64,000 nucleotides of DNA, from the UHGV virus genome UHGV-0033085. The stretch is one strand, 5' to 3'. This DNA is from a virus. This document shows, piece by piece, positions 1 through 64,000 of this stretch. The notes under the pieces are model-generated. The model was not told the origin of the DNA. It worked only from the letters and a program-made list of their open reading frames with translations, and did not search any database. The translations under genes were made by a program, and so were the position numbers. Positions within the stretch are counted from its first letter, which is position 1; each line of letters starts with the position of its first letter.

Positions 1-2
1 AT

Positions 3-131
3 GCGTCAGATCGTGTTGCAGAAACCATAAAAAACATCATCAAAGAGCAGGCTATTAACACCGGTAATGAAATGGAGAACGCTGGTGAGGCTCTGGTGTG
101 GCTGGTCGACTACTACAAGGAGCGTATGTAA
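3..131 (+). CDS. 3' end of an upstream ORF (partial, function unknown)
   Basis: Open frame from window edge ending at TAA 129-131, overlapping next start (TAATG). Confidence 0.3.
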   Translation, partial: ASDRVAETIKNIIKEQAINTGNEMENAGEALVWLVDYYKERM

Positions 132-799
132 TGACCAAAAAGTTTGAAATCGTATATCGCGACCCGGCAGATCTTATTCCCTATGAGATGAATGCCAAAA
201 AGCATGATGAACAGCAGATCAGAGATCTGGCCGCAGCCATTAAAAAGCGTGGATTTGACCAGCCAATTACGGTCGATAAGAACGACGTAATTATTACTGG
301 CCACGGCCGCCGTGAGGCTGCAATTTTTGCTGGACTTGAGCGCGTACCGGTTATTGTTCGCGATGATCTCAGTGATGACGAGGTTCGTGCGAAGCGCCTT
401 GAAGATAACCGACTTGCCAGCATTGATTACGATGCAATTAAGCTACAGAAAGAGCTTGAGTCGCTTGTTCTGGACGATATCGAGGTTTTCGGCTTTGAAG
501 AGCGTGAGTTGAATGTTCTCGTTGGCAGTATGACAGAAGAAATGGACACCGACTCGCTAGTTATCGATCTTGGCGAAGAAACTAAACGACAGAAGGATGA
601 ACACACCGAGATCAGTCGTGAAGTTGCAGCGGAAGAAGTACGTGTTGTCGACGTATTGGGCTTTAAAACGCTCCCTGCTGGCTCTGCCATTGTTGTTGGT
701 GATTTGCTTGCCCACATGGAAGAAATGACAGGAGAAAGCGGGGTAGACGCATTTGTGGCATATGCGGAGAAGATCTCTTCCGGGGAGATGGCTGCATGA
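131..799 (+). CDS. ParB-like N-terminal (nuclease) domain protein
   Basis: ATG 131 with AAGGAG 8 nt upstream; motif VIITGHGRREAAIFAG resembles ParB GxRRxxA box; listed ORF 98..799 is an in-frame upstream extension. Confidence 0.6.
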   Translation: MTKKFEIVYRDPADLIPYEMNAKKHDEQQIRDLAAAIKKRGFDQPITVDKNDVIITGHGRREAAIFAGLERVPVIVRDDLSDDEVRAKRLEDNRLASIDYDAIKLQKELESLVLDDIEVFGFEERELNVLVGSMTEEMDTDSLVIDLGEETKRQKDEHTEISREVAAEEVRVVDVLGFKTLPAGSAIVVGDLLAHMEEMTGESGVDAFVAYAEKISSGEMAA

Positions 800-1434
800 G
801 CAAATACATCATCAACGTATCGTTTCAGACACGCGTAAATAAAACCACGCGCACGTTGGAAATCGCTGAGTCGTTCGGGCTTGGCCTGGACGAAAAAGAG
901 TGGACGCTTTACGACAATCTGGAGCTGGAAGTGAAGCAGGGCGATGTGGTGTACATCACCGGCCAATCCGGTTCCGGCAAATCCGTTGTGCTGCGCGAGT
1001 TGCAACGACAGATGAAGGATGAAGGGCTGTCTGTAGCCTCCATCGATGATTTTACCTTCGATAATGAGGTTAACGTCATCGATCAGTTGGGCAAAACGAC
1101 CAGTGATGCGCTTGGGTTGTTATCTATGGCTGGTCTGAACGATGCATATCTGTTTGTTCGCAAGCCTTCTGAAATGTCAGACGGTCAGAAATATCGTCTC
1201 AAGATTGCCAAACTGATTGAGTCAGGCGCTAAAGTGTGGGCTGCTGACGAGTTCGGTGCTGTTCTAGACCGTGTAACCGCTCAGGTTGTGGCATCTAACC
1301 TCCAGCGTGCCGCTCGAAAGGTTGGTGCGACGGTAATGGTGGCGACGACTCACGAAGACCTGAAGAACGCGCTGCGCCCGGATATGCAGATCACCAAGCA
1401 CTACAAAGAACGCGTGAAGGTGGAATATGCCTGA
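796..1434 (+). CDS. P-loop NTPase (ABC-like ATPase fold)
   Basis: Walker A GQSGSGKS, signature-like SDGQKYR, Walker B-like VWAADE; ATGA start/stop overlap with previous gene. Confidence 0.5.
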   Translation: MSKYIINVSFQTRVNKTTRTLEIAESFGLGLDEKEWTLYDNLELEVKQGDVVYITGQSGSGKSVVLRELQRQMKDEGLSVASIDDFTFDNEVNVIDQLGKTTSDALGLLSMAGLNDAYLFVRKPSEMSDGQKYRLKIAKLIESGAKVWAADEFGAVLDRVTAQVVASNLQRAARKVGATVMVATTHEDLKNALRPDMQITKHYKERVKVEYA

Positions 1435-1681
1435 TTTGAAAATTGTAGAGCTGAAGCCATCGAAAGAGGATGACAATAACAATGTTGAGGTCATCCGCTT
1501 GCTGGAAGAAGCACTCCAGTACGCCAGAGAAGGCAAATCCCAGAGTCTGGCGCTGCTGATGATCAATAGCGACGGCAGTGTTATGGATTGCTGGCATAAC
1601 GGTGGGCGTCCATACGTCATGGTTGGGGCGATGGAATCGCTTCGCCTGGACTTCATCAATGCCAATATAGAGCGCAGGTGA
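1427..1681 (+). CDS. hypothetical protein
   Basis: 84-aa ORF translationally coupled to flanking genes. Confidence 0.35.
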   Translation: MPDLKIVELKPSKEDDNNNVEVIRLLEEALQYAREGKSQSLALLMINSDGSVMDCWHNGGRPYVMVGAMESLRLDFINANIERR

Positions 1682-2577
1682 TCGACATGACAGACATCAT
1701 CATCAAACGCTACCGCCCGGAAGAGTTCCCGCGTCATCTGGACTTTCTGGAGCGTATGACCGTTGCCAAAGGTACGGTTGAAGACTGGCACGCTCTTAAG
1801 TCTCTTCACTACAAAACAGACGGCAAACCTTTCGCACCAACTTATTATCGCTGCGAACTGGATGGCCGTCTGGTGGGCGTCGTGGTAATGGCTTACCCGA
1901 AACTTTTGCTGGCACCTCGCCATCGCATGTTTCCTAAGTTGAAACCAACCACCAACACCACCGTGGCGAACCAGTACTGGGGGCGATACGTGAATAACAA
2001 CTTCGCGGTGATCAGTCGATCAGTTGTGGATACCCAGTACCGTGGCGTAGGCGTCTCTTATCGAATGATTAACCTGGTTAGCAGGATGCATGACCGGCCA
2101 ATCATTGAGATCCAGTCCTCGATGAGCAAATACAACCCCTTCGCCATGAAAGCAGGGTTCAGGTTCATCCGCCCTGAGCGACCGAAGAGCTATGAAAGTG
2201 CACTGCGTGTGTTCCAGCGCCATTTCCGCTCCGACCCGGGTGATAACGAAGCGATCGTCAAAGAGTTGTTCGCTATGAGCGATGCTCGTCGTCGCCGTGC
2301 ACTGCGTGATCTGGTGGCGGACTACCACAAGAACAGTTCTCTGGCAAAAGCTGGGCGGAATCGTGGCACGACGATTCAGGACATTGCCGACAGTCTGGTG
2401 GACGAGGCCAGCATTGTGAAGCTGCTCAAGGACATTCACAACCTGAGCTTTACGTCTCCGTTGTATGGCGTGTACCGAAACCCTGACTTTGGTCGTCGAC
2501 TGCCTGACACGCTGCCACTGCTGGCATTCGACAAACAACCTTTGGATAAACCGTTAGAAATTGCTTTACCGGCATAA
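1678..2577 (+). CDS. hypothetical protein (possible acetyltransferase-like motif)
   Basis: 299-aa ORF; segment VVDTQYRGVGVSYRMINL resembles GNAT motif A; weak. Confidence 0.35.
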   Translation: MIDMTDIIIKRYRPEEFPRHLDFLERMTVAKGTVEDWHALKSLHYKTDGKPFAPTYYRCELDGRLVGVVVMAYPKLLLAPRHRMFPKLKPTTNTTVANQYWGRYVNNNFAVISRSVVDTQYRGVGVSYRMINLVSRMHDRPIIEIQSSMSKYNPFAMKAGFRFIRPERPKSYESALRVFQRHFRSDPGDNEAIVKELFAMSDARRRRALRDLVADYHKNSSLAKAGRNRGTTIQDIADSLVDEASIVKLLKDIHNLSFTSPLYGVYRNPDFGRRLPDTLPLLAFDKQPLDKPLEIALPA

Positions 2578-2586
2578 GGATTTGCC

Positions 2587-2853
2587 ATGACGTTAACCGA
2601 TAAACAAAAGGACATCATCAAAACGCTCAATCTCGGTTATGAGCGAGGTCATCTACTTGATCTGGACGAATTGCTTGAAGTTTTGCCGTACAAGACAACC
2701 AAGCAAAGTATCCAGTTCTCAATTCGTGCTCTGATAAAAAAGGGGCTGGTGGAGAAAGGGCATACGCGCCAACGCAGTGACAATCGCTATCACCGCCGAA
2801 CTCTTGGGTTAACCACTTTAGGTCGAGCCAAAGCGAAGTTACTGGTGATGTAA
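2587..2853 (+). CDS. hypothetical small basic protein (possible DNA-binding)
   Basis: 88-aa ORF, lysine/arginine rich. Confidence 0.3.
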   Translation: MTLTDKQKDIIKTLNLGYERGHLLDLDELLEVLPYKTTKQSIQFSIRALIKKGLVEKGHTRQRSDNRYHRRTLGLTTLGRAKAKLLVM

Positions 2854-2877
2854 TCGGTCTGGGAGCTTATTTAAAGA

Positions 2878-2933
2878 CCTGCTTCTGTATATATAAATAA
2901 TAAGTAATTTATTAAATATATACGGAAGCAGGC
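2878..2933. repeat. 55-bp AT-rich palindromic element, copy 1 (near-identical copy at 35075-35129)
   Basis: CCTGCTTCTGTATATAT...ATATATACGGAAGCAGG inverted arms; 54/55 identical to second copy. Confidence 0.8.
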
Positions 2934-3049
2934 TTAATAAGACATGCCCAGACCTAATTAAACACCCCAGAAAACAAGTTGGTTAGCAGATGCAGTAAAC
3001 AAGTTGTTTTAGAGCGCATGGACGCGCTCTGTGTGTTTTAGAGGGATCT

Positions 3050-3682
3050 ATGACGGTCGAAAAAGACGAGGTAAAAACTCGCCTGACACCAGCGGAGTGG
3101 GCCGAAGCTGAAGCCAAATGGACGTCAGGCGAATATACACTCTCAAAGCTGGAGGAAGAGTACGGCATTCGTCGTGAAACACTCTCCAGACATTTCAAAA
3201 AGCGAGGATTAGAGAAAGGCGCGGACTCTGTTGGGAAGATGGTTCGTGAGTCTCTTAAATCTGACGCAGAGCTTCGCGCTAAAGCCCGTGCGGAAAAGAT
3301 AGAAGAACGTCGTACACGTTATGACGGCTGGGCGTATGCGTTGGGGCAGATGGTGATGGTCGAAGTCACTACGGCCAAACGTGATGGTAAGCCTTTAGGG
3401 GCGATTGAGGATTCTCTCAAGAGCTTACAGAGAGCCAGTAATACCCTTGCAAAATGCTTTGAAGTTTCGTCCAAAGCATTGGGCATGGATCATGCGGAAA
3501 ATGACGAGGAAGAAATTCCGAACCTGGTATTTGGTGAGCTTACGCCTTCCCAGGTGGCGAAATTACGTCAGGAAGACGACGAGCCTGAAATCATCGATGA
3601 CGAATTGCTTGAGACGTTGGAAGAAGAAGCTCTAAGCGAATTTGATGCGACAGATGATGGAAGTGAAGGGGAGGACGAATAA
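3050..3682 (+). CDS. terminase small subunit (putative)
   Basis: Immediately upstream of TerL with ATGA-type coupling; N-terminal helix-rich region, strongly acidic C-terminal tail. Confidence 0.55.
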   Translation: MTVEKDEVKTRLTPAEWAEAEAKWTSGEYTLSKLEEEYGIRRETLSRHFKKRGLEKGADSVGKMVRESLKSDAELRAKARAEKIEERRTRYDGWAYALGQMVMVEVTTAKRDGKPLGAIEDSLKSLQRASNTLAKCFEVSSKALGMDHAENDEEEIPNLVFGELTPSQVAKLRQEDDEPEIIDDELLETLEEEALSEFDATDDGSEGEDE

Positions 3683-4938
3683 TGGCAATCCCGTCCTCGC
3701 TCAGTCTTGTGCAACTGCATTCTGGACAGATGAAAGTCTTCCAGTCTCCGCATCGATTTAAAGTTGTTTGTGCTGGTCGACGCTGGGGAAAATCCCGGTT
3801 GTCGATCTCCACTATTATTCGTGCGGCGGCAAAGGAAAAAAAGCAAAGGGTCTGGTATGTCGCTCCTACTTACCAGATGGCTCGCCAGATTTTGTGGGAC
3901 GATCTACAGGAAGTTCTGCCTCGTAAGTGGGTTAGGAAAAAGAACGACACCACGATGACAATCGTGTTGAAGAACGGTTCGGAGATCGCCCTCAAAGGTG
4001 CTGATAAGCCTGACACTCTGCGCGGCGTAGCGTTGCATTTTGTAGTGCTTGATGAATTTCAGGATATGAAGGCTGACACCTGGTACAAGGTGTTACGACC
4101 TACTCTTTCATCGACACGCGGCGGTGCACTGATCATTGGTACGCCAAAAGGCTTCTCGGAATTTCACAAACTGTGGACTATAGGCCAGAACGTAGAGCTG
4201 CAAAGAAAGGGACAGTGGAAGAGCTGGCAGTTTGTAACTGCCGATTCTCCGTTTGTGCCTACGGCGGAAATTGAAGCTGCTAAGAACGATATGGACCCGA
4301 AATCGTTCGCTCAGGAGTACCTGGCGAGCTTTGAGAACATGTCCGGGCGCGTTTACTACCCGTTCGATCGTAACGTGCATGTAAAACCGCTTCAGTTCAA
4401 CCCTCGGTTGCCTATATGGGTAGGGCAGGACTTCAACATTGACCCGATGTCTTCAGTAATTTTGCAACCTCAGCCAAATGGTGAGCTATGGGCAATTGAT
4501 GAATTGGTGCTCTTTTCCTCTAACACGGCAGAGGTTTGTGATGAGCTTGAGAGACGCTTCTGGCGCTGGAAATCACAGATAACGGTATTTCCAGATCCGG
4601 CAGGTGCTTATCGCCAACATGCTCGCGGGGAGTCTGACGTCGACATTTTCAAAGAGAAGGGATTCTTACGTGTCGATTATTCGAAAAAGCACCCGCCAAT
4701 TGCGGATCGTGTTAATGCTGTTAACCGAATGCTGATGACCGCATCTGGAGATATCCGGTTGTATATCGATCCGAAGTGCAAGCATTTGATTGATTCACTG
4801 GAAAAAGTCATCTACAAGCCTGGAACACGAGATATGGATAAGACAGGTGGCATTGAGCATAGTGCAGACGCATTGGGCTATCCAGTACATCGTAGGTATC
4901 CAGTCAAAAACCGTGTTATTCTTGGTGGTTCTCGATAG
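3682..4938 (+). CDS. terminase large subunit
   Basis: Walker A CAGRRWGKS, Walker B VVLDEFQD, C-terminal nuclease-like region. Confidence 0.85.
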   Translation: MAIPSSLSLVQLHSGQMKVFQSPHRFKVVCAGRRWGKSRLSISTIIRAAAKEKKQRVWYVAPTYQMARQILWDDLQEVLPRKWVRKKNDTTMTIVLKNGSEIALKGADKPDTLRGVALHFVVLDEFQDMKADTWYKVLRPTLSSTRGGALIIGTPKGFSEFHKLWTIGQNVELQRKGQWKSWQFVTADSPFVPTAEIEAAKNDMDPKSFAQEYLASFENMSGRVYYPFDRNVHVKPLQFNPRLPIWVGQDFNIDPMSSVILQPQPNGELWAIDELVLFSSNTAEVCDELERRFWRWKSQITVFPDPAGAYRQHARGESDVDIFKEKGFLRVDYSKKHPPIADRVNAVNRMLMTASGDIRLYIDPKCKHLIDSLEKVIYKPGTRDMDKTGGIEHSADALGYPVHRRYPVKNRVILGGSR

Positions 4939-4964
4939 GTAGGTAATTATCTAAGGTTATTCAA

Positions 4965-6539
4965 ATGGAATTGAACGATAAACAAATTAAGGATCTGGTG
5001 GCGCGACGCCACCCGGAATACGAAAAGAAAAAAGAACATTGGGACTTCCTCGCCAGCACTTATGCTGGCGGGCGTGGTTGGTTTACAGACAATATCTTTC
5101 GTTACTTTAAAGAGGGAGATCAGGAGTTTAAGGAGCGAGTTGAGCGTGCTTATCGTTTCAACCACACTCGTGAGGTGGTAAACCTCATCAACAAATATCT
5201 CTTTAAAGAAGACATTCATAGAAATATCGAAGAGGCACCAGAGCAGATCCGCAATTTCTGGAAACGTGCGACTCGCCAGAATGCCTCTATTGACTCATTT
5301 ATGGCCGCTATTGATTTGCAGTCGTCTATTTACGGTCGCATATGGGTTGTTGTCGATAGCACGATGAGTGGTGATGTTGAGTCAGTAGCTGACGAGAAAA
5401 AGAAAGATGCTCGCGCCTACGCCTACTGGATTTCACCTCAGCAAATGCTGGATGTGGCATGGGACGACGACGGGAATATGTTGTGGGCGTTAATTGTGGA
5501 AGTCGCTCGTGATGACGCAGATCCTTTTACTTCTACAGGTCAGGAATACCAACGTTATCGTCTGTGGACACAAAACGAGTGGTATCTGTTCCGTGAGGAA
5601 GTGAAGAAGGGCGCTGGTGGAGCAGGTCGCCGTCAGGCAAAAGTTATTTTAGAGGATAGCGGTGAGCATAATCTCGGCGTAGTTCCTGTGTTTCCTGTTG
5701 ATTGTATTGGAGAAAGTGAATCACCGTATTTCAGCCCATCGTTGATCGATGATATCGCTTATCTTGATCGTGCGGTTGCAAACTATCTGTCAAACCTTGA
5801 TGCCATTATTCAGGATCAGACATTTAGCCAGTTGGCTATACCGGTACAGTCGCTTTTACCTGGTGATGAAAACCACACTAAAGTGCTTGAAATGGGCACA
5901 AAGCGAGTCTTCACCTACGATTCTGAAGGTGGAAACCAGCCGTTTTATCTGTCACCAGACCCGAAACAAGCTCAGATGATCATCACTACAATTAAGACGG
6001 TGATTAACGAAATCTACCATTCAGTTGGTGTAGCTGGTGAGCGAACGAAGCAGGACAACGCACAGGGAATCGATAATTCATCTGGTGCCGCAAAAATGTA
6101 TGACTTCCAGCGTGTAAATAGCTTGCTTGTCACAAAAGCAGAGCGTCTGGAAAGGGCTGAACGCCAAATCATGCTACTGGTTGCGAAATGGATGGGGGTA
6201 GATCTGGACGAAGACCACTCTTTAATTGCGTATCCAGAAAGTTTCGATATTCGTGGCCTTACTGATGAATTTTCTGTTGCCGAGAAACTGTCATTACTTC
6301 AGGCACCGGACTCTGTACGTCGTCACCAGATGGAAATGCTTATTGAGAAGATTTTCCCGAACATTACTGAGGCGATGAAAAAGGAATTTGATAAAGATCT
6401 CTTGAATTTTCCTCCAAAAAATGATCTAAATACCCTTGAAAATAAGTCAGTACTTACTTATGATCGTGGTGCAGCCCAAGAAAGCGGGCAAGATCAACCC
6501 CGAGGGAATGGGGACTCATCTACTCAAGAGAACGAGTGA
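4965..6539 (+). CDS. portal protein (putative)
   Basis: 524-aa ORF directly after TerL; position and size typical of portal. Confidence 0.6.
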   Translation: MELNDKQIKDLVARRHPEYEKKKEHWDFLASTYAGGRGWFTDNIFRYFKEGDQEFKERVERAYRFNHTREVVNLINKYLFKEDIHRNIEEAPEQIRNFWKRATRQNASIDSFMAAIDLQSSIYGRIWVVVDSTMSGDVESVADEKKKDARAYAYWISPQQMLDVAWDDDGNMLWALIVEVARDDADPFTSTGQEYQRYRLWTQNEWYLFREEVKKGAGGAGRRQAKVILEDSGEHNLGVVPVFPVDCIGESESPYFSPSLIDDIAYLDRAVANYLSNLDAIIQDQTFSQLAIPVQSLLPGDENHTKVLEMGTKRVFTYDSEGGNQPFYLSPDPKQAQMIITTIKTVINEIYHSVGVAGERTKQDNAQGIDNSSGAAKMYDFQRVNSLLVTKAERLERAERQIMLLVAKWMGVDLDEDHSLIAYPESFDIRGLTDEFSVAEKLSLLQAPDSVRRHQMEMLIEKIFPNITEAMKKEFDKDLLNFPPKNDLNTLENKSVLTYDRGAAQESGQDQPRGNGDSSTQENE

Positions 6540-6560
6540 TAAGTAACAAAAGGAATTTTT

Positions 6561-7448
6561 ATGAATCTGTGGCAAATGCTTTTGGCCCGTCGTGGTCTGA
6601 TGGATGTCGCTGAAGCGCATGAGCGTGGAGGCGCTGGCGGTGTAGCTGCTGATGATGAGCAGAGTACACAAGATCCTGACAAACAGGGTGAACAAAAAGA
6701 GCAGCCGAAGGGCGATGACGAATACGCTGGCATGACTCAGGAAGAGTTACTGGCCGAACTTCGTAAAACCAAGAAAGCTGGTGCTGAACTGCTGAAGGAG
6801 AACATGAAGCGCAAAGAGAAAGAGCGCACATTGGCCGATCAGCTTGCTCAGTACGGTGAAATCGACCCGGCGCGTGCTCGCCAGCTTTTAGAAGCTGAAC
6901 AGGCCGCAGAAAACGCACGTCGTGAGGCGGAGCAAGCTGAACTGGAGCGTCGTGGTGAGTTCGATGCTGTTAAAAAACAGATGATCGAAGCACACCAGGC
7001 AGAGCTGGCACAGCGTGACGAACGTTATGCAGCACTGGAAAGTGAAAACGCATCACTGAAATCTCAATTAGTCGAGATGACCGTGGGCGCTTCCTTCAGT
7101 AACTCTCTCTTCCTACGTGACAAAGTTCTGATGACTCCGGCAAAAGCCCGCGTGATCTACGGTTCTCATTTTGAAGTGGGTGAAGACGGTAGCGTAGTGG
7201 GTTATGACAAACCGGCAGGTCATAAAGAACGAGCTGTTCTGGTTGACGGTGAAGGTAAGCCGTTGCCGTTTGAATCCGCGATTGAACGCATTGTGCGGGC
7301 AGATCCGGAAGCTGACGCATTGATGCGTAGCGAAGCCAAGCAGGGTGTAGGCTCACATTCCAAATCGACCTACACAATATCCCGACCGAAGAACAAGTCG
7401 ACTATGGATAAGTTGGCCTCCGGTCTGGGGAAAATTGGACTTAAGTAA
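6561..7448 (+). CDS. scaffolding protein (putative)
   Basis: E/A/R/Q-rich predicted coiled coil between portal and capsid genes. Confidence 0.5.
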   Translation: MNLWQMLLARRGLMDVAEAHERGGAGGVAADDEQSTQDPDKQGEQKEQPKGDDEYAGMTQEELLAELRKTKKAGAELLKENMKRKEKERTLADQLAQYGEIDPARARQLLEAEQAAENARREAEQAELERRGEFDAVKKQMIEAHQAELAQRDERYAALESENASLKSQLVEMTVGASFSNSLFLRDKVLMTPAKARVIYGSHFEVGEDGSVVGYDKPAGHKERAVLVDGEGKPLPFESAIERIVRADPEADALMRSEAKQGVGSHSKSTYTISRPKNKSTMDKLASGLGKIGLK

Positions 7449-7473
7449 CATCTAAATCAAAGGGAATTGATAG

Positions 7474-8352
7474 ATGCCATTACTGCGTGAAGAAGCTGAA
7501 AAGCTGTCTAACAACGAACTCGAACAGGGTGTGATCGAAACCATCATTGATCGCGATGACCTGTTTGCCATCCTGCCTTTCATGAAGATCAATTCGAAGG
7601 CATATCTTTATAACCGCGAAAAAACCCTGAGCGAAGCTACTTTCATTGATGTGAACGACACCATCACCGAAGGTGCAGCAACCTTCGAAGAGAAAGTTGC
7701 GAAGCTGCGCATTCTGGCTGGCGACGTTGACGTCGACAAATTCCTGGCTACCACTATGGCTGATACCAACAACCAGCTGGCTATCCAGGTTCGTCAGAAA
7801 GTCAAAGGTCTGGCTCGTGCCTTCCGTCGCAATCTGATTGTTGGCGACTCCACCACTAACAACAAAGCCTTCGACGGTATTCCGAAGCTGATGCATGACG
7901 ATCAGAAGATCGACATCTCCGGCGCATCCATGACTTTCTCTATGTTCGACGAACTGGTCGACGCAGTTAAAGATCTGGGCGCAGACTGCATCATGATGCG
8001 TTCTGAGCATCTTCGCGCATATCGTGCGCTGCTGCGAACTGTAAACGTAGGCCCGTCCGAAATCATGATGGAAAACTTCGGTCGACCAATGCTGTGCCAT
8101 AACGGCGTTCCGTTTATCGTAAACGACTTCATTCCGGTTGCGGACTCCACCAAAGCGGATATCTACTGTCTGCACCTTTCTGAAGAAAACGGTGTAACTG
8201 GTCTGTACGGCGGCGAAAACGCCGGTATCGTTGTGGAAAACATCGGCACTGTTCAGAACAAAGACGCAGTACGTACTCGTGTGAAGTGGTACTGCTCTCT
8301 GGCCAATAAGCACGATAAGGCTATCGCTGCACTGACCAATGTAAAAATTTAA
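7474..8352 (+). CDS. major capsid protein (putative)
   Basis: 292-aa ORF after scaffold, followed by strong terminator; position and composition. Confidence 0.6.
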   Translation: MPLLREEAEKLSNNELEQGVIETIIDRDDLFAILPFMKINSKAYLYNREKTLSEATFIDVNDTITEGAATFEEKVAKLRILAGDVDVDKFLATTMADTNNQLAIQVRQKVKGLARAFRRNLIVGDSTTNNKAFDGIPKLMHDDQKIDISGASMTFSMFDELVDAVKDLGADCIMMRSEHLRAYRALLRTVNVGPSEIMMENFGRPMLCHNGVPFIVNDFIPVADSTKADIYCLHLSEENGVTGLYGGENAGIVVENIGTVQNKDAVRTRVKWYCSLANKHDKAIAALTNVKI

Positions 8353-8383
8353 TCAGTGCAGTAGATAAGTAATTATCTATGTT

Positions 8384-8414
8384 AAAGGGTGGGCTATACG
8401 CCCACCCTTTTTGT
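8384..8414 (+). terminator. rho-independent terminator after capsid gene
   Basis: AAAGGGTGGGC-loop-GCCCACCCTTT followed by TTTTG. Confidence 0.65.
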
Positions 8415-8425
8415 AGGAGCGAGAA

Positions 8426-9346
8426 ATGCCAGAACAAAAGATGAAGATTACGGAAGAGGCATTTTCGGATTTTACGGGGCATATGTGCCGTGCCGGATTT
8501 ACCAATTCTATCTCCGATGAACCTTTAACCGAGCGACAACAAAGTCAGCTATCTGCTTGTTTGCAGGCGGTTCCCTTCTCCCAATCCGTAAACATAACCC
8601 CGGCTTCACCGTCAGTTTTGGTTGGGAAAACTGTTCAACTTAGTGCAGGTATTACTATGGGTAAGAGTGCCAGTTCATTCACCTGGAAGTCAGCCAATGA
8701 TCAAATTGCAACCGTCAACGGCACTGGATTAGTAACTGGCGTAGCACCAGGCAAAGTGGAAATTACCGCAACTGATCAGGAAACCCAGCTTTCCGCATCA
8801 GTGGAAGTCACCGTAAATCCGGTAGCCGTTCAATCCGTAACGGTAACGCCAGACTCAACCTCTGTTGAGAAAGGGAAATCAGTCAGTCTGAAAGCGAATG
8901 TTCAGCCGTCAAATGCGACGAATAAGGCAGTTACCTGGTCTTCCAAAAATGAAGACAAGGCAACGGTAGACCAGAGCGGGAACGTTACTGGTGTAGAAGT
9001 TGGCACTGCGACGATTGAGATCGTTTCCCAAGATGGCAGCAAAAAGGCAACTGCAACGGTGGAAGTAACTGCGCCTGTTGTGGCTGTTACCGGCGTCGAA
9101 ATCGACCCAAATAGCACAACCGTTGAGGCAAACAAAACTGTTCAGCTGACCGCAAATGTCGAGCCGGCAGGAGCCACAAATAAAACCGTTACTTGGGAAT
9201 CCAAAAATACCGAGTTTGCAACGGTTGACAGCGAAACCGGTGTTGTAACTGGTGTTGCGGCTGGTACTGCCACAATCGAGGTTACTACCCAAGATGGTAG
9301 CCACAAAGCGACAGCAACTGTAGAAGTAACTGCCGCACAGGAATAA
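8426..9346 (+). CDS. Ig-like (Big_2-type) repeat protein, likely capsid decoration protein
   Basis: Three tandem repeats of the pattern VTxxP.S..V..GK.VQL.A.V.P..ATNK.VTW.S.N...ATVD..G.VTGV..G.ATI. Confidence 0.65.
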   Translation: MPEQKMKITEEAFSDFTGHMCRAGFTNSISDEPLTERQQSQLSACLQAVPFSQSVNITPASPSVLVGKTVQLSAGITMGKSASSFTWKSANDQIATVNGTGLVTGVAPGKVEITATDQETQLSASVEVTVNPVAVQSVTVTPDSTSVEKGKSVSLKANVQPSNATNKAVTWSSKNEDKATVDQSGNVTGVEVGTATIEIVSQDGSKKATATVEVTAPVVAVTGVEIDPNSTTVEANKTVQLTANVEPAGATNKTVTWESKNTEFATVDSETGVVTGVAAGTATIEVTTQDGSHKATATVEVTAAQE

Positions 9347-9390
9347 CCGATATTGGGCGGCTTTCGCCGCCCAAGTGGAGAGAAAGCGTT

Positions 9391-9825
9391 ATGAAACCAG
9401 CAAAAATTGTTTTATTAGAACCGCAATTTTCCGGTTATTCGGGAATGTTGTGCGGCGTTCAGTTCGAGAACGGGGTGTCCGTAGCGGAGTTGCCTTTTAT
9501 CGATCAGCAAAGGATTTGTGCCTCAATGCGAGCATCAACAGTCGAGGGCAAAAATGTTTCTCCGTCTGCCGCATACAGTGATCGTGGCGAGTTGACCGCA
9601 GACCTGATTACCGAGCCAGCAGCACCTAACATTGTACCAATGAAACGTGGGACACCAGATGAACCGGCCAAACAGATCCAGACTTTCACACGAGAAGAGC
9701 TGGAGTCAATTGCAGACAACGAAGGTATTGCCGGTCTACGAGTTATTGGTAATCAGGTTGGTGTCAAAGCGAAAGGAATTGTCGAAATGATTGACGGCAT
9801 CCTGAAAGCACAAGGCGGTGAGTAA
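9391..9825 (+). CDS. hypothetical protein (head module)
   Basis: 144-aa ORF with RBS. Confidence 0.35.
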   Translation: MKPAKIVLLEPQFSGYSGMLCGVQFENGVSVAELPFIDQQRICASMRASTVEGKNVSPSAAYSDRGELTADLITEPAAPNIVPMKRGTPDEPAKQIQTFTREELESIADNEGIAGLRVIGNQVGVKAKGIVEMIDGILKAQGGE

Positions 9826-10658
9826 TGGCGCAGATCGACTCGTATCGTAGCGGTGAAGCTGTTTCCCTTTCATTTGCCTTCAACGTGCTGGATATCGAAT
9901 CTGCTACCTACACAGTAAAGGACAGCACCGGGGCTATTCTCGTTGATGGCGAGCCGCTAGAAATTACCAGCGGTCAAATGTCGATTCCGGTTGTCGTGTC
10001 GGCTGAATATAACCAGCTCTCTGAGAAAGAACGCGATCTGCGGTACGTCATTGTGAAGGCTGTTGCATCGGGTCTGACGCATGAAGAGCGGCAAATGTAT
10101 GTTCTGCTGAATAGTTTTGAACTGTCGATACCAGAACAGTCGTTTGCAACTGTCGCTGATGCTCAAATGCAGGCGATCGATATGCTGAATGGGGACACTT
10201 TGCTGTCGGATGGTGAAGGCTTAATGCGCAAGCGTCTCATTGAGGCTACCAGACGAATTAAAACTTTACCGTTCTCAATCCGCAAAATTCTACGTATCGA
10301 CTTTGACCGATACGATCGCCCTCAAAATATGCTGAATGTGTATGACATTCCGTGGGGAGCAGATGGAGCGTACCGGCATGATTTAGTCGATTGGGAAAAG
10401 ATGACGCAGGAGAAGTTTGAAGAGTTCCCTGACTACTTCAAAGAAGCGTTGATGCTTGCCGTTGTCAACGAAGCGTGTGAGATCGCAAATGGCAATGATG
10501 TAGCCGCAGCACGAGAGGATGGCATTTTGTCAGAGTCCATCGGTGAAACAACCAACATGTACCGTACCGGTAAAGCTGCAAACGTGCATGTGGCTCGTAG
10601 TACCTGGCGCTTGCTGGTCAGTTACATCAACAACCGTATGATTGTTCGCCGTGCGTAA
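9825..10658 (+). CDS. hypothetical structural protein (head-tail region)
   Basis: 277-aa ORF, ATGA coupling to previous gene. Confidence 0.35.
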   Translation: MAQIDSYRSGEAVSLSFAFNVLDIESATYTVKDSTGAILVDGEPLEITSGQMSIPVVVSAEYNQLSEKERDLRYVIVKAVASGLTHEERQMYVLLNSFELSIPEQSFATVADAQMQAIDMLNGDTLLSDGEGLMRKRLIEATRRIKTLPFSIRKILRIDFDRYDRPQNMLNVYDIPWGADGAYRHDLVDWEKMTQEKFEEFPDYFKEALMLAVVNEACEIANGNDVAAAREDGILSESIGETTNMYRTGKAANVHVARSTWRLLVSYINNRMIVRRA

Positions 10659-10737
10659 CGCCAGTCGCATTATTTACTTTTGGTCTAAAGGGTTTTTGGC
10701 CAGTAATGAGAGCGACCGACAACAACAGGGAGAGAGC

Positions 10738-11082
10738 ATGAATATTTCATGGCAAACAGAAATTGCGATCTACCGCTTTGGCGCAAAGAATGTTTACGGC
10801 GAGGCGCAATTGCAATTCGTCAGGAAGACGAATGTCGGCGTGGTTAAGTTCGAACAGAGTAATGAGAAATCGTCAGTTCGTGCTGATAGCTCTGGTAGTC
10901 GTGGTAAGGCGAGCCTGGAACTGTTTGATGCTGTGTTAGTTGTCCCTTTGGAAGCGGCTGTACAACTTGATGATGTACTGATCCTTGAAGGTCAAAAATT
11001 AAAGGTGTCCAGTGTTCATCGCCGCTGGGGGCTACGAGGAAGACCAGGGCATCTTGAAGTGGGGGCGAATATATGGGTCTGA
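10738..11082 (+). CDS. hypothetical head-tail joining protein
   Basis: ATG 10738 after AGGGAGAGAG; listed ORF 10642 start would overlap previous gene. Confidence 0.35.
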   Translation: MNISWQTEIAIYRFGAKNVYGEAQLQFVRKTNVGVVKFEQSNEKSSVRADSSGSRGKASLELFDAVLVVPLEAAVQLDDVLILEGQKLKVSSVHRRWGLRGRPGHLEVGANIWV

Positions 11083-11546
11083 AATACGATGCGCATCAGT
11101 TCAAACGTGCGGGGAATAGACTCAACAACAGCCAGAAAGCATTTAAGCGATATCTTATTCGGGACATGGAAAAGCTGGCGCGTTTGGTTGAGCGCCTCAG
11201 CCGTGCAATGGCCCCGCTGGAAACCGGATCTCTGGAGACAGCCATCTTTGCCAGGGTGATTAAAGAAGGTTATTCAGGGCTGCGCATTGAGCTTTCTGTG
11301 TCTGGAGCAAAACCACGTCAGGGGCATCCGGGCGTAGAAGTAGGTGACTATGCTAAGTACATGGAGCTGGGTAAATACCGACTCGGTTATCTTTCTCGAA
11401 TGAAGAACGTGACAAACCCACCAATTGCCGGTGTTAAACCTCGTGTTGGGCCGCACTTTCTGGAAAGAGCGGTGGAAATTAGCGAGAAGCAGTTCTCAGA
11501 AGCGATTCTTGAGGCTGCAAGAAAAGCCGGTTTTACGAGAGGTTAA
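11073..11546 (+). CDS. hypothetical head/tail completion protein
   Basis: 157-aa ORF in conserved position before major tail gene. Confidence 0.35.
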   Translation: MGLKYDAHQFKRAGNRLNNSQKAFKRYLIRDMEKLARLVERLSRAMAPLETGSLETAIFARVIKEGYSGLRIELSVSGAKPRQGHPGVEVGDYAKYMELGKYRLGYLSRMKNVTNPPIAGVKPRVGPHFLERAVEISEKQFSEAILEAARKAGFTRG

Positions 11547-11547
11547 T

Positions 11548-11931
11548 GTGTTTATTGAAGCGTTTGCAAGTTTGATGCAGAAGGCAAAGATTGGCACGGT
11601 CGGGACTGACATTTTCTGTCACTACTTGCCTGCCAATGTGAAATCTGGCGTCCTGCTTATTAACCCAAATACCGGTATCAGCATCGATCATGAGCTACAG
11701 GGCTTTTACCACGAATCATTCACAATAATTGTGCGTGGTTCGTCAATTACTACGACGGTTGAGAAAGCCAATAAAATCATTGAGATGTTTCCAGTAGAGG
11801 AAACGGAATCTGGTGGTGTTTATTTTCGACTGGTACGACCGATTGCGATGCCAATCATTTATCCCAAAAATGATGGAGCATTAATAGAAGCAGGCATTCC
11901 TGTTGAATTTGCTGGCTATTTATTGAATTAA
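11548..11931 (+). CDS. hypothetical tail completion protein
   Basis: GTG 11548 directly after previous stop; listed ORF start 11425 is an overlap artefact. Confidence 0.35.
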   Translation: MFIEAFASLMQKAKIGTVGTDIFCHYLPANVKSGVLLINPNTGISIDHELQGFYHESFTIIVRGSSITTTVEKANKIIEMFPVEETESGGVYFRLVRPIAMPIIYPKNDGALIEAGIPVEFAGYLLN

Positions 11932-11939
11932 GTTAATTG

Positions 11940-11955
11940 GTAAGTATATACTTAC
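11940..11955. promoter_or_regulatory. perfect 16-bp palindrome GTAAGTATATACTTAC (member of dispersed motif family)
   Basis: Self-complementary 16-mer 50 bp upstream of major tail gene. Confidence 0.45.
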
Positions 11956-12005
11956 TATTAGCGCAATGAATGCGTAGAATTAACGGAAAAAGGAGTTTTC
12001 CATCA

Positions 12006-12752
12006 ATGTCTAATACCCATGTAAAAAACATCAAACTTGGTGCCTGTAAGGTGTCGTTTGGTGGTGTGGATTTGGGTTACACCAAAGGTGGTGTTCAGGT
12101 TGAAGTAGCCACTGAAACGCTGAAAGTCACTGTCGACCAGCACGGCCAGACAATTATGTCCGAGCTGGTGCAGGGTCGTAACATTACCATTACTGCGCCG
12201 CTGGCCGAGTCTGTGTTGAAAAATATGGTTGATCTGATGCCGGGGTCTACTCTGAACGAAGACGACAACGCTGTGACCATCACTTCCGCACAGGGTGTCA
12301 ACCTGATCGACGTAGCCAAAGAGCTGGTTCTGACTCCGCAGGACACTACCGACTACGTTCTGACCATCCCGAAAGCTGCGACCGCAGGTAACTTCACCAT
12401 GACTTACCAGTCTGATGATGTTCGTGTGTTCTCTGTTCAGTTCAGTGCGTACCCTGATGACGAAGGCGTTCTGGGAAGAATGAGCGGCCCTAAACCGGTA
12501 AAAACCGTGTCGATCAAACCGGAATCTCCAACTGTAAAAGCAGGGGAGACTGTGCAACTGACAGCAGAAATCACTCCAGATGATGCCGCAGATAAAACCG
12601 GTGTTTGGGAATCCGAAGACCAGGAAAAGGCCACGGTAGATCAAACGGGTCTGGTACGTGGTGTGGCGCAGGGTACTGCAAACATCTCCTTCACCAGCAA
12701 TAGCGGCGCTAAGAAGGCAACTAAGTCAGTAACGATTAACTCCGCAGATTAA
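12006..12752 (+). CDS. major tail protein with C-terminal Ig-like (Big_2) domain
   Basis: ATG 12006 after AAAAGGAG; C-terminal Big_2-like segment as in lambda gpV; position before chaperone/tape-measure genes. Confidence 0.6.
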   Translation: MSNTHVKNIKLGACKVSFGGVDLGYTKGGVQVEVATETLKVTVDQHGQTIMSELVQGRNITITAPLAESVLKNMVDLMPGSTLNEDDNAVTITSAQGVNLIDVAKELVLTPQDTTDYVLTIPKAATAGNFTMTYQSDDVRVFSVQFSAYPDDEGVLGRMSGPKPVKTVSIKPESPTVKAGETVQLTAEITPDDAADKTGVWESEDQEKATVDQTGLVRGVAQGTANISFTSNSGAKKATKSVTINSAD

Positions 12753-12764
12753 TCAGTAACTAAG

Positions 12765-12795
12765 CAGAGGCTCAGGATGAGCCTCTCTTTTAAAA
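12765..12795 (+). terminator. rho-independent terminator after major tail gene
   Basis: CAGAGGCTC-AGGA-TGAGCCTCT followed by CTTTTAAAA. Confidence 0.55.
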
Positions 12796-12807
12796 GGATT
12801 TAAACCA

Positions 12808-13125
12808 ATGACCAAATTACTCGATCTCGACTCCATTCTGCCGCCGAAAAAAAGCATCAAATTTGGCGGTCAGGAATATCCCATCGTTGAAATGACGGTA
12901 GGTTTGTTCGTTTCCATCAAGCAGATGGAAGGCAAAGATCTCATGAACATGTCTCCTGTTGAGCAAGTGACAGCTTATGCAGATCTGGTTCGTAAGGTTA
13001 TCCCTTCAGTACCTGACGAAGTTCTTGAAAAACTGACTGTTCCGCAACTCCAGCAGATCTTCACCTTCGCTATGGAAGTGATTGATGAAGAAAACGAAAA
13101 AGCGGCTGGCGAAGGGGCAAAGTAA
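12808..13125 (+). CDS. tail assembly chaperone (gpG-like)
   Basis: 105-aa acidic ORF between major tail and tape-measure genes. Confidence 0.5.
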   Translation: MTKLLDLDSILPPKKSIKFGGQEYPIVEMTVGLFVSIKQMEGKDLMNMSPVEQVTAYADLVRKVIPSVPDEVLEKLTVPQLQQIFTFAMEVIDEENEKAAGEGAK

Positions 13126-13205
13126 TTTCCCGCGATGAATCCGGGACAAGGACCGTCTCAATAGATCTCGGATTCTATTTCAGTCGTGTAGTTGCTCACT
13201 ACGCC

Positions 13206-13475
13206 GTGTCGCCATTAGAGCTACTGAACGTTCCTCTCACGATGTTCTGGATGCTCAGTCGCAATATAGACCGTCTGCGTGCGGAAGAGGATGTCCGCAA
13301 CTTACAAGTCGCTCGTGCGTCCCAGGCGGATGGCGAGGCTGTGAAGGCGTTCATGGAGGGTTTGCAACTCAGGATTGGAAGACCAGTCGTAACAGATAAA
13401 GTCTACGATCCAAGCCAGGATAAGGCAGACCCTGACGCCAAAGAGCAACTGATGCAAATATTTGGCAGAGGATGA
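13206..13475 (+). CDS. tail assembly chaperone frameshift-extension segment (gpGT-like, putative)
   Basis: -1 frame relative to G ORF is open from 13089 to 13475, overlapping the 3' end of the G ORF. Confidence 0.4.
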   Translation: MSPLELLNVPLTMFWMLSRNIDRLRAEEDVRNLQVARASQADGEAVKAFMEGLQLRIGRPVVTDKVYDPSQDKADPDAKEQLMQIFGRG

Positions 13476-13482
13476 CAAGGGA

Positions 13483-16400
13483 ATGTCACAAAACGTAGAG
13501 TTTATCCTGTCGCTGGAAGACAAACAGTTTACAGCGTCAATCGATCGTGCGGGGAAACTGCTTACTCGATTTGGTGAGCAGGTAACAAAGCCTGCTCAAA
13601 AAATCCAAACCTTTGAACGCTCTTTGGGTTCGGTCGCCCGTATCATTGGCGTTCTGGAAAGCAAGCTCGATTCTACGGCAGATAAACTACAGGATGTAGC
13701 TGCCGGTTTTGAGCTTGCTTCAGATGCTACGCGTAAAATGCGTGGCAACATCACCAGCCTCAATTCTGGTCTTAAAGCCCTGATTGAGCGCGTCGATACG
13801 ACAACTTCTTCAGTAGATAAACTCACCGCGTCATTACGTAAAGTGCAATCAGAGCTAAATGATTTCTCTGATTGGGCGACCTATGCAAGCAAAAGCGCAA
13901 GCCGCTTTGGTACGGAGGTCAAAGAAGCCTCTGCGTCCGTGAGTGGCATGAATACGCGCCTTAATACCACGACGAAGCGACTCAGTAATTGGGGTGTCAC
14001 AACGAGTCAGGCTGCCGAGGGACTGAAAAAGGTTCGTGAGCAGATGGACGAAGTTATCGGACGTCAGCAACTGATTAGCAAGCCGGTACGCGTTCGTACA
14101 TCTGGAAGTGGCGATGGTGGCAGCGGGCGGCGTAGCGGCTCTGGCCATAGCGGTAAAAGTAACGAAGGAGGTATGTTCTCTGGCCTTCGTGGCAACATTT
14201 TCCTGCTTGGCGAGATCGGAGATGCAGCCAGAACGGTTACTGACATCATGTTTGGGTGGCAGAAGCCTATTGTTGAAGCTGCGGCCGAAATGGAACGTAT
14301 GCGGGTGATGCTTCGAGGGTTGAATAAGGAGAAGTCCAACCCGGGCCAGGCTGCCGCTGATGATATGAAGTACATCGTGGATATGGCTAAGAGCGCCCCA
14401 TTTGCGATGAAAGCTCTAACCGATTCGTTCGTTAAATTCCGCTCAGCAGGATTAGATCCAACAGATGGCTCTTTAAAGACTCTTGTCGATTCCGTTGCTC
14501 GTTTTGGTGGGGATAGCGAACTTCTGAAGCGTGCATCCATTGCTGTTCAGCAGATGTCTGGTAAGGGTGTTGTATCGATGGAAGAGCTTCGCCAGCAATT
14601 AGGTGAAGCCGTTCCTAACGCGATGCAGGCAATGGCAGACGCCGCAGGCATCACTATGGGGGAACTGACTAAAGCCGTTACCAGCGGTACGGTTGAGGCA
14701 AAACAGGCGTTGTCTCTGATGTTTGTTGGTCTGCGTGCGGAGAATGAGAACGCAGCGAAAGACATGATGCAAACCTACACAGGTGCGCTGGCGCAACTTC
14801 AGACGTCATTCACGTTATTTGCTGATCGGGTTGGTCAGGCCGGATATCTGGATTCTCTATCGAAGGGGATGAAAGAACTGGCTTCAATCATGAATAGCGC
14901 CGAAGGGATTTCGTTTGCCAATTCTTTAGGTTCGGGGTTAACAACGGCAATCGATGGGTTGCGTCAGCTTGCTCAATGGTTAGCAAAGAACCAAGAGCTG
15001 GTAATTAATCTCGGTAAGGTCGTGGCCGCGATGGTTGCGTTCAAACTGATGCGAGCAGGGATCATGGGGGTAGTTGGCGCTGGGAGCCAGATGGTTAGCA
15101 CCTTTGCCACGATGGCGACCGCCATACAGACTCCATTTAACCTCGGCGCTACAGCAGTAACTCGATTCAATCGTGCGGCACGTATGGGGCTGGCTCCGAT
15201 CCCCTCTCTTATTTTCGCCATCCGTGGGGCGATTACGGGGCTTAAAGGCGCTTTTGCTGGCCTGACTGCGTTTATTGCGGCGAATCCGATAGGTTTTGTT
15301 TTCACTGCTGCAATGACCGCTGTTGCTGGCTTAATCACGTATATGACCATGCTTCGTAGCGAAACTTCAAAGGTCGTTGACGAGATTAGGAAAATACCAG
15401 AAGCGATGACGGCGGCTAAACGTGCACAGATGGCCGAGTATAAAGCGCGTCTTGAGCAACAAATCACGCAAAAGGAACAAGAGTTAAAATCTGGCGAAAA
15501 GGTGGTTTATGGGCCGGGTATGGCCGGAACTACAGTAAAGATTAATCAGGATGAACGTAAGCGTATAGAAAATGAGCTAAATGACCTTCGTAAGAAACGC
15601 GATAAAACTACTGGGGCAATTGAACGCGGAGACATTGCTGTAGCCAAACGTCTTGCAAAAGATGCGGCAGAATCACAGATAGAGAAAATACTCGAAGAGA
15701 ATAGAGACTTTGCGGCAACGTTCGTGAAAGCTCGTCAGGAGGCTCTGGAGAAAATCCAGAAAATCAAGGATGACGGTTCACTTTCGGATGACGAAAAGAA
15801 CAAGCTATTGGCACCGTTACGTGAAACGGTAAACAAAAGCTATCTGGAGCCTGCGCAAAAACTGGTTGATTCACTTTCTTCTCGTAAGAATGCGACCGAG
15901 AAGCAAATCGCGACTCTTAATGATCAGCTTGAAAAAGCGAAAAAGGAAGGAAATACCGAGCAGATTCAGAAACTGCAAGGAAGTATTCGTGGCTATCAGG
16001 AGCATTTGGAAGTCGTTGCTCAGGAACTGACTCAGGCAGAGTTTAAGAGGGATAACGCGGCCAAAAGTGGTAATGGCTTAGTGTCAATCAATGGAGATGT
16101 TCTTGGGTTAGGTACAACTGATAAAGCTGCTCAGAAGGCGCTGGCGCAATATATGCGAAACCAGATGGATTCTGCGACTTATCAGCGTACTCTGCCTGAC
16201 GGCACTCCGATGATGGACTTCGAAGGTAAGCCGATTATTGGGCCTAAACAACTCAAGACGCAGCTTAATTTGCAGAAAGCATCCAGCGCCAGCTCTCTGG
16301 AGAAAATGAGCGATGAAGAGCGTGCCGCAGCCATTGCTGCACTAACTAAAGCTCGTGAACAGGATGCAGCAGCTGCCGAGAAAGCAGCCCAACGATCAGC

Positions 16401-18039
16401 TAACGCCTCGCAGCGTGCGGCCAAGAAGGAACAGGCAGCGCAACAGAAACTGGCAGCCGGATACCAGAAGGCTCTGGACAAAGCCGATCAGCTTATGGGG
16501 CAAATGGGTGAAAGCTCTAAGGCTACGGTATCGTTTGATCAGTCTCTTCGCGATACAACGAAATCGCTGTCAGATTTGGCTAATGCGGTTCCTAACGAGT
16601 TCATCACTCAAGAGATGATCGACAAGGCGAAAAAACGTCTTGAAGACCTCAAAAATGCGACACCTGAATATCGCGAGATGTTTAATCGCCGCAATGTTGA
16701 GCAGATGATCTCCACTTGGGCACCGGAGGCGGATTCCATTATTAGTGCTGGCTATACGCCGTCTCGCGAAGAGAAAGTTGCTGATTTCGAAGACACCTAC
16801 AACCGCAATCTCAAAGCGTTGATAGAACTTCGTGATAAGGCGTCTGATCCTAAAGTTGTGGCGCTTTATACAAAGAAAATCAATCAACTGATTGCTGCTG
16901 GCAATACCGCGCTCATTAAAGAGACGGGGACTGCGACGCAGAAGTTGGCACTGGAATACGAAAACTTGGCAGAGCAGATCGAAAGCACCTGGACTGATTT
17001 GTTTAGTGGCTTAACTGATGTCCTGACTGATTTCGTTATTAACGGGAAGATGAGCTTCTCCAGCCTATCTCAGTCCATTTTGAAAGATATCACCAATATG
17101 GTCGTGAAGTCGCAGATCACGCTGCCTCTAATGAACATGTTGGGGATGGGAACCACCGCAGCTGGTAGTTCACAGAGTGGTAATTTGCTGACCGGGGTTG
17201 CTTCCGCCGTTGCCAATCAAGGGGTACGAATGGGCAACACTGTTAACGGCGACAAGTCGGTAGGAGAAGCCACGAAGGAGACGTCCAGTTCGGTAACTGG
17301 ATTGGGGCAAACAACACAGCAGACCACCAGCGCAATTGGCACTGCAACAAATGCGATTGGTAGCTGGGTATCAGGGCTATTTGATAGCACTGAAGCCAAA
17401 GATGCCGAGACAAAAGCCGTGAAGGACTCCATCTTTTCGATGCAGAACCTCAGCTCTGTTACCGGCGCGTTGTCTGCCGCGTTTGCAATGCTTGGAGCTA
17501 ATGCTTCTGGCTCTGGTAATAAGTGGTTGAGTTTTGGAGCAACGGTTGCATCTGGTCTTGTTTCAGCTTGGGCTGGCGGTGGTTTCGACAGCGTGACATC
17601 AAGCTCTGCTAAAACCGCAACCAGCAGTGTGGCTGACGGAACTAAAGGCATTCCTGCAATCCCGAAGTTTGCAAATGGAGGAATATTCGGAAAAGACGGC
17701 GTGATCCCACTCCGGGCATACCAGAAAGGCGGTATTGCTAACTCGCCTCAATTAGCGTTATTTGGGGAAGGTTCTATGAATGAGGCGTATGTTCCATTGC
17801 CTGATGGTCGAACAATCCCTGTAACGCTCAGTACCGATGGTATGAGTGGAGGAGGAAATGTTCTTTCTCCGGTATCAATTGAGATCAACGTCCATAGTGA
17901 CGGTAGCACAACTGAATCCGGCGATACAGAAAGCATATGGAACAATGCCGCTCAACGGATGAAAGCAATCGTGCTTGAGACTATCGCTCAAGAAAAACGC
18001 CCTGGCGGATCACTCAACCCAAACACTCAACGTAACTAA
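13483..18039 (+). CDS. tail tape measure protein
   Basis: about 1520 aa, coiled-coil and Gly-rich transmembrane-like segments, position in tail module. Confidence 0.85.
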   Translation: MSQNVEFILSLEDKQFTASIDRAGKLLTRFGEQVTKPAQKIQTFERSLGSVARIIGVLESKLDSTADKLQDVAAGFELASDATRKMRGNITSLNSGLKALIERVDTTTSSVDKLTASLRKVQSELNDFSDWATYASKSASRFGTEVKEASASVSGMNTRLNTTTKRLSNWGVTTSQAAEGLKKVREQMDEVIGRQQLISKPVRVRTSGSGDGGSGRRSGSGHSGKSNEGGMFSGLRGNIFLLGEIGDAARTVTDIMFGWQKPIVEAAAEMERMRVMLRGLNKEKSNPGQAAADDMKYIVDMAKSAPFAMKALTDSFVKFRSAGLDPTDGSLKTLVDSVARFGGDSELLKRASIAVQQMSGKGVVSMEELRQQLGEAVPNAMQAMADAAGITMGELTKAVTSGTVEAKQALSLMFVGLRAENENAAKDMMQTYTGALAQLQTSFTLFADRVGQAGYLDSLSKGMKELASIMNSAEGISFANSLGSGLTTAIDGLRQLAQWLAKNQELVINLGKVVAAMVAFKLMRAGIMGVVGAGSQMVSTFATMATAIQTPFNLGATAVTRFNRAARMGLAPIPSLIFAIRGAITGLKGAFAGLTAFIAANPIGFVFTAAMTAVAGLITYMTMLRSETSKVVDEIRKIPEAMTAAKRAQMAEYKARLEQQITQKEQELKSGEKVVYGPGMAGTTVKINQDERKRIENELNDLRKKRDKTTGAIERGDIAVAKRLAKDAAESQIEKILEENRDFAATFVKARQEALEKIQKIKDDGSLSDDEKNKLLAPLRETVNKSYLEPAQKLVDSLSSRKNATEKQIATLNDQLEKAKKEGNTEQIQKLQGSIRGYQEHLEVVAQELTQAEFKRDNAAKSGNGLVSINGDVLGLGTTDKAAQKALAQYMRNQMDSATYQRTLPDGTPMMDFEGKPIIGPKQLKTQLNLQKASSASSLEKMSDEERAAAIAALTKAREQDAAAAEKAAQRSANASQRAAKKEQAAQQKLAAGYQKALDKADQLMGQMGESSKATVSFDQSLRDTTKSLSDLANAVPNEFITQEMIDKAKKRLEDLKNATPEYREMFNRRNVEQMISTWAPEADSIISAGYTPSREEKVADFEDTYNRNLKALIELRDKASDPKVVALYTKKINQLIAAGNTALIKETGTATQKLALEYENLAEQIESTWTDLFSGLTDVLTDFVINGKMSFSSLSQSILKDITNMVVKSQITLPLMNMLGMGTTAAGSSQSGNLLTGVASAVANQGVRMGNTVNGDKSVGEATKETSSSVTGLGQTTQQTTSAIGTATNAIGSWVSGLFDSTEAKDAETKAVKDSIFSMQNLSSVTGALSAAFAMLGANASGSGNKWLSFGATVASGLVSAWAGGGFDSVTSSSAKTATSSVADGTKGIPAIPKFANGGIFGKDGVIPLRAYQKGGIANSPQLALFGEGSMNEAYVPLPDGRTIPVTLSTDGMSGGGNVLSPVSIEINVHSDGSTTESGDTESIWNNAAQRMKAIVLETIAQEKRPGGSLNPNTQRN

Positions 18040-18081
18040 CTATCGACTGCCCCGGTCGGGGCAGTCTCACAAGGATGTGAG

Positions 18082-18417
18082 ATGGAAAGACAAACGTTTA
18101 ATTGGTATCCAGATTACGAATCTGAGAAAAGCGTAAAACCGAATGTAACGGTACTTAATTTTGGTGATGACTACGAGCAACGACAGGCTCAAGGTCTTAA
18201 TCGTATTAAAGAAGAATGGTCGTTAACCTTTACCAGATCATACAACGAAATTAATGCAATCGATGACTTCCTGACTGAGCGAGCAGGTGTTGAGTCGTTC
18301 TATTGGGTTAATCCAAGAGGAAAACGGATTGTAGTTGTATGCGACAGTCATACGGTCAAGCGATATCAAGGGTACGCAGTATTAACCGCTCCATTCAGAC
18401 AAGTATTTGAGGCTTAA
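18082..18417 (+). CDS. minor tail protein (lambda gpM-like)
   Basis: 111-aa ORF directly after tape measure. Confidence 0.55.
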   Translation: MERQTFNWYPDYESEKSVKPNVTVLNFGDDYEQRQAQGLNRIKEEWSLTFTRSYNEINAIDDFLTERAGVESFYWVNPRGKRIVVVCDSHTVKRYQGYAVLTAPFRQVFEA

Positions 18418-18499
18418 GCATCTGGATAAGTAAGTACTAATTTACTATTATTGTGGCGCTGACAGGATGTTAGCGCCTACTTATTTCAAGGATGAAACA

Positions 18500-19198
18500 A
18501 TGGGAATTAAAGCTGATATTCAGAGCTTATCTCCCTCTGCACTCATTGAGTTGTTCGTACTGGATATGTCGAACACAACTTCAGGGGGGAAGCTATTCTT
18601 CCACGCCGGAACAAACGAACTGATGCAACCGGTCGTCTGGCAAGGAGTGACATATGAGCCGTGGCCAATCAAAGCATCAGGTTTTGACAAAACGGGCCAG
18701 GGAACGTTGCCACGTCCAAAAATTCAGGTGTCGAACTTTGCCGGAACCGTCTCTGCGGAAGTTCAGGCAAACGACGATCTTGTTGGCTGCCGCATTATTC
18801 GCAAGATGACGCTGGCTCGCTTCCTCGATGCCGTTAATTTTAAAGACGGCAACCCAACAGCAGATCCAAACCAACATTTCCCGGATGAAATGTGGTTTAT
18901 CGAACAGAAAACTCTCGAAACTCATCAGGTTGTCGAGTTTGAATTGTCTAGTGTGTTCGATTTGATGGGGGTGCAACTGCCGTATCGTCAGATCATTAAA
19001 AACACCTGCCCGTGGAAATACCGAGGGCCAGAATGCGGCTATACCGGTCCATATTTCGACAAAAATAACCAGCAGACGTCTATGTCTGGTGCGGATTACT
19101 GCACAAAACGTTATGACGCCTGTAATGCGCGTCGGAATTATTTTGCCGACGGTGTGATCCATTTTGGCGGATTTATTGGAGCTACGCGGTATGGGTAA
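18500..19198 (+). CDS. minor tail protein (lambda gpL-like)
   Basis: ATG 18500; C-terminal Cys cluster CPWKYRGPECGY...C...C as in Fe-S containing gpL. Confidence 0.6.
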   Translation: MGIKADIQSLSPSALIELFVLDMSNTTSGGKLFFHAGTNELMQPVVWQGVTYEPWPIKASGFDKTGQGTLPRPKIQVSNFAGTVSAEVQANDDLVGCRIIRKMTLARFLDAVNFKDGNPTADPNQHFPDEMWFIEQKTLETHQVVEFELSSVFDLMGVQLPYRQIIKNTCPWKYRGPECGYTGPYFDKNNQQTSMSGADYCTKRYDACNARRNYFADGVIHFGGFIGATRYG

Positions 19199-19988
19199 TA
19201 AAGCAATCCCTGAGCTTGGCTCTGACGTTATGCAGCAAATCTATCTCTGCGCCATAAATCGCTACCCTAATGAAGCGTGTGGCTTTCTGGTGAGAACTAA
19301 TGGCGACAAATATCGCTTTATGGAAGCGCGAAATGTTTCGGAGAACCCGCAGAGCACTTTTGTAATGCATGTTGACGACATTATGGCGGCAGAGGATGCA
19401 GGTGACGTAATCGCAATCTGGCATTCACATACTGATGAATCAGCAGAAGCATCTGATGCCGATCGTGCAGGCTGTGAAGCGACGGAAGTTCCGTGGATGA
19501 TTCTGGCTATTCGCAAGAATGTTGAGGGAGATGCCCCTTTCCATTTTAGCGAGATGAATGTGATCACACCTGATGGTTTCGAAATGCCATACCTGGGCAG
19601 ACCGTATGTATTTGGCGTATTCGATTGCTGGATGTTGTGTCGGGACTATTTGAAGCGTGAGTTTAACGTCGAACTAAACTCGAACGCACACCTGCATATT
19701 CCATCGTGGTACACCGGCGATAACGACATTCTCGATCAGAACTACCGTAACGAGGGATTGGTGCGTCTTGCGCCCGGAACAGAGCCTCAACGTGGGGACG
19801 TATTCTTTATCCAATACGGGAAAATGCCTGACCACTGCGCGGTTTATATCGGCGATGGAATGATTCTTCATCACCAGATCGACCGCCTAAGTTGTCGTGC
19901 TTATTACGGCGGAATGTATCAGAAACATACGACGCATCACTTGCGTCACAGAGACTTGCTCAAGGGAGATGAGACGTGTCTGAGTTAG
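19191..19988 (+). CDS. tail assembly protein (lambda gpK-like; MPN/JAMM + NlpC/P60 domains)
   Basis: JAMM-like motif IWHSHTDESAEASDAD; Cys/His of NlpC/P60-like C-terminal half (FDCWMLCRDY ... H). Confidence 0.65.
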   Translation: MGNKAIPELGSDVMQQIYLCAINRYPNEACGFLVRTNGDKYRFMEARNVSENPQSTFVMHVDDIMAAEDAGDVIAIWHSHTDESAEASDADRAGCEATEVPWMILAIRKNVEGDAPFHFSEMNVITPDGFEMPYLGRPYVFGVFDCWMLCRDYLKREFNVELNSNAHLHIPSWYTGDNDILDQNYRNEGLVRLAPGTEPQRGDVFFIQYGKMPDHCAVYIGDGMILHHQIDRLSCRAYYGGMYQKHTTHHLRHRDLLKGDETCLS

Positions 19989-20569
19989 TTCATGTGCAGC
20001 TTGGCGGCCCTATGGCTAAACATTTTGGCCGCCACTGGCATCTAAAGGTGCGCAATACAAAACAGGCTCTGGATTTAATTGAGGCCAACAAGCCTGGGTT
20101 TAAAGCATGGATGAAGCGCAACATCAAAACCTATGACAGATACCACATCCAGATCACCAATAAACAGGGCCACAAGTGGTCTGTGGACGAGAGTGAATAT
20201 CAGATGATGGGGCAGTCTGACAACATAGCCAAAATCCGCATTACCCCTGTTCCGCGAGGAAGCGGCGGTTCTGCTTTTGGGTGGTTTCAGACGGTAGTAG
20301 GAGCCGCTTTGTTGGTTGTATCGGCGGTAATGATGCCCGCTCTTGCGCCTCTCGGTTTGTCACTGATGATGGGCGGTATAGCGCAAATCATATCTCCGCA
20401 AGCCACTAACGAAAGTGTGAGGCAGGCGGATAACTCGAACTCTTATTACTTTGATGGACCTCAAAACACAACAAACCAGGGGAACCCTGTACAGCTTATC
20501 TATGGCGAGGAAATTTTAGTTGGCTCACAGGTCGTGAGTTCTTCTATCACCATCGACCAGCTTATGTAA
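19976..20569 (+). CDS. tail assembly protein (lambda gpI-like)
   Basis: 197-aa ORF with hydrophobic C-terminal segment, position between K-like and J-like genes. Confidence 0.55.
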   Translation: MSELVHVQLGGPMAKHFGRHWHLKVRNTKQALDLIEANKPGFKAWMKRNIKTYDRYHIQITNKQGHKWSVDESEYQMMGQSDNIAKIRITPVPRGSGGSAFGWFQTVVGAALLVVSAVMMPALAPLGLSLMMGGIAQIISPQATNESVRQADNSNSYYFDGPQNTTNQGNPVQLIYGEEILVGSQVVSSSITIDQLM

Positions 20570-20586
20570 TCAAGGATTTTTTGGAC

Positions 20587-23500
20587 ATGGAACAGTTCAA
20601 GAAGAAAAAATTACCGCTTCTTATTGCCGGTGCTGGTGGCAAGAAAAGTAAAAGCTCCAGCCGTACCCCGGTTGAAGCTGATGATACTGTCAATTCTCGT
20701 GCTATGGCAGCCATCCTCGACCTTCTTGGCGAGGGGGTTATCGGTGGCCTGGTAAATGGCGCAAAGTCGATCTTCATCGACGATTTACCGATCTTGAATG
20801 AAGATGGCTCTTCCAACTTCAGCGGTATTACATGGGATTTTCGTGACGGCTCACAAGACCAGACGCCAATGGCTGGTTTTGATTTTGTTGAAACGCCTAA
20901 GTCCGTAAATATTCAGCTTAAAAAAACACACGACGTTACGGTTTCAATCGATAACGATGAATCTGATCGCGTTCGTGTCATCATGAAATTCCCCTCTTTA
21001 CGTAGCGTTGATAAAAGCTCTGGCGATACAAATGGCACTACGGTGAAGTACAAATTCCAGATCGCCAACGGAGACGCAACATTTTCTGATGTGGTTGCAG
21101 AAGGTGAGAAAAGCGTTGATATCACGCTAACGGCAAAGAAAACAGGCGTGTATTACCGTAGCTATGAGCTGAAACTACCTAAGCCTGGTCGTGCATACAA
21201 GGTTAGGGTGATTCGCCTTACAGATGATAACAGTAGCCAGTACCTCTACAACGACACATGGGTTGATTCCATCGGTGAGATTGTCGACACGCCAATGAAC
21301 TACCCTAACTCTGCTCTTGTTGGCTTGAAGGTCAATTCAGAGCAGTTTGGTAGCACAATGCCTTCCCGTTCGTATTTGGTGCGCGGTATCAAAATCCGAG
21401 TACCGTCAAACTACAACGAATACACCAATACTTATGTCGGCGTATGGGACGGTACTTTTAAGCTGTTGTCTTCTTCAAACCCTGCGTGGATTCTCTACGA
21501 TTTGCTTACCAATACTCGGTATGGTCTTGGGCAATTTGTGTCGGAATCCATGATTGACCTCGGCCAGCTCTACCAGATTGGTCGATATTGTGACGAAGAG
21601 GTCGATGATGGCTTTGGGGGTAAAGAGAAACGCTTTGCAATCAATACGCAGATCACCAGTCGACAAGACGCATACCGATTAATTCAGGATATTGCCGGTG
21701 CATTCCGCGGCATGGTGTTTTGGGCTGGTGGCATGGTTAACATCATGCAGGATAGCCCATCAGATCCGGTAATGATGTTTACCAACTCCAACGTCAAAGA
21801 TGGACTGTTTACCTATAAAGGTTCTGCGCGTAAAGATCGCCCATCCGTTGCGCTCGTAACCTACAACAACAAGGAGGACGGTTATAAGCAAAATATCGAG
21901 TACGTTGAAGATCAGGACGCAATGCGCCGTTATGGTGAGCGTAAAACAGAAGTCGTAGCATTTGGATGTACAAGCCGAGGCCAGGCTCACCGAGTTGGTT
22001 TGTGGCTTTTGTATACCGCCAGAATGGAGTCGGATGTAATTACATTTACTGCCGGCTTAGACGCCTCATTTCTGATGCCCGGTGAAACCGTTCTGATTCA
22101 GAACAAATATCGTGCAGGTAAACGTAACTCCGGTCGAATTGTGGAGTTTACCAAAAACAGCATCACTCTCGATGCGCCTGTGTCGTTAGCTAAAAGCGGC
22201 AGCTTTATTCGGATATTGAATCAGGAAGGCAAAATCGTTGAACGCGATGTTCTTGAAACTGGCGAAAACATAACAAAGGTTACGTTTTCAAAAGCCCTGT
22301 CGTCAGCGGAAACGCCTGTTTTGAACGGTGTCTGGACAATTACAGAACCAGATCTCGAACCTATGCGCGTTCGCATCGTTAACATCGCGCAGGGGGAAAC
22401 GCCGGGTAGCTTTGACATCACCGCTGTTGAGAACAATCCGTCTAAATATGAGGCAATCGACAATGGTGCAACGCTGATCCCGCAGAATACGACGGTATTG
22501 GACCCAACTTACTCCAAGCCATCTAATCTGCAAATCACTGAAGGGACTTATCTCTCAAGCCCGGGCAACCTGTCAGTAAAACTGACTGCAACATGGGAAG
22601 GAAAATCTCCAGAGTATTGGATCAGTTGGCGACGTTCTGATGAAAACAATGTATCGAACTGGCAATCGGCGCGTGTAACCGAAGAGCAATACGAAATCGT
22701 TAATGTCGCGGAGAATGGACGCTACGACTTCCAGCTGTATGCGGTTTCATTCAACGGTAAAAAAACAGAGATTATCAGTACCGTTTATCAGGTGTTGGGC
22801 ACAATGACACCGCCGGATGCCCCAACGTCATTAACGGCCGTTGGAGACTATCGTAATGTGATACTGAATTGGGTTAATCCAGATTCGGTAGACCTTGATC
22901 ACATTAATGTTTACGCATCCCAGACCAACAATCTGGATACGGCGAAACTGATCGCAGAGTCTGCAAGCACCACCTTTACACATGCTGGTCTTGGGGATAG
23001 CGAAACGTGGTATTACTGGGTTCGAGCATCGAACAAGCGAGGTATGTTAAGCCCTCCGAACTCAAACTTGGGTACAGAGGCGACAACTCGCGATGTACTG
23101 TCGTTCCTGGCTGGCAAAATTACATCTTCCGAGCTTGGTCAGGCTCTGCTTGAGGACATCAACAGTAAAGCCTCTCAAGAAGCAGTTGACGAGTTAAATG
23201 AGCATATCAACCAGAGCGTCGAATCTTTGGAGGGGTCGGTAAACGACGTTAAGGAAGATATAGCTGAATTAGATAAGCAGTTCAGCGATAACCTCGCGAA
23301 TTTTGAAATAAAATTCAACGAGCGTAGCGATGCTTTGGAGAACGCACAAACCGAGCTTAAAGGTGAGGTTTCGGCAACGATCGACAAGGTCAATGAAGCG
23401 TTTGAAAAAATTGATGCTACTGATGCTGCAATTGTTGAAATCGAAAACACCGTATCTGAACACGATAAAGCTCTCGCTAATACAGTCGAGGCAATAAAGG

Positions 23501-25311
23501 CTGCAAGAGATGAAGCGGCGGCTCTTATTGCTAAGGAAAGCGAGGCTCGTGTAGAAGGTGATGCCGCAAACGCTAAACAACTGGAAGTGTTGCAGTCGAC
23601 GGTAGAGGAAAGTTCCGCAGCTGTTGAAGAAATGAAAAAGACGGTTGCAGAGGTCGATCGTGCCAGTGCAGAACTGACTACGAACATTGAGGCGTTAGCC
23701 AAAACAAATATTGACCTGGCTCTTCGTCAAGATGAAGACCAGCACAAGCAGATGGTCAATAACGCGAAGATCGCAACAACACAGAAAACCTTTGCTGATG
23801 ATATGTCTGCAATGGCCACGAAGGTTGAGGAAATTCGCGTAGAAATTGGCGAAGACATTAAGGCCAGTATTCTGGAAGAGTCCACCGCTCGTGCCGATGG
23901 CGATGAAGCGTTGGCAAAGCGTGTCACTCAGCTGCAATCTAAGTTTGAAGGAGATATCAGCGCGGCGATTAGTACAGAACAGGAGGCTCGTACATCTGCC
24001 GATGAAGCTTTGACGAAACAAATAACTCAGCTTGAGTCGAAAGTAAGCAACGATATTGTCGCAGCCATTAAGGAAGAGCAAGAAGCCCGAGCAACGGAAG
24101 ATTCGGCTCTGGCAAGCCAGATCACCCAACTTCAGGCAAAAGTTGATGATGATATTTCTGCTGCAATACGCAGTGAGCAGGAGGCGCGTGCGAGCGGAGA
24201 CTCTGCGTTAGCTAAACAAATAAACCAGCTTCAAGCAAAAGTTGACGGTGATATATCCGCCGCCATCACTCAGGAGCAGGAGGCCAGAGCAAGTGCTGAC
24301 GAGGCGCTCTCACGAGAAATTAACAGCCTGCGAGCACAGACCGGAACTGATATTGCCGCAGCGGTTGCTGTAGAGACAAAGGCAAGGACTGATGCCGATA
24401 GTGCATTGTCCACTCAGATTACGTCTCTTACAGCAAAAGCTAATGATCTCGAGGCATCTCTTGCCAGAGAAACAACGGCTCGTGCTGATGGTGATACCGC
24501 TTTAACAAAAGAGGTTTCAAGTTTAAAAGCACAGACTGCGAAAGATATTAGTGCGGCCGTTGCAGTTGAAACGCAGGCTCGAACTGATGCTGACTCGGCG
24601 TTATCATCTCAGATCACCAAACTGACCTCTCAATACAAAGAGGATATTAAAGCGGCTGTAGCAACCGAAACGAAAACGCGTACAGAGCAAGATGCGGCAC
24701 TGGCGACTCAAATCACAAACTTAGAGTCTCAAACAGCAGCCAACATTTCTGCGGCGGTCACAACTGAAACGACAGCGAGAACGCAGGCAGATAATGCTCT
24801 AAGTGGGCGAATCGACACTCTGAAAGCAGAGGTGGATGGAAATACCGCGACAATTCAACAGCAGGCAACAGCTATTGCTGATACCAACAAAAAAGTGTCA
24901 ACCGCGTGGACGTTGAAAATGGAGACTTCAACGAGCGGAGGGCAGAAGTATGTTGCTGGTATTGCGCTTGGTATCGACACCACTGGCCTTTCTCAGTTTT
25001 TGGTGCAGGCTGACAGGTTTGGTTTGGTCAACTCTGTTAACGGGAAGATCACCACGCCATTTGTTATCGAAAACAGTATCGCCTATATGAATGGTGCGTA
25101 TATCAAGGATGGCACAATCACCAATGCAAAAGTAGGCGATCTGCAATCTACCAATTTTGTTAGCGGTAGATCTGGATGGCGGTTCGGCAAAAATGGAACG
25201 CTTGAGATCAACGGTAATAGCGGGGGTAATGGGCGACTGGTCATAAATGGTCAGCGGATTGACGTTTATGACGATAACAACGTCCTACGAGTAAGAATTG
25301 GCCTTCTGTAA
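20587..25311 (+). CDS. central tail fibre / host specificity protein (lambda gpJ-like)
   Basis: about 1575 aa; conserved tip-attachment order; internal tandem repeats. Confidence 0.8.
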   Translation: MEQFKKKKLPLLIAGAGGKKSKSSSRTPVEADDTVNSRAMAAILDLLGEGVIGGLVNGAKSIFIDDLPILNEDGSSNFSGITWDFRDGSQDQTPMAGFDFVETPKSVNIQLKKTHDVTVSIDNDESDRVRVIMKFPSLRSVDKSSGDTNGTTVKYKFQIANGDATFSDVVAEGEKSVDITLTAKKTGVYYRSYELKLPKPGRAYKVRVIRLTDDNSSQYLYNDTWVDSIGEIVDTPMNYPNSALVGLKVNSEQFGSTMPSRSYLVRGIKIRVPSNYNEYTNTYVGVWDGTFKLLSSSNPAWILYDLLTNTRYGLGQFVSESMIDLGQLYQIGRYCDEEVDDGFGGKEKRFAINTQITSRQDAYRLIQDIAGAFRGMVFWAGGMVNIMQDSPSDPVMMFTNSNVKDGLFTYKGSARKDRPSVALVTYNNKEDGYKQNIEYVEDQDAMRRYGERKTEVVAFGCTSRGQAHRVGLWLLYTARMESDVITFTAGLDASFLMPGETVLIQNKYRAGKRNSGRIVEFTKNSITLDAPVSLAKSGSFIRILNQEGKIVERDVLETGENITKVTFSKALSSAETPVLNGVWTITEPDLEPMRVRIVNIAQGETPGSFDITAVENNPSKYEAIDNGATLIPQNTTVLDPTYSKPSNLQITEGTYLSSPGNLSVKLTATWEGKSPEYWISWRRSDENNVSNWQSARVTEEQYEIVNVAENGRYDFQLYAVSFNGKKTEIISTVYQVLGTMTPPDAPTSLTAVGDYRNVILNWVNPDSVDLDHINVYASQTNNLDTAKLIAESASTTFTHAGLGDSETWYYWVRASNKRGMLSPPNSNLGTEATTRDVLSFLAGKITSSELGQALLEDINSKASQEAVDELNEHINQSVESLEGSVNDVKEDIAELDKQFSDNLANFEIKFNERSDALENAQTELKGEVSATIDKVNEAFEKIDATDAAIVEIENTVSEHDKALANTVEAIKAARDEAAALIAKESEARVEGDAANAKQLEVLQSTVEESSAAVEEMKKTVAEVDRASAELTTNIEALAKTNIDLALRQDEDQHKQMVNNAKIATTQKTFADDMSAMATKVEEIRVEIGEDIKASILEESTARADGDEALAKRVTQLQSKFEGDISAAISTEQEARTSADEALTKQITQLESKVSNDIVAAIKEEQEARATEDSALASQITQLQAKVDDDISAAIRSEQEARASGDSALAKQINQLQAKVDGDISAAITQEQEARASADEALSREINSLRAQTGTDIAAAVAVETKARTDADSALSTQITSLTAKANDLEASLARETTARADGDTALTKEVSSLKAQTAKDISAAVAVETQARTDADSALSSQITKLTSQYKEDIKAAVATETKTRTEQDAALATQITNLESQTAANISAAVTTETTARTQADNALSGRIDTLKAEVDGNTATIQQQATAIADTNKKVSTAWTLKMETSTSGGQKYVAGIALGIDTTGLSQFLVQADRFGLVNSVNGKITTPFVIENSIAYMNGAYIKDGTITNAKVGDLQSTNFVSGRSGWRFGKNGTLEINGNSGGNGRLVINGQRIDVYDDNNVLRVRIGLL
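23860..24860 (+). repeat. degenerate tandem coding repeats (about 78 bp / 26 aa) inside J-like gene
   Basis: About 12 consecutive units of pattern D.AL..QIT.L..K...DI.AA...EQEAR. Confidence 0.6.
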
Positions 25312-25403
25312 TGTAGAAAAAAATATTTATATCGGTAAAAATAAGTAGGTACATACTTAATGGTGGGCAAGGATAGCCCACCAAATCAAGGAGCATATTC
25401 AAC

Positions 25404-28400
25404 ATGTGGTACAGGGAAGGTACTATCACATTTACACAGGGCAGCAATACTCTGGTTGGGGCAGGGACAGCCTGGAACGTAACAGCTAATGGTGTGTTGC
25501 CGGGGATGATCGTCATTGGCCCCGACAACAAGCTGTATGAGATCAAGCGCGTAACCAGTGATACGAACATTGTTCTCTCAGAACCTTATACCGGCGAAAC
25601 TCAGTCTGAAGTTCCGTGCCGAATCATTACGACCTATGAAGGCGACTTAACACAGTTTAGCGCGCGCTTTACTGCACTAATGTCGCGTATGTCGGCTGAT
25701 TCAAAGTCCATGCGCAGTTGGTTGACTGCTCTGGATGAGGTGACAATCGAGCGTGAAGACGGTACAGAAGTGACCGTTAAGCCGCTAATGCAGATCGTCA
25801 ACGAGCACAACGAAAACGTTGAGTGGTATAAAAATAACACTGACGCGATTAATGCTGCTGGCGACAAAGCTCGTGAGGCGGCGGCCAGTGCTGCCGCAGC
25901 AGCCGAAAGCGCCAATACCGCTGGAGAAAAAGCCTCTCAAGCGTCTCAAAGTGCATCCGCTGCGGCATCTTCACAAAGTGCTGCAAGTGCGAGTGCAACT
26001 GCTGCGAAAAAATCTGAAACGAACGCAGAATCAGCACATCTAGCGGCAGCAGAATCAGCGTCTGTAGCGTCGACCAAAGCATCGGAGGCAGCAACATCTG
26101 CGTCCAGTGCCTCTGCATCTAAGGATGCAGCCAAAGCATCAGAGACTAACGCTTCATCGAGTGCAAACGCGGCTGCATCATTTGCAACAGAAGCTGAAAA
26201 TTCGTCTAAGGCAGCAAAAGCGTCAGAGACAAACGCAAAAGCATCTGAAACGGCAGCCGGGCAGAGTGCATCGTCTGCAAACAGTTCGAAATCTGCGGCA
26301 GAAGCGTCAGCAAGCGCAGCCTCAGCAAGTGCGGATAGTGCTTCATCAAGTGCAACTGCGGCAGGAAAATCTGCGGATAGTGCATCGTCATCAGCGACAA
26401 TAGCTACCACAAAAGCGACAGAGGCGACAAGTCAGGCTACAGCTGCTAAAAATTCAGCATCGGCAGCAAAAACCTCTGAAACAAATGCAAAGGTCTCAGA
26501 AGACAATGCGGCTTCCTCTAAGGCGGCAGCTGCTGAATCTGCAAGTTCTGCGTCTGCATCAGCCACCTCAGCATCCGCTTCAAAAGATGAGGCGACCAAG
26601 CAGGCATCAGCAGCGAAGGGTAGTGCTTCAACGGCATCCACGAAAGCAACAGAGGCGGCAGGTAGTGCGACGGCTGCATCTCAGAGCAAAGCTGCTGCTG
26701 AATCCGCTGCGACCCGTGCAGAAGCTGCCGCTGATCGTGCTGAAGAGATCGCCGGTGCAGTTGCGATGGAAGACGCAAGCCTTACCACCAAAGGTGTTGT
26801 GAAACTTAGCAGTGCTGTCGATAGCACCAGTGAATCGCTGGCCGCAACGCCAAAGGCAGTTAAAGCAGTCAATGACAATGCGAACAGCAGGGTGCCATCT
26901 AACCGAAAAATTAACGGGAAAGCACTGACTGCGGATATCACATTAACGCCGAAAGATATTGGTACTTTAAATTCAATAACGATGTCTTTCTCTGGCGGGG
27001 CCGGGTGGTTCAAACTGGCTACTGTTACAATGCCACAAGCGAGTTCCATCGTTTACATCGCATTGATTGGTGGCGCTGGTTACAACGTCGGCTCCCCACA
27101 TCAGGCAGGCATTTCAGAACTGGTTCTACGAGCAGGCAATGGAAACCCCAAAGGGATTACAGGTGCTTTGTGGAAGCGTACAGCTGTCGGATTAACGAAT
27201 TTCGCCTGGATCAACACATCCGGCGATACATATGATATTTACGTTGAAATTGGCAATTATGCGACGAGTGTAAATATCCATTGGGATTGTACTGCAGATG
27301 CGTCAGTTTCTATTTATACATCGCCAACATATTCAGCGAGTAAGCCTTCCAGCGTTACCGATGGTGTTGTTTATACGATGTATAGCACACATCAGAAACC
27401 TACACCATCAGATATTGGAGCACTGCCAACAACCGGAGGAACAGTTTCAGGTCCGTTGTCTGTTACAGGTGGATTAACTGGTTCATTGAATGGTAATGCA
27501 AGTACAGCCACGAAATTGCAGACGGCAAGATCTATCGGTGGAGTTGTTTTCGACGGTTCTGCAAATATTAACCTTCCAGGTGTAAACACTACGGGTAATC
27601 AGAACACTACTGGTAATGCTGCAACTGCTACAAAACTTCAGACTGCAAGAAAAATATCCGGTGTTCCATTTGATGGTTCTACTGATATCACTTTAACCGC
27701 TGCGCATGTTGCCGCTTTCGCAAGAAGGGCAACAGGGTCATATGCGGATGCTGATGGTGGCGTTCCCTGGAATGCCGAATCAGGCGCTTACAATGTCACC
27801 AGCTCTGGCGAAAGCTATATTCTGGTTAACTTCTATACCGGAGTCGGAAGTTGCCGCACCCTGCAGATGAAGGCACATTACAGAAATAGAGGTCTGTTCT
27901 ACCGTTCTTCAAGAGACGGTTATGGTTTTGAAAGTGGTTGGGAGCAGGTTTACACGACTGGATTTATGCCTCAGCCGGCTGATATAAACGCACCAACCGC
28001 TGCCGCTGGATGGTTAAATAGTGGTAACGGAACGGCATTTACGACTGCTCAATTTATAACTTGGCTAAATAATCAGGGGGCATTTACAAACAAACATTGG
28101 ATCGCACGGTGCTCATGGACTTACGCCAACAATAATTATATAGACGACACTGGTTGCGGTAGGATCGATCTATCTGGTTCCGTGATTGAGGTGTTTAGTA
28201 ATAAGGCAACAAGCCACTACACTATTCGTGTTACAACGACAACAACATCAGGTCATGGTGGTGTTAATAATGCGGAATTTATTTATGTGTACAATGGGAG
28301 TGATTATGCGCCAGGCTGGCGTCGTTCTTATAACACTAGAAACAAACCAACAGCTTCTGATGTAGGAGCATTACCGCTTTCAGGTGGCACATTATCTGGA

Positions 28401-29303
28401 GGGTTGACGTCTTCTGGTGAGATCGTTTCAAAATATGCAAATGGTTTCCGCATTGCTTACGGTAACTATGGGTTCTTTATCCGTAATGACGGCGGAAGCA
28501 CATATTTCATGCTAACAGCATCAGGAGACACATTAGGTTCATGGAACGGTTTGCGACCTATTACAATTAATAATACCAGCGGTGCTGTATCAATTGGTAA
28601 TGGACTAAATGTTACTGGTGGCGTAAATGGTAGTTTGAACGGTAATGCTTCAACAGCCACAAAATTGCAGACAGCAAGGAAAATTGCTGGTGTGGCGTTT
28701 GATGGCTCTGCCGATATTACTTTGACTGCGGCTAACCTTAATGCTTATACGAAAACAGAGGTAACAAACCTTCTAAGTTCCTATGCAAGCAGATCATCAC
28801 TGACAGGCTATAGTGGCAACCTGGATATTATTGCTGAAACACTGGTTGTCAAATCAGGCGGTAGTGGAGGGTTTGCTATATGGGATATTGGCACAACTAC
28901 TAGCGGTGCCAATATGTACATTGATCCAAACCCAGGTATCAATACAGTTTGGCGTTCAACATCTTCAAGGCGCTATAAAAAGGAAATTGAAACATTACAA
29001 GATCGATATGCTGATGAACTTTTGTCATTAAGACCTGTTTGGTATCGTTCAATTTGTCGAGGTGACCGAAAGGATTGGGGGTATTACGGCCTTATTGCTG
29101 AAGAGGTTGGTGAGATTGCCCCGCAATATGTCCATTGGCGTGAACCAACAAATAATGATTCTCCAGAAGATATTTCCTCAAATGGTATGGTCGCTGAAGG
29201 GGTGATGTATGAGCGTTTGGTTGTACCACTCATTCATCATATTCAGCAATTGACCAAAAGGGTTGAGGAGCTTGAAACGAAGTTAAATTCACCTAAAGAA
29301 TAA
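25404..29303 (+). CDS. long tail fibre protein with C-terminal intramolecular chaperone (S74-like) domain
   Basis: Ala/Ser-rich low-complexity shaft; three copies of NGNASTATKLQTAR-type motif; C-terminal YGLIAEEV...P auto-chaperone-like block. Confidence 0.75.
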   Translation: MWYREGTITFTQGSNTLVGAGTAWNVTANGVLPGMIVIGPDNKLYEIKRVTSDTNIVLSEPYTGETQSEVPCRIITTYEGDLTQFSARFTALMSRMSADSKSMRSWLTALDEVTIEREDGTEVTVKPLMQIVNEHNENVEWYKNNTDAINAAGDKAREAAASAAAAAESANTAGEKASQASQSASAAASSQSAASASATAAKKSETNAESAHLAAAESASVASTKASEAATSASSASASKDAAKASETNASSSANAAASFATEAENSSKAAKASETNAKASETAAGQSASSANSSKSAAEASASAASASADSASSSATAAGKSADSASSSATIATTKATEATSQATAAKNSASAAKTSETNAKVSEDNAASSKAAAAESASSASASATSASASKDEATKQASAAKGSASTASTKATEAAGSATAASQSKAAAESAATRAEAAADRAEEIAGAVAMEDASLTTKGVVKLSSAVDSTSESLAATPKAVKAVNDNANSRVPSNRKINGKALTADITLTPKDIGTLNSITMSFSGGAGWFKLATVTMPQASSIVYIALIGGAGYNVGSPHQAGISELVLRAGNGNPKGITGALWKRTAVGLTNFAWINTSGDTYDIYVEIGNYATSVNIHWDCTADASVSIYTSPTYSASKPSSVTDGVVYTMYSTHQKPTPSDIGALPTTGGTVSGPLSVTGGLTGSLNGNASTATKLQTARSIGGVVFDGSANINLPGVNTTGNQNTTGNAATATKLQTARKISGVPFDGSTDITLTAAHVAAFARRATGSYADADGGVPWNAESGAYNVTSSGESYILVNFYTGVGSCRTLQMKAHYRNRGLFYRSSRDGYGFESGWEQVYTTGFMPQPADINAPTAAAGWLNSGNGTAFTTAQFITWLNNQGAFTNKHWIARCSWTYANNNYIDDTGCGRIDLSGSVIEVFSNKATSHYTIRVTTTTTSGHGGVNNAEFIYVYNGSDYAPGWRRSYNTRNKPTASDVGALPLSGGTLSGGLTSSGEIVSKYANGFRIAYGNYGFFIRNDGGSTYFMLTASGDTLGSWNGLRPITINNTSGAVSIGNGLNVTGGVNGSLNGNASTATKLQTARKIAGVAFDGSADITLTAANLNAYTKTEVTNLLSSYASRSSLTGYSGNLDIIAETLVVKSGGSGGFAIWDIGTTTSGANMYIDPNPGINTVWRSTSSRRYKKEIETLQDRYADELLSLRPVWYRSICRGDRKDWGYYGLIAEEVGEIAPQYVHWREPTNNDSPEDISSNGMVAEGVMYERLVVPLIHHIQQLTKRVEELETKLNSPKE

Positions 29304-29363
29304 ACAACTTCAATCGGGGCTGGAACTAAACCAGCCCCTGCTTAAAAGTATAAGGATATATTT

Positions 29364-29618
29364 ATGAGCTATGGTGCACAGGTATGGTCGCCATCAAGAC
29401 AGGAGATGGTCGATGCGTTGGCCCCTGTTTATTACCTCGATTATTTTACTCCCTCTGGTTCTGGAAGTAGAACATATGAGGTTGAGGCGGGATTGGGAAT
29501 CGACTATTACATAATGGACGTAACCAATGGGAAATACACAAGTCTTACGGTTTCTGGAAATACCATTTCATGGTCTGGAGCTAGTGGCAATTTAAACATA
29601 TTGGTTTTTCAAAAATAA
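29364..29618 (+). CDS. hypothetical protein (tail fibre-associated cluster)
   Basis: 84-aa ORF with RBS, TAATG-coupled to next ORF. Confidence 0.35.
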   Translation: MSYGAQVWSPSRQEMVDALAPVYYLDYFTPSGSGSRTYEVEAGLGIDYYIMDVTNGKYTSLTVSGNTISWSGASGNLNILVFQK

Positions 29619-29920
29619 TGTACGGAAGCAAGATATATCGATCTGACGGGAAGGTCTGGATGTCTCCTTCTTTGTCTCCTATCGTTTTTCAGAGAAAGCA
29701 GGTTGTTTCTTTGTCTGGCGGGACAGAGTTTAACACCCAAATATCTCCAGATCGTTCACCGATGATTTTTGTTGCCTATTCGAAAGCTGTTTCATTAATA
29801 GCCAACAGAATAGTGCGTAACAACCAGGTGATTTACAGTTTCGGAGGTCAGGGTAGCGACTCTAGTGCCACGATATACGTATTTTCGAAAGGTATAGCCA
29901 AAAAGAAACTTGGGGCATGA
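29618..29920 (+). CDS. hypothetical protein (tail fibre-associated cluster)
   Basis: 100-aa ORF, translationally coupled. Confidence 0.35.
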   Translation: MYGSKIYRSDGKVWMSPSLSPIVFQRKQVVSLSGGTEFNTQISPDRSPMIFVAYSKAVSLIANRIVRNNQVIYSFGGQGSDSSATIYVFSKGIAKKKLGA

Positions 29921-30225
29921 GTTTTTTCAATGCGCGAGGAGAGGAGATCTATAATACGGCAAATATCCCACTTTCATTTACCTTTCTTAATAATACGGAG
30001 TGGAACAGTTCTGGAGGGCATGTTTTTGATTACCCGCCAGCGATAATCCCAACATATGCAAATGTGTTCGCGGTTCCAGTACCGGGCGGGGCCATGACAA
30101 TGGTTTATGGATATGCGGCATATGGAAATACTGTTAGTTCCATATTCGTAAACCAACTTAATGGCGGCCATAGTTTTAGCGTAAATGGCAGAGTACCGGT
30201 AATAAATAGAAATCTGTATAACTGA
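29917..30225 (+). CDS. hypothetical protein (tail fibre-associated cluster)
   Basis: 102-aa ORF, ATGA-coupled. Confidence 0.35.
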   Translation: MSFFNARGEEIYNTANIPLSFTFLNNTEWNSSGGHVFDYPPAIIPTYANVFAVPVPGGAMTMVYGYAAYGNTVSSIFVNQLNGGHSFSVNGRVPVINRNLYN

Positions 30226-30235
30226 TGAGTAAACG

Positions 30236-30466
30236 ATGAAAAGATTATTTCTAACAATAGCTGTTGTTCTCTCTCTTACTGGCTGTCAGAAATTGCCGAC
30301 ACCCATATGTTATGGTGAGGCTATCATTGGTGGACAGGAGACAGTCATACCTATATATGCTGTTAAAAAGGTTAACGGCTATACCTTATACAAAGCGGGT
30401 AGCATCTATAACTGGCGATGGGTTGGAGTAGGTGCTTTCTCATCAGTGCGTTGCAATGCTGAATGA
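30236..30466 (+). CDS. small lipoprotein
   Basis: Signal peptide MKRLFLTIAVVLSLTGC with lipobox LTGC. Confidence 0.5.
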   Translation: MKRLFLTIAVVLSLTGCQKLPTPICYGEAIIGGQETVIPIYAVKKVNGYTLYKAGSIYNWRWVGVGAFSSVRCNAE

Positions 30467-30547
30467 TAAGTAAGTACACACCTACAACAAAAGGGTGAAA
30501 TGTGATATAAATCCGCCATCCCGATTTGACTTTTCATGGAGGAAAAC

Positions 30548-30871
30548 ATGTCGAACGAGATGGCGGGCGTTACAACAGAGCAAGTTGAGCGTATTGCCGC
30601 GATCGTTGCTCGGGAGGTTGTTGGCAAATTAGGTAAAGAGCTACGTGAAGAAATTGGCCAGGAGGTCAACGACCAGCTCAAAACCTACTTTGGCGATATG
30701 ACGCCTTCGCAACACAGCATTCAGCACTCCAACCTGGACAAACTACTTAATCGGCTAGACGCCATCTCCAGCGGGTTCTTTGGCGGCATTATCTCAAAGA
30801 TAACGTCGTTCCTGATTACCGCGCTGCTGCTGGGTCTGGCCGCTTATGGCGTGAAGAATGGACTGCAATAA
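30548..30871 (+). CDS. holin-like membrane protein (putative)
   Basis: ATG 30548 after GGAGGA; single C-terminal TM segment; first gene of lysis cassette. Confidence 0.4.
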   Translation: MSNEMAGVTTEQVERIAAIVAREVVGKLGKELREEIGQEVNDQLKTYFGDMTPSQHSIQHSNLDKLLNRLDAISSGFFGGIISKITSFLITALLLGLAAYGVKNGLQ

Positions 30872-30884
30872 CAGGAGATCAAGG

Positions 30885-31577
30885 ATGAAAACTCCGAGAG
30901 GCATTCGTAATAACAACCCTGGCAACCTCGACAAAGGTTCGCCGTGGCAGGGGCTAATCGACAACCCTGCCGAACCGCGCTTTTGCACGTTTAAAGACCC
31001 TGTTTGGGGGATTCGTGCGCTGGCGGTGACTCTAATTACCTACCACGATAAACGTCGCGCAAAAGACGGCACAAGTATCGATACCATTCGTGAAGTTATT
31101 GAACGCTGGGCACCGCCGAATGAAAACAATACTGACGCCTACATTAATGAGGTGTCTAAAGCCGTTGGTGTAACCGCAGACATGATCATCGATCTGCATG
31201 ATTACGACATCCTTCGACCTTTGGTTGAGGCAATCATTCGCCACGAGAATGGCCGAGGCCCGCTAAAAACGCTGAACACCTGGTATGCGGCAGAAGTTAT
31301 TGAGGAAGGTCTGCGTCGAGCTGGCGTTGTTAAGCCGGTGAAAACCGTGAAGGCTGTTCCTGTAACTAAAGAAACCGCAGGCGCAACTGTTACAGCAGGT
31401 ATTGGTCTGGCGCAGCTGGCCGATGTTATGCCGCAGGTTTCCGCTGCTATGGATAAAGCACAAGGTCATATCTCTAGCGGGGATACAGTACGCATCATCT
31501 TCGGTATTGCCACTATTGTTGTGGCAGGATTCATTGCCTGGTCGCAGGTAAGAAAACACCAGAAAGGGATGGTCTAA
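30885..31577 (+). CDS. endolysin candidate (positional) with C-terminal hydrophobic segment
   Basis: Lies between holin-like gene and spanin pair; no catalytic motif recognised. Confidence 0.35.
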   Translation: MKTPRGIRNNNPGNLDKGSPWQGLIDNPAEPRFCTFKDPVWGIRALAVTLITYHDKRRAKDGTSIDTIREVIERWAPPNENNTDAYINEVSKAVGVTADMIIDLHDYDILRPLVEAIIRHENGRGPLKTLNTWYAAEVIEEGLRRAGVVKPVKTVKAVPVTKETAGATVTAGIGLAQLADVMPQVSAAMDKAQGHISSGDTVRIIFGIATIVVAGFIAWSQVRKHQKGMV

Positions 31578-31578
31578 T

Positions 31579-31830
31579 ATGCTAGGCAGCCTGATGACAA
31601 AGCTAAAAGTTGCTTTGATTACGCTGGCTGCCGTTCTTTTCGTTCTTGTCGGCGCTTACACGATGGGCGGGAATGCGGCGCGACGAGCAATGGAAGAGAA
31701 GGCAAAACAGGAAGACAGAAAACGACTTCAAAGCACAGTGGAAGTGGTGAATGAGACGAGCAATAAAATACGTCAGAAAGATGCTTCTGCCGTTCATCGT
31801 GAGTTGTATGATAAGTGGGTGCGTCATTAA
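31579..31830 (+). CDS. i-spanin (Rz-like)
   Basis: N-terminal TM segment then charged helical region; o-spanin ORF embedded in its 3' end. Confidence 0.5.
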   Translation: MLGSLMTKLKVALITLAAVLFVLVGAYTMGGNAARRAMEEKAKQEDRKRLQSTVEVVNETSNKIRQKDASAVHRELYDKWVRH

Positions 31831-31966
31831 ACCACAAACAGCCAGCGTGTTGTTCTGCGATGGGGCTGAGCCTATCTATATCAGCAATAATGATGTAATG
31901 ACTGAAGAAACCGAACGCCAAATCCTTTTTCACAATACGATGGGAGAGAGGGTTTGTGGTTGGTGA
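31751..31966 (+). CDS. o-spanin (Rz1-like lipoprotein)
   Basis: Starts inside i-spanin in a different frame; lipobox-like ISGC after hydrophobic signal. Confidence 0.5.
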   Translation: MRRAIKYVRKMLLPFIVSCMISGCVIKPQTASVLFCDGAEPIYISNNDVMTEETERQILFHNTMGERVCGW

Positions 31967-31998
31967 TGTCGAAGTTCCCCTCAAATGAGGGGAACACA

Positions 31999-32520
31999 TT
32001 ATTCTTCGAACAATTTTTCGATAGATTTTGTAGGATAGAACAAAGAACGCTCGTTGTTACCAACCAGCTGGATAAAGTCTAAACTTTTATAAAACGCCTT
32101 GGCTTTGTCATTTAACGCCTCAACGAAAAGTCCATGAATGCCTACAGCAAGAGATGCATTGTACACAACGCGCATTGCATGTGTTACAAGCATTGAGCCA
32201 AATCCTTGACCTTGAAGGGACTTGTCCAAAGCCAGCCTACCCAAAGTAACACTTGGAACATTCCGATAAGGTACCTTCTTTTGCTGGCTTCTTGAAGGTA
32301 AGGACTCCTTTTCAAAGCAGCTACCTGACAAAGTGTAATACCCTAACACTTTTGGTCTGCCTTCTTTCGTGCAGAGCACATAAGCGCGAAGAATTTTTCC
32401 CTCATGCTGCCTTTTTAAGTGGTTGGTTAAAAAGGCATTTAGTGATTCTTCACCGCAATCAAAACCATTCAAATCATAATCTTTCTCTCCAGAGAAAATT
32501 TCTATCTTTATATTATCCAC
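31999..32520 (-). CDS. GNAT-family acetyltransferase toxin (TacT/AtaT-like)
   Basis: GNAT motif LQGQGFGSMLV; GTG start 8 nt after antitoxin stop. Confidence 0.7.
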   Translation of the reverse strand: MDNIKIEIFSGEKDYDLNGFDCGEESLNAFLTNHLKRQHEGKILRAYVLCTKEGRPKVLGYYTLSGSCFEKESLPSRSQQKKVPYRNVPSVTLGRLALDKSLQGQGFGSMLVTHAMRVVYNASLAVGIHGLFVEALNDKAKAFYKSLDFIQLVGNNERSLFYPTKSIEKLFEE

Positions 32521-32527
32521 GAGTAAA

Positions 32528-32797
32528 CTACTCCATGCTTTTCAGACGATCAGCAGCTCGTTTCAGCTTGTCGTTCGGTGCCGGAGGATTGCTTATAGCG
32601 TCCATAACCAGATTCCAGGATTCTTCATTCAGAACTAGTCTACGGTGTTGCTCTATAACTTTCACGGCACGTTCAGATGCACTGCTAACCATAAACTGAG
32701 TAATGCTCTGGTTAGACATTGCGGCAGCTTCCTCGATGATGCTTTTATCGTCATCGGTTAATCTCAAATCGATGCGCTGCTTTTTTAGTGCTGACAT
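32528..32797 (-). CDS. DUF1778/RHH-type antitoxin (TacA/AtaR-like)
   Basis: Start MSALKKQRIDLRLTDDDK with AGGAGG 6 nt upstream; listed ORF has 13-aa spurious N-extension. Confidence 0.65.
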   Translation of the reverse strand: MSALKKQRIDLRLTDDDKSIIEEAAAMSNQSITQFMVSSASERAVKVIEQHRRLVLNEESWNLVMDAISNPPAPNDKLKRAADRLKSME

Positions 32798-33115
32798 GTA
32801 TTCCTCCTGATGGCCGTGATGTAGGAAGGCCATCAATCTCCTCTGTTCAAACTGAGTTTTCGACTCAAAAATTACTTTAAAAGGCTATAGCCCATTACGT
32901 GTGCATTATCAAATTGTGTACGGCATATCACCGTACTTGTAATATAGAGGTCATTGTTACTTTTTTCAACAGACAAATACAAGCTATGTTTGCCAATTGT
33001 TAATCACAACCTACCATTTAACCTTTACACCGCAGCCGTAGGCATTTAGGCTATATCACATATAAGAAAACAAATTGTTTCAGACGATAATTATATACGC
33101 AAAGGGAACTCTCCA

Positions 33116-33784
33116 ATGACCAAGATCTTTGTGGTTGGCGGCACAAAGGGCGGGCCTGGCAAATCCACCGTTGCCCAGCAAATTGCCGTTTGCCTGAAAG
33201 TCAAAAAGAAGAAGAAGGTTTATATCACTGATATAGATATTCAGCGCACGACAACGAGCTGGTGTGAAGACCGTCGACAGAACGAATACCTTGAGCTGAT
33301 TCCTTTTGCATACGTTCAGGATGACATCATTAAGCACCTAAAATCGCTTCAGGGTAGAGCTGAGTTTGTAGTGGTAGATGCTGGTGGCTTCGACTCCGAA
33401 ATTCAGCGACAAGCGATGCTGATGGCCGACGTTATCATTATCCCGCTTCGTCCTAAGCGTCGTGATTTGAAATCTCTGCGTGACATCGATCCTATTATCG
33501 ACAATGTTCGCAATGTAAACGATAAAGTGAAGGTCCGCGCGGTCATGAACCAGTGCCCGGCTTTGCCATCACAAGTGTCTCGCATTCTGGCGGCTAAAGA
33601 GATTGTTGAGACGTTTGGAATCGAGTCTGCGCCAGTCAATCTATATAACCGCAACGTCTATGATGATGCGGAAGAGTCTGGTCGTTCTATCTTTGAAATG
33701 ACCGGTAGCGAGCGCGACAAAAAGGCGGAAGCCGAGTTTGAAGAATTTGTAGATTATCTGTTGAGTCTGGAGGAAGAAGAATAA
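33116..33784 (+). CDS. parA: ParA-type partition ATPase
   Basis: Deviant Walker A GGTKGGPGKST; TAATG coupling to downstream gene. Confidence 0.8.
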   Translation: MTKIFVVGGTKGGPGKSTVAQQIAVCLKVKKKKKVYITDIDIQRTTTSWCEDRRQNEYLELIPFAYVQDDIIKHLKSLQGRAEFVVVDAGGFDSEIQRQAMLMADVIIIPLRPKRRDLKSLRDIDPIIDNVRNVNDKVKVRAVMNQCPALPSQVSRILAAKEIVETFGIESAPVNLYNRNVYDDAEESGRSIFEMTGSERDKKAEAEFEEFVDYLLSLEEEE

Positions 33785-34143
33785 TGTCCATGAAAATGGG
33801 TGACCTAGCAAAGCGCAAAGAGCCTGATGCACCGGCTAAGAACACAACTCCTTTGCGCCAACCAGTCAGACCACAGGGACGCCCGACTCGTGGCAAAGAG
33901 AAAATTAAAAGCCGCACAATGTCACTGGAGGACGAATACTTCGAACTGCTGGAGATGATGAAGTTCATCCCTCGCTTCGAGAAGTTCACTCGTTCTGACG
34001 TGATTCGAGCAGCCATTTTCCATCTGGCAGAGAAGTCACCGCAGGAAATCGAGGACATCGTGAAATTGAATGAGGCGATCACCGCTGCCGATGTCACGAT
34101 GCGTACCGATGAAATCAAACGAGAGTTGATGAAGAAAGGTTAA
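33784..34143 (+). CDS. small partition/centromere-binding protein (ParG/ParB-like, putative)
   Basis: 119-aa ORF coupled to parA, basic N-terminus. Confidence 0.45.
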   Translation: MSMKMGDLAKRKEPDAPAKNTTPLRQPVRPQGRPTRGKEKIKSRTMSLEDEYFELLEMMKFIPRFEKFTRSDVIRAAIFHLAEKSPQEIEDIVKLNEAITAADVTMRTDEIKRELMKKG

Positions 34144-34147
34144 AAAT

Positions 34148-34180
34148 TATGCATTGGCGCAATGTACGCGCCAATGCATA
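34148..34180. terminator. perfect 13-bp inverted repeat between convergent genes (bidirectional terminator candidate)
   Basis: TATGCATTGGCGC-AATGTAC-GCGCCAATGCATA. Confidence 0.45.
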
Positions 34181-34195
34181 ACTACAGTGTCAGCT

Positions 34196-34963
34196 TTATG
34201 CCGCGCTAACACTATGTTCAGTCCTAACCACCCCAACCTTCACAAAAGGGCTACCGTAGCTTGGTGGCTTCTTGATTAATTTGCCTACATACAGTTTTCT
34301 AATATGCTCATCGGCTATTCTGCCAACAAATTCATAACGTTTTGTGTCGGGGCCAAGAGCTATATCCCTTGTAAAGTACTGCTGAGAACCGGCTTTGACC
34401 CAGCATTCAATCTGATAAACTTCCATTATCAGCCCACCATATGTAGCGTAGGCATATTTGAGATTCTCGTCTCTTGGAACCTTTGCCCATACGCCACGCG
34501 TAGCTTCATATAATGCCAGAGCGGACATTCCTGACTTGTAGGTGCTGTTTAGCAGGAAGGCAAGACCGGCGTGCTCAGGAGCAATTTCAGTTTCCTCTTG
34601 CAGCACTAAGTGATGGTAGGCGTCCAGTGATATTCTGCCCATCATGGAACCACTTCCTCGTACCTTATTCGTAAGCTCTCCGACCCCCATAAGGTCGATG
34701 CATGTCGCCTCAACAAGTTTGGCTGTGGTTTCATCCATACCATGACGAAGTATATCTATGCCTAATTTTTTATTAGCCAAAAGTTCTTTGATCCGCATGG
34801 ATTTGGGAGAGTCATCGGGATACTTGATGTGATCGAGACAACGAGTCGATTTGCCTTTTCCTATGTAAAACGGTCTTTTCATCTTGTCTTCTGTATCATA
34901 GAGACAGTAAACATAGTATTTAGCCTTATCCAATGATCTCGCGTATACCGATAAATCGTCCAT
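34196..34963 (-). CDS. GIY-YIG nuclease domain protein (possible freestanding homing endonuclease)
   Basis: N-terminal YYVYCLYD...KRPFYIGKGK...R...H pattern typical of GIY-YIG. Confidence 0.55.
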   Translation of the reverse strand: MDDLSVYARSLDKAKYYVYCLYDTEDKMKRPFYIGKGKSTRCLDHIKYPDDSPKSMRIKELLANKKLGIDILRHGMDETTAKLVEATCIDLMGVGELTNKVRGSGSMMGRISLDAYHHLVLQEETEIAPEHAGLAFLLNSTYKSGMSALALYEATRGVWAKVPRDENLKYAYATYGGLIMEVYQIECWVKAGSQQYFTRDIALGPDTKRYEFVGRIADEHIRKLYVGKLIKKPPSYGSPFVKVGVVRTEHSVSAA

Positions 34964-35074
34964 TATTGCATCTCTTAGCTACTGACTAATGCGTTCTATT
35001 TTACACATAAGTTTTTAATCAATTTAACAGGCTCAAAGTGTAGAGCTTCTGGGCGTCTAAGACGACAAGTTATG

Positions 35075-35129
35075 CCTGCTTCTGTATATATAAATAATAA
35101 GTAACTTATTAAATATATACGGAAGCAGG
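35075..35129. repeat. 55-bp AT-rich palindromic element, copy 2
   Basis: 54/55 identical to 2878-2933; inner palindrome TAATAAGT-A-ACTTATTA. Confidence 0.8.
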
Positions 35130-35245
35130 TCTTTTAAAAGACACCACCAGAACAACTCCCTTCCGTTTCCACTTCCAAAAACTGCCACCAGTCGCTATCA
35201 TCCGCTCATTGTGATAAGTAAGTAACTACCTACTAGGTGAGCCAC

Positions 35246-35986
35246 ATGAGCCAAATCTTTTTCGATACCATCGACAACGACCAGTACGACTTCATGACAG
35301 AGTGGAATACCGCTGTTATGGACAAGTGGGTCGCTGAAAACATTGGTTTGTCGCGCTGTAAAGACGAGGCTGAACTCTTCGAGACGAAGTGGTTTGATTA
35401 CCGCGACATGCATCCTCTCATGGCCACCTGTCTTTTTACGGAGGCATACAAACGTCAGTACTCAAATATCATGCTGACGCACGGTCGCGAACACTTTGAA
35501 ACAGCTCCGTTCACCACCGGGTTAAAACGCCTGCCTTATCAGGAGTTGTCGACTGCCAATAAAACGTCGCTATGGAAAGCACGCCAGTTTGCGGATCGCT
35601 ATTGCTGCTCATACGACTACTTTATCTCCACCGTTCTTTCCGCAGCTGCACGACGGCTGTGGGACAAGCTGCCGCGCCCACAGCATTTGTGGCAGCCAGA
35701 ACTGATTGAGATATTTGAAGAGAAATTAGCCAGACGCGCAACAACCCGTCTGGATGACTCTCTTGTTAGCTTTAAGCATATGGGAGACATGCAGTTCAAC
35801 CCGATTCAGGAAAGCTATTTTGAGTGGATTCTGGAGCGTTTGCGCACCATCCCTCGCAGCAAGCGCATACGCGCAATTTTCTCCGCTATCTGGCTAATGG
35901 AAATCGTTCCAGAGCGCCTTATTTCCGCCCACTTTCCAGAAGAACTGGAAGAAGCACGGCGGTTTATTGATCCCCTATCTAATTAA
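35246..35986 (+). CDS. hypothetical protein
   Basis: ATG 35246 in CACATG context; 246 aa. Confidence 0.35.
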   Translation: MSQIFFDTIDNDQYDFMTEWNTAVMDKWVAENIGLSRCKDEAELFETKWFDYRDMHPLMATCLFTEAYKRQYSNIMLTHGREHFETAPFTTGLKRLPYQELSTANKTSLWKARQFADRYCCSYDYFISTVLSAAARRLWDKLPRPQHLWQPELIEIFEEKLARRATTRLDDSLVSFKHMGDMQFNPIQESYFEWILERLRTIPRSKRIRAIFSAIWLMEIVPERLISAHFPEELEEARRFIDPLSN

Positions 35987-36029
35987 CTAATACTAGAAAA
36001 CAATTTGTTTAAAAAACAAAGGAAAGCAC

Positions 36030-37370
36030 ATGACCGAACTTTGCCATACAGGACGCGGGCTGTCCGAAGAGTTTGATGAAGATTTCCAGAACAGACTGAC
36101 GGCATATTTTTGTCGTGATCACGAGTTTCTTACTCGTGCGGGAGATCTGGTTGTGCCTAGCCAATTTGCCAATGCGGCCAATGCCATATTGGTTAATATG
36201 GTTTCGGGCTATTACCGTATGTACAAGAGCGCGCCCTCTTCATCTGCAATTCTTGATATGCTTAAGCGTGCGAAACGCGATAAGACTATCCGTGAGGAAC
36301 TATTCGCCGATGTTGTTGCTGCGTTTAAGCGCATTCTTGCAGAAAAATTGTCCGATACCTCGTACATGGTTGACCAGGTATCAACCTTCGCAAAAAGTGT
36401 AGCGTTTGATGATGCTCTGATTAAGGCTGCTGAACTGAAAGAGAAAGGCGACTTTCAGGGGGCGATGGCAATCATGGCCAAGGTTCAGCAGATTGGATCG
36501 AACGAAGCGACCGGAATCTATGACTACTACACCTCCGCAAGTGAGCGATTGAAAGCGCGTGAATATGAGGCTTCAGAGGAGTATGTGCCAAACAGCATTA
36601 CAACTGGACTCCCTCTGCTCGATAGGTTGCTGTACCAAAAAGGCTGGGCGAAGCGTGAAATGGTGCTCTTCATGGGGTTCGCTAAATCCGGTAAATCGAC
36701 TGCAATGGGTGAATTTTCCATAAACGCAACGCTTGCTGGCTACAATGTTCTGTATCTCTCGCTGGAGGTTCACACCACCATTTTATCCGACCGTTTTGAT
36801 GCAAGATTGTCGGAGACAGAAATGTCCAAGCTGGTGGAACGGCGCGATGAGGTTCATCGTAAGTTGGCAGAGTTGGGAGCCACGAAGGGGATTGGTAGTT
36901 TGTGGGTGGTTGAGCGTCCGTCAGGAAGTATGTCACCGGCAGATCTGGACCGTATGCTTAACAGCATGAAAGCCAACGGCATGGTGCCTGACATGGTTGT
37001 TGTCGACTACGCAGATTTGATGCGTGCCAGTTATGACCTTCGTGATGATCGCGCCAACATTCGTAGTATCTACACCGATTTACGTGCTCTTTATGACAAG
37101 CATAACGTTGCTGGGATCACGGCATCGCAGACAAACCGTGAAGGTGGCGCGTCAGAAGTTGCCACAATGATGCACGCCGCCGACAACATCGAAAAAGTAC
37201 GTATTGCTGACCTGGTAATAACGATCAACAAAACCGAAGAAGAAGAAGCGAAAGGAGAGGCTCGTCTCTACTTTGCCGGTTCACGTAACCAGCAGGGAGG
37301 GATCAGCATTCGCGTTAAACAAAACCTCGAACAAATGCGCTTCATTGAGCGAATCTTAGACGTTACCTAA
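36030..37370 (+). CDS. DnaB-like replicative helicase
   Basis: C-terminal RecA-like domain with Walker A GFAKSGKST and Walker B VVVDYADL. Confidence 0.7.
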   Translation: MTELCHTGRGLSEEFDEDFQNRLTAYFCRDHEFLTRAGDLVVPSQFANAANAILVNMVSGYYRMYKSAPSSSAILDMLKRAKRDKTIREELFADVVAAFKRILAEKLSDTSYMVDQVSTFAKSVAFDDALIKAAELKEKGDFQGAMAIMAKVQQIGSNEATGIYDYYTSASERLKAREYEASEEYVPNSITTGLPLLDRLLYQKGWAKREMVLFMGFAKSGKSTAMGEFSINATLAGYNVLYLSLEVHTTILSDRFDARLSETEMSKLVERRDEVHRKLAELGATKGIGSLWVVERPSGSMSPADLDRMLNSMKANGMVPDMVVVDYADLMRASYDLRDDRANIRSIYTDLRALYDKHNVAGITASQTNREGGASEVATMMHAADNIEKVRIADLVITINKTEEEEAKGEARLYFAGSRNQQGGISIRVKQNLEQMRFIERILDVT

Positions 37371-37451
37371 AAAATAAGCGTGGAGAACACCTCCACGCTT
37401 GATTCATTGGTGAAACAACTTTTCTTTTGCCAAACCACAAAAGAAAAACAC

Positions 37452-38633
37452 ATGAGCCTTTATGTTATATCAACATTTAGGTTGGTCACAATATTGCCTG
37501 TTAAAAGTGGAATTATCGTGAGCGAGCTGAAAGAGCTAATTACCGAATTAGATTTTGAACAATGGTTGGATACTGAAGGTATCGTTTATCGACGTGGAGG
37601 CGTGAGTACTCGCGGTCGTGAAGTGAATATCAAGGAGTGTCCGGTATGCGGCAGCTCCAACTGGAAGGTATATTTCAATCTGACCAGTGGCGTCGGTAAA
37701 TGCTTCGCTGGTGATCATCCCGAAGAGATTCAGTTCAATAAGCTGGTCTTCCTCAAGCACTACAGCGGCAAATCACGACGACAGTTCGAGGAATATGTGC
37801 AGAACGCCCTTCTTTCCCAGGGGTGGGCACCAAAGAAAGAAGAGCTAGTGCTTGCAAGCACAGTCGAGTTAGAGGGGCCAGTTGCACTCCCTCGTCATTA
37901 CGAGCTTCCTATAGATGGCCGTCTTCCAGACTATCTGGTTGAACGAAACATATCGCCTGAAATGGCAAAGTATTTTGACCTACGATACTGCGTCGAAGGC
38001 AAGCACGCCTATGTAGATCCGTATACAGATCAGGTTAAAGGACAGATATTCGATATGCGAATACTGATACCGGTTTACGATCTGGATGGGGTAATGAAGA
38101 CATTTCAGGGACGAGACATTACCGGTACAGCTGAACGTCGCTACCTCTTTCCTATGCAGCTTCCAGCTTCAGGTAAGTTTCTCTACAACGGCCATAATGC
38201 GGTCGGCAAACAGACTGTAGTTGTCTGTGAGGGGGCGTTCGATGTTATGGGGGTTAAACGAGCTATTTTTGATGAAGAAACATTACGTGATTACGTGGAA
38301 CCGATAGGAACGTTCGGGATGCATCTATCTGGTAACACCACTCAGGATGCAGAAGATCAGTTAGGCGCGTTCCTGACGCTCAAGGCGCGTGGGTTACGTA
38401 ATGTGATCATGATGTGGGATAGTGAAAAGCAAGCTATACGCAACACTATGGCCGCAGCCAGGCGACTGACCAGTATCGGTCTTAATGTCAAAGTTGCGTG
38501 TTTGGGGGAGGAAGGACTCGACCCGGGCGGTGCAACGCCAGAACAAATTATCAAAGCCTATTATCGGGCAAAACCGTATACCAAACAGTTGGAGTTGCAA
38601 AGCAAGGTTTTGGGCATTAAGGCTATATCGTAA
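37452..38633 (+). CDS. DNA primase (zinc-finger + TOPRIM)
   Basis: CPVCGSSNW...GKCF zinc motif, TOPRIM-like VVVCEGAFDVMG; ATG 37452 in CACATG context; listed start 37380 lies inside a hairpin. Confidence 0.65.
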   Translation: MSLYVISTFRLVTILPVKSGIIVSELKELITELDFEQWLDTEGIVYRRGGVSTRGREVNIKECPVCGSSNWKVYFNLTSGVGKCFAGDHPEEIQFNKLVFLKHYSGKSRRQFEEYVQNALLSQGWAPKKEELVLASTVELEGPVALPRHYELPIDGRLPDYLVERNISPEMAKYFDLRYCVEGKHAYVDPYTDQVKGQIFDMRILIPVYDLDGVMKTFQGRDITGTAERRYLFPMQLPASGKFLYNGHNAVGKQTVVVCEGAFDVMGVKRAIFDEETLRDYVEPIGTFGMHLSGNTTQDAEDQLGAFLTLKARGLRNVIMMWDSEKQAIRNTMAAARRLTSIGLNVKVACLGEEGLDPGGATPEQIIKAYYRAKPYTKQLELQSKVLGIKAIS

Positions 38634-38708
38634 CAAGTGCCGCCAAAATAAGTAGATGATTACTTATCTTTCTGTAAGAATACTTTCATCTGTTAGCTAG
38701 GAGTTGGT

Positions 38709-39485
38709 ATGAAAGACGAAATTCACAAATTAGCCTGCGACATCATTGATAAAACTGGTTTAGAAATCAGCGAGAGCAATCGACTAGACATCATTGAAAA
38801 AGCGGTAAAAACAGCAATGGATCATATCGCCACTCGTTTGGTTGAGATCCCGCTACCAGGGCTACCTTATCTGAAAGTTGAGTTACACGTATGGGGTGAA
38901 CCTTCTTGTGCACGACGTTCTGCATTAGTTGTTTTTATTAGCAAAGAAAACCCGCTCAGTCTTAAAGTGCAGGTTGGAGCATGGCTTGATGGCAGAGTGA
39001 TCTACACAAATACCGTTTTTTGTCTTTCAAACGACGAAACTATTGAAGCGGCCATTCAAGAAGCAGTTCTAGCAATGCGCAGCAGCGGTTTGATGAAGAA
39101 TAACTACGAAGAGTACTTGCGTTCGATAAGTGGTGAAAAGACATTATCTCTGAAAGCAGATTTCGTTACCCCGAAAAATCTGTTGGAAGTCTTGCTTAAT
39201 AAAGGGGCTAATGATGCCGTAAATGTAATCAGAGAGAGTGAGTATGCGTCTCTTTGCGACATGTGCAAAAGCCAGTTGGATCTGGTGCATATCGTTATTG
39301 ATGCTGGGAAGGCATGTGATGGCGTAATGGCGGAATTTGCTTGGAAGGTGGTCAGGATTGCTAACGAATTACCGATGATAGAGCAAGAGGCTAAATCATA
39401 CGCCACCAATCATATCACAGAGCTTCTTGCCCCCTATCGCTTAGAAAGCAATCAGCGCAAGATGATTAGCTGGGGAAGTTGGTAA
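38709..39485 (+). CDS. hypothetical protein
   Basis: 258-aa ORF with RBS. Confidence 0.35.
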   Translation: MKDEIHKLACDIIDKTGLEISESNRLDIIEKAVKTAMDHIATRLVEIPLPGLPYLKVELHVWGEPSCARRSALVVFISKENPLSLKVQVGAWLDGRVIYTNTVFCLSNDETIEAAIQEAVLAMRSSGLMKNNYEEYLRSISGEKTLSLKADFVTPKNLLEVLLNKGANDAVNVIRESEYASLCDMCKSQLDLVHIVIDAGKACDGVMAEFAWKVVRIANELPMIEQEAKSYATNHITELLAPYRLESNQRKMISWGSW

Positions 39486-39540
39486 TCTCTCCGCGCGTCG
39501 TTTTTTACGCAAATAACGATAGGTAAGTACAAGATTATTT

Positions 39541-40023
39541 ATGGCGGTAGTTGTGAAAGCTGATTTGTCAAAAATCCCCTCTATTTCAGGAAATAATGGT
39601 TATTCACTTCGTTGTGAGGAAGTAAAGATAAACGGTGAGTCGGCATATTGCAGCTACTCCGTTTGCCAGCACACCATTCTTGCCTTCAAAGAAAACCGTC
39701 TTCCTCGAACTTCATTCCAGTCGTGCGCAACCGCTATCAAAGCAGGCAAATGCAAGGCGTTAAAAATGATGGTTGAAGAGATTCGTAAAGGAGAATCTCT
39801 GTATTTCGAAGATATGACCGCGCTCATTAAGGAGGTTGAAGAACAGAATAAACAAGCCAGAACTTTAAAACGAAAACGTGACAGTGTAACGATTAATAGC
39901 ATGGTTAAGAAGAGCACCACATCACAAACAGCGATCACTGACGTGTATGCGGCGTTGCTTGAAGAAACAACAAAAGAAACACATGAGCAAATCGATCAAC
40001 ATATGGAGGTAAAACAACAATGA
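39541..40023 (+). CDS. hypothetical protein
   Basis: 160-aa ORF. Confidence 0.35.
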   Translation: MAVVVKADLSKIPSISGNNGYSLRCEEVKINGESAYCSYSVCQHTILAFKENRLPRTSFQSCATAIKAGKCKALKMMVEEIRKGESLYFEDMTALIKEVEEQNKQARTLKRKRDSVTINSMVKKSTTSQTAITDVYAALLEETTKETHEQIDQHMEVKQQ

Positions 40024-41342
40024 AAAAGTTGATCGCACTTAAGCATAAGCTGGACGAAATGAAAGCTATGGGCACCAATGCAAAAAAAGAGGCATTGGCC
40101 AACATGGATGACTTTGAACAAAGCATGGTTTCATTGATGCTCAACCCTTTCATCCGTTTTGGGGTAAAGAAATACAAAGTGGCAGAGCCGCTTAGTGAGT
40201 CCATCCCAAGTGACGAAAAAGCCATTGATGTACTGAATAAGCTGGCCTCTCGCGAGCTAACGGGGAACGCAGCAATAGCAGCTGTTGAGTCTATCGTGGC
40301 GTCAATGTGCGCCGATGGGCAGGACGTGTTCCGTCGTTTCCTCTTAAAAGACCCGAAAGCTGGCGTTGGGATTAGCCTATGCAACAAGGTTTTTGAAAAT
40401 CCCATTCCGAAATTCGAGGTGCAGCTGGCGTCACCGTATAAAGAAAAAGGCGACAAATACCCCTTCAAGCCAAATCCTAAAGCAAAATGGCCGATGATTG
40501 GCAGTCTTAAGCTCGATGGTTTGCGAGTAATTTGCGAGGTTATTGTTGACGAGGAAGAGGTTAACTTCCTTTCTCGTACTGGTAATCCAATCACGTCTCT
40601 CGATCACCTAAAGCCAGCCATGCTCGAATTAGGCAAACTTTCAGGCCACAAACACATCTTCTTCGATGGTGAAGGAACTGCCGGTTCATTTAACCAGTCC
40701 GTATCTGCATTGCGCAAAAAGAACGTGCAGGCAATTGGCGCTATTTATCATGTTTTCGACTTCTTCCTACCGGAATGGCGAGCACAGGCTAAATCCAAAG
40801 AGTATGCAAAGACAGGTATGAAGCTGAAAGAGCGCCTGGCTATGCTGGTGGCGTTGTTCAAAAACGATCGCAGTGAAGGCTACACACAAGACATTCACCT
40901 GCATCCGTTCTATATCATCCATAGCCACGAAGACTTCATCGAACGCTTCATGAAACGCCTGGACGATAACGAAGAAGGGGAGATGGGCAAAGATCCGAAC
41001 TCTGTTTACGAGTTTAAACGTACCCGCAGCTGGTGGAAGTTAAAAGACGAAGATTCAGAAGATGGTGAAATTATCGACTTTGAGCCGGGCGACCCGGACT
41101 CTGGTTTTGCCAACACACTTGGAAAAATTGTTATTCGTCTTGAAAACGGCGTCATCGTTCGTGCGAGCGGCATTAAGCATAAATATCTGGATGAGATCTG
41201 GAACAACAAAGAGAAGTACCGTGGTCGTATTGTCGAGGTTCATTGTCACGAGAAAACACCGGACGGCAGCTTACGCCACCCACGACTGAAATGGCCGCGT
41301 TGCTTACGCGATACAGAAGATCGAATCGGAGATAAAGAATGA
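40020..41342 (+). CDS. ATP-dependent DNA ligase
   Basis: Adenylation motif I KLDGLR. Confidence 0.65.
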   Translation: MKKLIALKHKLDEMKAMGTNAKKEALANMDDFEQSMVSLMLNPFIRFGVKKYKVAEPLSESIPSDEKAIDVLNKLASRELTGNAAIAAVESIVASMCADGQDVFRRFLLKDPKAGVGISLCNKVFENPIPKFEVQLASPYKEKGDKYPFKPNPKAKWPMIGSLKLDGLRVICEVIVDEEEVNFLSRTGNPITSLDHLKPAMLELGKLSGHKHIFFDGEGTAGSFNQSVSALRKKNVQAIGAIYHVFDFFLPEWRAQAKSKEYAKTGMKLKERLAMLVALFKNDRSEGYTQDIHLHPFYIIHSHEDFIERFMKRLDDNEEGEMGKDPNSVYEFKRTRSWWKLKDEDSEDGEIIDFEPGDPDSGFANTLGKIVIRLENGVIVRASGIKHKYLDEIWNNKEKYRGRIVEVHCHEKTPDGSLRHPRLKWPRCLRDTEDRIGDKE

Positions 41343-41518
41343 TGCTCGGCTGGATGATTGCATTTTTAGCAGTTGGTTTTTTCATAGGTATTGTGGTGAT
41401 GTCCAGTTGCATCAATGACTACATTAAAAGCGGTGTTATAGAAAGACGCGGTCGTATTTATCGCATTGTAGAAATAACCAACACCCTGAAGGAGATTAAG
41501 GATGATCGTATTAAGTAA
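41339..41518 (+). CDS. small membrane protein (59 aa, not in ORF track)
   Basis: ATGA-coupled to ligase stop; hydrophobic N-terminus. Confidence 0.3.
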   Translation: MMLGWMIAFLAVGFFIGIVVMSSCINDYIKSGVIERRGRIYRIVEITNTLKEIKDDRIK

Positions 41519-41717
41519 ACGGGAGAAGGAAACGCTTCATGAAATCAGTAAGTGGCCGGAGTTCCCTGAGTACTGGAAGCCTAAAACGCGAGCTAAGTTA
41601 GAGCGTTTAGGGTTGGTTGCAAACGTTTCTGAAACGTGGTGTTCGGCCAACTACCAGTTAACTGATAAAGGGAAAGTATTGCTACAGCAATTAGTAGAAT
41701 CAGGAGCGTTAAAATGA
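41502..41717 (+). CDS. hypothetical protein
   Basis: 71-aa ORF. Confidence 0.3.
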   Translation: MIVLSKREKETLHEISKWPEFPEYWKPKTRAKLERLGLVANVSETWCSANYQLTDKGKVLLQQLVESGALK

Positions 41718-41866
41718 TTCCATACATCTCATTAGCTTTTATGGGTGGCTTCCTTATCGGCTTCGGCATCTGTCGTGATTTAATTAAGCAGGAACTTAAA
41801 ACCAAAACACTGTGCATCGGAAAGCGTGTGTATCGGGTAGTTCATGAAACAAAGGTGAAAAAATGA
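41714..41866 (+). CDS. small membrane protein (50 aa, not in ORF track)
   Basis: ATGA-coupled on both sides; start is a copy of the ATGATTCCATAC half-site. Confidence 0.3.
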   Translation: MIPYISLAFMGGFLIGFGICRDLIKQELKTKTLCIGKRVYRVVHETKVKK

Positions 41867-42153
41867 GCAATTTAACTTCTTGGGAATGGTGGTTGGCCAC
41901 CTATTTCTTAGCGGCCGGAGTCGCATTCGCCTTTTACGTAGGTCAGTTAGTCGTAAAACTGTTGCTGATTAAATTTGCTAGTCATAAACGTATCGATGAT
42001 GGTCTGTGGCGTCTTGGCACCCTGGTGGAAACTCGCTACGGGCAACTTAAGGAGAACGAAACCATTACTATCCAAGCGAAACGATTCACTGCCACCATTA
42101 CAAGAACACCTAGTCGTAGAGTGGCCTTGATCAAAAAAGTCACAACCGAATAA
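41863..42153 (+). CDS. hypothetical membrane protein
   Basis: 96-aa ORF, N-terminal TM segment. Confidence 0.35.
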   Translation: MSNLTSWEWWLATYFLAAGVAFAFYVGQLVVKLLLIKFASHKRIDDGLWRLGTLVETRYGQLKENETITIQAKRFTATITRTPSRRVALIKKVTTE

Positions 42154-42163
42154 AAACATATTG

Positions 42164-42185
42164 ATAAGTATTTACTTACTTATCT
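42164..42185. promoter_or_regulatory. palindromic motif GATAAGTATTTACTTACTTATC (dispersed motif family)
   Basis: Arms GATAAGTA / TACTTATC at start of tRNA/noncoding island. Confidence 0.4.
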
Positions 42186-42931
42186 TTTGTGTATAAGATG
42201 ACTTTGTTTTCGTTGAGACGCGACTGTTTGAACTTAAATACAAGTGCAAACGAAGAAGTCTATCTGGCAGTAGCCTAATAAGCCAAACACCAGCGAGGTC
42301 AGTTTCCAGCCTCGTTACCGAAATGGGACACACTGAGCGAGTGTGATTGCAGAACGCAGGAGGGAACATTCATGTTCCCTCCGATGAAGTAACAGAATGG
42401 GCGGTTGGTATATTTTCAACTCCATATGACTCCCGGATTCTTAGCCACTGACCGCCCATCCTGTTACGTCATTTTGTTCAATTATGTCGTTTATACTGGG
42501 TTAAAAAGCGGCGACGTAGCCCGGCTGGTATGGTTAGCCAGCACACAACGTTGAGGCCATTACATTTTTATCAATTCTAAGGTTCTATTCACAGAGATAC
42601 CGGCGAGCGTTGATATGTAACATGTTGGGCAAACATTCAATCGGAGTAGTGGCCTCAACGTTGTGAAGACAGGATTGTTGTGTAGGTTTAACCACTGTTG
42701 CCATTGGTGCCTGTTTTCACAACAAATGATTCCATACATCACATTGTATAAATTACAAAGTAGGTGCTGTCCTCAGAAACATCATCTACTTAAAGATTTT
42801 GCCTTCTACTATTGAGCGAAGTCGAAAGCGTCTGGCACTAACGAAAAGTGCAAGTAGCGGTGCGTTTCCTGGCAGAAACTAAACCGTCGCGATTGGCACT
42901 GTTGAGTAATAAATACTGGCAGTGCTGAATT

Positions 42932-43006
42932 GATGGTGTAGCTCAGCGGTAGAGCAGTTGGCTGTTAACCAACTGGTCGGTGGTTCGAATCCACCCACCA
43001 TCGCCA
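42932..43006 (+). tRNA. tRNA-Asn (anticodon GTT)
   Basis: Cloverleaf by hand: acceptor GATGGTG/CACCATC, anticodon loop CTGTTAA, T-loop GGTTCGAATCC, encoded CCA. Confidence 0.8.
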
Positions 43007-43011
43007 ATTTA

Positions 43012-43098
43012 GGGGAGTTAGTCCGTAGAGGTAGCGGTGTAGACTGTAAATCTACTGTCATGGCGACTCGGGTGGTTCGACTCCATCACTCCCCACCA
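43012..43098 (+). tRNA. tRNA-Tyr (anticodon GTA), long variable arm
   Basis: Acceptor GGGGAGT/ACTCCCC, anticodon arm GTAGA-CTGTAAA-TCTAC, T-loop GGTTCGACTCC, CCA. Confidence 0.75.
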
Positions 43099-43102
43099 AA
43101 TT

Positions 43103-43178
43103 GCCGGTTTAGCTCAGTTGGTAGAGCGCCTGCCTTGTAAGCAGGATGTCAGCGGTTCGAGTCCGTTAACCGGCACCA
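43103..43178 (+). tRNA. tRNA-Thr (anticodon TGT)
   Basis: Acceptor GCCGGTT/AACCGGC, anticodon arm CCTGC-CTTGTAA-GCAGG, T-loop GGTTCGAGTCC, CCA. Confidence 0.8.
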
Positions 43179-43541
43179 ACACAACAGGTAAGTGCATTGG
43201 GCGAATCGGCGATACTGACCCACAAGCCCGTAAATCGATAGAGTCAGACCAGTGCTCTTACCGTTGTGAGGAAGTGCAGCTCTTTGAGGCAACCAGAAGA
43301 TAAGCATCTGGCTTCACAACACAACGATAAGATCATTACGGTTAATCGTCGTTCATGTGCACAATGACTGGTCGAAAGGTAGTGATCTTACCGTTGTGGT
43401 GGATTCGCAGACTGATGCGATAGCTTTCTTGGATGTTAGGGAAATGCGGCCGCAAATCTTCCCTTTCGCGAGCGGTGATCGTCCGTAGTCCTAATTGGCT
43501 GCACCGTATGCCGGAGATTCAGTACCGGCCACCACAACGGC

Positions 43542-43628
43542 CGGAGAGTAGGGAGCATGGTGCTCAAGCGGTCTTGAAAACCGTCCCATTGCGCAAGCGA
43601 TGATGGTTCGATTCCATTACTCTCCGCC
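43542..43628 (+). tRNA. tRNA-Ser (anticodon TGA), long variable arm
   Basis: Acceptor GGAGAGT/ACTCTCC, anticodon arm GCGGT-CTTGAAA-ACCGT, T-loop GGTTCGATTCC, CCA. Confidence 0.7.
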
Positions 43629-43851
43629 AGACACAGCGTTGAGCGGTTTGGCCTTTTAATCACCCAGATTAAGACTCCGCTAACATAAACCAGACCGCTC
43701 AACGCTGTGATAGACAATTACGGCAGACGTTCTTAACCATAGCTTGCTAACATCCTAGCAACACTTTTTTTCAGCGCAAAATTCAAAGGGGCTTCGGCCA
43801 CTTTTTTTGCAACTGAAAGAGTCAAGTCTACGAACTTTGTAGGAAGAAATA

Positions 43852-44202
43852 ATGACCAGCAAAGAGAACACACCACTAAAAGTCACCCCTGAACACATTG
43901 AACAACTCATTCAAAGTGAACATTATTTCACTGCATATGATGCCAGCCACGGGGATAACTTCATCTCTGTTTACAATTCAAAAACAGATATCGACAAAGG
44001 TCATGAGTCGTTAAAACTCTTAACGTTCTGCGTTATGGTTCTCAAAAATGGATATACCGTAACGGGAAAATCTGCGTGCGTAAGACCAGAAATCTTCAAT
44101 TTTGATGTTGGTCGCGAGTACGCTCGAAAAGATGCTATCGATCAAATCTGGCCCCTGGAAGGCTATCTCCTGAAGCAAAAGTGGCATGAGGCAAAGCAAT
44201 GA
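43852..44202 (+). CDS. hypothetical protein
   Basis: 116-aa ORF, ATGA-coupled to downstream glutaredoxin-like frame. Confidence 0.4.
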   Translation: MTSKENTPLKVTPEHIEQLIQSEHYFTAYDASHGDNFISVYNSKTDIDKGHESLKLLTFCVMVLKNGYTVTGKSACVRPEIFNFDVGREYARKDAIDQIWPLEGYLLKQKWHEAKQ

Positions 44203-44444
44203 CGATCACTATCTACGGATGAGATAACTGCTCATACTGCAAACGTGCGGTCGAGCTGGCGAAGCAACTAAAGGGACATGGCTACGGTGATTATGAGTAC
44301 ATCGACATCACCACTGCCGGTATCAACAAGGAAAAACTAAGTGAAATTGTTGGTAAACCGGTAGAGACTATCCCCCAAGTGCTGATCGATGGCCAACCGA
44401 TTGGCGGATACACAGAACTGGCTGCATACGTCAGCACCCTCTGA
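44199..44444 (+). pseudogene. glutaredoxin-like gene (T4 NrdC-type CxxC) with in-frame TGA at codon 8
   Basis: Frame reads MTITIYG-TGA-DNCSYCKRAVELAK...IDGQPIGGYTELAAY; TGA at 44220-44222; no ATG downstream. Confidence 0.5.
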
Positions 44445-44448
44445 TTTT

Positions 44449-44475
44449 AACGGCTCACAGGAGCCGTTTTTATTC
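44449..44475 (+). terminator. rho-independent terminator
   Basis: CGGCTC-ACAG-GAGCCG followed by TTTTTATT. Confidence 0.6.
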
Positions 44476-44524
44476 CCACCAAACTCACTCCCGTTTCCCT
44501 TAAAATTCAAAAAACAACGTCAAA

Positions 44525-44555
44525 ATGATTCCATACCTACTATGTATGGAATCAT
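44525..44555. other. 31-bp perfect inverted-repeat site (12-7-12), candidate recombinase target
   Basis: ATGATTCCATAC-CTACTAT-GTATGGAATCAT, 100 bp upstream of tyrosine recombinase gene. Confidence 0.45.
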
Positions 44556-44654
44556 TACTGAAAATGAGTTACTTTTACTCTTGATCCTATAAGAATCTAT
44601 GCCTAATATACTGTTTACTTATACAGTGCATCGGCGTAACTCGGTGATTGTCAT

Positions 44655-45758
44655 ATGAAAAATAGCTTTGACAGAGCACGCGCTGCGGAGAACACCTCAA
44701 AAGAGGCGATTGAGTATCTCGAAAGAGCATCTCAAATGCAGGCCGTTATGATCTCCCAGGTCAGCAATGACATGAGATTCTCGGACGCATTCATGTTATT
44801 CACTCGCTTATCTCTGCTGATAACAAGACGTCGGCCAGAGATCGCTGTTCATTGTATTTTGATACATGTTTTGCCGCACATTGCCGATGTAAAAGTAAGT
44901 GACATTAATAGGTTCATGGTGAACCAACTGGTCAACCCACTAATACTGGATGGCAAAATTGTTATGGGCCGCCGCGTTTTCTCTCTGATGAAGCAGTTCC
45001 TTAGCTGGTGCGCCTTCCAGGGGATGATAGACGTGTCACCGTTAAACGATATGTCACTTAACAAAGTTGCCGGTGGCGCAAAGCCCACACCTCGCGAGCG
45101 GAAGCTGACCGACGCAGAGGTATGGGTGTTCTGGAATATATGGGACTACTTCAATGTGTGCGCTGGTACAAAATGGGCGGCCAGGCTGTGTCTTGTATCC
45201 GCAAGACGACCTGACGAAGTACTGCGTGCTAAAAAAAGTGAGTTCAATCTTAAGCGTGGGGTTTGGAATCAAGGCAAGAGGAACAAATCTGCCCGTGAGC
45301 ATTCGCTGCCTTTAAGCACATTAATGCGCACATGTATTGAAGAGTTGTTCGAATACGGTAAAGGCAGCCAGTGGCTCGTGCCTTCGAATAAAAAAATCGG
45401 GAAAGACCTTCCTATGTCTAAAGTGGCAATAGCCCAGGCATTACGTCGTATTCTGGAACGACCAGAACTGATGGAGCTTGAGCCATTTACACCCCGAGAC
45501 TTGCGCCGTACTGCGCGTAGTTACTTCCCAGCATTAGACATAAGCCAGGAGGTATCACGCAAAATCATGAACCACAGTCTTGAGGGGATAGATCGAGTCT
45601 ACGACCGGCACGATTATATGGACGAGATGCGAGACGCCTTAGAAAGTTTCTCGACGTACATCGCATCAATCGTAGAGCAACCGGATTTAGACGAAATTGA
45701 CCACAAATTCAAGGGAGATCGTCTATCAACAGAGCTTATTCGTGTAAATTTTTCATAG
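44655..45758 (+). CDS. tyrosine site-specific recombinase (integrase/resolvase family)
   Basis: C-terminal catalytic pattern: R in LRRTARSY, H in MNHS, Y in RVYDRHDY. Confidence 0.75.
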   Translation: MKNSFDRARAAENTSKEAIEYLERASQMQAVMISQVSNDMRFSDAFMLFTRLSLLITRRRPEIAVHCILIHVLPHIADVKVSDINRFMVNQLVNPLILDGKIVMGRRVFSLMKQFLSWCAFQGMIDVSPLNDMSLNKVAGGAKPTPRERKLTDAEVWVFWNIWDYFNVCAGTKWAARLCLVSARRPDEVLRAKKSEFNLKRGVWNQGKRNKSAREHSLPLSTLMRTCIEELFEYGKGSQWLVPSNKKIGKDLPMSKVAIAQALRRILERPELMELEPFTPRDLRRTARSYFPALDISQEVSRKIMNHSLEGIDRVYDRHDYMDEMRDALESFSTYIASIVEQPDLDEIDHKFKGDRLSTELIRVNFS

Positions 45759-46139
45759 AGACTTTATGGCCTCAACAACCTTTTGTGATGCGCCTTTCTC
45801 TTTACCGAATCGCTCGTTATATGCAGCAAGAACCTGTTTTTCGTCCTCGTTAAGAGGAGCGGTGCCTTCTTTGTATAAAAATGCTGCGAGTTCAGGTTGG
45901 CGTTCTTCCAGCACCATCATCATAAGACGACTTGGCTCAATACCCAGCGCCAGCGCCAACGGACGAACCTTATCGATAGGCAAAGGAATTTTGCCACTTT
46001 TAATTAAAGAAAGGTTGTTGGCATTTTTATAACCAATAAGTCTGGCTATTTGGGCCTGACTCATAGGTGAGGATTCAATCAGCCCTGCGATAAAAGCAGC
46101 ATAGCGACTTTCTATAAATTCAATCTTGTTGTCAGACAT
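45753..46139 (-). CDS. XRE-family HTH transcriptional regulator (candidate repressor)
   Basis: HTH segment MSQAQIARLIGYKNANNLSLIKSGK; convergent with recombinase. Confidence 0.6.
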   Translation of the reverse strand: MSDNKIEFIESRYAAFIAGLIESSPMSQAQIARLIGYKNANNLSLIKSGKIPLPIDKVRPLALALGIEPSRLMMMVLEERQPELAAFLYKEGTAPLNEDEKQVLAAYNERFGKEKGASQKVVEAIKSL

Positions 46140-46170
46140 TGTTACAACCTTTGCGCGTTCAATTCTCTCT

Positions 46171-46184
46171 GGTAAGTGCTTACC
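46171..46184. promoter_or_regulatory. palindrome GGTAAGTGCTTACC in regulator upstream region
   Basis: Perfect 6-bp arms; same core as dispersed GTAAGTA motif family. Confidence 0.4.
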
Positions 46185-46389
46185 GATATTACATCAAAGG
46201 TTAGGGTTGTAAAGCTATTATCATTTTTTCGATAGGCACTTAAAAGACCGGTTAAAGGCCATTGCACGGAGAAAAATTAGCCCAAAACAGGTAAGAAAAT
46301 TAACTTGCATATGATATGAATGTATTCAGTATTGATATAAATTTTAGTAGTATTCCTTACCATAGTATAAGTTAGAATGGATTGATTGA

Positions 46390-46602
46390 ATGAACACCAC
46401 TATTTCCAGCCTAATCGCTCTTGAGATCGGACACGTACAGAAATTAGCTGATGAGTGTGTAGCTGACATCCTCACCGATCTACCGAATGAGCAGATTCAG
46501 GTTGGTGTGAATGACACAACTGGCTTTATATTCGAACTTAACAACAAACGCTTCACGCTTCTCAATATCGGCTCCGGGTCTTTAGCCGTCAGAATCTGTT
46601 AA
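46390..46602 (+). CDS. hypothetical protein
   Basis: 70-aa ORF followed by 9-bp stem hairpin CTGCGCGAA...TTCGCGCAG. Confidence 0.3.
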   Translation: MNTTISSLIALEIGHVQKLADECVADILTDLPNEQIQVGVNDTTGFIFELNNKRFTLLNIGSGSLAVRIC

Positions 46603-46700
46603 CCCCTCTTCTCCCTGCGCGAATGGCTTAGTTCCCTGTTCGCGCAGTGCTACATTAAACACAGTAGTAAATAATTTGTTTTCATAACAAAGGATTAGCC

Positions 46701-48809
46701 ATGTCTAAAAAACGTTCCATCAAAGAGGTTCAGGACTTCCGTGACAGTGTAAAACGAGTAGTCGCTCTCCTTTCAGGTAAAAACATCCCTGTTGCAGAAC
46801 GAGGGGACGACGCTTATGTACGCTATAACGATGATGGAGAGCCAATTCTCGTAAACATCCCATCAATCCCGGATAACGCAACACCGGCATTGATGAATGC
46901 TGTGCGCGGATTTCTCGATCATGAGGTTGCTCACATTTTGTTTACCGATATTCGTGTGTCCAACAAAATGAGAGAAAAAGGACGCGTTCCTTCCTGGTCG
47001 CTATGGAATGCCTTAGAAGACGTGTTCATCGAGCGAAAAATGGGTCAGGTCTTTAACGGAACAAGACGTAATCTGATGGCAACTCAGCGCCTTATAATCG
47101 AAAAAGTCTTTAAACCAAAGGCTTCAGAGGCTATTGCTTATTGTGGCAAAGATCAGCGCGCGCTTTTTCTAAACTTCTTTCTCTGTCCGGTTGTAAGAGC
47201 CTGGGATGGCCAAGCACCGTTCGTAGATTTCATGGATGAACATTGGCCTGTCATTGAGAAACCAATTTCATTATTAAAAGAACATGGTATCGATGTGGCC
47301 GTGCGTAACATGTCTTGCACCGAGGATTGTGTAAAGGTGGCTGCGACCATAGCTAAGATCCTCAAAGACACTGAAAGTGAAAGCAAAGGTAAGGAGTCAG
47401 CTCCGGGAAAAACTTCCGATCCTTCAGACGCTGACCAGACGGATGCCTCTGGAGAAAACAATGAAGACAACGAAGATCATGAGACACCCTCAGCGTTAGA
47501 TAATCACAAATCTATCAAATCAGAATCACATAGTAAGTACAAACATGATAATAACGACAGTGATGATTCAGATAATTCTGAATCATCAGAAACAATATTC
47601 GATGATACAGAAAATGATAAAGAGGTATCAGATTCTGATGCTTCTGATAACGCGGCGTCAGAATCATTAACCGCTGACCACGAAAAAAGAAAAACGACAG
47701 AAGACGGCTCTTCAGATATCCCAACTCCGTCAAAAATGAGTCTGGAAGAGGCTTTAGAGGAGTTGGATAGCATGGAAGATGAAGTCGGAGGCATGACAGA
47801 AGATGCGCTATCCGAAACGATTAAAAGCGAGTTAACAGAAAGCTCGAAAAGCGAATACAGGCCATACAATCGCTCATACGACTTCATCGGCTCGATTGAT
47901 CAGGCAGAAGCCCATATCAAACGGCTTATTAAAACATTCTCCGATATTGATTTGGGAGGATATCCAATCAGCCGCTATCGCATCGTTCCTGAAGGCAACC
48001 AGCTCTTCGACAAATATATTGAAAAGCATCTTTCGTCAGGTGTTTCGTCGACGCTGGCAAAAGACCTGGAGCGAGCAATAGCAAGCAGAAACAGAGTTCA
48101 GTTTATACCGGGCCAGCGTCGGGGGCGCATTCATGGTTCTAGTATCTACAGATTAGCAATGAATGATGCTCGCGTGTTTCGTAAAAAAGAAGAATCTAAA
48201 GCCGTTAACGCCTGTGTTCAACAAGTGATTGATTTATCAGGTTCAATGAGTGGTATAACGATTAAACTGGCTCTTGCAAGTGCATATACCATCGCCGATG
48301 CCCTTGATCGAATAAATGTTCCCAACATTATCACCGGCTTCACTACATTTGGTAGTCATATGGCGGCAGGAGAACTTAAGGCTGTCAAGTATGAGTTCTC
48401 TCGCTTTGAATCTTTAATGCTACCTATCATCAAAAATTGGAATGAAAAGGTAAATTCTCGCGAAGTTCGCTCACGTATGGGGTGCGTAGGCTACACATTC
48501 CCACTTCTTAATAACGTGGATGGTGAAAGCATAGCCAGCCTTGCATCGTTATTTTCCGGTCGCTTGGAGGACAGGAAGATCATGCTTGTTCTGAGTGATG
48601 GCGCGCCGTGGGCTGTTGGGAGAGGTTTTGACGCTCATTTGCGTTCAGTTGCGAAGCAAATTGAAACGCAGACTGATATTGATTTGATGGCAATTGGCAT
48701 CATGACTGACGCACCGGAGAGATTTTACTCAAATCATGCCCTGGTAACGAGCGTTGATAGTCTTGGTTCATCTGTAGTTACTGAACTATCTCGTATCATT
48801 TTAAAGTGA
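46701..48809 (+). CDS. CobT-like protein with C-terminal vWA domain
   Basis: MIDAS motif DLSGSMSG; long Asp/Ser/Glu-rich acidic middle region; adjacent to AAA+ partner. Confidence 0.6.
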   Translation: MSKKRSIKEVQDFRDSVKRVVALLSGKNIPVAERGDDAYVRYNDDGEPILVNIPSIPDNATPALMNAVRGFLDHEVAHILFTDIRVSNKMREKGRVPSWSLWNALEDVFIERKMGQVFNGTRRNLMATQRLIIEKVFKPKASEAIAYCGKDQRALFLNFFLCPVVRAWDGQAPFVDFMDEHWPVIEKPISLLKEHGIDVAVRNMSCTEDCVKVAATIAKILKDTESESKGKESAPGKTSDPSDADQTDASGENNEDNEDHETPSALDNHKSIKSESHSKYKHDNNDSDDSDNSESSETIFDDTENDKEVSDSDASDNAASESLTADHEKRKTTEDGSSDIPTPSKMSLEEALEELDSMEDEVGGMTEDALSETIKSELTESSKSEYRPYNRSYDFIGSIDQAEAHIKRLIKTFSDIDLGGYPISRYRIVPEGNQLFDKYIEKHLSSGVSSTLAKDLERAIASRNRVQFIPGQRRGRIHGSSIYRLAMNDARVFRKKEESKAVNACVQQVIDLSGSMSGITIKLALASAYTIADALDRINVPNIITGFTTFGSHMAAGELKAVKYEFSRFESLMLPIIKNWNEKVNSREVRSRMGCVGYTFPLLNNVDGESIASLASLFSGRLEDRKIMLVLSDGAPWAVGRGFDAHLRSVAKQIETQTDIDLMAIGIMTDAPERFYSNHALVTSVDSLGSSVVTELSRIILK

Positions 48810-48904
48810 ACAAAACAGCCTTAACGATAAGTAACCACTTACGATATATAATGATATATTTATATAAGAAGTTGAACGCTCATTAGAGAACAAAGGAAAA
48901 ACGC

Positions 48905-50140
48905 ATGACGACTACTGCACTGCAAAATGAAAAAAATCCTTCTGATTACCTTGTTTGCAAGTGGTGCGGCAAATCATTTCACTATTTTAAGTCCCATGTA
49001 GCCAATGGTAATTGCGAGGGCATTCCTGAGTCAGTAAAAGATGCCGATCCTGACACCGTACTGAAAATGTACACAACGCAGTTTCCAGATGAACCAACGC
49101 TATCGAAAAAGGCACTTGATGCAATTCAAGCTAAACGTGCCGAGCAAAAAAGCGAAATGGCCAAATCTTCTGGCTTGACCAGTAGCCCTGGCTACACAGG
49201 CACAGTTGAGTACAAGACAGATCTGGTCGCAGCTCACGAACTGCTAAACGTAACAGTGGAAGAACTCGGAACAAAACGTGGGACGCCGCTCATGGTTAGC
49301 GTCAACGTCAATACGCCGTATCCAGAGTTCGTTCCCGAAGTGAAGAAAGGCTACGTATATGGCGACTTCGAACTGATCAAAGATATTTTCATGATGCTTG
49401 AACTTGGCATACCTGGCTATTTGTGGGGTCATGCAGGAACAGGCAAATCGTCATTGCCTACACAGCTATGTGCTTTGCTCAATCGTCCGTTGATCCGTGC
49501 CCAACATACAGCATCAATGGAAGAGGCACATGTTACGGGGCAAATTCTGGCGCGTGATGGCTCTACGTATTTCGAACCTGGCTTGCTTGCGCTCGCAATG
49601 AAGCATGGCTGGGTTTACCTCGCGGATGAATACGACTTTGCGTTTCCACAAATTCTTGGCGTGTATCAGCCAGTGCTGGAAGGTGAAGCGTTGGTCATCA
49701 AAGAGGCAACTCCAGAATGGCGTCGCATTACTCCGCATGAACGGTTTGCTTTCATTGGCACTGGCAACACGAACGGATCTGGTGATGAAACCGGCTTGTA
49801 CCAGGGTACAAACATCCAGAACGCCGCGAACTTTTCGCGTTTTGGCATCGTTTCGAATGTGAAATACATGAGCAAAGACGCAGAGATCAACATGTTGACA
49901 AATGCAGGCATCGTGGATGAATACGCTGAAAAGATGGTTAAGTTTGCCGGTATCGTTCGCGATGGATACGAAGAACACCTCATTAGTCAGCCAATTGGCC
50001 CTCGTGAACTTTTGTTGTCGGCCAAGATTGGAATGATGCGAGGCGACTTTGTGACAGGTATTGAGCGTTCTTTCATTAACAAACTCCCTTCAGCTTCTGC
50101 ACAAGCGGCTCGTGAAGTTGTTCAAAAAATATTTGGTTAA
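48905..50140 (+). CDS. CobS/MoxR-like AAA+ ATPase
   Basis: Walker A GHAGTGKSS, Walker B YLADEYD; N-terminal Cys/His cluster CKWCGKSFHYFKSH. Confidence 0.6.
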   Translation: MTTTALQNEKNPSDYLVCKWCGKSFHYFKSHVANGNCEGIPESVKDADPDTVLKMYTTQFPDEPTLSKKALDAIQAKRAEQKSEMAKSSGLTSSPGYTGTVEYKTDLVAAHELLNVTVEELGTKRGTPLMVSVNVNTPYPEFVPEVKKGYVYGDFELIKDIFMMLELGIPGYLWGHAGTGKSSLPTQLCALLNRPLIRAQHTASMEEAHVTGQILARDGSTYFEPGLLALAMKHGWVYLADEYDFAFPQILGVYQPVLEGEALVIKEATPEWRRITPHERFAFIGTGNTNGSGDETGLYQGTNIQNAANFSRFGIVSNVKYMSKDAEINMLTNAGIVDEYAEKMVKFAGIVRDGYEEHLISQPIGPRELLLSAKIGMMRGDFVTGIERSFINKLPSASAQAAREVVQKIFG

Positions 50141-50192
50141 TCGTGCGTAAAGGATGTTTCGGCTCTCTTATCGCTGCTTCTGAAACTGGTAA

Positions 50193-50219
50193 GGCTTGTC
50201 TGGTGTGTCCAGACAAGCC
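50193..50219. promoter_or_regulatory. perfect 11-bp stem hairpin in gap before polymerase gene
   Basis: GGCTTGTCTGG-TGTGT-CCAGACAAGCC, no U-tract. Confidence 0.35.
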
Positions 50220-50320
50220 CGATTGTCACCAATCAGCAAAAGAAGTTGCGATTTCGATGCATGGGAAGTTCGTAGGCTTCCACAATGACAAAATCAAAAA
50301 AACCAGAAAGGTAAAAACAC

Positions 50321-52684
50321 ATGAAGGCACTGATGGTTCGAACTGACTTCTCACTTGGGGAGTCGGCTCTAAAAGCAGAAAACGCGGTGAAGATTGCCAG
50401 AGAAGCTGGCTACACCGCTGTAATTTCAGCAGATAGCATGAATATTGCGAGCGTTATTCCACTACAACGTGCCGCTGGTGACGACATGGCGGTTATTTGT
50501 GGTGTGAAACTAAACATTGTTGATGATCCCACATACGAGCACCGGGCTAAACTTGCTAAAGAATCTATGAGATGTATGGAATCATTAGAGCGAGGACGTA
50601 ACTACTCGTTTACCGCTCTAATTAAAAATGAGAAAGGATATCGCGACATCTGCGAACTAATGACGGCGGCCAACACACGAGAACAGTTCTACTTTGTACC
50701 GCGTCTCTCGCTCGAACAGTTGGTTTCTACATATGCCAAAGGCAACATCATCCTGCTTACTTCCGACATCGGTAGCGTGTTCCAACGCAACGATTTTGCA
50801 AAAATCATAAGCACACTGATTACAGCGGGTGGAAAAGACAACTTCTATAGTGTGGTTTATCCGCACCCTACCCCATTCTACGACCAGATTAACGTCCGGG
50901 CGATGAAAGTCGCCAGCGCATTGAAAATAGAGCCAGTGGCGTTCTATCCCGCTTATTACGAATCGATCGACGATGCAGACATTAAAGACATTGCGCACAT
51001 GGTTACGAACAACATCAAAATCGACCAGCCGCATCGTCTGCGTATCCCCCACCAGCGAGATAACGCCGTCAATGGTCGCCGCCATCTCCTTGAGGCGCTT
51101 AAAGCCTTCTCCGTTCGCATGGATGTGCCGGTAACAGCTGCAATGGCCTCAACAACGCAGGATACCATTATCGATGCCTGCACATGGCGCTGGCATGAAT
51201 TGCCGCCAGCACTGCCAAAGATGGCAGACGACGAGCCTGCAACGCTGATGAAACTGGCTGTTGCAGGGCTGCGTAAACGTCTTACCACAAAAGAGTTTGG
51301 CTACACACCACCTGCTTCTGAGAACAGGGTTTATGTTGAGCGGCTAAAGTACGAAATGGACACGCTGACTCGCCTGGGATTCTGTGGTTACTTCCTGATG
51401 GTGCGCGATCTGATGAATCATAGTCGTGAAACTGGCATTCCCGTTGGGCCTGGTCGTGGTTCCTCTGCCGGTTCTCTGGTGGCGTGGTGCATAGGCATAA
51501 CCAACGTCGACCCAATCCGTCACGGTCTTCTGTTTGAGCGTTTCATCAACCCTGAGCGTCTCGACTTGCCGGATGCGGACTTGGACTTCAGCCAGGCACG
51601 TCGCCATGAGGTGATCGAGTATCTGAATGAACGCTACGGCGAAGATTACGTTGCAGGCATTCCGAACTTCACCTACCTGGGCGCAGCCTCTGCACTACGT
51701 GATACCGCTCGTATTTATGGTGTGGAGTCCGCAGATATGGCGGTATCAAAAGAGCTGAAGAACGTCGAGGATGATAGCCTTCCATTGGAGGAGCTGCGCG
51801 AACAACTGGCAAGTCTCGACAAATACGCAACAAAATATCCTGATGCATTCAATGCAGCCTGCAAGTTACAAAGCCTTATGCGTGGCTTTGGTAGACATGC
51901 GGCAGGGATGATCGTAGCAGGTGTTCCTCTGACAGAACGTACACCGGTTGAACGCCGTGGTGACGCGCGTTGTATCGCATTTGACAAGCGTTACTGCGAG
52001 GCTATGGGCCTAATTAAGCTGGACGTACTCGGTCTGGCAACTCTCGATTTGCTCGATAGTGCAAAACGCTACATAAAAGAGAACACAGGTGAAGATATCA
52101 ATCTTGATGCCATTTCTCTTGAAGATCGCAAGGTGCTGGATGGTTTTGCTGCAGGGTATACACAGGGCGTATTCCAGCTTGAATCAGGCCCAATGCGCAA
52201 GCTGCTTAAAGATTTAGGTGGTGGAATTGAGCCAATGAGCTTTAAAACGGTCGTCGCTACAACTGCGCTCTTCCGACCTGGCCCGATTCAATCCGGCATG
52301 TTGGACGATTATGTGTCCGTGGCCAAAGGCTTCATGGCCCCACATTCCTTACACCCAATGCTGGACGACATCTCTCGCGACACAAACGGAGTTCTGATTT
52401 ATCAGGAACAGATCATGGCTGCTACGCGAATCTTGGCGGGGTTCTCAATGGCGGAAGCAGACTCGGTCAGGAAAGCGATCGGGAAAAAAGATATGGAGAA
52501 AATGAAATCCATTGGCGGCGACTTCATTAAGCGAGCGGAGGAAGGCTGGGTGACAGTGTCACTGGATGATGGTTCTACGAGAAAAATCCATAAAGCAGCA
52601 CGCCTACTTTGTGCTGATGGTGAGCGTCGCACTTATGCCGAAGCAATGGCAATAAATGCCGACATAACGAGCTTCGATATTTGA
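50321..52684 (+). CDS. dnaE: DNA polymerase III alpha (DnaE-type), N-terminal fragment; last about 45 codons non-homologous
   Basis: PHP-like N-terminus; core motif GPGRGSSAGSLVAWCIGITNVDP, LLFERFINPER, DADLDF; homology ends near 52546. Confidence 0.8.
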   Translation: MKALMVRTDFSLGESALKAENAVKIAREAGYTAVISADSMNIASVIPLQRAAGDDMAVICGVKLNIVDDPTYEHRAKLAKESMRCMESLERGRNYSFTALIKNEKGYRDICELMTAANTREQFYFVPRLSLEQLVSTYAKGNIILLTSDIGSVFQRNDFAKIISTLITAGGKDNFYSVVYPHPTPFYDQINVRAMKVASALKIEPVAFYPAYYESIDDADIKDIAHMVTNNIKIDQPHRLRIPHQRDNAVNGRRHLLEALKAFSVRMDVPVTAAMASTTQDTIIDACTWRWHELPPALPKMADDEPATLMKLAVAGLRKRLTTKEFGYTPPASENRVYVERLKYEMDTLTRLGFCGYFLMVRDLMNHSRETGIPVGPGRGSSAGSLVAWCIGITNVDPIRHGLLFERFINPERLDLPDADLDFSQARRHEVIEYLNERYGEDYVAGIPNFTYLGAASALRDTARIYGVESADMAVSKELKNVEDDSLPLEELREQLASLDKYATKYPDAFNAACKLQSLMRGFGRHAAGMIVAGVPLTERTPVERRGDARCIAFDKRYCEAMGLIKLDVLGLATLDLLDSAKRYIKENTGEDINLDAISLEDRKVLDGFAAGYTQGVFQLESGPMRKLLKDLGGGIEPMSFKTVVATTALFRPGPIQSGMLDDYVSVAKGFMAPHSLHPMLDDISRDTNGVLIYQEQIMAATRILAGFSMAEADSVRKAIGKKDMEKMKSIGGDFIKRAEEGWVTVSLDDGSTRKIHKAARLLCADGERRTYAEAMAINADITSFDI

Positions 52685-52732
52685 GAATTAATTTATAAGA
52701 TAAGAAAACAATTTGTTTAGTGAGTCTTAGAA

Positions 52733-53467
52733 ATGCCGAGTACGAAGTACAAAATCACAGAAGAATGGTTACGTCAGCGTTACATGGTTGACCTGATGAG
52801 AAAAGAAGACATTGCCGCCGAAGCTGGTTGCAGCAAGGCAAATATTGACCGCTTATTAGCCAAATGGGGGATCAGGCGCGGAAGCGCGCGGATCTCCGCT
52901 ACCCCAGCCTGGAATCGTGGCAAAAACAAAAATAATGACGAACGTATGAAGCGTCTCTCCGAAGCCCGGACTGGCACTGGCAACCCTATGTATGGGAAAA
53001 CCTCGTGGAATGCCGGTCTGCGTGCTGATATCGATGAGCGAGTGGCCACCGTTTCGAAAAAGCTAACCGGCAGAACAATCCGCGCGGAGACGAAGGAAAA
53101 GCTGGCGGCTGCCAAACGTGGAAAGATCGGAGAAGAAGCGAACAACTACAAAGGTGGCATCATCGTAAAAACCAACGGCTACATGATGCAGCTGGTTGGT
53201 AACAATGGCGTTTCGCAATACGAATACGTTCATCGATTGATAGCGAAAGAACGTCTCGGTCGGGAGCTACGTGACGATGAACATGTCCACCATATTAACC
53301 GCGATACGATAGATAACGCCCCTGGGAATCTTGTAGCACTTCCAGAAGACGCCCACATTCGCCTGCATAGTGAAATGCGTGAAGAGATATGGAGCTGGGA
53401 GCGCCAACGGAACTGGCTGGCCTCCAATGGGTATGAGTTCGTGAAGATTGATGAGGTGACTGCATGA
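52733..53467 (+). CDS. HNH homing endonuclease (NUMOD-like repeats + HNH)
   Basis: HNH motif HHINRDTIDNAPGNLVALPEDAHIRLH; repeated GKxxWNxG / KRLSEARTG-type motifs. Confidence 0.8.
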   Translation: MPSTKYKITEEWLRQRYMVDLMRKEDIAAEAGCSKANIDRLLAKWGIRRGSARISATPAWNRGKNKNNDERMKRLSEARTGTGNPMYGKTSWNAGLRADIDERVATVSKKLTGRTIRAETKEKLAAAKRGKIGEEANNYKGGIIVKTNGYMMQLVGNNGVSQYEYVHRLIAKERLGRELRDDEHVHHINRDTIDNAPGNLVALPEDAHIRLHSEMREEIWSWERQRNWLASNGYEFVKIDEVTA

Positions 53468-54633
53468 AAATTACCGGTGTTGTCGAAGAGAGCAATGGCC
53501 TGACGCACGAACGAGCCGAAGAAATCTGGAATATGTTTGAGAAATCCGGCGCGTATGCCTTCAACAAATCACACTCTGTTGCTTACTCCTTAATCAGTTA
53601 TCAATCTATGTGGTTGAAAACTCATTATCCCGCGGAGTTCTTCGCTGCTGCTCTCACTATTCTTGGCGAAGATAAACACCAGGGGCTGGTTAAAGATGCG
53701 CTGACCTATGGTATTCGCGTATTGCCACCAGACGTTAACGTGTCATCTAACCGAATCGAGATCCGCACGCTTGAAGATGGCAGCCAGGTGCTGTATGCGC
53801 CCTTCTCTGCTGTGAAAGGGTGTTCTGAGAATGGCTGCCAAGCCATCATGAGAGCGCGAGAAAAAGTTGGCGGCAAATTCGAGTCACTGGCGCAATTCGA
53901 AGAAGCTGTCGAGAAACGTGCCTGTAATAGTCGAGTGCGCGAATCGCTGCAAAAAGTAGGGGCGTTTGCATCCATCGAGCCAGGTAGTCTGCCAGCAACT
54001 GATCCAGAGCGCCTACGCGACCAGGCTGAATTGATGGGAAACCTTGTCATAGACGCAGTTAAAGCCTCACGTCCGTTTGAGATGAACCCCAAACGTTCGG
54101 CTGAGATTAACGTACTCATGACGCGGATGGCGGCTGAAATGGGCTTAGGTGATGAACTAATCCGCCCCAGCATTGGTATTAAGCCGAAAATCATGATCAT
54201 TCTGGACAATGCGAACGGCAATGATGCTCGAACCGGTTACTTTATGGAGAACGGATACGACGATTTTAAGGCCAAGCTGTTGACGGCTGGGGATTTGCGC
54301 ATGGGCGATCTCTATGTCACAGGCGTTTGCAAAAAGGTGAAAGACAAAGAAAAGGACTACACCAAAGACGAGATCGGCCAGTTCACCGACTTTATGCGTG
54401 AAGAGATCAATCTGGTGCGCCCGACCTATGTGCTGACGTGTGGTAGCCGGGCAACGGCATTGTTTAACAACAAAAACAAGCCATCCGATTTGGTCGGCAG
54501 GAAGGAGTATCTTCCAGACCTTGACGTTACTGTCTTTTACGGGTTTAACCCCAACATTCTTTACTTCAGACCTGAAGAGGGAGAACGACTAGAAGCGATA
54601 TTAGCCGACGTAGCAGAAACTATTAAGTCGTGA
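53464..54633 (+). CDS. dnaE: DNA polymerase III alpha (DnaE-type), C-terminal fragment
   Basis: Motif YAFNKSHSVAYSLISYQSMWLKTHYPAEFFAA; own ATG with GAGGTG upstream. Confidence 0.8.
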   Translation: MKITGVVEESNGLTHERAEEIWNMFEKSGAYAFNKSHSVAYSLISYQSMWLKTHYPAEFFAAALTILGEDKHQGLVKDALTYGIRVLPPDVNVSSNRIEIRTLEDGSQVLYAPFSAVKGCSENGCQAIMRAREKVGGKFESLAQFEEAVEKRACNSRVRESLQKVGAFASIEPGSLPATDPERLRDQAELMGNLVIDAVKASRPFEMNPKRSAEINVLMTRMAAEMGLGDELIRPSIGIKPKIMIILDNANGNDARTGYFMENGYDDFKAKLLTAGDLRMGDLYVTGVCKKVKDKEKDYTKDEIGQFTDFMREEINLVRPTYVLTCGSRATALFNNKNKPSDLVGRKEYLPDLDVTVFYGFNPNILYFRPEEGERLEAILADVAETIKS

Positions 54634-54640
54634 TCCAATA

Positions 54641-54670
54641 AACATGGCCTCTATGGCCATGTTTTCTCTT
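54641..54670 (+). terminator. rho-independent terminator after polymerase
   Basis: AACATGGCC-TCTA-TGGCCATGTT followed by TTCTCTT. Confidence 0.6.
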
Positions 54671-54758
54671 ATCCCCTCATATCCCCTATCCTCGAACTCC
54701 TTGCCTTATCATCACAATGATATAATCAATATAAGATGATAAGTAAAAAGGAAAGCAC

Positions 54759-55190
54759 ATGATCACCGATATTTACGAGAAAATAATGTCTGATCTCGAG
54801 TTTGACCGAGACAATCTGGAGGAAGTCTGGCGTAGACAACCCCGCCTTTTAATGGAGTATGGCTCAAAACTCGCTCATGCAGAAAGAAGTGTCGCAGAGG
54901 CAAAACTTAACCTTGAAGCTGTTGAAGCAAAGCTATACGACACAGAGCGTAAGAACTTGAGTATGAACGGCATTAAGTTCAACGAATCTGTACTGGACGC
55001 TAAGGTTAAAACAAACCCACAGTATCTGTCTAAAAGGCAGAAGTTGGATGAAGCACGGCACATCGCAGACATATACAAACATGCTGTCGCCGCCTTTTCG
55101 CATCGCCGAGACATGATCGTTCAGGCGTCAAAGATGGCCATCGTTGAATTAGAGCGATTAGGCTCTGAACGCTTTATTACTCCCCGTTGA
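54759..55190 (+). CDS. hypothetical protein (weak UvsY-like resemblance)
   Basis: 143-aa helical ORF between polymerase and SSB; CACATG start context. Confidence 0.35.
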   Translation: MITDIYEKIMSDLEFDRDNLEEVWRRQPRLLMEYGSKLAHAERSVAEAKLNLEAVEAKLYDTERKNLSMNGIKFNESVLDAKVKTNPQYLSKRQKLDEARHIADIYKHAVAAFSHRRDMIVQASKMAIVELERLGSERFITPR

Positions 55191-55307
55191 TTTTTGATAG
55201 ATAATAAGTAAGTACTGATCTATCATTTAACAGCTCGAAAGAGCCACGAATGAACGAAAGCCCAACGCGCATAGCGCCATCGGCCAAATCACAACAAGGA
55301 GAAACAC

Positions 55308-56336
55308 ATGTCTAAGACATTACTTGATTTGCTTAACAAAACTCGTGAAGACATTGCCGCCAAACGTGGTAACAACGTTGATCTGACTCGCTTAAAAGAC
55401 GGCGTCAACTATATCCGCATCTTCCCGAATAAAGACGACCCAAACGGTAAGTTCTTCCAGACTTTCGGTATGCACTACGTTAAGTATCAGAACGAGGAAG
55501 GTAAAGAAGCAACCAACGCTTATATTTGTGAGCAACATACTCACGGTCGCGCTTGTCAGCTATGCGAAATGGTGATGGAAGGTCGCGCTCGTCACAAGGG
55601 TAACAAAGCAATGGAAGAACGCATCGGTCAAATGCGTGCCACTCCTCGCTACCTGGTCAACGGCATTCTTTCTGCTCGTGAGGATTTCGCAGATGCTGAG
55701 AAATGCCAGTTAATCGAGCTGCCGTCTACTGTATTCGATGATATCTGCAAAGCAATCACCGAAGACATCGCTGATGATATCGGCAATCCACTGAGCAAAG
55801 AGGAAGGCTACGCATTCCTGATTAAACGTACTGGCTCTGGTCGCGATACCAAATATGACGTCTCGCCTAAGCGTAAAGTCTACAAAGGCGATATCGAAGA
55901 TAAATTCTGGAATACCCAGCATGATCTGATCGCATACGCAAATCAGGCTGATGAAACTCGTCTTCTGTCGACAGTTCGCACTATGGGTCGTCTGATTGGC
56001 ATCGCTGCACCAACTGCCGCAGCATCTGCACCAGCAATTTCCTCAACCGCGAAAACATCGGCTGCGGCACTACCTGGATTTGGCTCTGTCACTGGTCATA
56101 CGGAGGGTGCGACTGCTGTAGCTACCGCTCATACCCCAGCTTCTGAACCAACCAGTCTGGTTGATGAAGAAATCCTCCGTGCCGTTGAAACTGAATTTAA
56201 ACCAGAAGCAAGTTCCGCTGCCGTTGCAGTATCAGTCAAAGAGTCTGAAGCAGTCGCAGCGACATCTGTAGCAGCCGCATCTGCGACGGAAGATGAAGGT
56301 CTGGATGACCTACTGAGAGAGCTGGACTCTCTGTAA
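55308..56336 (+). CDS. ssDNA-binding protein (T4 gp32-like, putative)
   Basis: Zinc-type motif CEQHTHGRACQLC, segment YIRIFPNKDDPNG, Ala/Ser-rich linker, acidic C-terminus. Confidence 0.5.
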   Translation: MSKTLLDLLNKTREDIAAKRGNNVDLTRLKDGVNYIRIFPNKDDPNGKFFQTFGMHYVKYQNEEGKEATNAYICEQHTHGRACQLCEMVMEGRARHKGNKAMEERIGQMRATPRYLVNGILSAREDFADAEKCQLIELPSTVFDDICKAITEDIADDIGNPLSKEEGYAFLIKRTGSGRDTKYDVSPKRKVYKGDIEDKFWNTQHDLIAYANQADETRLLSTVRTMGRLIGIAAPTAAASAPAISSTAKTSAAALPGFGSVTGHTEGATAVATAHTPASEPTSLVDEEILRAVETEFKPEASSAAVAVSVKESEAVAATSVAAASATEDEGLDDLLRELDSL

Positions 56337-56352
56337 TCCCATTACGTGACCA

Positions 56353-56383
56353 GTAAGGCGTCTACGGACGCCTTACTTTTTGG
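56353..56383 (+). terminator. rho-independent terminator
   Basis: GTAAGGCGTC-TACG-GACGCCTTAC followed by TTTTTGG. Confidence 0.7.
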
Positions 56384-56396
56384 AAGGAATGTACCG

Positions 56397-57341
56397 GTGA
56401 ATTATCTCTTCGTAGATGGCAATAGCCTGGGTTATTACCACCAACAATCTGACAAATTGCACAACGGCGAAATGGAAGTACAGGCTGCTTTCGGCTTTGT
56501 TAAGAACGTCCGTCGTTATGCCTCCATCCTCCATGCCCGACCTATGATTCTTTGGGATGGATTTAGTGACAAGCGTCGCGACTTTTACCCGGACTACAAA
56601 GCAAATCGCGACGACGATCCTGATATGAAAAAGATGAAGGAAGGCTTTGCTATCCAGAAGCCATACATCCTCAAAATGATGACCGCGCTTGGAGTTACCC
56701 AACTCATTGCAAAAGATGCAGAAGCGGATGATCTGGCCGGGCTGCTGGTAGCCAGCATTGCACCGCAGCCAATCGTTGAACACATCTATCTGTTAACAGG
56801 CGATAGCGACTGGCTTCAGTTAGTTCGCGAAAACGTAAGCTGGGTAAGCCTGCGCGAAGACGCCAAAAACAAGCAGGTTAATTTTGAGCAATTTGCGGAG
56901 CTGACAGGATTCGCTACTCCTCGCGCATTTTTGGAAGCAAAAGCATTACAAGGCGATAAATCGGACAACATTAGCGGTGTTGGTGGCATTGGTGCTGGCG
57001 GTGCGAAAGAGCTGCTGCATGAATGGGGAAGTGTCGCAACGATGGTGCGCGGCATCAACGACGGCTCAATCGTGGTTGACAAAGGACGCCATAAGACCGC
57101 CTTCAACAAACTAGCGAAGAATGCCTTCAACGAGAAAACAGGCTGTCGAATGCTCGAAGCGTTCAAGAGAAACATCACGCTAATGAACCTGATTGAGACG
57201 AAGTTTCCGCCTACCGAAATCGAAACAATCAAAGGCAATCGTGACGTGAAAGCATTCGAGCAACTGTGCTACGAGCTGAATTTCCGTTCGTTCCTTGAAG
57301 ACCTTGAAGTGTTTGTTCTTCCATTCGAAAGGTATTGCTAA
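56397..57341 (+). CDS. 5'-3' exonuclease / flap endonuclease (FEN family)
   Basis: GTG 56397 after GGAAGGA; motifs YLFVDGNSLGYY and AEADDLAG. Confidence 0.65.
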   Translation: MNYLFVDGNSLGYYHQQSDKLHNGEMEVQAAFGFVKNVRRYASILHARPMILWDGFSDKRRDFYPDYKANRDDDPDMKKMKEGFAIQKPYILKMMTALGVTQLIAKDAEADDLAGLLVASIAPQPIVEHIYLLTGDSDWLQLVRENVSWVSLREDAKNKQVNFEQFAELTGFATPRAFLEAKALQGDKSDNISGVGGIGAGGAKELLHEWGSVATMVRGINDGSIVVDKGRHKTAFNKLAKNAFNEKTGCRMLEAFKRNITLMNLIETKFPPTEIETIKGNRDVKAFEQLCYELNFRSFLEDLEVFVLPFERYC

Positions 57342-57607
57342 TGCTTAAATCGATTATTAATGGCGCTACAACCACCCCTGCCCAACTGGCAAAAGAGATT
57401 GTCTTTTATCACGGTGAGTACGCTGTCATCGCACTGCCGTCAATTCTAGGCGCTGCCGGAATGAAAGCGACAGATCGCGAGTTTGGATTAGTCAGCGAGC
57501 AGGTCGTAAAAATCCTCGCTCGTGTATCCAGACTCCTTAACCACGATGCGATTGTATTCGACGAATCCGCCGCTTTAAAACGAATCAACGAAACAAAAGG
57601 AGCCTGA
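57335..57607 (+). CDS. hypothetical protein
   Basis: 90-aa ORF coupled to flanking genes. Confidence 0.3.
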   Translation: MLMLKSIINGATTTPAQLAKEIVFYHGEYAVIALPSILGAAGMKATDREFGLVSEQVVKILARVSRLLNHDAIVFDESAALKRINETKGA

Positions 57608-57609
57608 TC

Positions 57610-58683
57610 ATGGCAAAAGGAAAATCCGCACTGGCACTTGCTCTGAAAAAGAAAATCGGTAGCAACGACGAAATTCAGAAAGTAACTCATTGGATTGACA
57701 CAGGCTTTCCTCCGTTAAACAAAGCGATTTCCGGTCGTTACGATGGCGGTTTCCCATGTGGTCGTATCGTAGAAGTATTCGGGCCACCAAGCGCGGGGAA
57801 AACCTTTTTGGCAACGGCAGCAATGATCTCCGCACAGAAACAAGATGGTCTGGCGGTATTCCTCGATCATGAGAACAGTTTTGACGTTGGCCTGGCTGTA
57901 GCCAATGGTTTGAATGCAGATGAGGATGACGGTCAGTGGGTATACAAGCAGCCTGATACCTTCGAAGACTCTGTAGAGTTGATCGGCACAATTCTTAAAT
58001 TGGTACGTGATGAAGAGCTTATTCCTGAATCAGCACCTATCTGTATCGTGGCTGACTCACTTGCGTCTATGGTTCCGAACTCCAAAGCCGAGAAGTTCGA
58101 AAAGATGGCTGAAGGCACTGCCAAAGACAAAGATCAGCTAAACATGAACGACAATACGGCACTGGCTCGTGCGACAAGTGCGAACTTCCCTACTCTGGCT
58201 TTGTGGGCACGCAAATACAACGCCTGCATCATCTTCTTGAATCAGGTTCGCACAAAAATCGGTGTAATGTTTGGCGACCCTACTACGTCTCCAGGTGGAG
58301 ATTCACCGAAGTTCTACGCTTCTGTACGTATCCGTCTTGGTGCATCGGTGATGAAGGATGGTAAAGAGAAGATCGGCCAGGACGTAGGCGCAGAATGCAT
58401 CAAAAACAAAGTTGCACCACCGTATGGCAAATGCACCTGGAAATTCTACTTCGATCCTACTCGTGGCCTCGACGTTATCGAATCGCTCGTCGAGTACATG
58501 CTGGAAGAAGGATACCTGCCAAAGAACGCCAGCGGGCGAGTTGAAATTGGTGACAAGAAATACACCAAATCGCAGATCGTCGAGATGTATCGGGAGAAGC
58601 CACTGGCTGAAATCATTGCGGCTTTGCAGGCAATCGACGACCGAAGAGCAAAAGACAACCCCACCGAGTCAGTAGAAGAGTAA
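57610..58683 (+). CDS. RecA/UvsX-family recombinase
   Basis: Walker A GPPSAGKT; RecA-like core. Confidence 0.7.
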   Translation: MAKGKSALALALKKKIGSNDEIQKVTHWIDTGFPPLNKAISGRYDGGFPCGRIVEVFGPPSAGKTFLATAAMISAQKQDGLAVFLDHENSFDVGLAVANGLNADEDDGQWVYKQPDTFEDSVELIGTILKLVRDEELIPESAPICIVADSLASMVPNSKAEKFEKMAEGTAKDKDQLNMNDNTALARATSANFPTLALWARKYNACIIFLNQVRTKIGVMFGDPTTSPGGDSPKFYASVRIRLGASVMKDGKEKIGQDVGAECIKNKVAPPYGKCTWKFYFDPTRGLDVIESLVEYMLEEGYLPKNASGRVEIGDKKYTKSQIVEMYREKPLAEIIAALQAIDDRRAKDNPTESVEE

Positions 58684-58687
58684 ACAC

Positions 58688-58714
58688 AAGGCGTCCACAG
58701 GACGCCTTTTTTAT
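58688..58714 (+). terminator. rho-independent terminator
   Basis: AAGGCGTCC-ACAG-GACGCCTT followed by TTTTTATC. Confidence 0.7.
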
Positions 58715-58775
58715 CTCTTGAAAATATATAAGTACTTACTTATTATTTTCGCATAACAACCACATAGGAAAACAC

Positions 58776-58976
58776 ATGATCAAAATCTATCTATTGGCAG
58801 TAGCCACAGGCGTTTCAGTGGCTCTCATCTACGGTTTACTGGTTCCGTCGCTGATTTCTACCAAGAGTGATTTAGCCGTCATGTTTGGAGTTATCGTTGG
58901 TTTTGGTGCTCCTGTAATCGGTCTTATTGCTGGTCGTAAGTTTATCAACTCATTAATCAAAGCAAAGGGGAAATAA
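58776..58976 (+). CDS. small two-TM membrane protein
   Basis: 66 aa, two hydrophobic helices; precedes SPFH gene by 3 nt. Confidence 0.4.
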   Translation: MIKIYLLAVATGVSVALIYGLLVPSLISTKSDLAVMFGVIVGFGAPVIGLIAGRKFINSLIKAKGK

Positions 58977-58979
58977 GTA

Positions 58980-59810
58980 ATGAAGAAAGGTTTACTTGCA
59001 GTTGCTCTGGCGGCTATTTGCACAATGGGTCTTACTGGCTGTGATCGCGTGGAGCCTGGATACGTTGGCATCAAAGTAAACAAATTAGGTGAAGACAAAG
59101 GGATCGGTGAAGTGGTTGGCGTTGGTCGCCAATGGACAGGTCTTAACACCGAACTTTACGTATTCCCGACCTTCAAACAAATGAAGACCTACGACGAGCC
59201 GTTCACATTCCAGATGAGTGACGGTACTGCTATTGGTCACAAAATTGGCGTTGCGTATCTGGTTAATCGTGACAAGGTAACGACGGTGTTCCAGACCTAT
59301 CGCAAAGGCGTAGACGATATCACCGAATCAGATCTGCGTCAGAAAATTGCCGACTCTCTAAACCGTTTGGCCAGCCGTATGACCACTGACTCATTTATCG
59401 ACGGTGGTAAGGCGCAATTGCTGGACAACGCACTGAAAGATATTCAGAAAGAGATGTCTCCGGTTGGTATTGAGGTACTGAGCCTGTCATGGGTTGGAAA
59501 GCCTGATTACCCAAAAACCGTCATTGAATCTATCAACGCCAAAGTAACGGCTAACCAGCGTACTCTGCAACGTCAGCAGGAAGTTGAACAGCGTAAAGCT
59601 GAGGCGAATATGCTACGTGAACAGGCTAATGGTGAAGCTGATGCTATCCGTGCTCGTGCGCAAGCAGAAGCCGACGCCATTCGTCTGCGCGGTGAAGCTC
59701 TGCGTCAAAACCCGAACGTTATGGAGCTGGAAGTCATCAATAAATGGAATGGCCAGTTACCGCAGTACATGACTCAAGGGGCTAACACTCCTTTCATTAC
59801 AGTGAAATAA
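58980..59810 (+). CDS. SPFH/band-7 domain lipoprotein
   Basis: Lipobox LTGC after signal peptide; SPFH-like core; C-terminal Ala/Glu/Arg-rich coiled coil. Confidence 0.6.
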   Translation: MKKGLLAVALAAICTMGLTGCDRVEPGYVGIKVNKLGEDKGIGEVVGVGRQWTGLNTELYVFPTFKQMKTYDEPFTFQMSDGTAIGHKIGVAYLVNRDKVTTVFQTYRKGVDDITESDLRQKIADSLNRLASRMTTDSFIDGGKAQLLDNALKDIQKEMSPVGIEVLSLSWVGKPDYPKTVIESINAKVTANQRTLQRQQEVEQRKAEANMLREQANGEADAIRARAQAEADAIRLRGEALRQNPNVMELEVINKWNGQLPQYMTQGANTPFITVK

Positions 59811-59825
59811 CTCCCCTAAAAAGTT

Positions 59826-59853
59826 CAGGCGTCCAGTTGGACGCCTTTTTTAT
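59826..59853 (+). terminator. rho-independent terminator
   Basis: AGGCGTCC-AGTT-GGACGCCT followed by TTTTTATC. Confidence 0.7.
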
Positions 59854-59901
59854 CGCAATTATCTTATTAAGAAAACAATTTGTTTAAAAGGATAAGAAAA
59901 C

Positions 59902-60327
59902 ATGACAGTTATTAAGAAACTCTACGATGCCGCAAACGTGGCTCTGGATGTTATTGATGATGAAGTAGCAAAAGGCTTTCCTGAACCTGATTGGGCGCAT
60001 CAGCTACGAAACGCTATCGCCGAAATGAATCCACCAGATCCGACCACCGACGAGACAGACTGGCAGCGATTTATCCGTATGTACGCTCAGGAAATAGGTC
60101 CAACGCCAACGGCAGAGCAAGCAATGCTGCTGAAATACTTCAAAGAGGCGGGAGAGGATTTACCAATTGATGACTCAGCATATTGGTTCCACTGCACATG
60201 GCGTAAGTATGACGTGATATTCACACAAGGCATGGGGAGCAAAGATATGGTTGTGTGGCATCTACTCCATATAGACACAGCCGTTGACAGAGTTATTGAA
60301 CAGTTTTTCCCTAAACAAGAAGATTGA
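59902..60327 (+). CDS. hypothetical protein
   Basis: 141-aa ORF. Confidence 0.35.
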   Translation: MTVIKKLYDAANVALDVIDDEVAKGFPEPDWAHQLRNAIAEMNPPDPTTDETDWQRFIRMYAQEIGPTPTAEQAMLLKYFKEAGEDLPIDDSAYWFHCTWRKYDVIFTQGMGSKDMVVWHLLHIDTAVDRVIEQFFPKQED

Positions 60328-60382
60328 TCGCCTATTCATAACTAACAAAATAAGTAAACACTAACCACAAAAGGAAAAACAC

Positions 60383-60658
60383 ATGAGAGTTTTAGTTCGA
60401 ATCGTTACCAGCACTGTCTATGACGTGTTTCCGCTTTTTATGGTCAAAGCCGATGGCCTTAACGACGAAGAAACTGACGCGCTGATCCAGCGTATTCTCG
60501 TTGAATATACAGGTCATGACGCTGATTCAGTGATGGTTGATGATGATGGTGTTTGTTGGCATAACGGCAACTGTTGGTACGTAGAAGAGACTCAACAAAT
60601 CAGTGATGAAGATGCCGCACATCTTGAGCGTATTTTAAGCATCAGCACTTTTGAGTGA
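60383..60658 (+). CDS. hypothetical protein
   Basis: 91-aa ORF, CACATG start context. Confidence 0.35.
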   Translation: MRVLVRIVTSTVYDVFPLFMVKADGLNDEETDALIQRILVEYTGHDADSVMVDDDGVCWHNGNCWYVEETQQISDEDAAHLERILSISTFE

Positions 60659-60697
60659 GTTTACAGTAAAATTTATATAAGTTAGTATCTACCTATC

Positions 60698-60877
60698 ATG
60701 AAGATTTTTATTGAATACTTGTTACTCATCGTTTCAATAGCTTTTGTCATCGACTGCATTTTCACCGGTGTCATTCGTAAAGTCTTTTCCCCGGTGAACG
60801 ACGTAGTCATAAACGCTTTGGCTATCGTGCTCGTATTTAATTCAGCATTTGATGTAATCAAAGAGGTGGCAGCATGA
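60698..60877 (+). CDS. small membrane protein (59 aa, not in ORF track)
   Basis: Two hydrophobic segments; ATGA-coupled to next ORF. Confidence 0.3.
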   Translation: MKIFIEYLLLIVSIAFVIDCIFTGVIRKVFSPVNDVVINALAIVLVFNSAFDVIKEVAA

Positions 60878-61209
60878 AGGCCATCCCATTCGCGCTGTTG
60901 TTCCTTTCTTCGATCGTTGTGGCCGACACCACTGTTTATCAGTGTGAAATGTCTGTAGCCGACGTTAAGAATGGCGCTCTTACCGACGTCATAAAAGCAC
61001 CATATGGAGCGATGGTCGTAGACAGCGGCGACCAGTTCTATGTTGTGCGTGACGATCGAGTGTTGTCATCCCCATATCTCACAAATCGTAATGGCAAATT
61101 AACCGGCGTCGGAGAAGACCACTTCGTATACAACAAATACAAGGGCTTCTATGGTGTTCACGCTTCTCAGCAAAGCTACCTTTTCGATGACTGCAAGGAG
61201 GTTGGATAA
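60874..61209 (+). CDS. secreted/periplasmic hypothetical protein
   Basis: N-terminal signal peptide MKAIPFALLFLSSIVVA. Confidence 0.4.
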   Translation: MKAIPFALLFLSSIVVADTTVYQCEMSVADVKNGALTDVIKAPYGAMVVDSGDQFYVVRDDRVLSSPYLTNRNGKLTGVGEDHFVYNKYKGFYGVHASQQSYLFDDCKEVG

Positions 61210-61421
61210 TGGCATTAACACTGGCAGGTCTGGAAATCGAGAAAACAAGCGGCTACTGGCGTGCTAAGGGTTTCAAGCAGCCTGGCATTCTTGAGCGTCT
61301 GGAACGTGAAGATGGGTATATCGTCCACCAGCGGCGTGAATGGCGTATGTACGATCCAGAAACAGGAAAACTGACTACAAAAGCCGGAACACTTTGGGGT
61401 CTGTTAAAGAAAATACACTAA
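61209..61421 (+). CDS. hypothetical protein
   Basis: 70-aa ORF. Confidence 0.3.
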   Translation: MALTLAGLEIEKTSGYWRAKGFKQPGILERLEREDGYIVHQRREWRMYDPETGKLTTKAGTLWGLLKKIH

Positions 61422-61466
61422 ATGCAAACTGACTGCGGCACGTTCCGCAGTCATATTTCATAGTCG

Positions 61467-61951
61467 TCACCGCTGACAGCATACACAATCAACTACCGCT
61501 GATAGCATATCGAGAGTCTATCTCACCGCTCACAGCATACTTTACTCGATTTTTTACCGCTGACAGCATACTTAAGACATTGCATGAATAATGTGTACCG
61601 GTATGGGTATAACCAGAACAAAATTACCGCTGGCAGCATACGAAGGTCTGACATATACCATTAATTACCGCTGATAGCATATCCAAACAAAAATTCCTCA
61701 ATAAAACACCGCTGACAGCATACGTTCTATCAGGGAGCAGCAGGCAATAAATGCCTTTCACTACAAGCAATCAGCGCAATAGCAATAGAATGTTAGTGAG
61801 CGCAAACCTATATGGAATGCACTCTTCGAGGTTAGTAACCACTGGGGAGGTATGACAGAGCATTGAGTGGTGATAGATGATTTACCGCCCACAGCATACG
61901 TTCATCTCACTATACCGCTGGTAGCATACATTTCACCGCTGACAGCATATC
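61467..61951. repeat. iteron array downstream of repA (about 10 copies of YACCGCTGACAGCATAC; incA-like)
   Basis: Direct repeats at about 61467, 61493, 61521, 61554, 61624, 61674, 61707, 61882, 61912, 61932. Confidence 0.8.
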
Positions 61952-63044
61952 AAAGCAGTTTGAGACTATTGGAAAGGATCTCAATCATCTTGATATTTTC
62001 AGGCGTCAAATTCTGCGAAAGTTCGGTTATCTTGTTGATAATGTTCTGTTTGGCATCAATTTCCCCAGCTTTCTCATCTAGTTTTTTGGGTTCGATGTCT
62101 TCAGGTTTTGGCGGTGCGACTTTGAGTTTTGGATTGCGGCTGTGAATCTGGATATAGATCGACCGCCCTCGCTTAATCTCGCTGTATTCGAGATAACCCA
62201 AATCTTGGAGAGCTTTTAAGCCGTTGCGTATAGTCTGATTCTGCGAGCTGACATTCCTGCTACTCAAATTGAGTCGCGCACGCAATCGAGCAAGCGATAC
62301 CGGCGCAGGCTTGGTTGGAAGACTTTCGATGAAGGTGTACAGAGCCTGTGCTGTTTCTTTGCGTGGTAGCTTATTGATAACCTTTAACTGCAAAAGAACC
62401 TTATGGTCAAAGCGATATAGTTCGGCCAGCTTCGGTTCTGCATAGAACACCACCGTATCTTTCTGCTCGTTGTAGTCCACGCTATTGATGAGGTGCACCA
62501 TCAGAAGCGAGATCTTGTTAGAGCCGTCGACGTTCTTTTCTTCATACGTTCTCTGGAAAGACAGAGTTGTACGCATGATCTTCAAAAGACTGTTTGTAAG
62601 CCGGTCGCGGAGTGTTTTGCGGATCTGTGACGATGGATAGCCACAAAACTTCGCAAATTTCGTGATGCTTAACTCGACACGACCGTTAGGTTCGCCGTAT
62701 TCTGCCAGCGAACGCACAACGCCCACCCACGTTTTGAAATCATGATCCATGTCGAGACGAGGACCGGTTATCTTGATATCGGAATAGCCTTCAGAACGGG
62801 CTACTTCGAGCTGAACAAGCTCCTTTGAAGCATCGATCTCATTTGGCTTGTTACGCTTGCTGTATTTTGTCCCCTTGAGCGTGGGCACGAACAATCCCAG
62901 CCGCATCAACGCAATTGGTTGGACTGTATTGTTGCTATTAGGGACAAGTTCCCCTGTGTACAATTCAAGGGAACCTTCTTCAAAGTTGTCGATGTTATCT
63001 TCTACTTCTTTGTTATTTTTACCTTTTTTATTTTTTGTGGACAT
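61950..63044 (-). CDS. repA: RepA plasmid replication initiator (P1 RepA-like)
   Basis: Segments NSNNTVQPIALMRLG and DIKITGPRLDMDHDFKTW match P1 RepA from memory; ATG 63044 with AAGGTG upstream; listed N-extension lies over iterons. Confidence 0.75.
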   Translation of the reverse strand: MSTKNKKGKNNKEVEDNIDNFEEGSLELYTGELVPNSNNTVQPIALMRLGLFVPTLKGTKYSKRNKPNEIDASKELVQLEVARSEGYSDIKITGPRLDMDHDFKTWVGVVRSLAEYGEPNGRVELSITKFAKFCGYPSSQIRKTLRDRLTNSLLKIMRTTLSFQRTYEEKNVDGSNKISLLMVHLINSVDYNEQKDTVVFYAEPKLAELYRFDHKVLLQLKVINKLPRKETAQALYTFIESLPTKPAPVSLARLRARLNLSSRNVSSQNQTIRNGLKALQDLGYLEYSEIKRGRSIYIQIHSRNPKLKVAPPKPEDIEPKKLDEKAGEIDAKQNIINKITELSQNLTPENIKMIEILSNSLKLL

Positions 63045-63063
63045 GTGGACACCTTTGTCATTC

Positions 63064-63168
63064 AACCGCTGACAGCATACTTGATTTGCCGCTGACAGAA
63101 TACCAAAAACAGTTGGCAGCATACGGTGAACCGCTGACAGACTATCAATTACCGCTGACAGCATACAT
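63064..63168. repeat. iteron array upstream of repA (4-5 copies; incC/origin-like)
   Basis: ACCGCTGACAGCATAC-type repeats at 63064, 63087, 63129, 63149 plus partial at 63112. Confidence 0.75.
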
Positions 63169-63206
63169 GAACATGACTTCAGACCAGTCGTGGCGCGGCT
63201 TACAGC

Positions 63207-63280
63207 GATCGGGGATCTTATTTGATCTATATAAGGATCTATCTATGGATCTCTTTATTAGGATCTATCCTGTGGATATG
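63207..63280. other. origin-like region: GATC cluster plus DnaA-box-like site
   Basis: Six GATC within 60 bp (63207-63266) and TGTGGATAT (8/9 match to DnaA box complement) at 63271. Confidence 0.55.
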
Positions 63281-63365
63281 TGAATAATTAAAACAGGCAT
63301 TTACTACCTTCGGCGCACCTGGTGGGTTATCGTTGCCTCGGCTAACAATCACAGAAAAATGACAT

Positions 63366-63965
63366 ATGGATCTAAAACGCACGCGCTGGGTTCGTCGTCT
63401 TGAAGACGGCTCCTACACTATCGAATCAAATTCCAACCTGAATAAGCAGAAGTTGCTTTGTGACATCTGCGGTATAGCGGCGAAGTGCCCGATCTACGAA
63501 ACCAGAATTAAACTTGATAAGGCTGGTGTGAATTTTCATTTAAACAGTTGCATCAGGTACGTTCCATTACTCGCATTTCGTAAACCGATCATCGGATTGG
63601 ATGCTCCCTACTTCAACACACTCCGTTCAGGTGTGACGTGGCGAGATCGTTTATCACCAGACAAGCTGATTTGCCTCGTATCCGCAGACACAGGGAAAAT
63701 CATCCGTTTTGGGAAAGTAGACAAGGTTTACTCAGGCCCAGTAGACGAAATGTTGCGGAAACACAGCCGGTTTAATCATCTCTGTATGGGTGGTGAGAAA
63801 ATCGAGAAGGTAGAAGAAGTGATCCGCAAATCCTACGGACACTTTCTGACCAAAGATAGCCTGCTCACCGCAATCTACATCAGACATGTAAAACGTGAGT
63901 TCGACCTCGAATACCACAGCGAAGAAGAGCCTGGCTTTTCGCAGATCGTATACAGAAGGTCGTAA
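63366..63965 (+). CDS. hypothetical protein
   Basis: 199-aa ORF adjacent to origin. Confidence 0.35.
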   Translation: MDLKRTRWVRRLEDGSYTIESNSNLNKQKLLCDICGIAAKCPIYETRIKLDKAGVNFHLNSCIRYVPLLAFRKPIIGLDAPYFNTLRSGVTWRDRLSPDKLICLVSADTGKIIRFGKVDKVYSGPVDEMLRKHSRFNHLCMGGEKIEKVEEVIRKSYGHFLTKDSLLTAIYIRHVKREFDLEYHSEEEPGFSQIVYRRS

Positions 63966-64000
63966 TGGATTACCGGATTGGGATCACTGGTGCTCAGGGC

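Follow-up and report, generated by a model that had tools for sequence, protein, structure and literature searches.

A conserved long-stemmed palindrome at three module borders of SSU5-like phage-plasmids is a probable transcription terminator or insulator

The DNA analyzed here, a stretch of 64,000 nucleotides hereafter called the window, belongs to an SSU5-like phage-plasmid of E. coli and carries two copies of a 55-bp imperfect palindrome that occurs three times per genome in this family: copy A before terS, copy B before the replication module, and copy C, which lies outside the window, after a Dam-like methylase gene. In these almost unidirectionally transcribed genomes, the elements mark the junctions between the structural/lysis, replication/nucleotide-metabolism, and accessory/regulatory modules, and we consider it probable that they are plus-strand, module-boundary transcription terminators or insulators, a reading that is well supported at B, likely at C, and uncertain at A. 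The element is an undescribed, unusually built, and unusually conserved version of a known kind of signal, and our literature searches on the termini, palindromes, and transcript maps of SSU5, pHCM2, pMT1, and Cyrano turned up no account of it.

The two window copies of the element, CCTGCTTCTGTATATATAAATAATAAGTAA(T/C)TTATTAAATATATACGGAAGCAGG, lie at 2878-2932 and 35075-35129 and agree at 54 of 55 bases, the sole mismatch being T at 2908 in A and C at 35105 in B. A 30-nt half-element query allowing up to 3 mismatches matched only at these two places in the window and found no match in 100 dinucleotide-preserving shuffles. The pair of near-identical palindromes claimed in the preliminary description is therefore real, and both places had been located correctly, with the end of copy A, put at 2933, one base too far. 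Its account of the neighboring genes also holds: A lies between an 88-aa ORF (2587-2853) and terS (3050-3682), and B lies between a minus-strand gene whose product carries a GIY-YIG domain (34196-34963, PF22945) and ORF 35246. The proposed extent of 55 bp is correct for the core, which is itself nested in a hairpin of ~100 nt with outer arms, giving the following features:

2856..2865, plus strand: left outer arm of A, GGTCTGGGAG, starting 2 nt past the TAA stop codon at 2851-2853 and pairing with 2947-2954
2878..2932, plus strand: core palindrome, copy A, 25 nt past the stop of ORF 2587-2853 and 117 nt before the terS ATG
2947..2954, plus strand: right outer arm of A, CCCAGACC, partner of 2856-2865
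35048..35058, plus strand: left outer arms of B, TCTGG at 35048-35052 and GTCT at 35055-35058
35075..35129, plus strand: core palindrome, copy B, 116 nt before the ATG of ORF 35246
35130..35135, plus strand: U-tract of B, TCTTTT, directly 3' of the core B stem
35139..35151, plus strand: right outer arms of B, AGAC at 35139-35142 and CCAGA at 35147-35151

Both cores share an outer stem of 17 bp (CCTGCTTCTGTATATAT / ATATATACGGAAGCAGG) with one T·G position and a G+C-rich base (CCTGC/GCAGG), an asymmetric AAA/A internal loop, and an inner stem (TAATAAG/CTTATTA) of 6-7 bp, which comprises 6 bp and a 5-nt loop in A and 7 bp and a 3-nt loop in B. The predicted RNA folds reach -30 to -32 kcal/mol, with z-scores of -7.6 to -8.4 relative to shuffles. 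By stem length, the A and B cores are the longest-stemmed hairpins in the 64-kb window; by raw energy in 70-nt windows they rank only about 11th, as G+C-rich regions fold harder, and the z-score against shuffles is thus the relevant measure. A scan of the region with Rfam 15 returned no model at gathering score and only sub-threshold generic miRNA-precursor hairpins.

Each core sits inside a larger hairpin of ~100 nt (GGTCTGGGAG...CTCCCAGACC). The core alone is predicted to form a helix of 17 + 7 bp, to which the outer arms would add 8-10 bp for a total of ~40 bp. The predicted fold of 2836-2975, at -53.7 kcal/mol, includes the extended hairpin of copy A (2856-2954); at B, pairing of the modeled outer arms is restricted to transcripts that extend past the U-tract. 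The outer arms are paired in the minimum-free-energy folds of nearly all relatives, and the outer-arm motif has no dispersed copies elsewhere in the window. Compensatory changes are seen at site A in 3 pairs that lie outside the core (covariation score 0.149 versus 0.103 in shuffles), which represent few independent events. Covariation of the core stem within the clade did not exceed that of shuffles, the stem being too conserved.

CMS-2020a and PhiR41_1 share 98-99% identity with the window, and Salmonella phage SSU5 and Klebsiella relatives share ~80%; a TerS search of genome contigs yielded only 4 close relatives. In the linear SSU5 record, copy A is divided between the two ends and lies upstream of terS, B lies at 33.5 kb, and C at 78.3 kb, the copies being placed 23-28 nt past the stops of SSU5_130, SSU5_037, and SSU5_088; in the E. 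coli lineage, copy C is found at 13435-13487 of PhiR41_1. At all three sites in SSU5, Cyrano, and PhiR41_1 the element begins 22-28 nt past the stop of a plus-strand gene, such that the extended structure starts a few nucleotides past that stop and precedes the first gene of the next module. All 85 instances recovered by a sequence-pattern search of IMG/VR map to A, B, or C. Sampling anchored on the flanking proteins, and hence independent of the element's own sequence, recovered the element at 74 of 76 A loci (the two exceptions being cut short upstream of terS), 80 of 80 B loci, and 68 of 80 C loci. Its orientation is constant in 209 of 219 loci, and the interior is flipped in 9; 8 of these are B copies, the Cyrano type among them, and the ninth is a C copy. 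Approximately 800 PLSDB plasmids from Klebsiella, Escherichia, Enterobacter, Yersinia, Salmonella, Citrobacter, and Cronobacter carry the element, as do 260 of 5,426 complete E. coli genomes, in which 1042 of 1044 matching places are on plasmids of the SSU5-like family. In the Acinetobacter relative pZHOU-1, we found no comparable three-copy palindrome, only a dispersed TAAGCACTTA-type motif.

Identity among the E. coli, Salmonella, and Klebsiella types is 89-93% in the core, compared with 70-87% in the flanking genes and 50-82% in the flanking non-coding DNA. The core interior differs in Salmonella and Klebsiella relatives (CTAAGTGAC or CTACATATT). In two contigs one variant interior is common to all three sites, and in the copy-exchange comparison A and B of the E. 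coli type are identical; copies within a genome exchange sequence by gene conversion. More distant relatives retain the positions and fill them differently. K. michiganensis pRHBSTW-00909_5 (TerS 64% identical) has canonical GC-rich hairpins followed by T-runs at A, B, and C, with a different shared repeat of ~50 nt in front of the B and C terminators, and K. oxytoca (TerS 58% identical) has a degenerate core plus TCTCTTTTT at A, a canonical terminator followed by a decayed core relic at B, and a canonical terminator at C. In another clade, site C is occupied by a long hairpin, GCCTTGCTCCCATATAT...ATGGGAGCAAGGC, inside CCGCAGTGT...ACACTGCGG, which has the same architecture, another sequence, and no T-run; a search for further copies of this GCCTTGCTCCCATATAT palindrome returned only site C orthologues and chance matches. 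Because terminators or like structures occupy the same sites in sister clades, the three positions are conserved punctuation marks, each filled by a terminator-like structure.

The sequence 3' of the core distinguishes the three sites. Scoring a U-tract as at least 5 T within the first 8 nt 3' of the core among unique sequences, we found one in 87% of B, 69% of C, and 0% of A copies (n = 36 for A). The sequence downstream of the core is TCTTTTAAAAG or TCTTTTTCTATG at B and CTTTTTAAG or CTGTTTTG at C; at A, where there is no U-tract, it is CTTAATAAG in the window and TTCTGAATA or CTCTCAAAC elsewhere. On the minus strand no T-runs follow the core, save a weak one at window copy A. Simple T counts were used in place of the d'Aubenton-Carafa score, which as implemented is uncalibrated and was negative for a canonical-looking hairpin as well.

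Transcription across the element can be read from published RNA-seq of Cyrano, the phage-plasmid of strain LF82, a prophage that is 97-99% identical to the window (Misson et al. 2023, PMC9928086, table S1). The normalized counts of the plus-strand genes leading up to B are 50 for CYRAN_28 (parA), 89 for CYRAN_29, and 55 for CYRAN_30, and fall to 6.2, the floor, for CYRAN_31, the homologue of ORF 35246 (PMC9928086). In several conditions, log2 values fall from 9.8-10.4 to 2.6-3.1 across B (PMC9928086, table S1), a drop of ~100-200-fold in steady-state, gene-level abundance during lysogeny, a measure in which termination and processing followed by decay look alike. The sole structure in the 193-nt gap between CYRAN_30 and CYRAN_31 is element B itself (31159-31212), which lies 25 nt past the stop and is followed by TCTTTTAAAG. 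Around Cyrano A and C, genes on both sides are silent in lysogeny, and only a weak, 2-5-fold drop is seen from CYRAN_123 to terS. Approximately 400 nt downstream of element C, the 45-codon ORF CYRAN_81 (OV696614.1 78657-78791) belongs to the Cyrano loci with the highest expression in lysogeny, at 117 normalized counts against a background of ~10 (PMC9928086, table S1), and could be a small RNA or small protein gene.

Two further hairpins lie near the window copies. Of all 70-nt folds in the window, that of 34146-34215 is the most stable (-40.2 kcal/mol); it consists of two adjacent hairpins that separate the convergent ends of the parA operon (33784-34143, plus strand) and the GIY-YIG gene (34196-34963, minus strand), where they are likely to form a bidirectional terminator. 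A canonical-looking hairpin at 3010-3031, TAGAGCGC-ATGGAC-GCGCTCTG followed by TGTGTTTTAG, lies only ~20 nt before the terS start codon and may attenuate the late operon, which, if so, would imply antitermination control.

Like intrinsic terminators, the elements pair a stable hairpin with a G+C-rich base, follow a co-directional gene, carry a U-tract at B and C, and coincide at B with a drop in RNA. Unlike them, they have a far longer and more AT-rich stem (17 + 7 bp) nested in a second inverted repeat, occur as three near-identical copies per genome that are 89-93% conserved across genera, and lack a U-tract at copy A. Of the roles suggested in the preliminary description, bidirectional termination comes closest: termination is best supported, with RNA falling ~100-fold at B, but it would be unidirectional, as T-runs follow the core at B and C on the plus strand and not on the minus strand. 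We propose that the core hairpin and U-tract would act as a factor-independent terminator or insulator that prevents transcription of the plasmid-maintenance and cargo genes active in lysogeny from running on into the silent replication and late genes. Copy A, having no U-tract in this clade, would be a leaky terminator at best and may serve mainly as an RNA 3'-end or processing hairpin. In read-through RNA, and only there, the outer arms may pair to give a duplex of ~40 bp that could be a substrate of RNase III, comparable to lambda tI/sib. Gene conversion, selection against mutations on one side of the stem, or both may keep the copies nearly identical.

Several features fit a plain terminator less well. 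A near-perfect, AU-rich helix of 24 bp is atypical of E. coli terminators, and the core is conserved above its neighboring genes with no covariation of the stem above shuffles; this combination, unusual for ordinary terminators, suggests a sequence-specific constraint. Given the core conservation and the absence of a U-tract at A, the element may have a further sequence-specific role, for example in regulated read-through or RNase III processing. In the window lineage, a minus-strand gene stands just upstream of B and a strong hairpin at 34146-34215 already follows the parA operon, which makes B partly redundant there. One elaboration, which we regard as quite unlikely, would have the elements act as conditional terminators recognized by sequence by a phage-plasmid factor, insulating the modules in lysogeny and giving way on induction to read-through or processing, through an antiterminator or through RNase III acting on the extended hairpin. 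If so, the accessory, late, and replication modules would be coupled into one temporal program by a tI/sib-like switch used three times, with copy A, lacking the U-tract, as a dedicated processing version. The misfit features, namely the core conservation, the missing U-tract at A, and the nested arms, offer a testable handle on the regulation of these little-studied phage-plasmids. SSU5-like phage-plasmids are widespread in clinical Enterobacteriaceae, with resistance and toxin cargo aboard; if the hairpins set the borders of transcription units, this would explain how maintenance and cargo genes are expressed in lysogeny beside silent lytic modules, would define the right-hand edge of the cargo hotspot described below, and would provide annotators and engineers with a compact, conserved insulator.

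The main rival to the terminator or insulator reading, and one we consider unlikely, holds that RNase III cleaves at the long hairpins, splitting a polycistronic RNA that runs the length of the genome into mRNAs of module size or triggering decay of the upstream message, the U-tracts at B and C being secondary. RNase III requires roughly 20 bp of duplex, which the predicted, nearly continuous AU-rich duplex of 17 + 7 bp would exceed, the more so at ~40 bp with the outer arms; copy A retains the hairpin in the absence of a U-tract, and the drop in RNA at B would also be expected if RNase III cut the transcript and the downstream piece then decayed. The early RNase III sites of T7 resemble one another, as do the copies of the element, and these T7 R-sites are likewise intergenic hairpins with internal loops in a unidirectionally transcribed phage genome, while at lambda tI/sib, as predicted here, a terminator hairpin joins a longer duplex only in read-through RNA. 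There is, however, no sequence similarity to either system, the elements stand at module borders and not between individual genes, and cleavage is a prediction. Set against this rival, too, are the short canonical terminators of sister clades, which are not RNase III substrates, the conservation of the U-tracts at B and C, and the tolerance of flipped interiors; the asymmetry of G·U over A·C positions gives no consistent plus-strand signal, and Salmonella-type C folds are more stable on the minus strand. A DNA or RNA binding site for a phage-plasmid protein, whether a module operator, an antiterminator loading site, or a dispersed centromere like the four sop sites of N15, seems improbable to us. 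Conservation of the core above that of neighboring genes would suit such a site, as would the palindromic arms, the likeness of the three copies (in some genomes down to one variant interior at all three), the position of B downstream of the parA operon, and the conserved 88-aa protein encoded just before A, which the Cyrano annotators consider DNA-binding. But no candidate binder is tied to all three sites, the conserved 17-bp arms lie 38 bp apart center to center, a spacing unlike that of a dimer operator, the interior varies and can be inverted, variable cargo separates B from parA, and in the K. michiganensis and K. oxytoca relatives, which retain ParA, TerS, and the order of modules, ordinary terminators stand in place of the palindrome. 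For the IHF consensus WATCAANNNNTTR, the two extended elements contain no exact match and a single 1-mismatch match, in A only. The idea of a high-affinity operator or IHF-type site finds little support, given the missing consensus, half-sites 38 bp apart, the flippable interior, and the ordinary terminators of sister clades.

It is very doubtful that copy A is part of a packaging signal (cos or pac), with the other copies as relics or decoys. Copy A does lie 117 nt upstream of terS without a U-tract, and the linear GenBank records of SSU5 and Cyrano both start inside it, 8 nt right of center. Yet the same core recurs at B and C, 32 kb and ~78 kb away, so that three copies are present per genome with only A near terS, in place of the single site of a cos or pac; in sister clades whose TerS and TerL are homologous, site A holds a plain terminator; and TerL is nearest to ATPases of the P74-26 and T4 gp17 type, while Cyrano TerS is not known to cut at A. 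The Cyrano record was probably oriented after that of SSU5, and a break at a palindrome is likely to be an artefact of assembly. Thus the suggestion that the copy upstream of terS might be packaging-related, which finds its one basis in these record starts, is opposed by the two further copies. The records of SSU5 (NC_018843.1, position 1 / 103299) and Cyrano (OV696614.1, position 1) are cut after ...ACTTATTA and before AATATATACGG, which may reflect either a hairpin-related assembly break or a hint of physical DNA ends; in the literature on SSU5, pHCM2, pMT1, and Cyrano we found no mapping of virion ends. Similarly improbable, to a high degree, is a mobile or recombinogenic palindrome, whether a repeat of the MITE/REP type or a site-specific recombination site responsible for exchanging modules. 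In its favor are the left edge of B, which borders a cargo hotspot with 14 unrelated upstream classes in 74 loci, homology to SSU5 and some E. coli relatives that starts exactly at the element, and the gene conversion observed between copies. Against it, the element occupies only three fixed syntenic sites with invariant flanks at A and C, 1042 of 1044 matches among 5,426 complete E. coli genomes are on SSU5-like family plasmids, three direct copies of a recombinase site would delete modules, and the integrase has a lox-like site of its own at 44524-44556.

What the variation around B does establish is the position of the element relative to cargo. The 300 nt upstream of B fall into 14 unrelated classes in 74 loci, compared with 1 class for all other flanks except for 2 downstream of C, and B is also the exact point from which the window is homologous to SSU5 and to some E. 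coli relatives. Element B thus forms the fixed right-hand edge of the cargo hotspot that follows parA. This cargo comprises the GIY-YIG gene in the window, toxin-like genes in Cyrano, and DUF2971 and others in SSU5. A breakpoint at the edge of B is expected of the first conserved, selected sequence after a variable region and does not require a dedicated recombination site. The notion of module-boundary recombination sites thus survives in part: the elements are borders, as the three syntenic copies split the structural, replication, and accessory arcs and B forms the cargo edge, and there is no sign of a dedicated recombination site.

Candidate identities from known repeat families likewise fit poorly. 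A MITE or REP element was rejected, since 1042 of the 1044 E. coli matches are on plasmids and all instances are at A, B, or C. REP/BIME sequences do resemble the element in being repeated imperfect palindromes just past stops that are homogenized within a genome, and REPs are thought to stabilize or attenuate transcripts; unlike it, they are chromosomal and number in the hundreds, whereas this element belongs to one phage-plasmid family, has three fixed sites, and differs in sequence and size. A partition centromere (parS) is improbable, as K. michiganensis and K. oxytoca keep a ParA-like ATPase by B along with terminators or a decayed relic; a separate parS iteron array was not found upstream of parA. 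The centromere palindromes and telRL of N15 are also dispersed palindromes in a phage-plasmid, and telRL is also ~56 bp, but the replicons here are circular with no annotated protelomerase, which led us to reject a telRL-type site as well; relatives with the same ParA lack the palindrome, and a link to ParB would be conjectural. The operon upstream of A (98-2853) encodes a ParB_N-domain protein, an ABC-type ATPase, two unknown proteins, and the 88-aa protein (phrog_900). Its homologue is silent in Cyrano lysogens, which makes it unlikely that this operon is the plasmid partition system.

The inner palindrome had been related to a dispersed motif, GATAAGTAAGTA, a kinship that proved weak, as the core interior is at least 3 mismatches away and differs in Salmonella and Klebsiella. 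The motif itself, a part-palindromic GATAAGTAAGTA(CTTACTTATC), has 18 matches in the window at up to 2 mismatches, compared with 4 expected, at places that include 6441, 18425, 30465, 35213, 42173, 55203, and 58733. The matches are mostly on the plus strand, intergenic, and 20-60 nt before start codons, and the motif may be a family promoter, operator, or 5'-UTR signal; its analogues are GGTAAGCGCTTACC in SSU5 and TTAGTAAGCACTTACTAA in Acinetobacter relatives. A second small palindrome, AGAAAACAA(T/A)TTGTTT, is present at 2969-2999, 33066-33083, 35995-36025, 46666-46696, 52703-52733, and 59870-59900, directly upstream of terS, parA, dnaB, and other genes, and in K. oxytoca the AGAAAACAA-type motif occurs as inverted pairs (locus L379, 7813-7850; NZ_CP138770.1, 85406-85469).

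In the distant relative A. baumannii pZHOU-1, a gene for a sigma-70 family sigma factor adjoins a MoxR/CobS-like ATPase gene (locus L382, 22485-23150); no sigma-70 factor gene was noticed at the corresponding place in the E. coli window (46701-50346). A perfect palindrome of loxP-like geometry, with 13-bp arms and a 7-bp spacer (AATGATTCCATAC-CTACTAT-GTATGGAATCATT, 44524-44556), lies ~100 bp upstream of the tyrosine integrase gene (44655-45758, PF00589) and is probably a dimer-resolution or attachment site of the integrase. Half-sites related to it are found at 41712-41733, 42724-42745, and 50567-50586, and K. oxytoca has the same lox-like arrangement by its integrase (locus L379, 15793-15825). 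Finally, twelve iteron-like copies of ACCGCTGACAGCATAC between 61462 and 63166 flank a minus-strand ORF (61950-63164) with a Rep3 initiator WH1 domain (PF01051), and this region is likely to be the plasmid replication origin.

Follow-up and report, generated by a model that had tools for sequence, protein, structure and literature searches.

In the phage-plasmid P1, of roughly 100 kb, one regulator motif stands before many operons, replication included; this operator of the C1 protein is an asymmetric 17-mer, ATTGCTCTAATAAATTT. In plasmid RK2, 12–13 bp palindromes belonging to KorA and KorB are found at about 7–12 promoters, some of them over the −10 or −35 box, and KorB also serves as a partition protein. 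The small proteins omega (pSM19035) and ParG (TP228), encoded beside a short ParA, repress several promoters including their own and bind the centromere, and omega recognizes adjacent 7 bp subsites arranged as direct or inverted repeats. The lac operator O1 is a palindromic operator located just downstream of the start.

Here, we describe a 13-base palindrome, AAACAAnTTGTTT (extended form AAGAAAACAAnTTGTTTA; 18-mer form AAGAAAACAATTTGTTTA), in a 64,000-nucleotide stretch of viral DNA (the window), which is an SSU5-like E. coli phage-plasmid with 97–98% identity to phage Cyrano. Like the P1 C1 operators, the motif is scattered before separate operons, an arrangement that fits shut-off in the plasmid state, but it is a 13 bp palindrome and not an asymmetric 17-mer. 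The repetition of short palindromes at plasmid promoters recalls the KorA/KorB regulon of the IncP plasmid RK2, although the sequences are unrelated (RK2 TTTAGCSGCTAAA and GTTTAGCTAAAC) and the candidate binder follows a type Ib ParA gene and is not of the ParB family. The halves AAACAAn/nTTGTTT are 7 bp apart, centre to centre, as are omega subsites; unlike omega and ParG, however, the candidate has no detectable sequence similarity to these proteins, and a single palindrome precedes parA, where no repeat array was found at the par locus. The likeness to lac O1 would be positional only, in the downstream centre (a few to about 16 bp) and, sometimes, a second putative operator about five helical turns away; sequences and proteins are unrelated. 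The palindrome is a familiar kind of element, of which this example is uncharacterized: a literature search with the 13-mer variants as literal text found no paper with the motif, and a search for SSU5 with promoter or repressor found no description of an SSU5-like regulatory circuit.

Occurrence of the palindrome

A sequence-only reading of the window had reported a repeated palindrome before packaging, partition, replication and endonuclease genes. The scan bears this out: AAACAANTTGTTT, with at most one mismatch, has seven matches in the 64,000-nt window compared with 0.38 expected from shuffles, of which none in 100 reached seven (maximum 3). Rather than being equally frequent in coding DNA, all seven copies lie outside long ORFs, in non-coding DNA that makes up 8.4% of the window. 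A weight matrix built from the SSU5 and pJN2-26 sites only and then applied to the window placed exactly these seven sites on top, with scores of 15.8–26.2, followed by a match at 29594 with a score of 13.9. The shuffle maxima had a mean of 11.7 and a peak of 17.9, so that the copy at 2972 (15.8), judged by score only, is no higher than shuffled sequence can reach. The copies at 52.7 and 59.9 kb are identical over 19 nt (TAAGAAAACAATTTGTTTA). The seven copies and the elements predicted beside them are as follows.

2972–2984, unstranded: palindrome, distal copy of the terS pair, AAACAAGTTGGTT, one mismatch, 25 bp start-to-start to the next copy
2997–3009, unstranded: palindrome, proximal copy of the terS pair, AAACAAGTTGTTT, best weight-matrix score (26.2)
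3011–3039, + strand: terminator-like hairpin AGAGCGC-N6-GCGCTCT, then GTGTGTTTT, lying downstream of the motif pair and ahead of the terS ATG (3050)
33024–33052, + strand: predicted parA promoter, −35 TTTACA (33024–33029), 17 bp spacer, −10 TAGGCT (33047–33052), from conserved blocks in a five-genome alignment
33068–33080, unstranded: palindrome before parA, 15 nt past the predicted −10, centre about +16, from the scan and the five-genome alignment
35967–35994, + strand: predicted helicase promoter, −35 TTGATC (35967–35972), 16 bp spacer, −10 AATACT (35989–35994), from the alignment
35998–36010, unstranded: palindrome before the DnaB-like helicase gene, 3 nt past the predicted −10, centre about +4, from the scan and alignment
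46648–46656, + strand: predicted extended −10 TGcTACATT of the CobT-like gene promoter; TGnTAnnTT also in SSU5 and pJN2-26
46669–46681, unstranded: palindrome before the CobT-like gene, AAATAATTTGTTT, one mismatch, 12 nt past the −10, score 22.6
52706–52718, unstranded: palindrome within the dnaE insertion, 14 nt ahead of the HNH ATG, from the scan
59828–59862, + strand: terminator hairpin GGCGTCC-agtt-GGACGCC and T6 (59828–59851), then a predicted −10 AATTAT (59857–59862), from the sequence
59873–59885, unstranded: palindrome before the DUF7238 ORF (59902), 10 nt past the predicted −10, from the scan

From the palindrome core to the + strand start codon the distances are, in order, 65, 40, 35, 19, 19, 14 and 16 nt, and this range of 14–65 nt replaces the 20–35 bp given earlier; likewise, the weak copy placed at 46672–46686 is actually at 46669–46681. 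The palindrome is, as the same reading held, distinct from the GATAAGTA family, a near-palindromic element of ∼22 bp with the form GATAAGTAAGTAnTTAcCTATC that occupies other intergenic sites.

Conservation in SSU5-like elements

The palindrome is present in 18 copies in Cyrano, 20 in Salmonella SSU5 and 17 in Klebsiella pJN2-26, all complete relatives. Most copies are at matching gene positions (terS, parA, helicase, CobT-like, nrdB and the early region) within diverged flanks, in genomes that align over 32–60% only, at 77–80% identity. Both 6-nt halves are conserved in four or more diverged elements, and the central base is unconstrained (A, C, G or T). In five-genome alignments of the regions upstream of the helicase and parA genes, nearly all conserved columns belong to the palindrome or to boxes resembling −35 and −10 elements. 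Upstream of parA these columns are a −35-like block, TTAGGCTA and ATAAGAAAACAnnTTGTTT, plus a few scattered columns, and the palindrome persists there where the downstream parA-adjacent protein is only 50–68% identical. At the helicase gene, TTGAT of the −35 is invariant across genomes, and the −10 reads AATACT, TAGTAT, TACGAT, CATAAT or TAAACT, in all of which the second base is A and the sixth T. The predicted extended −10 of the CobT-like gene has the counterparts TGaTAAATT in SSU5 and TGtTATTTT in pJN2-26, and the predicted −10 before ORF 59902 corresponds to TATTAT in SSU5. Because the palindrome is conserved in related Salmonella and Klebsiella elements, it is most likely to be a regulator-binding site.

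The terS pair is kept in Cyrano (57/82) and SSU5 (56/81). It lies between the record start and terS, 55–95 bp into the linear records of Cyrano and SSU5, and lambda cosB occupies the corresponding position between end and terS, so the pair could be read as small-terminase sites like cosB; elsewhere, the AT-rich palindrome has a loose likeness to the consensus WATCAANNNNTTR of the host nucleoid protein IHF. We regard binding of either kind as extremely unlikely. About 18–20 near-identical copies at promoters throughout the genome are unlike a packaging site, terS of pJN2-26 has one copy only, and, whichever strand is read, AAACAAnTTGTTT fails to match two of the nine bases that the IHF consensus specifies, namely the T in WATCAA and the R in TTR.

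The symmetric conservation of the two halves also argues against a function in RNA, since such symmetry has meaning in single-stranded RNA only where it allows a hairpin. We consider it very unlikely that the palindrome works at the 5′ end of the mRNA, before the ribosome-binding site, as the target of a translational regulator such as a FljA-family protein. Most copies would be in a short leader, 14–40 nt ahead of the start codon, and in two leaders, those of the helicase and CobT-like genes, its right half is able to pair with AACAAAGG at the ribosome-binding site. A FljA homologue, CYRAN_114 (PF03614, E = 1e-80), is conserved in the family and encoded outside the window, and FljA represses translation of fliC mRNA (PMC2652032). 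The hairpin formed by the palindrome itself is, however, negligible (−0.7 kcal/mol, z = −0.5). Of the six window leaders folded, five are weak (−2.3 to −6.0 kcal/mol; z of 0 to −2.1). The terS leader (93 nt) folds at −25.5 kcal/mol (z = −2.3), and the stem of its hairpin is kept in SSU5 and pJN2-26. Single-mismatch variants, the only kind that the scans admitted, are uncompensated. Copies are also found upstream of promoters, in opposite orientation, the distance to the start codon is variable (11 to 35 nt) and the FljA homologue is expressed only about twofold over background in the lysogen.

Position relative to predicted promoters

The palindrome begins 3 nt past the predicted −10 at the helicase gene, 10–12 nt past it at ORF 59902 and the CobT-like gene, 13–14 nt in the early region (TGnGATAAT) and 15 nt at parA. 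At some promoters outside the window it is 19 nt upstream of the −10 with a predicted centre at about −38, over the −35 region, and paired palindromes flank promoters exactly 51 bp apart in four elements. The conserved −35- and −10-like boxes are suitably spaced, and every position would fall inside the stretch that RNA polymerase occupies (about −55 to +20) at the predicted promoters, a placement that is usual for operators and unusual for core promoter elements. A core element of a phage-specific promoter class would keep a fixed distance, which the palindrome does not; its variable distance to the −10 therefore fits an operator and not a core promoter element. The motif-linked promoters were not called by a simple σ70 scan, all −35 and −10 assignments being predictions, and a convincing −10 with A at position 2 was not found for the terS and HNH copies. 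The earlier proposal of an operator- or promoter-associated signal is supported computationally by copies that are intergenic, at the same gene positions across genera and in or beside predicted σ70-type promoters, which suggests such a function.

These promoters could instead depend on the palindrome as a positive element for a phage activator or a phage-modified RNA polymerase, which would make them a temporal (early or middle) class that is silent without the activator. The lack of a good −35, the failure of the σ70 scan to call them and the poor −10 boxes at the terS and HNH copies are in keeping with this, as is a conserved box, GCCTTWT, that the early-region copies share beside the −35 position and that we take to be reminiscent of the T4 MotA box TGCTTtA. 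A fixed distance would be expected of such an element, whereas the palindrome is 3 to 15 nt past the −10 or 19 nt upstream of it, and activators rarely work from +4 to +16. In addition, several linked promoters are TGnGATAAT or TGnTATTAT; extended −10 promoters of the TGn type do not need an activator, and these are expected to fire without one. We thus judge activation through the palindrome to be unlikely.

In RNA-seq of the LF82/Cyrano lysogen (table S1; median 9.8), motif-linked genes are mostly at 5.7–12.9: terS 7.1, CobT-like 7.8, CYRAN_58 5.7, nrdB 12.9, CYRAN_85 7.0, CYRAN_87 7.1, CYRAN_93 6.3, CYRAN_101 7.5, CYRAN_105 12.8, CYRAN_106 12.2, CYRAN_108 5.7 and CYRAN_110 6.7 (PMC9928086). 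Expression is low even with a near-consensus, TG-extended −10. Despite the motif, parA (49.8), the helicase gene (21) and CYRAN_111 (25.5) are above background (PMC9928086). Silence of the linked genes is weak evidence, since the lysogen keeps most of the element's genes silent whether or not they have the motif, and it fits a missing activator equally well.

Proposed mode of action

Taking together the motif, how it is conserved and where it stands with respect to the conserved −35- and −10-like boxes, all observed in this analysis, we consider it moderately probable that the palindrome is an operator of a regulator encoded by the phage-plasmid, most likely a repressor, that silences the linked operons in the plasmid state. 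The regulator would bind the palindrome as a dimer or tetramer, at operators overlapping host σ70-type promoters. The usual site would be just past the −10, over the predicted start and the early transcribed region (centres about +4 to +16); at some promoters the operator would lie over the −35 (centre about −38), and a few would carry both positions, exactly 51 bp apart. The bound protein may block RNA polymerase and so keep about 18–20 scattered operons silent during plasmid life, including those for replication, nucleotide metabolism, small early genes, packaging and partition.

Candidate regulators

We infer, as the leading candidate for the protein that binds the palindrome, the 119-residue product of the gene that directly follows the small ParA gene.

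33784–34143, + strand: gene for the 119-residue candidate binder, directly after the small ParA gene

The parA gene itself (ATG at 33116) encodes 222 residues and is preceded by the palindrome copy at 33068, 35 nt ahead, and followed by the 119-residue gene at 33784. The locus has the layout of a type Ib partition system, in which a ribbon-helix-helix protein binds the operator or centromere, with the palindrome upstream of a short ParA gene and a small gene downstream. The 119-residue protein is labelled RelE/ParE in Cyrano, but in it an invariant SRTMS segment precedes two helices (48–60 and 70–84); it is 91–93% identical in SSU5 and pJN2-26. Its expression in the lysogen is 89, compared with a background of 9.8 (PMC9928086), and the ParB_N-domain protein of the window (98–799) is at background level in the same data. 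The AlphaFold model of the candidate is of low confidence (mean pLDDT 63), and no match, to a ribbon-helix-helix protein or any other, was found in Pfam, in PDB sequences or, with this model, by Foldseek. Comparison by hhalign with ParG and omega sequences gave a probability below 1%. A genome scan for covariation between the palindrome and the protein returned six close relatives, in all of which the recognition segment is identical, offering no contrast. That this protein, acting through the palindrome, serves in partition as the adaptor and also silences lytic genes across the genome is a rather unlikely possibility.

The annotated repressor CYRAN_45, an HTH protein (window 45753–46139), was also considered as the binder and was rejected because SSU5, from which the gene is absent, keeps the motif. 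The control region of CYRAN_45 has different palindromes, of the GGTAAGTGCTTACC type.

The insertion in dnaE

One copy of the palindrome is in DNA that splits dnaE in the window, the gene being uninterrupted in Cyrano and SSU5.

52685–53463, + strand: dnaE-splitting insertion of ∼780 bp, with an AT-rich promoter-like stretch, the palindrome and an HNH/NUMOD3 endonuclease ORF (52733–53467), from comparison with Cyrano

The two DnaE fragments correspond to residues 1–781 and 785–1166 of Cyrano DnaE and so cover all but three of the aligned residues. The segment holds both the motif and the HNH ORF (Pfam domains HNH_3 and NUMOD3), in agreement with the earlier suggestion that the insertion brings its own copy. 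Among 119 related plasmids, 25 have this insertion; in phage records the cassette has no DNA match, and the relatives of its protein are remote only, below 40% identity. A group I intron enclosing the HNH gene was also considered, and no Rfam match was obtained at E values up to 1. The insertion interrupts a conserved gene, is patchy in relatives and is, on these results, neither an intron nor an intein, features of a free-standing homing endonuclease cassette. Its motif copy suggests a homing-endonuclease cassette inside dnaE that is wired into the control system of its host element.

Implications for SSU5-like phage-plasmids

E. coli, Salmonella Typhi (pHCM2) and Klebsiella commonly harbour SSU5-like phage-plasmids, some of them with resistance genes. 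If the 119-residue protein does act in both capacities, the segregation and the lysogeny switch of these elements would be run via one omega/KorB-like protein, and the roughly 20 dispersed operators would double as a scattered centromere. Through one 18-base motif on about 20 promoters, the putative regulator, its regulon and the switch between the plasmid and lytic states become accessible to experiment.

Identity of the element and distribution of the palindrome

Over a 20-kb piece, the window is 98.4% identical to Escherichia phage CMS-2020a, 97.3% identical to phage Cyrano (from E. coli LF82) and, across 60% of the piece, 80% identical to Salmonella phage SSU5; E. coli plasmids of ∼108–114 kb match the HNH region at 99.9%. 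Judged by these matches, the window is part of an SSU5-like phage-plasmid. The terS start codon at window 3050 corresponds to Cyrano position 135.

The 13-base palindromic core AAACAANTTGTTT has seven matches in the window with at most one mismatch against 0.38 expected, and none of 100 shuffled sequences reaches seven. A weight matrix trained only on sites from SSU5 and Klebsiella pJN2-26 ranks highest the same seven copies that the sequence-only reading had flagged (scores 15.8–26.2; shuffle maxima with a mean of 11.7 and a peak of 17.9); the copy at 2972 (15.8) is, on score alone, inside the shuffle range. The eighth-ranked site (29594–29612, TTTAAACATATTGGTTTTT, score 13.9) is a sub-threshold motif-like sequence where two small ORFs downstream of the tail fibre gene meet. 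All seven copies fall within the 8.4% of the window not covered by long ORFs, at these distances before start codons:

terS: two copies, 65 and 40 nt
parA: 35 nt
DnaB-like helicase gene: 19 nt
CobT-like gene: 19 nt
HNH gene: 14 nt
DUF7238 ORF: 16 nt

The proposed recurrence of a palindrome before packaging, partition, replication and endonuclease genes is thus real, and the positions first assigned were correct except for the weak copy, which was 3 nt off.

Complete genomes of relatives were retrieved and scanned, giving 18 copies in Cyrano, 20 in SSU5 and 17 in pJN2-26, with shared positions at terS, parA, the helicase, CobT-like, nrdB and tciA-like genes and a run of small early genes. In a scan of viral contigs the exact 18-mer occurs mainly in SSU5-like ones, where a locus often has several copies. 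The divergent locus L058 can be aligned to the references over 27% of its length, yet carries eight copies in the same arrangement. Two lineages in which the protein encoded after parA is only 50% and 68% identical keep the palindrome before parA and the helicase gene, with altered flanks.

Predicted promoter architecture

Alignment of all copies reveals two placements. In the downstream placement, which includes every window copy, the order is −10-like box, extended motif AAGAAAACAAnTTGTTTA, ribosome-binding site and ATG. The early region, beyond the window, has a highly regular module (cTTTTA, tGCCTTWT, 7 nt, TGnGATAAT, 13 nt, palindrome). In the upstream placement the palindrome precedes TCTRCCTTTT and a similar TGnGAWAAT box 19 nt on, which puts its centre near −38 of the predicted start. 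Some promoters have both, spaced by exactly 51 bp (Cyrano 93114/93165, SSU5 88319/88370, L058 3585/3636 and, in another contig locus, L010 4067/4118); since the promoter-facing side is always AGA/TCT, each pair flanks the promoter as a 16-nt inverted repeat. Copies 25 bp apart, the second spacing, are found before terS and in a non-coding region.

When the regions upstream of the helicase gene and parA are aligned across five genomes, nearly all conserved columns fall in three blocks. The helicase region has TTGAT(C/T), 16 bp, a −10 box (AATACT, TAGTAT, TACGAT, CATAAT or TAAACT, with A at position 2 and T at 6 constant) and the palindrome after 3–5 nt, and the parA region has TTTACA, 17 bp, TAGGCT, 15 nt and the palindrome. 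The CobT-like promoter retains TGnTAnnTT, with the palindrome 11–12 nt after it. A simple sigma-70 scan lists none of the motif-linked promoters, because each falls below its hexamer-match thresholds.

The distance from palindrome to −10 box varies, yet it always keeps the palindrome within the region that RNA polymerase would cover at the predicted starts, the pattern expected of an operator rather than a core promoter element. For the terS and HNH copies, which match poorly, a positive promoter element may apply, although the variable spacing argues against it. An RNA-level operator is unlikely: the hairpin is negligible, single-mismatch variants lack compensation, and copies in opposite orientation lie upstream of promoters. 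All four bases occur at the centre of the palindrome. An IHF site should fit the IHF pattern, and the palindrome does not. A terminase-binding (cosB-like) site could concern only the terS pair.

Other conserved elements

Between that pair and terS, a conserved GC-rich hairpin with a T-run behind it (3011–3039) looks like a leader terminator, hinting at antitermination control of the packaging/late operon. An element of ∼55 bp, with 17-nt inverted arms (CCTGCTTCTGTATATAT ... ATATATACGGAAGCAGG) flanking AATAATAAGTAA, occurs at 2878–2932 and 35075–35129. In the first copy, the right arm (window 2916) is exactly where the linear Cyrano record begins; the SSU5 record begins one base before it. The element may be a site of packaging or recombination, of which a duplicate lies close to the par/replication region.

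The GATAAGTA family, a ∼22-bp near-palindrome of the form GATAAGTAAGTAnTTAcCTATC (window 6538, 8364, 18425, 30465, 35213, 38661, 42163/42177, 48826 and 54738), is kept in SSU5 and pJN2-26, often ahead of structural genes, and is probably a second regulatory class. It resembles the T4 late promoter TATAAATA.

Outside the window, Cyrano 94.3–95.7 kb (about 44380–45630 in contig locus L002) is conserved, holds a motif copy or pair and appears non-coding; the translations of CYRAN_103 and CYRAN_104, the ORFs annotated there, are not protein-like. The region could be an origin or RNA gene.

HNH insertion in dnaE

Cyrano dnaE is one ORF of 1168 residues. In the window it is two, aligned to Cyrano residues 1–781 and 785–1166 and separated by ∼780 bp containing a palindrome and an HNH/NUMOD3 ORF; no intron model matches around it. 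Of 119 related plasmids, 25 have the insertion. As had been suggested, it brings its own copy of the putative regulatory signal, with 19-nt identity to the copy at 59.9 kb. A GIY-YIG (LEM-3-like) ORF at 34196–34963 (−), where Cyrano has a different plus-strand gene, may be a second endonuclease-type insertion.

Expression in the lysogen

In per-gene RNA-seq of the Cyrano lysogen (median 9.8; PMC9928086), genes directly after the motif range from 5.7 to 12.9 (terS 7.1, CobT-like 7.8, CYRAN_58 5.7, nrdB 12.9; also CYRAN_85, 87, 93, 101, 105, 106, 108 and 110), with three exceptions: parA (49.8; next gene 89), the helicase gene (21) and CYRAN_111 (25.5). The silence of near-consensus extended −10 promoters agrees only weakly with repression, because the element's genes are mostly silent in any case. 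CYRAN_43 (Cyrano 40268–40822, window ∼43150–43720) is ∼700-fold over background.

Candidate binding proteins

Five small conserved proteins are candidate binders:

Window 2587–2853: weakly winged-helix-like, silent in the lysogen
Window 41502–41717: weakly winged-helix-like, silent in the lysogen
CYRAN_117, outside the window: expressed in the lysogen
FljA-family protein, outside the window: Pfam E = 1e-80
Window 33784–34143 (+): 119-residue protein encoded after parA

The last is, tentatively, the leading candidate. It has a conserved N-terminal MGDLAKR and an invariant SRTMS segment with two helices after it; its gene is expressed in the lysogen, in the only clearly active motif-bearing operon, which is how negative autoregulation would look. 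Its fold was not confirmed by Pfam, PDB sequences, predicted structure, Foldseek or hhalign, and a search for relatives covarying with the palindrome returned close homologues only. The Cyrano counterpart carries a RelE/ParE toxin annotation, but a type Ib partition adaptor seems closer in view of the position after a short ParA gene, the disordered basic N-terminus and the pattern of a strand plus two helices. The FljA-family protein (flagellin mRNA repressor; Cyrano 100780–101301) is encoded at full length in SSU5-like elements.

The annotated repressor CYRAN_45 (window 45753–46139) was rejected as binder: it is absent from SSU5, and the palindromes of its control region are of the GGTAAGTGCTTACC type, not the motif. 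That region (46140–46389), flanked by the HTH repressor-like gene and a divergent 70-residue ORF, contains GGTAAGTGCTTACC at 46171–46184 and related half-sites; this integrase-repressor module is missing from SSU5.

Interpretation

The palindrome is of a familiar kind; a search of the accessible literature found no description of it for the SSU5-like phage-plasmid family. We conclude that it is a real, selectively maintained cis-regulatory element of this family, best read as the putative operator of a regulator that would act on about 20 promoters.

Follow-up and report, generated by a model that had tools for sequence, protein, structure and literature searches.

A 20-bp palindrome, here called the dyad, was found in about 15 copies in the window, the 64,000-nt stretch of virus genome UHGV-0033085 that was analysed, and in about 30 copies per genome (~1 per 3.5 kb). 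With a probability of roughly 0.5, the dyads are operators for one sequence-specific, at least dimeric, putative binder that silences the lytic units, most likely the 128-aa XRE-type protein encoded in the window. The window is an SSU5/Cyrano-like phage-plasmid and, if this reading is true, one repressor keeps the virus silent during its plasmid life. The analysis shows the motif with its statistics, conservation and placement, and how genes are expressed in a near-identical lysogen; that a protein binds, that it represses and which protein it is are inferred.

Definition, enrichment and conservation of the dyad

The recurring motif GATAAGTAAGTA is the left arm of the 20-bp dyad ATArGTAAGT/ACTTACyTAT (slash at the centre), which is 26 bp long once the atg/cat flanks are counted; ATAGGTAAGTACTTACCTAT is an example. 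Using the full 20-bp unit ATARGTAAGTACTTACYTAT at up to five mismatches, 21 raw hits were obtained in the window against 0.25 in dinucleotide shuffles, so that the motif of the preliminary description is real and recurs far above chance. Shorter forms were likewise enriched over shuffles of the window (ATAAGTARGTA at up to one mismatch, 13 hits vs 1.08 expected; exact ATAAGTA, 23 vs 5.5), and the 8-mer ATAAGTAA occurred 12 times in intergenic DNA, which makes up 10.8% of the sequence, and 0 times in coding DNA. Following merging and removal of the 55-bp elements, 15 sites were retained, 14 of which are mostly non-coding in a window with 9.5% non-coding DNA (binomial P = 7e-14). Many dispersed copies of one specific site, far above chance and in non-coding DNA, are as expected of a dispersed-operator immunity regulon of the P1 C1 / phiC31 c type. 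The copies are set in short gaps heading and separating lytic units (packaging, head, tail, lysis, replication, recombination); plasmid-maintenance genes were found to be without dyads.

The individual sites are given in Table 1. Thirteen of the 16 instances listed in the preliminary description are members of the family, the others being two weak or decayed copies (48827-48846 and 60350-60369), whose orthologues in relatives have 3-5 mismatches, and one half-site. The best site of the window was missing from that list. A palindrome described as related (46171-46184) is itself a member, and the perfect 16-bp palindrome at 11940-11955 was confirmed as such, belonging to the family in a register with half-sites 4 bp further apart. 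The 55-bp elements (2878-2932 and 35075-35129), the inner palindrome of which had been counted as an instance, are a separate family. A second dispersed palindrome family is present besides the dyad, so more than one regulator is at work, which counts against the operator model. The + strand bias reported for the motif is only apparent and corresponds to a better-kept upstream arm (16 vs 31 mismatches), a difference that is not significant (sign test p = 0.27).

Table 1. Dyads, related sites and the candidate repressor gene in the window. RNA changes are those of the gene after the site in Cyrano.
Position	Feature	Mismatches; symmetry	Setting	Further observations
4935-4954	dyad	4	fills 26-bp gap between TerL stop and portal RBS (RBS conserved)	orthologues in Cyrano, SSU5, Klebsiella (perfect) and Acinetobacter
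6442-6461	dyad	1 (best in window)	inside 3' end of portal gene	forms spacer and -10 of TTGAAA(6436)-17-TATGAT(6464); RNA up 1.2 log2 (macrophage samples)
8361-8380	dyad	4	between major capsid stop codon and terminator hairpin 8387-8410	dyad-then-terminator order also in Acinetobacter relative
11936-11955	dyad, alternative register	4; perfect 16-bp GTAAGTATATACTTAC	before tail tube gene	overlaps TTGAAT(11923)-18-TATACT(11952); RNA up 2.5 log2
18426-18445	dyad	3	followed by hairpin 18455-18477; before minor tail protein L	
25341-25360	dyad	3	before tail fibre gene	
30466-30485	dyad	3	begins on stop codon of upstream gene; before holin gene	conserved TGnTATAAA 19-27 bp downstream
35214-35233	dyad	3	just before first gene of helicase/primase module	13 bp downstream of conserved TATCAT
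38648-38667	dyad	4	ends 5 bp before conserved extended -10 TGTAAGAAT (38673-38681)	RNA up 2.6 log2
39519-39538	dyad	4; only left arm intact	after T-run terminator; ends 2 bp before start codon	
42164-42183	dyad	2	followed by TATAAGAT; head of tRNA region	
45753-46139	XRE/Cro-C1-type HTH protein, 128 aa, candidate cognate repressor		- strand	candidacy judged on fold, distribution, expression in the lysogen and deletion in SSU5
46168-46187	dyad-like site	5; inner 14 bp perfect (GGTAAGTGCTTACC)	XRE promoter, - strand	covers start region of TTTACA(46213)-16-TAATAT(46186)
48827-48846	weak member	6	before CobS	TATAAT directly after
54739	left half-site only	9		
55204-55223	dyad	2	before gp32-like SSB gene	within TAGATA-17-TATCAT
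58724-58743	dyad	2	directly after terminator 58688-58708	within TTGAAA(58718)-17-TATTAT(58746); RNA up 3.6 log2
60350-60369	decayed member	6		orthologues with 3-4 mismatches
60677-60696	dyad	3	ends 1 bp before start codon	overlaps -10 of conserved TTTACA-17-TAGTAT; RNA up 3.9 log2

Cyrano, SSU5, Klebsiella pJN2-26, K. oxytoca pCAV1752-111 and Y. pestis pMT1 carry dyads at the corresponding places. The orthologous positions span E. coli, Salmonella, Klebsiella and Yersinia elements, between which the sequence drifts while the consensus is kept. The Acinetobacter relative carries a co-varying variant, TATTAGTAAGCGCTTACTAATA, at ~34 sites.

The symmetry could in principle act in RNA, the dyads forming hairpins for processing, stability or translational control, since they lie in transcribed intergenic gaps and some overlap ribosome-binding sites. 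We regard this as extremely improbable. A comparison of the arms at 92 sites gave 236 positions with a deviation in a single arm and 18 with a deviation in both, 9 of these 18 still being complementary, so that the two arms change independently of each other and compensatory changes are not in excess; free energies of the predicted hairpins lay between -0.7 and -4.3 kcal/mol, z-scores were close to 0 in five of six tested, and it is sequence, not pairing, that is kept across genera. No family was found for the dyad in an Rfam search, and neither compensatory change nor a stable fold marked it as a structured RNA, a candidate that was rejected. Conservation of sequence rather than pairing counts in favour of the operator model, as do the enrichment, the non-coding placement and the orthologous positions across elements.

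Position relative to promoter-like hexamers and transcripts

The preliminary description offered two readings, operators for one repressor or a phage-specific promoter element, of which the first fits and the second found no support. Promoters were scored in one register, with the -35 at dyad positions -6 to -1 and the -10 at positions 17-22, and a threshold of at least 9 of 12 matches. A good sigma-70 promoter was obtained in this register at only 4 of the 15 window sites, and forward and reverse scores did not differ (Wilcoxon p = 0.16, 0.61, 0.66 and 0.08 in four genomes). Promoter-like matches, by consensus only, were kept across four lineages at varying offsets to the dyad, which lies over the spacer/-10 (6442, 55204, 58724), over the -10 and start (60677), over the -35 (38648, 42164), further upstream (30466), downstream of the predicted start (35214) or, at the XRE promoter, on the predicted start site; three sites abut or overlap start codons. 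The dyad was thus rejected as a promoter element of fixed position. Its variable placement relative to conserved promoter-like hexamers is operator-like. That the promoter assignments are consensus matches only counts against the operator model.

Alternatively, the dyad might be the target of a phage activator that brings RNA polymerase to TATnAT at positions 17-22, comparable to the P1 late-promoter palindrome near -22 bound by Lpa. T17, A18 and T22 are indeed frequent in the dyads, TAnnnT occupies positions 17-22 at 10 of 14 window sites, and in one register the dyads fall together with the best + strand promoter-like hits. Many Acinetobacter right arms read CTATAAT, and under partial induction RNA increases past several dyads. 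We nevertheless consider such an activator quite unlikely, given the similar forward and reverse scores in four genomes and the mirroring of the flank TATcat by atgATA. At 39519 and 60677 the register would also put the start within or at the start codon, and at 4935 it would leave the conserved RBS out of the transcript; terminator hairpins directly follow some dyads, where RNA falls, and at the XRE promoter one dyad covers the predicted start site, a repressing position.

Expression was taken from RNA-seq of the Cyrano lysogen (PMC9928086 S1 Table). Genes after dyads were at background, and the genes expressed in lysogeny (kacAT, parA operon, int, XRE, hicAB and repA) are without canonical dyads. 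Under partial induction, RNA jumped by 1.2-3.9 log2 exactly at dyads with predicted promoters (five sites) and dropped at dyads adjoining hairpins. Lytic genes are all silent in lysogens, with or without a dyad, so these data are consistent with the operator model and not specific to it.

Under the operator model, a bound protein would block RNA polymerase, at some dyads by covering part of a sigma-70 promoter (spacer/-10, -35 or start site) and at others as a roadblock beside hairpins. In this way the ~100-kb lytic programme would stay off during replication as a plasmid. The bound protein would most likely be the XRE-type protein, which may autoregulate via the weaker core site on its own promoter.

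Candidate binders

Circumstantial evidence makes XRE the leading candidate. The gene is expressed in lysogeny (~10x background in the Cyrano lysogen) and has a site at its own promoter. In seven lineages a dyad core covers the predicted start region of this promoter. The site is kept in E. coli, K. pneumoniae, Y. pestis, S. Typhi and Cronobacter; two such sites are present in K. oxytoca and one, further upstream, in Acinetobacter. Two points count against the model: the site is off-consensus in its outer arms, and no second dyad controlling the divergent gene at 46390 was found, so the arrangement is not a classical cI/cro switch. XRE is present in essentially all plasmid forms, its counts matching those of TerL per genus (PLSDB), and its recognition-helix region NANN(L/I)SLIKSG(K/R) is kept in the lineages that keep the dyad sequence but not in Acinetobacter, which has the variant dyad.

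The XRE sequence scored 18.9 bits against Pfam HTH_19, below the cut-off of 30.2, and matched PHROG 8 'transcriptional regulator' with E = 6.6e-12; no sequence match was found in the PDB. In a single-sequence model (pLDDT 73) the fold was modelled as lambda-repressor/Cro-like, the best fold matches being Stl, a Salmonella phage repressor, C.AhdI, HipB and lambda cI, all with E > 0.1. Counting against an XRE operator, the contiguous conservation over 20-26 bp and the GTAAG-like pentamers offset by 4 bp resemble a TetR-type dimer-of-dimers target (SlmA, QacR) more than a typical Cro/C1 operator.

Circumstantial support for XRE also comes from SSU5, which has been called virulent (PMC5427195) and is unique in having lost the int-XRE segment; its junction occurs in 0 of 822 plasmid relatives. 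Against XRE, SSU5 keeps excellent dyads without the gene, which is explicable by a recent deletion, its nearest relatives being 92-96% identical, but would also be expected if the binder were another protein.

One such protein might be the host nucleoid-occlusion factor SlmA, which has a very similar target sequence and is not among the readings of the preliminary description. It would be recruited by the element for promoter silencing, for protection or positioning of the plasmid with respect to the septum, or for a division block when phage DNA amplifies. SlmA is a TetR-family protein binding as two dimers, with consensus 5'-AAGTAAGTGAGCGCTCACTTACGT-3' and half-site GTAAGTGAGC (PMC4423959). 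The dyad half-site ATAAGTAAGT is identical to the latter at 7 of 10 positions, the other 3 being transitions (P for at least 7/10 identical = 0.0035, one comparison), and the same figures per half were obtained with the 20-bp consensus GTAAGTGAGCGCTCACTTAC of the SlmA-binding site (SBS). Mutational data show that the SBS depends critically on G, T, A and G at positions 1, 2, 4 and 5, whereas position 3 can be any purine (G to A, Kd ~60 nM vs ~50 nM) and position 6 any pyrimidine (PMC3020112). All these mutational rules are obeyed by the dyad core GTAAGT/ACTTAC and the Acinetobacter core GTAAGC/GCTTAC, and the four-pentamer architecture is common to dyad and SBS. SlmA can moreover repress an SBS-bearing promoter (Psbs::lacZ reporter; PMC3573117), the elements encode no SlmA homologue, and dyads occur at ~1 per 3.5 kb, against 24-52 SBSs per 4.6-Mb chromosome.

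We nonetheless hold recruitment of SlmA to be possible but unlikely. The dyad consensus fits the SBS core GTRAGY/RCTYAC, yet one half fits at 9 of 15 window sites and both inner halves in 1 of 15 window dyads and 6 of 27 in Klebsiella. Where SlmA takes or prefers G, or is indifferent, the dyads have A 159 times and G 5 times, so their binder discriminates A from G; the outermost base is A (133) and not the consensus G (32), and K. oxytoca right arms read TTTAC, breaking the critical G. Chromosomal SBSs avoid promoter regions, whereas nearly all dyads are intergenic. The host in which SSU5 grows lytically presumably has SlmA, which therefore cannot silence the element by itself, and Acinetobacter elements keep dyads though SlmA is not known from that genus.

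Upstream of the terminase genes lie the genes for two ParB_N-domain proteins, one of which might bind the dyads as a global regulator and DNA organiser like KorB of RK2, a protein that binds 12 dispersed palindromes on that plasmid. Such proteins occur in every lineage, including SSU5 and Acinetobacter, and in each lineage their operon has a dyad immediately in front of it. The upstream dyad is however not specific, as ~30 operons have one, and the ParB_N domain alone was detected. In the Cyrano lysogen both genes are unexpressed (5.0 and 9.5 vs background 9.8) and so cannot maintain silencing, which makes this assignment very improbable.

Comparison with known systems

The dyad and the E. coli SBS have a near-identical 20-bp palindrome architecture, and the consensus core of the dyad fits GTRAGY/RCTYAC, the form that experiments show to be permissive. 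Unlike the dyads, SBSs are chromosomal, sparse (24-52), off promoter regions and act on FtsZ, while dyads almost never have G at SBS position 3 and mostly have one degenerate arm. The KorB operators (OB) of the IncP-1 plasmid RK2 are dispersed palindromes at variable promoter distances under one global repressor, as is proposed for the dyads. KorB, a ParB homologue, is made in the plasmid state, unlike the ParB_N proteins here, which are silent in lysogens.

The stoperators of mycobacteriophages L5/Bxb1 reportedly number ~24-30 and are bound by the repressor gp71. Like them, dyads lie in short intergenic gaps in early and late operons, and several overlap stop codons away from promoters, consistent with a roadblock; a place within an operon, in a short gap away from promoters, was found for a subset (4935, 8361, 18426 and 39519). 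Stoperators are 13-bp, asymmetric and strictly orientation-dependent, whereas the dyad is palindromic, its arm difference being that given above.

The conserved inverted repeats (CIRs) of Streptomyces phage phiC31, said to be bound by the c repressor, are, like the dyads, highly conserved palindromes between genes, often after a terminator and before a cluster, with one copy tied to repressor autoregulation, as is proposed for the dyad at the XRE promoter. Sequence, repressor family and host differ, and CIRs are confined to the early region.

The P1 genome paper reportedly describes a C1 repressor with many dispersed operators on the plasmid prophage. P1 operators are asymmetric 17-mers of unrelated sequence, unlike the dyad, and C1 is not XRE-type; P1 late genes are controlled separately via Lpa, whereas the same dyad is found here in early-type and late-type modules. 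As with P1 C1, one repressor would act at operators over ~100 kb, with variable promoter overlap and with its own gene controlled, as proposed here for the dyad regulator.

Placement and gene content of the element

[quoted passage not shown] The Cyrano annotation was transferred to the window using an offset of ~+2915. SSU5-like phage-plasmids are widespread: a TerL homologue was found on >1,000 PLSDB plasmids, ~800 of which carry one at least 80% identical to that of the window element. Members of the group include pMT1 of Yersinia pestis and pHCM2 of Salmonella Typhi and, according to the literature, resistance-gene carriers in Klebsiella and E. coli.

The Pol III alpha gene, a single 3.5-kb gene in Cyrano and SSU5, is broken into two ORFs in the window, with a homing-endonuclease gene inserted between the halves; it is similarly split, with a NUMOD4 gene, in the Acinetobacter relative (plasmid NZ_CP143347). 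The partition genes are separated from the replication module by an ORF that encodes a LEM-3-like GIY-YIG nuclease domain, likely another homing or mobile nuclease.

Coordinates of genes, promoter-like sequences and repeats in the window
Feature	Position	Strand	Remarks
Terminase	3050-4938		Cyrano annotation
Portal, capsid, tail, then fibre	fibre at 25404		Cyrano annotation
Lysis genes	from 30536		Cyrano annotation
kacAT toxin-antitoxin	between lysis genes and parA	-	
parA	33116		Cyrano annotation
GIY-YIG ORF	34196-34963	-	LEM-3-like
Helicase, primase, ligase	36030-41342		Cyrano annotation
tRNAs	42932-43629		
Integrase	44655		Cyrano annotation
XRE-type gene	45753-46139	-	
CobT, CobS, Pol III alpha	after XRE gene in gene order		
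Pol III alpha, first ORF	50321-52684		PHP, NTPase, finger domains
HNH/NUMOD3 gene	52733-53467		
Pol III alpha, second ORF	53464-54633		HHH_6
UvsY, gp32-like SSB, RecA	after Pol III alpha in gene order		
repA	61950-63164	-	
Extended -10 TGTAAGAAT	about 6 bp 3' of dyad 38648		conserved
TGnTATAAA	19 bp 3' of dyad 30466		conserved
TTTACA-17-TAGTAT	-10 within dyad 60677		conserved
TATCAT	13 bp 5' of dyad 35214		conserved
XRE promoter TTTACA-16-TAATAT	dyad core begins 2 nt past -10		
GAAAACAAnTTGTTT(AA) family	2970-3011, 33066-33082, 35996-36012, 46667-46683, 52704-52720, 59871-59887		
55-bp palindromes CCTGCTTCTGTATATATAAATAATAAGTAAnTTATTAAATATATACGGAAGCAGG	2878-2932; 35075-35129		5' of TerS; head of replication module
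Iteron-like repeat ACCGCTGACAGCATAC	61462-61950, 63058-63166		12 copies flanking repA

A dispersed 20-bp palindrome and its conservation

The preliminary description had reported a motif recurring upstream of at least 16 genes, and its recurrence above chance was borne out: ATAAGTARGTA at ≤1 mismatch gave 13 matches versus 1.08 expected, ATAAGTA gave 23 versus 5.5, and the 8-mer ATAAGTAA occurred 12 times in intergenic DNA and 0 times in coding DNA. When the sites of Cyrano and SSU5 were listed, this motif proved to be the left arm of a larger palindrome, the dyad, with consensus ATArGTAAGT-ACTTACyTAT and weaker symmetric flanks (atg...cat); individual dyads are named by start coordinate. At ≤5 mismatches, 21 raw matches were obtained in the window versus 0.25 in dinucleotide shuffles, 31 versus 0.8 in Cyrano and 36 versus 0.3 in SSU5. 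Merging and removal of two 55-bp palindromes left 15 window dyads, 14 of them mostly non-coding, the non-coding share of the window being 9.5% (P = 7e-14). The upstream arm is kept better in these dyads (16 versus 31 mismatches), a difference that is not significant (p = 0.27). Thirteen of the 16 sites listed initially are members; 48827 and 60350 are decayed and 54739 is a half-site only. The palindrome upstream of the XRE gene, there called 'related', is itself a dyad, and the best dyad of the window (6442-6461), inside the portal gene, was absent from that list.

The dyad is found at matching junctions of four elements, namely the window, Cyrano, SSU5 and Klebsiella pJN2-26, including the TerL/portal junction, the portal 3' end, the region 3' of the capsid gene, and positions 5' of tail tube, tail L, fibre, holin, replication module, tRNAs, CobS, SSB and others. 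Its sequence varies between elements while the consensus is kept. Three perfect 20-mers were found in pJN2-26, 25 dyads in K. oxytoca pCAV1752-111, and 17 in Y. pestis pMT1, all of the latter within the 68-kb SSU5-like backbone and 0 in the 28-kb acquired part. The Acinetobacter relative (TerL 59% identical) carries ~34 copies of a variant, TATTAGTAAGCGCTTACTAATA, at sites that include the TerL/portal gap and the capsid-stop-to-terminator position. The perfect 20-mer is present on ~22 IMG/VR contigs, mostly of 60-111 kb, and GTDB representative genomes yielded just 13 single, chance-like matches in unrelated MAGs. The dyad set is genuine and shared across the family, and its members are probably bound by a protein.

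Other repeats were observed as well. Another palindrome family, GAAAACAAnTTGTTT(AA), is likewise dispersed and gave 14 strand-hits at ≤2 mismatches versus 1.03 expected. Its copies lie ~30-50 bp 5' of start codons (TerS, ParA, DnaB helicase, CobT, the HNH gene, the gene at 59902) where the gap carries no ATAAGTAAGT dyad. The family is frequent in pJN2-26 too (8-mer GAAAACAA, 18 copies), and a second regulator may bind it. The two 55-bp palindromes, 98% identical, have copies in Cyrano (~31155, 78080 and 108340), SSU5 and Klebsiella; their centre, ATAAGTAAcTTAT, contains dyad-like half-sites at closer spacing, and roles as module boundaries, bidirectional terminators or origins are conceivable. 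The repeats flanking repA are presumably plasmid origin and copy-control sites.

Promoter, RNA and operator readings

The dyad had been proposed to be either a phage-specific promoter element or a set of operators for one global repressor. In a sigma-70 scan, the best + strand matches fell on dyads in one register, with the -35 at dyad positions -6 to -1, the spacer at 0-16 and the -10 at 17-22, as in TTGAAA-17-TATGAT (6436-6464) and TTGAAA-17-TATTAT (58718-58746). As a general explanation, a promoter in fixed register was rejected, and the promoter option is not supported: matches of at least 9/12 were found at only 4 of the 15 window dyads and at 2-4 per genome, and forward scores did not differ from those of the reverse strand, used as control in four genomes. 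An asymmetry test of the -10 only was negative in the enteric elements, and the TATcat flank is the mirror image of atgATA. Conserved promoter-like hexamers do occur, at widely varying offsets relative to the dyads, and three dyads (4935, 39519 and 60677) end 1-10 bp 5' of a start codon or overlie the RBS. Such variable offsets appear operator-like; promoter elements and activator sites behave otherwise. A phage-encoded sigma factor was likewise rejected as an explanation, one being encoded by the Acinetobacter relative without a homologue in the enteric elements. The protein concerned, of the sigma-70 family (NZ_CP143347, 22792-23457), lies directly after CobS and has no detectable enteric-element homologue.

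A function as RNA structure was also discarded. Over 92 sites, deviations were confined to one arm at 236 positions and affected both at 18, half of these 18 being non-complementary; hairpins predicted at the dyads are weak, and an Rfam search returned tRNAs only.

In published RNA-seq of the Cyrano lysogen E. coli LF82, the background is ~9.8 normalised reads (PMC9928086, S1 Table). In this lysogen the first genes 3' of dyads are at background level (5-22), one exception being CYRAN_34 (44), and the clearly expressed genes include kacAT (344, 592), the parA operon (50-89), int (50), XRE (96), hicAB (141, 294) and repA (133) (PMC9928086). Among these clearly expressed genes, a dyad-type site is found at XRE only, as a weak core site. 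In macrophage 6-h samples, RNA was up exactly at genes following dyads with predicted promoters (log2 values: CYRAN_12, +2.5; CYRAN_34, +2.6; CYRAN_56, +3.6; CYRAN_60, +3.9; CYRAN_4, +1.2) and down at dyads adjoining hairpins (CYRAN_6, -2.7; CYRAN_17, -2.1; CYRAN_35, -2.4) (PMC9928086). Some dyads thus appear to lie at genuine promoters, unlike others, a pattern that again fits binding sites better than promoters.

By far the highest signal of the element in the lysogen, 7084 versus the background of 9.8, belongs to CYRAN_43 (Cyrano 40268-40822, - strand; ~43183-43737 in the window). This ORF overlaps, in antisense, the region of the tRNA cluster, and the signal may derive from a tRNA or other small RNA, not from the annotated ORF.

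Candidate binding proteins

Most likely, the dyads are operators of a global lysogeny repressor, for which XRE, the 128-aa predicted HTH protein of the XRE/Cro-C1 type, is the best candidate. The operator option of the preliminary description fits the variable offsets, with XRE as the putative repressor. XRE matches PHROG 8 (transcriptional regulator) and, weakly, Pfam HTH_19; its model, of moderate confidence, appears to resemble Stl, a Salmonella phage repressor, C-proteins, HipB and lambda cI, all at E > 0.1. A dyad core lies at the XRE promoter in E. coli, K. pneumoniae, Y. pestis, S. Typhi and Cronobacter; K. oxytoca has two XRE-upstream sites and the Acinetobacter site is further upstream. 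PLSDB counts of XRE and TerL follow each other by genus (Klebsiella 348/345, Escherichia 230/208, Enterobacter 92/93, Yersinia 63/62, Salmonella 49/50). The recognition-helix region is kept wherever the dyad is kept and differs in Acinetobacter. In K. oxytoca, whose XRE is 47% identical, helix and dyad are both conserved, so that the co-variation test is uninformative.

SSU5, described as virulent (PMC5427195), lacks the entire int-XRE segment, including a 70-aa gene (SSU5 ~42597-42760 versus window 43300-46700). Its tRNA/CobT junction was found in 0 of 822 related plasmids, all 822 having an insert there, and its nearest relatives share 92-96% identity, so that the segment was apparently lost recently. 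The absence of XRE from SSU5 is thereby weakened as an argument against XRE, and the intact dyads of SSU5 are not evidence against it. Loss of the segment probably explains SSU5 virulence.

The two ParB_N proteins encoded upstream of the terminase genes are present in all lineages, with a dyad 5' of their operon; as lysogenic binder they were rejected, being silent in lysogens. No conserved small regulator common to all five lineages was found in the core set of 33 proteins.

An unexpected rival to XRE would be the host nucleoid-occlusion factor SlmA. In the E. coli SlmA-binding site (SBS), the G, T, A and G of positions 1, 2, 4 and 5 are critical, and position 3 tolerates either purine and position 6 either pyrimidine (PMC3020112). 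The dyad core GTAAGT-ACTTAC is compatible with each of these experimentally defined preferences, and the half-site of the dyad matches the 20-bp SlmA consensus AAGTAAGTGAGCGCTCACTTACGT (PMC4423959) at 7 of 10 positions, the other three being transitions. Such sites are bound by two SlmA dimers (PMC4423959), and a promoter carrying an SBS is repressible by SlmA (PMC3573117). However, both halves fit in only one of the 15 window dyads, the XRE-promoter site; A outnumbers G at SBS position 3 of the dyads by 159 to 5; the right arms in K. oxytoca disrupt a critical base; and the dyads, unlike chromosomal SBSs, are intergenic. No SlmA- or TetR-like protein encoded by the elements was detected by tblastn or phmmer. 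We consider it unlikely that the ~30 dyads are SBS mimics that recruit SlmA, be it as a host-supplied lytic-promoter silencer, a septum keep-off for the plasmid or a DNA-encoded division block upon phage DNA amplification; XRE could then compete or cooperate with SlmA at the same sites. A functional match would link a mobile element to a host cell-division checkpoint, a link undescribed as far as we found, and no paper connecting SlmA with SSU5-like elements was found in the searchable literature.

The resemblance to SlmA sites is the newest part of the finding. Motif strings had no match in the searchable literature, and no description of lysis/lysogeny control in the SSU5-like group was found there; an earlier description elsewhere is possible. 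The proposed regulon, having one conserved 20-bp putative operator, a map of ~30 sites and a specified candidate repressor, is directly testable. The dyad set would be of the same kind as the P1 C1 operators, the L5 stoperators and the phiC31 CIRs, the dyad sequence and the host family being new.

What the first reader, a model, noticed from the sequence alone, without database searches (positions are those of the whole stretch)
23860..24860. About twelve tandem 26-residue repeats inside the J-like central tail fibre
Within the J-like protein a degenerate 78-bp unit encoding D.AL..QIT.L..K...DI.AA...EQEAR is repeated head-to-tail about 12 times, also producing long antisense ORF artefacts. Such an array is not typical of lambda J and probably forms an extended helical stalk before the C-terminal receptor-binding region. 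Repeat number could vary by recombination and tune fibre length or host range.
Basis: seen in the sequence. Interest (0 to 1): 0.45.

Follow-up and report, generated by a model that had tools for sequence, protein, structure and literature searches.

The report
33-residue repeat shaft in J-like fibre
The central tail-fibre protein of this SSU5-like phage-plasmid contains ten tandem 33-residue repeats (not twelve of 26) that should form a long three-stranded helical shaft; they carry the sequence signature of a region that, in a related pyocin, refolds into a beta-prism to open the tail tip.

Summary
The repeat is real, but the period was miscounted. It is 33 aa / 99 bp, with 10 clean units (aa 1107-1435, nt 23899-24885) plus one degenerate unit (nt 23806-23898). 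It lies in a 1576-aa J-like central fibre protein of an SSU5-like phage-plasmid (94% nt identity to Escherichia phages CMS-2020a and Cyrano).

The units share only 30-68% nt identity, with no shared exact run over 11 nt, so selection acts on the protein. This is not a slippage-prone DNA array. Copy number still differs among relatives by whole units: 10, 9 (PhiR41_1) and 5 (SSU5). One database J-like protein has 21-23.

AlphaFold2 predicts a continuous helix. Hydrophobic periodicity is 3.65, which equals 33/9 and is hendecad-like. The region aligns with the F2-pyocin central fibre, whose shaft is a solved trimeric coiled coil.

Every unit carries the published F7-pyocin fold-switch motif SxSxxMxxLxS once forward and once reversed, with a Glu-Arg i+4 pair.

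Best reading: an expanded alpha-helical shaft between the FN3 domains and a lambda-CSF-like tip domain, probably metastable and able to convert to a beta-prism. Switching itself is untested here. No lambda-type receptor-binding domain follows.

Verdict: a new member of a known kind, of moderate interest.

The parts
20581..25311 (+). J-like central tail fibre / tip attachment gene, 1576 aa from the TTG start. The true start is probably the ATG at 20587, as annotated in phage Cyrano.
   Evidence: ORF list. Pfam FNIII-A_GpJ aa 103-237, Phage-tail_3 aa 359-522, fn3 aa 746-825, Phage_Tail_Tip aa 1424-1558. 94% nt identity to the J genes of Escherichia phages CMS-2020a and Cyrano.
23107..23805 (+). 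Irregular helical (heptad-type) segment, aa 843-1075, following the last FN3 domain. It contains weak relics of the 33-aa unit and a conserved non-repeat stretch at aa 1028-1075.
   Evidence: Hydrophobic period 3.55. Weak unit-HMM hits at aa 962-990 and 993-1017. 7-aa and 25-aa indels relative to PhiR41_1 and SSU5. No structure prediction covered aa 843-1073.
23806..23898 (+). Degenerate unit 0 of the 33-residue repeat, aa 1076-1106.
   Evidence: Unit HMM i-Evalue 3.6e-6. Both motif halves are present.
23899..24786 (+). Units 1-9 of the 33-residue (99-bp) repeat, aa 1107-1402. Consensus: xDxALxxQITxLxAKxxxDISAAxxxETxARTx. Unit 6 (aa 1272-1303) is 32 aa. There are two subfamilies: units 1-4 (EQEAR type) and units 5-9 (Thr-rich ETxAR type).
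   Evidence: Invariant columns D2, A4, L5, L12, A22, E27, R31. AF2 predicts helix with pLDDT about 70-87.
24787..24885 (+). Unit 10, aa 1403-1435: a transition unit whose second half merges into the beta tip domain and is a candidate 'seed' for the beta-prism.
   Evidence: Unit HMM 8.5e-14. In AF2 with the MSA this stretch is beta from aa 1412. In single-sequence AF2 it is helical up to aa 1441.
24850..25308 (+). C-terminal tip domain (Phage_Tail_Tip / DUF1983). It is homologous to the central straight fibre beta-prism of lambda gpJ. No lambda-type receptor-binding domain follows it.
   Evidence: Pfam 1.2e-41. PDB sequence hits to T1 gp33, the F2-pyocin fibre and lambda J 839-971. Foldseek hits to 8xcj/8xci and 7z4b.
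23695..24129 (-). Antisense ORF of 144 aa overlapping units 0-2. Most likely a by-product of the biased codon usage of the repeat, not a gene.
   Evidence: No other minus-strand stop-free run above 75 aa in the rest of the array.
25404..29303 (+). Downstream side tail fibre gene (1299 aa). It is context for the finding, not part of the repeat.
   Evidence: Pfam Gp34_trimer and Peptidase_S74. The syntenic genes are annotated as tail fibre in Cyrano, PhiR41_1 and SSU5.

Best explanation
The array is the greatly expanded alpha-helical shaft of a lambda-J-like trimeric central tail fibre. It lies between the FN3 domains that close the tail tip and a C-terminal beta-prism tip domain.

Each 33-residue unit equals three hendecads (nine helical turns, about 4.9 nm). 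Ten to eleven units would therefore give a nearly straight three-stranded coiled coil of about 50 nm. With the upstream helical segment, the total would be about 84 nm.

The units also encode a second structure. Each contains one forward and one reversed copy of the SxSxxMxxLxS strand motif, making a beta-hairpin, with a buried Glu-Arg (i, i+4) pair. This is the signature of the F7-pyocin central fibre segment that switches from coiled coil to triangular beta-prism on cell contact, opening the tip and ejecting the tape measure protein.

I therefore propose that the shaft is metastable. After the distal end engages the cell surface, it would zip from the C-terminal beta 'seed' into a beta-prism. 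If so, this segment would shorten from about 50 nm to about 10 nm and release the FN3 plug.

What is shown: the repeat, its period, helix prediction, homology to the pyocin fibre, the motif fit, and whole-unit copy-number differences. What is inferred: trimeric coiled-coil geometry, the switch itself, the lengths, and the direction of zipping.

My confidence that it is a helical shaft is about 0.85. My confidence that it also fold-switches is about 0.5.
For: - Periodicity: lag 33 gives 47% identity, against a shuffle maximum of 17%.
- Hydrophobic periodicity is 3.65 (= 33/9) in the array and 3.55 upstream.
- AF2 with a 92-sequence MSA and AF2 with a single sequence both give a continuous helix over the array.
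- phmmer aligns J 1276-1548 with F2-pyocin fibre residues 927-1193 (E = 3e-25), and aligns the array with T1 gp33.
- The F2-pyocin shaft is a solved three-stranded coiled coil (PMC13455828). The F7-pyocin 163-residue coiled coil converts to a beta-prism, and Gln substitutions at the S positions abolish killing (PMC12874032).
- The forward motif sits at columns 4-14 in all 11 units, and the reversed motif at columns 22-32 in units 0-9 (10 of 11). Observed counts are 16 + 11 matches, against about 3 + 3 in shuffles; none of 2000 shuffles reached the observed total.
- On a 33/9 helical wheel the L and M columns fall on the hydrophobic stripe and the S columns fall off it.
- In 97 units less than 50% identical to any window unit, the six S columns are 99.8% small residues, against 57% for other non-core columns. 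E27 and R31 are invariant.
- Lambda J itself converts part of its short shaft (841-861) into beta strands on LamB binding (PMC11101478).
- Indels among relatives are exact multiples of the unit: 33 aa and 164 aa.
- Thr content rises and helix-minus-strand propensity falls towards the beta tip.
Against: - No beta-prism state was predicted here.
- No solved structure covers this exact repeat. The repeat-bearing part of T1 gp33 is unresolved (PMC11945409), and the unit profile hits only that chain in the PDB.
- The strand spacing here (about 16.5 residues per motif) is tighter than the 163-residue switch region of F7 would suggest, so the geometry may differ.
- The conservation statistic is biased, because the units were collected with a profile that already contains the S positions.
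- The fold-switch work is a 2026 preprint on a pyocin, not a phage. Its authors note that lambda and T5 do not show such an extensive switch.
Confidence: 0.55

Rival explanations
1. The array is a static spacer. It forms a stable trimeric coiled coil that only sets the reach of the central fibre and perhaps docks side fibres. It never refolds.
For: AF2 predicts helix in both runs. Hydrophobic period is 3.65. In F-type pyocins the shaft is the docking site for the side fibres (PMC13455828). The array is acidic, with net charge -11 in units 1-4 and -7 in units 5-9, like the pyocin docking surface. Copy number varies among relatives as expected for a length module.
Against: A plain spacer does not explain why six positions off the hydrophobic stripe are about 100% Ala/Ser/Thr/Gly/Val across distant homologues. 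It does not explain why the motif alternates in orientation in every unit. It also does not explain why units next to the beta tip hold 5-8 Thr each.
Confidence: 0.3
2. The array is constitutively a beta-prism or beta-meander fibre, an extension of the lambda-like central straight fibre, and is never helical in the virion.
For: The hairpin motif appears in every unit. Units 5-9 are rich in Thr, Val and Ile. AF3 predicted a beta-prism for 30% of homologous phage fibres in PMC12874032.
Against: Helix is predicted with pLDDT 70-87. The 3.65 periodicity of large hydrophobics fits a helix, not strands. The pre-ejection pyocin structures are coiled coils (PMC12874032, PMC13455828).
Confidence: 0.1
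3. The array is a recombination-prone DNA repeat whose copy number changes frequently and acts as a host-range switch.
For: Copy number differs among relatives, at 10, 9, 5 and 21-23 units, always in register.
Against: Units are 30-68% identical in nucleotides. The longest shared exact run is 11 nt, and third-position identity at lag 99 is 0.34. TRF finds nothing. Cyrano and CMS-2020a, at about 94% nt identity to the window, have the same 10 units. The tip domain is nearly identical across E. coli and Salmonella phages, while the side fibre gene differs.
Confidence: 0.04

Closest known systems
Central fibre protein of F-type pyocins (F7 CFP; F2 PyoF10, PDB 25vf)
   Same: Same domain order: J-like hub, FN3, alpha-helical shaft, then beta-prism tip without a lambda-type receptor-binding domain. 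Significant sequence alignment over the last units plus the tip (E = 3e-25). Same SxSxxMxxLxS motif with alternating orientation and a Glu-Arg i+4 pair (PMC12874032).
   Different: The pyocin switch region is 163 residues and is not described as a regular repeat. Here the array is 359 residues of strictly periodic 33-residue units, preceded by about 230 further helical residues. Switching and side-fibre docking are shown for the pyocins only. This element is a phage-plasmid virion, not a tailocin.
Phage T1 central fibre protein gp33 (PDB 9l9p)
   Same: Best PDB sequence match (E = 4e-30). It contains 33-residue units of the same family and the same C-terminal tip, ending ...LRVxIG.
   Different: T1 has only about 3 units, of a variant form with a 7-residue insertion. 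Its residues 821-1172 were not resolved, so it gives no structural template (PMC11945409).
Lambda gpJ (PDB 8iyk, 8xci, 8xcj)
   Same: Hub domains, FN3 domains and the central straight fibre domain are homologous. Lambda also has a short helical shaft (about aa 809-861) that flips and partly becomes beta on receptor binding (PMC11101478).
   Different: Lambda has no repeat array, and it has an extra C-terminal LamB-binding domain that is absent here. The NCBIfam lambda_TipJ score is 523, against a cutoff of 1950.
J proteins of other SSU5-like phage-plasmids (Cyrano, CMS-2020a, PhiR41_1, SSU5)
   Same: Same gene, synteny and unit family. Cyrano and CMS-2020a have the same 10 units.
   Different: PhiR41_1 has 9 units and SSU5 has 5. 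Klebsiella members replace the whole distal part with a giant, unrelated module.

Membership tests
Lambda-J-like central tail fibre / tip attachment protein | N-terminal hub domains (FNIII-A_GpJ, Phage-tail_3) followed by FN3 domains | tested here: met
   Pfam E = 5e-29, 7.5e-34 and 2.6e-5. PHROG 31 'central tail fiber J'.
Lambda-J-like central tail fibre / tip attachment protein | Central straight fibre / Phage_Tail_Tip (DUF1983) domain | tested here: met
   PF09327 E = 1.2e-41 at aa 1424-1558. Foldseek hits to lambda gpJ 8xcj and 8xci.
Lambda-J-like central tail fibre / tip attachment protein | Position in the tail operon after the tape measure, M, L, K and I genes | tested here: met
   Syntenic Cyrano, PhiR41_1 and SSU5 regions are annotated TMP-M-L-K-I-J-fibre. 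The window ORF order matches.
Lambda-J-like central tail fibre / tip attachment protein | Lambda-type C-terminal Ig-like receptor-binding domain (equivalog level) | tested here: not met
   The protein ends 18 aa after PF09327. The lambda alignment stops at lambda residue 971. NCBIfam lambda_TipJ scores 523 bits, below the 1950 cutoff.
Fold-switching coiled-coil / beta-prism segment of F-pyocin-type central fibres (PMC12874032) | Sequence homology to the C-terminal ~400 residues of a pyocin central fibre protein | tested here: met
   F2-pyocin fibre 25vf_A, E = 3.1e-25, aligned over J 1276-1548. The F7 sequence itself was not available.
Fold-switching coiled-coil / beta-prism segment of F-pyocin-type central fibres (PMC12874032) | Strong helical / coiled-coil propensity of the segment | tested here: met
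   AF2 predicts helix over J 1075-1408. Hydrophobic period is 3.65. No dedicated coiled-coil predictor or trimer model was run.
Fold-switching coiled-coil / beta-prism segment of F-pyocin-type central fibres (PMC12874032) | SxSxxMxxLxS strand motif in alternating orientation, with acidic M positions paired with Arg at i+/-4 | tested here: met
   The forward motif is at columns 4-14 in all 11 units. The reversed motif is at columns 22-32 in units 0-9, with E27-R31 in units 0-9 (invariant in units 1-9). S columns are 99.8% small residues in distant homologues (with ascertainment bias).
Fold-switching coiled-coil / beta-prism segment of F-pyocin-type central fibres (PMC12874032) | Non-switching beta-prism strands immediately C-terminal, acting as the seed | tested here: met
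   AF2 with the MSA gives strands from J 1412 onward. The tip is similar to the lambda central straight fibre.
Fold-switching coiled-coil / beta-prism segment of F-pyocin-type central fibres (PMC12874032) | An alternative beta-prism conformation predicted for the trimer (AF3 / CF-random) | tested here: inconclusive
   Only monomer AF2 was available. It gave helix with both deep and single-sequence input. The only difference was at unit 10, which was beta with the MSA and helical without it.
Fold-switching coiled-coil / beta-prism segment of F-pyocin-type central fibres (PMC12874032) | Experimentally observed switch coupled to tip opening | not testable with these tools
   Requires cryo-EM or cryo-ET and mutagenesis.
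Recombination-prone tandem DNA repeat (contingency-type array) | High nucleotide identity and long identical runs between units | tested here: not met
   Units are 30-68% identical in nucleotides, with a longest shared run of 11 nt. TRF is negative.
Canonical heptad (left-handed) coiled coil | Hydrophobic periodicity of 3.5 residues | tested here: not met
   The array peaks at 3.65 (33/9, hendecad-like). Only the upstream segment, aa 843-1106, peaks at 3.55.

The most novel reading that the evidence does not exclude
Each 33-residue unit may be a quantal alpha-to-beta module: nine helical turns in one state and one beta-hairpin rung pair in the other. Copy number would then set the stroke and stored energy of a fold-switching central fibre. 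SSU5-like phage-plasmids and their relatives would provide a natural allelic series of 5, 9, 10 and 21-23 units. Such a series could tune how far the tail tip is pulled towards the outer membrane, for example through O-antigen or capsule. SSU5 is known (my recollection of its description, not checked here) as specific for rough strains, and it has the shortest array.
Probability: 0.25. Interest if true: 0.7.

Novelty: new member of a known kind. Interest (0 to 1): 0.4.

Why it matters
How non-contractile tails obtain the energy to breach the envelope is an open question. [quoted passage not shown]

This protein shows the switch motif as a clean, modular 33-residue repeat. Relatives differ by whole units, at 5, 9, 10 and about 22. 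That gives a ready-made series for testing whether fibre length, stroke or stored energy scale with unit number.

The repeat occurs in J-like and other fibre proteins of about 1,500 sequenced phages. No Pfam or NCBIfam model covers it, so a repeat model would improve annotation.

For this locus taken alone, the result is ordinary: it is an orthologue of already deposited J proteins.

Tried and rejected
- Tandem Repeats Finder on 22-27 kb found nothing at period 99 or 78. The repeat is visible only at the protein level or by DNA autocorrelation.
- The 26-aa / 78-bp period is rejected: lag-26 identity is 16%, which is background.
- Pfam, NCBIfam and PHROGs scans of the repeat region gave no curated repeat family. 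They returned only sub-threshold coiled-coil-like Pfam hits and generic PHROG tail-fibre families.
- A PDB search with the 33-residue unit profile hit only T1 gp33, whose repeat part is unresolved (PMC11945409). No structural template exists.
- A Foldseek search of the AF2 model matched only the tip domain. The long helix gave no informative hits.
- Monomer AF2 with deep versus single-sequence input, used as a stand-in for the CF-random test, did not yield a beta-prism. This is inconclusive, because the prism is a trimer.
- A literature search for the PDB codes 9ZE4, 23GD, 9WCA and 25VF returned only irrelevant papers. The supplements of PMC12874032 are not held, so I could not check whether SSU5-like phages were among its 24 fibres.
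- Frequent recombination as the source of variation is rejected on nucleotide divergence.
- I looked for electron-microscopy evidence of a long fibre in Cyrano. The paper reports only tail length, 259 nm against 230 nm expected, and does not describe the tip.
Full report
**What the window is.** The finding lies in ORF 20581..25311 (+), which is 1576 aa from a TTG start. The real start is probably the ATG at 20587. The gene is 94-94.5% identical in nucleotides to the J genes of Escherichia phages CMS-2020a and Cyrano. Only its first 56% matches PhiR41_1 and Klebsiella relatives at megablast sensitivity; the Klebsiella records continue into a distal part unlike the window's. All of these are ~103-120-kb SSU5-like phage-plasmids. 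Pfam finds FNIII-A_GpJ (aa 103-237), Phage-tail_3 (359-522), fn3 (746-825) and Phage_Tail_Tip/DUF1983 (1424-1558). Synteny is tape measure, M, L, K, I, J, then side fibre. The identification as a J-like central fibre is therefore sound.

**Checking the observation.** Lag 33 gives 47% identity and lag 26 gives 16%. In 2000 shuffles the mean was 11% and the maximum 17%. Laid out in rows of 33, the register holds from aa 1107 to 1435, with one 32-residue unit at 1272-1303.

A unit HMM finds 10 full units (i-Evalues 1e-13 to 5e-20) and one degenerate unit at 1076-1106 (4e-6). It also finds two relics in the upstream helical segment. The consensus is xDxALxxQITxLxAKxxxDISAAxxxETxARTx, with D2, A4, L5, L12, A22, E27 and R31 invariant.

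Tandem Repeats Finder misses the array. The antisense ORFs exist, but only one overlaps the array.

**Nature of the repeat at the DNA level.** Units are 30-68% identical in nucleotides, and the longest exact run shared by any two units is 11 nt. At lag 99, codon positions 1, 2 and 3 are 69%, 76% and 34% identical. The repeat is therefore old and maintained by selection on the protein. It is not a substrate for frequent slippage or homologous recombination.

**Comparison among relatives.** Cyrano and CMS-2020a have the same 10+1 units. PhiR41_1 has 9+1 and SSU5 has 5+1. In a global alignment, PhiR41_1 lacks exactly 33 residues and SSU5 lacks exactly 164 residues, which equals five units including the 32-residue one. 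Both gaps are in register. The last ~170 residues are nearly identical in all three.

The variable gene between these phages is the downstream side fibre. Klebsiella members replace everything distal to aa ~870 with a giant, different module.

A unit-profile search of 1.84 billion representative proteins found 286 clusters at E <= 1e-3. Copy numbers reached ~30 per protein. Among 26 proteins with both a J-like hub region and the tip domain, unit counts ranged from 0 to 21 and were typically 4-7. The window's 10 is at the high end. P0121 (2138 aa, same Pfam architecture) has 21-23 units. tblastn finds the array-plus-tip module in 1,519 of 50,697 phage records, and 91 of them cover at least 80% of it. 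No Pfam or NCBIfam model covers the repeat.

**Structure.** AF2 with a 92-sequence alignment predicts a helix over J 1075-1408, with pLDDT mostly 70-87. There is a short break at ~1254-1257 (QTGTD), and strands begin at 1412. Single-sequence AF2 predicts helix up to 1441, with a break at the 32-residue unit. These are monomer models, so they say nothing direct about oligomeric state.

Large hydrophobic residues recur with period 3.65 (= 33/9, three hendecads) in the array. In the upstream segment 843-1106 the period is 3.55. The model's tip domain matches lambda gpJ's central straight fibre (8xcj, 8xci) and the phage SU10 tip fibre.

By sequence, the best PDB matches are T1 gp33 (9l9p, E = 4e-30, with the same kind of 33-residue units) and the F2-pyocin fibre (25vf, E = 3e-25, aligned to J 1276-1548). 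Lambda J aligns only through its 839-971 segment. The T1 repeat part is unresolved (PMC11945409). The F2-pyocin shaft is a solved three-stranded coiled coil to which side fibres attach at a Gly kink (PMC13455828).

**Link to the fold switch.** He et al. (PMC12874032, preprint) show that a 163-residue coiled coil of the F7-pyocin central fibre converts into a triangular beta-prism on cell contact. The conversion opens the tip and ejects the tape measure protein, and Gln substitutions at small corner residues abolish killing without affecting assembly. They define a strand motif, SxSxxMxxLxS, that alternates in orientation. S positions are small, buried in the prism corners and exposed in the coil. 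[quoted passage not shown] M positions are buried only in the coil and are often Glu/Asp paired with Arg at i+/-4. The authors do not mention repeats or SSU5.

In the window, all 11 units carry the forward motif at columns 4-14 (for example ALAKRVTQLQS), and units 0-9 carry the reversed motif at columns 22-32 (for example AAISTEQEART) with E27-R31; in unit 10 this half has degenerated. Observed counts are 16 + 11 matches, against about 3 + 3 in composition-matched shuffles. None of 2000 shuffles reached the total, although the units are homologous and so not independent.

On a 33/9 helical wheel the L and M columns (9, 12, 24, 27), together with columns 5, 16, 20, 23 and 31, form the stripe at 98-196 degrees. 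The S columns lie at 0-65 and 229-295 degrees.

In 97 units from other proteins that are less than 50% identical to any window unit, the six S columns are 99.8% A/S/T/G/V with mean entropy 1.2 bits. The other non-core columns are 57% small residues with entropy 2.7 bits. E27 and R31 are invariant. This set was collected with a profile that contains those positions, so some bias is built in. Strict smallness at positions that face solvent in a coiled coil is what a second, beta-prism constraint predicts. A plain spacer does not predict it.

Thr content rises from 1-3 per unit (units 1-4) to 5-8 (units 5-10). Helix-minus-strand propensity falls from about 0.22 to 0.07 towards the beta tip. This is consistent with zipping from a C-terminal seed, but that is inference only.

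**Mechanistic reading.**
- Shown: a modular 33-residue repeat that is predicted helical, is homologous to the pyocin shaft, and carries the fold-switch motif in every unit.
- Inferred: a trimeric, nearly straight coiled coil of about 53 nm for 359 residues, and about 84 nm with the upstream helix.
- Inferred: conversion to about 22 strands per chain, a prism of about 10 nm, after distal engagement. This would pull the tip towards the membrane and release the FN3 plug, as in F7 pyocin and, on a small scale, in lambda (841-861; PMC11101478).
- Unknown: what binds the receptor. There is no lambda-type receptor-binding domain, and the tip is conserved across hosts.

**Rivals.**
- A static spacer or docking shaft (0.3) fits the helix predictions but not the S-column conservation.
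- A constitutive beta-prism (0.1) conflicts with the helix prediction and the 3.65 periodicity.
- A recombination-driven host-range switch (0.04) conflicts with the nucleotide divergence.

**Verdict.** The feature is a large, unusually regular member of the known alpha-helical-shaft / fold-switch class of J-like central fibres. Orthologues are already deposited under generic annotations. The interest lies in the clean modularity and the natural copy-number series, not in a new kind of system.

Noticed in passing
window 20581-20589: The mechanical ORF start is TTG at 20581. Relatives are annotated from the ATG two codons downstream (20587, MEQFKKKK). All aa numbers in this report count from the TTG start.
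   Followed up: partly
window 25404-29303: The side tail fibre gene (1299 aa) has a long Ala/Ser-rich low-complexity stretch at about 25.8-26.8 kb, which spawns several antisense and off-frame ORFs. It also has a T4 gp34-type trimerisation domain and a C-terminal S74 intramolecular chaperone. This gene, not the J tip, differs most between Cyrano, PhiR41_1 and SSU5.
   Followed up: partly
L004 5980-14613 and L005 5380-13413 (Klebsiella phages vB_KpnS_p4727 and 1825-KPC53): The J homologues share the first ~870 aa with the window. They then run on as an ORF of more than 2800 aa that reaches the end of the fetched locus. This ORF has repeated ~200-aa globular inserts separated by Ser/Thr-rich helical segments, a completely different distal fibre.
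   Followed up: no
P0121 (2138 aa): A J-like protein with the same Pfam architecture, but with 21-23 copies of the 33-residue unit and about 140 extra residues after the tip domain. It is the longest J-type array seen here.
   Followed up: partly
window 23662-23805 (aa 1028-1075): A non-repeat stretch (TTNIEALAKTNIDLALRQDEDQHKQMVNNAKIATTQK...) between the heptad-type segment and the array. It is almost identical in the window, PhiR41_1 and SSU5, although its flanks diverge. It could be a kink or docking site like the one that holds side fibres on the F2-pyocin shaft, but this was not tested.
   Followed up: no
window 23107-23400 (aa 843-940): Indels of 7 aa (one heptad) in PhiR41_1 and 25 aa in SSU5, relative to the window, in the upstream helical segment.
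   Followed up: no
window 24330-24345 (aa ~1250-1258) and 24475-24492 (aa ~1299-1304): The two AF2 runs break the helix at different places. With the MSA the break is at the Gly-containing QTGTD. Without the MSA it is at the end of the 32-residue unit, a one-residue register skip. Either could be a real hinge.
   Followed up: no
Literature: PMC9928086 (phage Cyrano): The Cyrano tail was measured at 259 +/- 12 nm, against 230 nm expected from its 1525-aa tape measure protein. The ~30 nm excess may include the tip and fibre, but the paper does not describe the tip.
   Followed up: no
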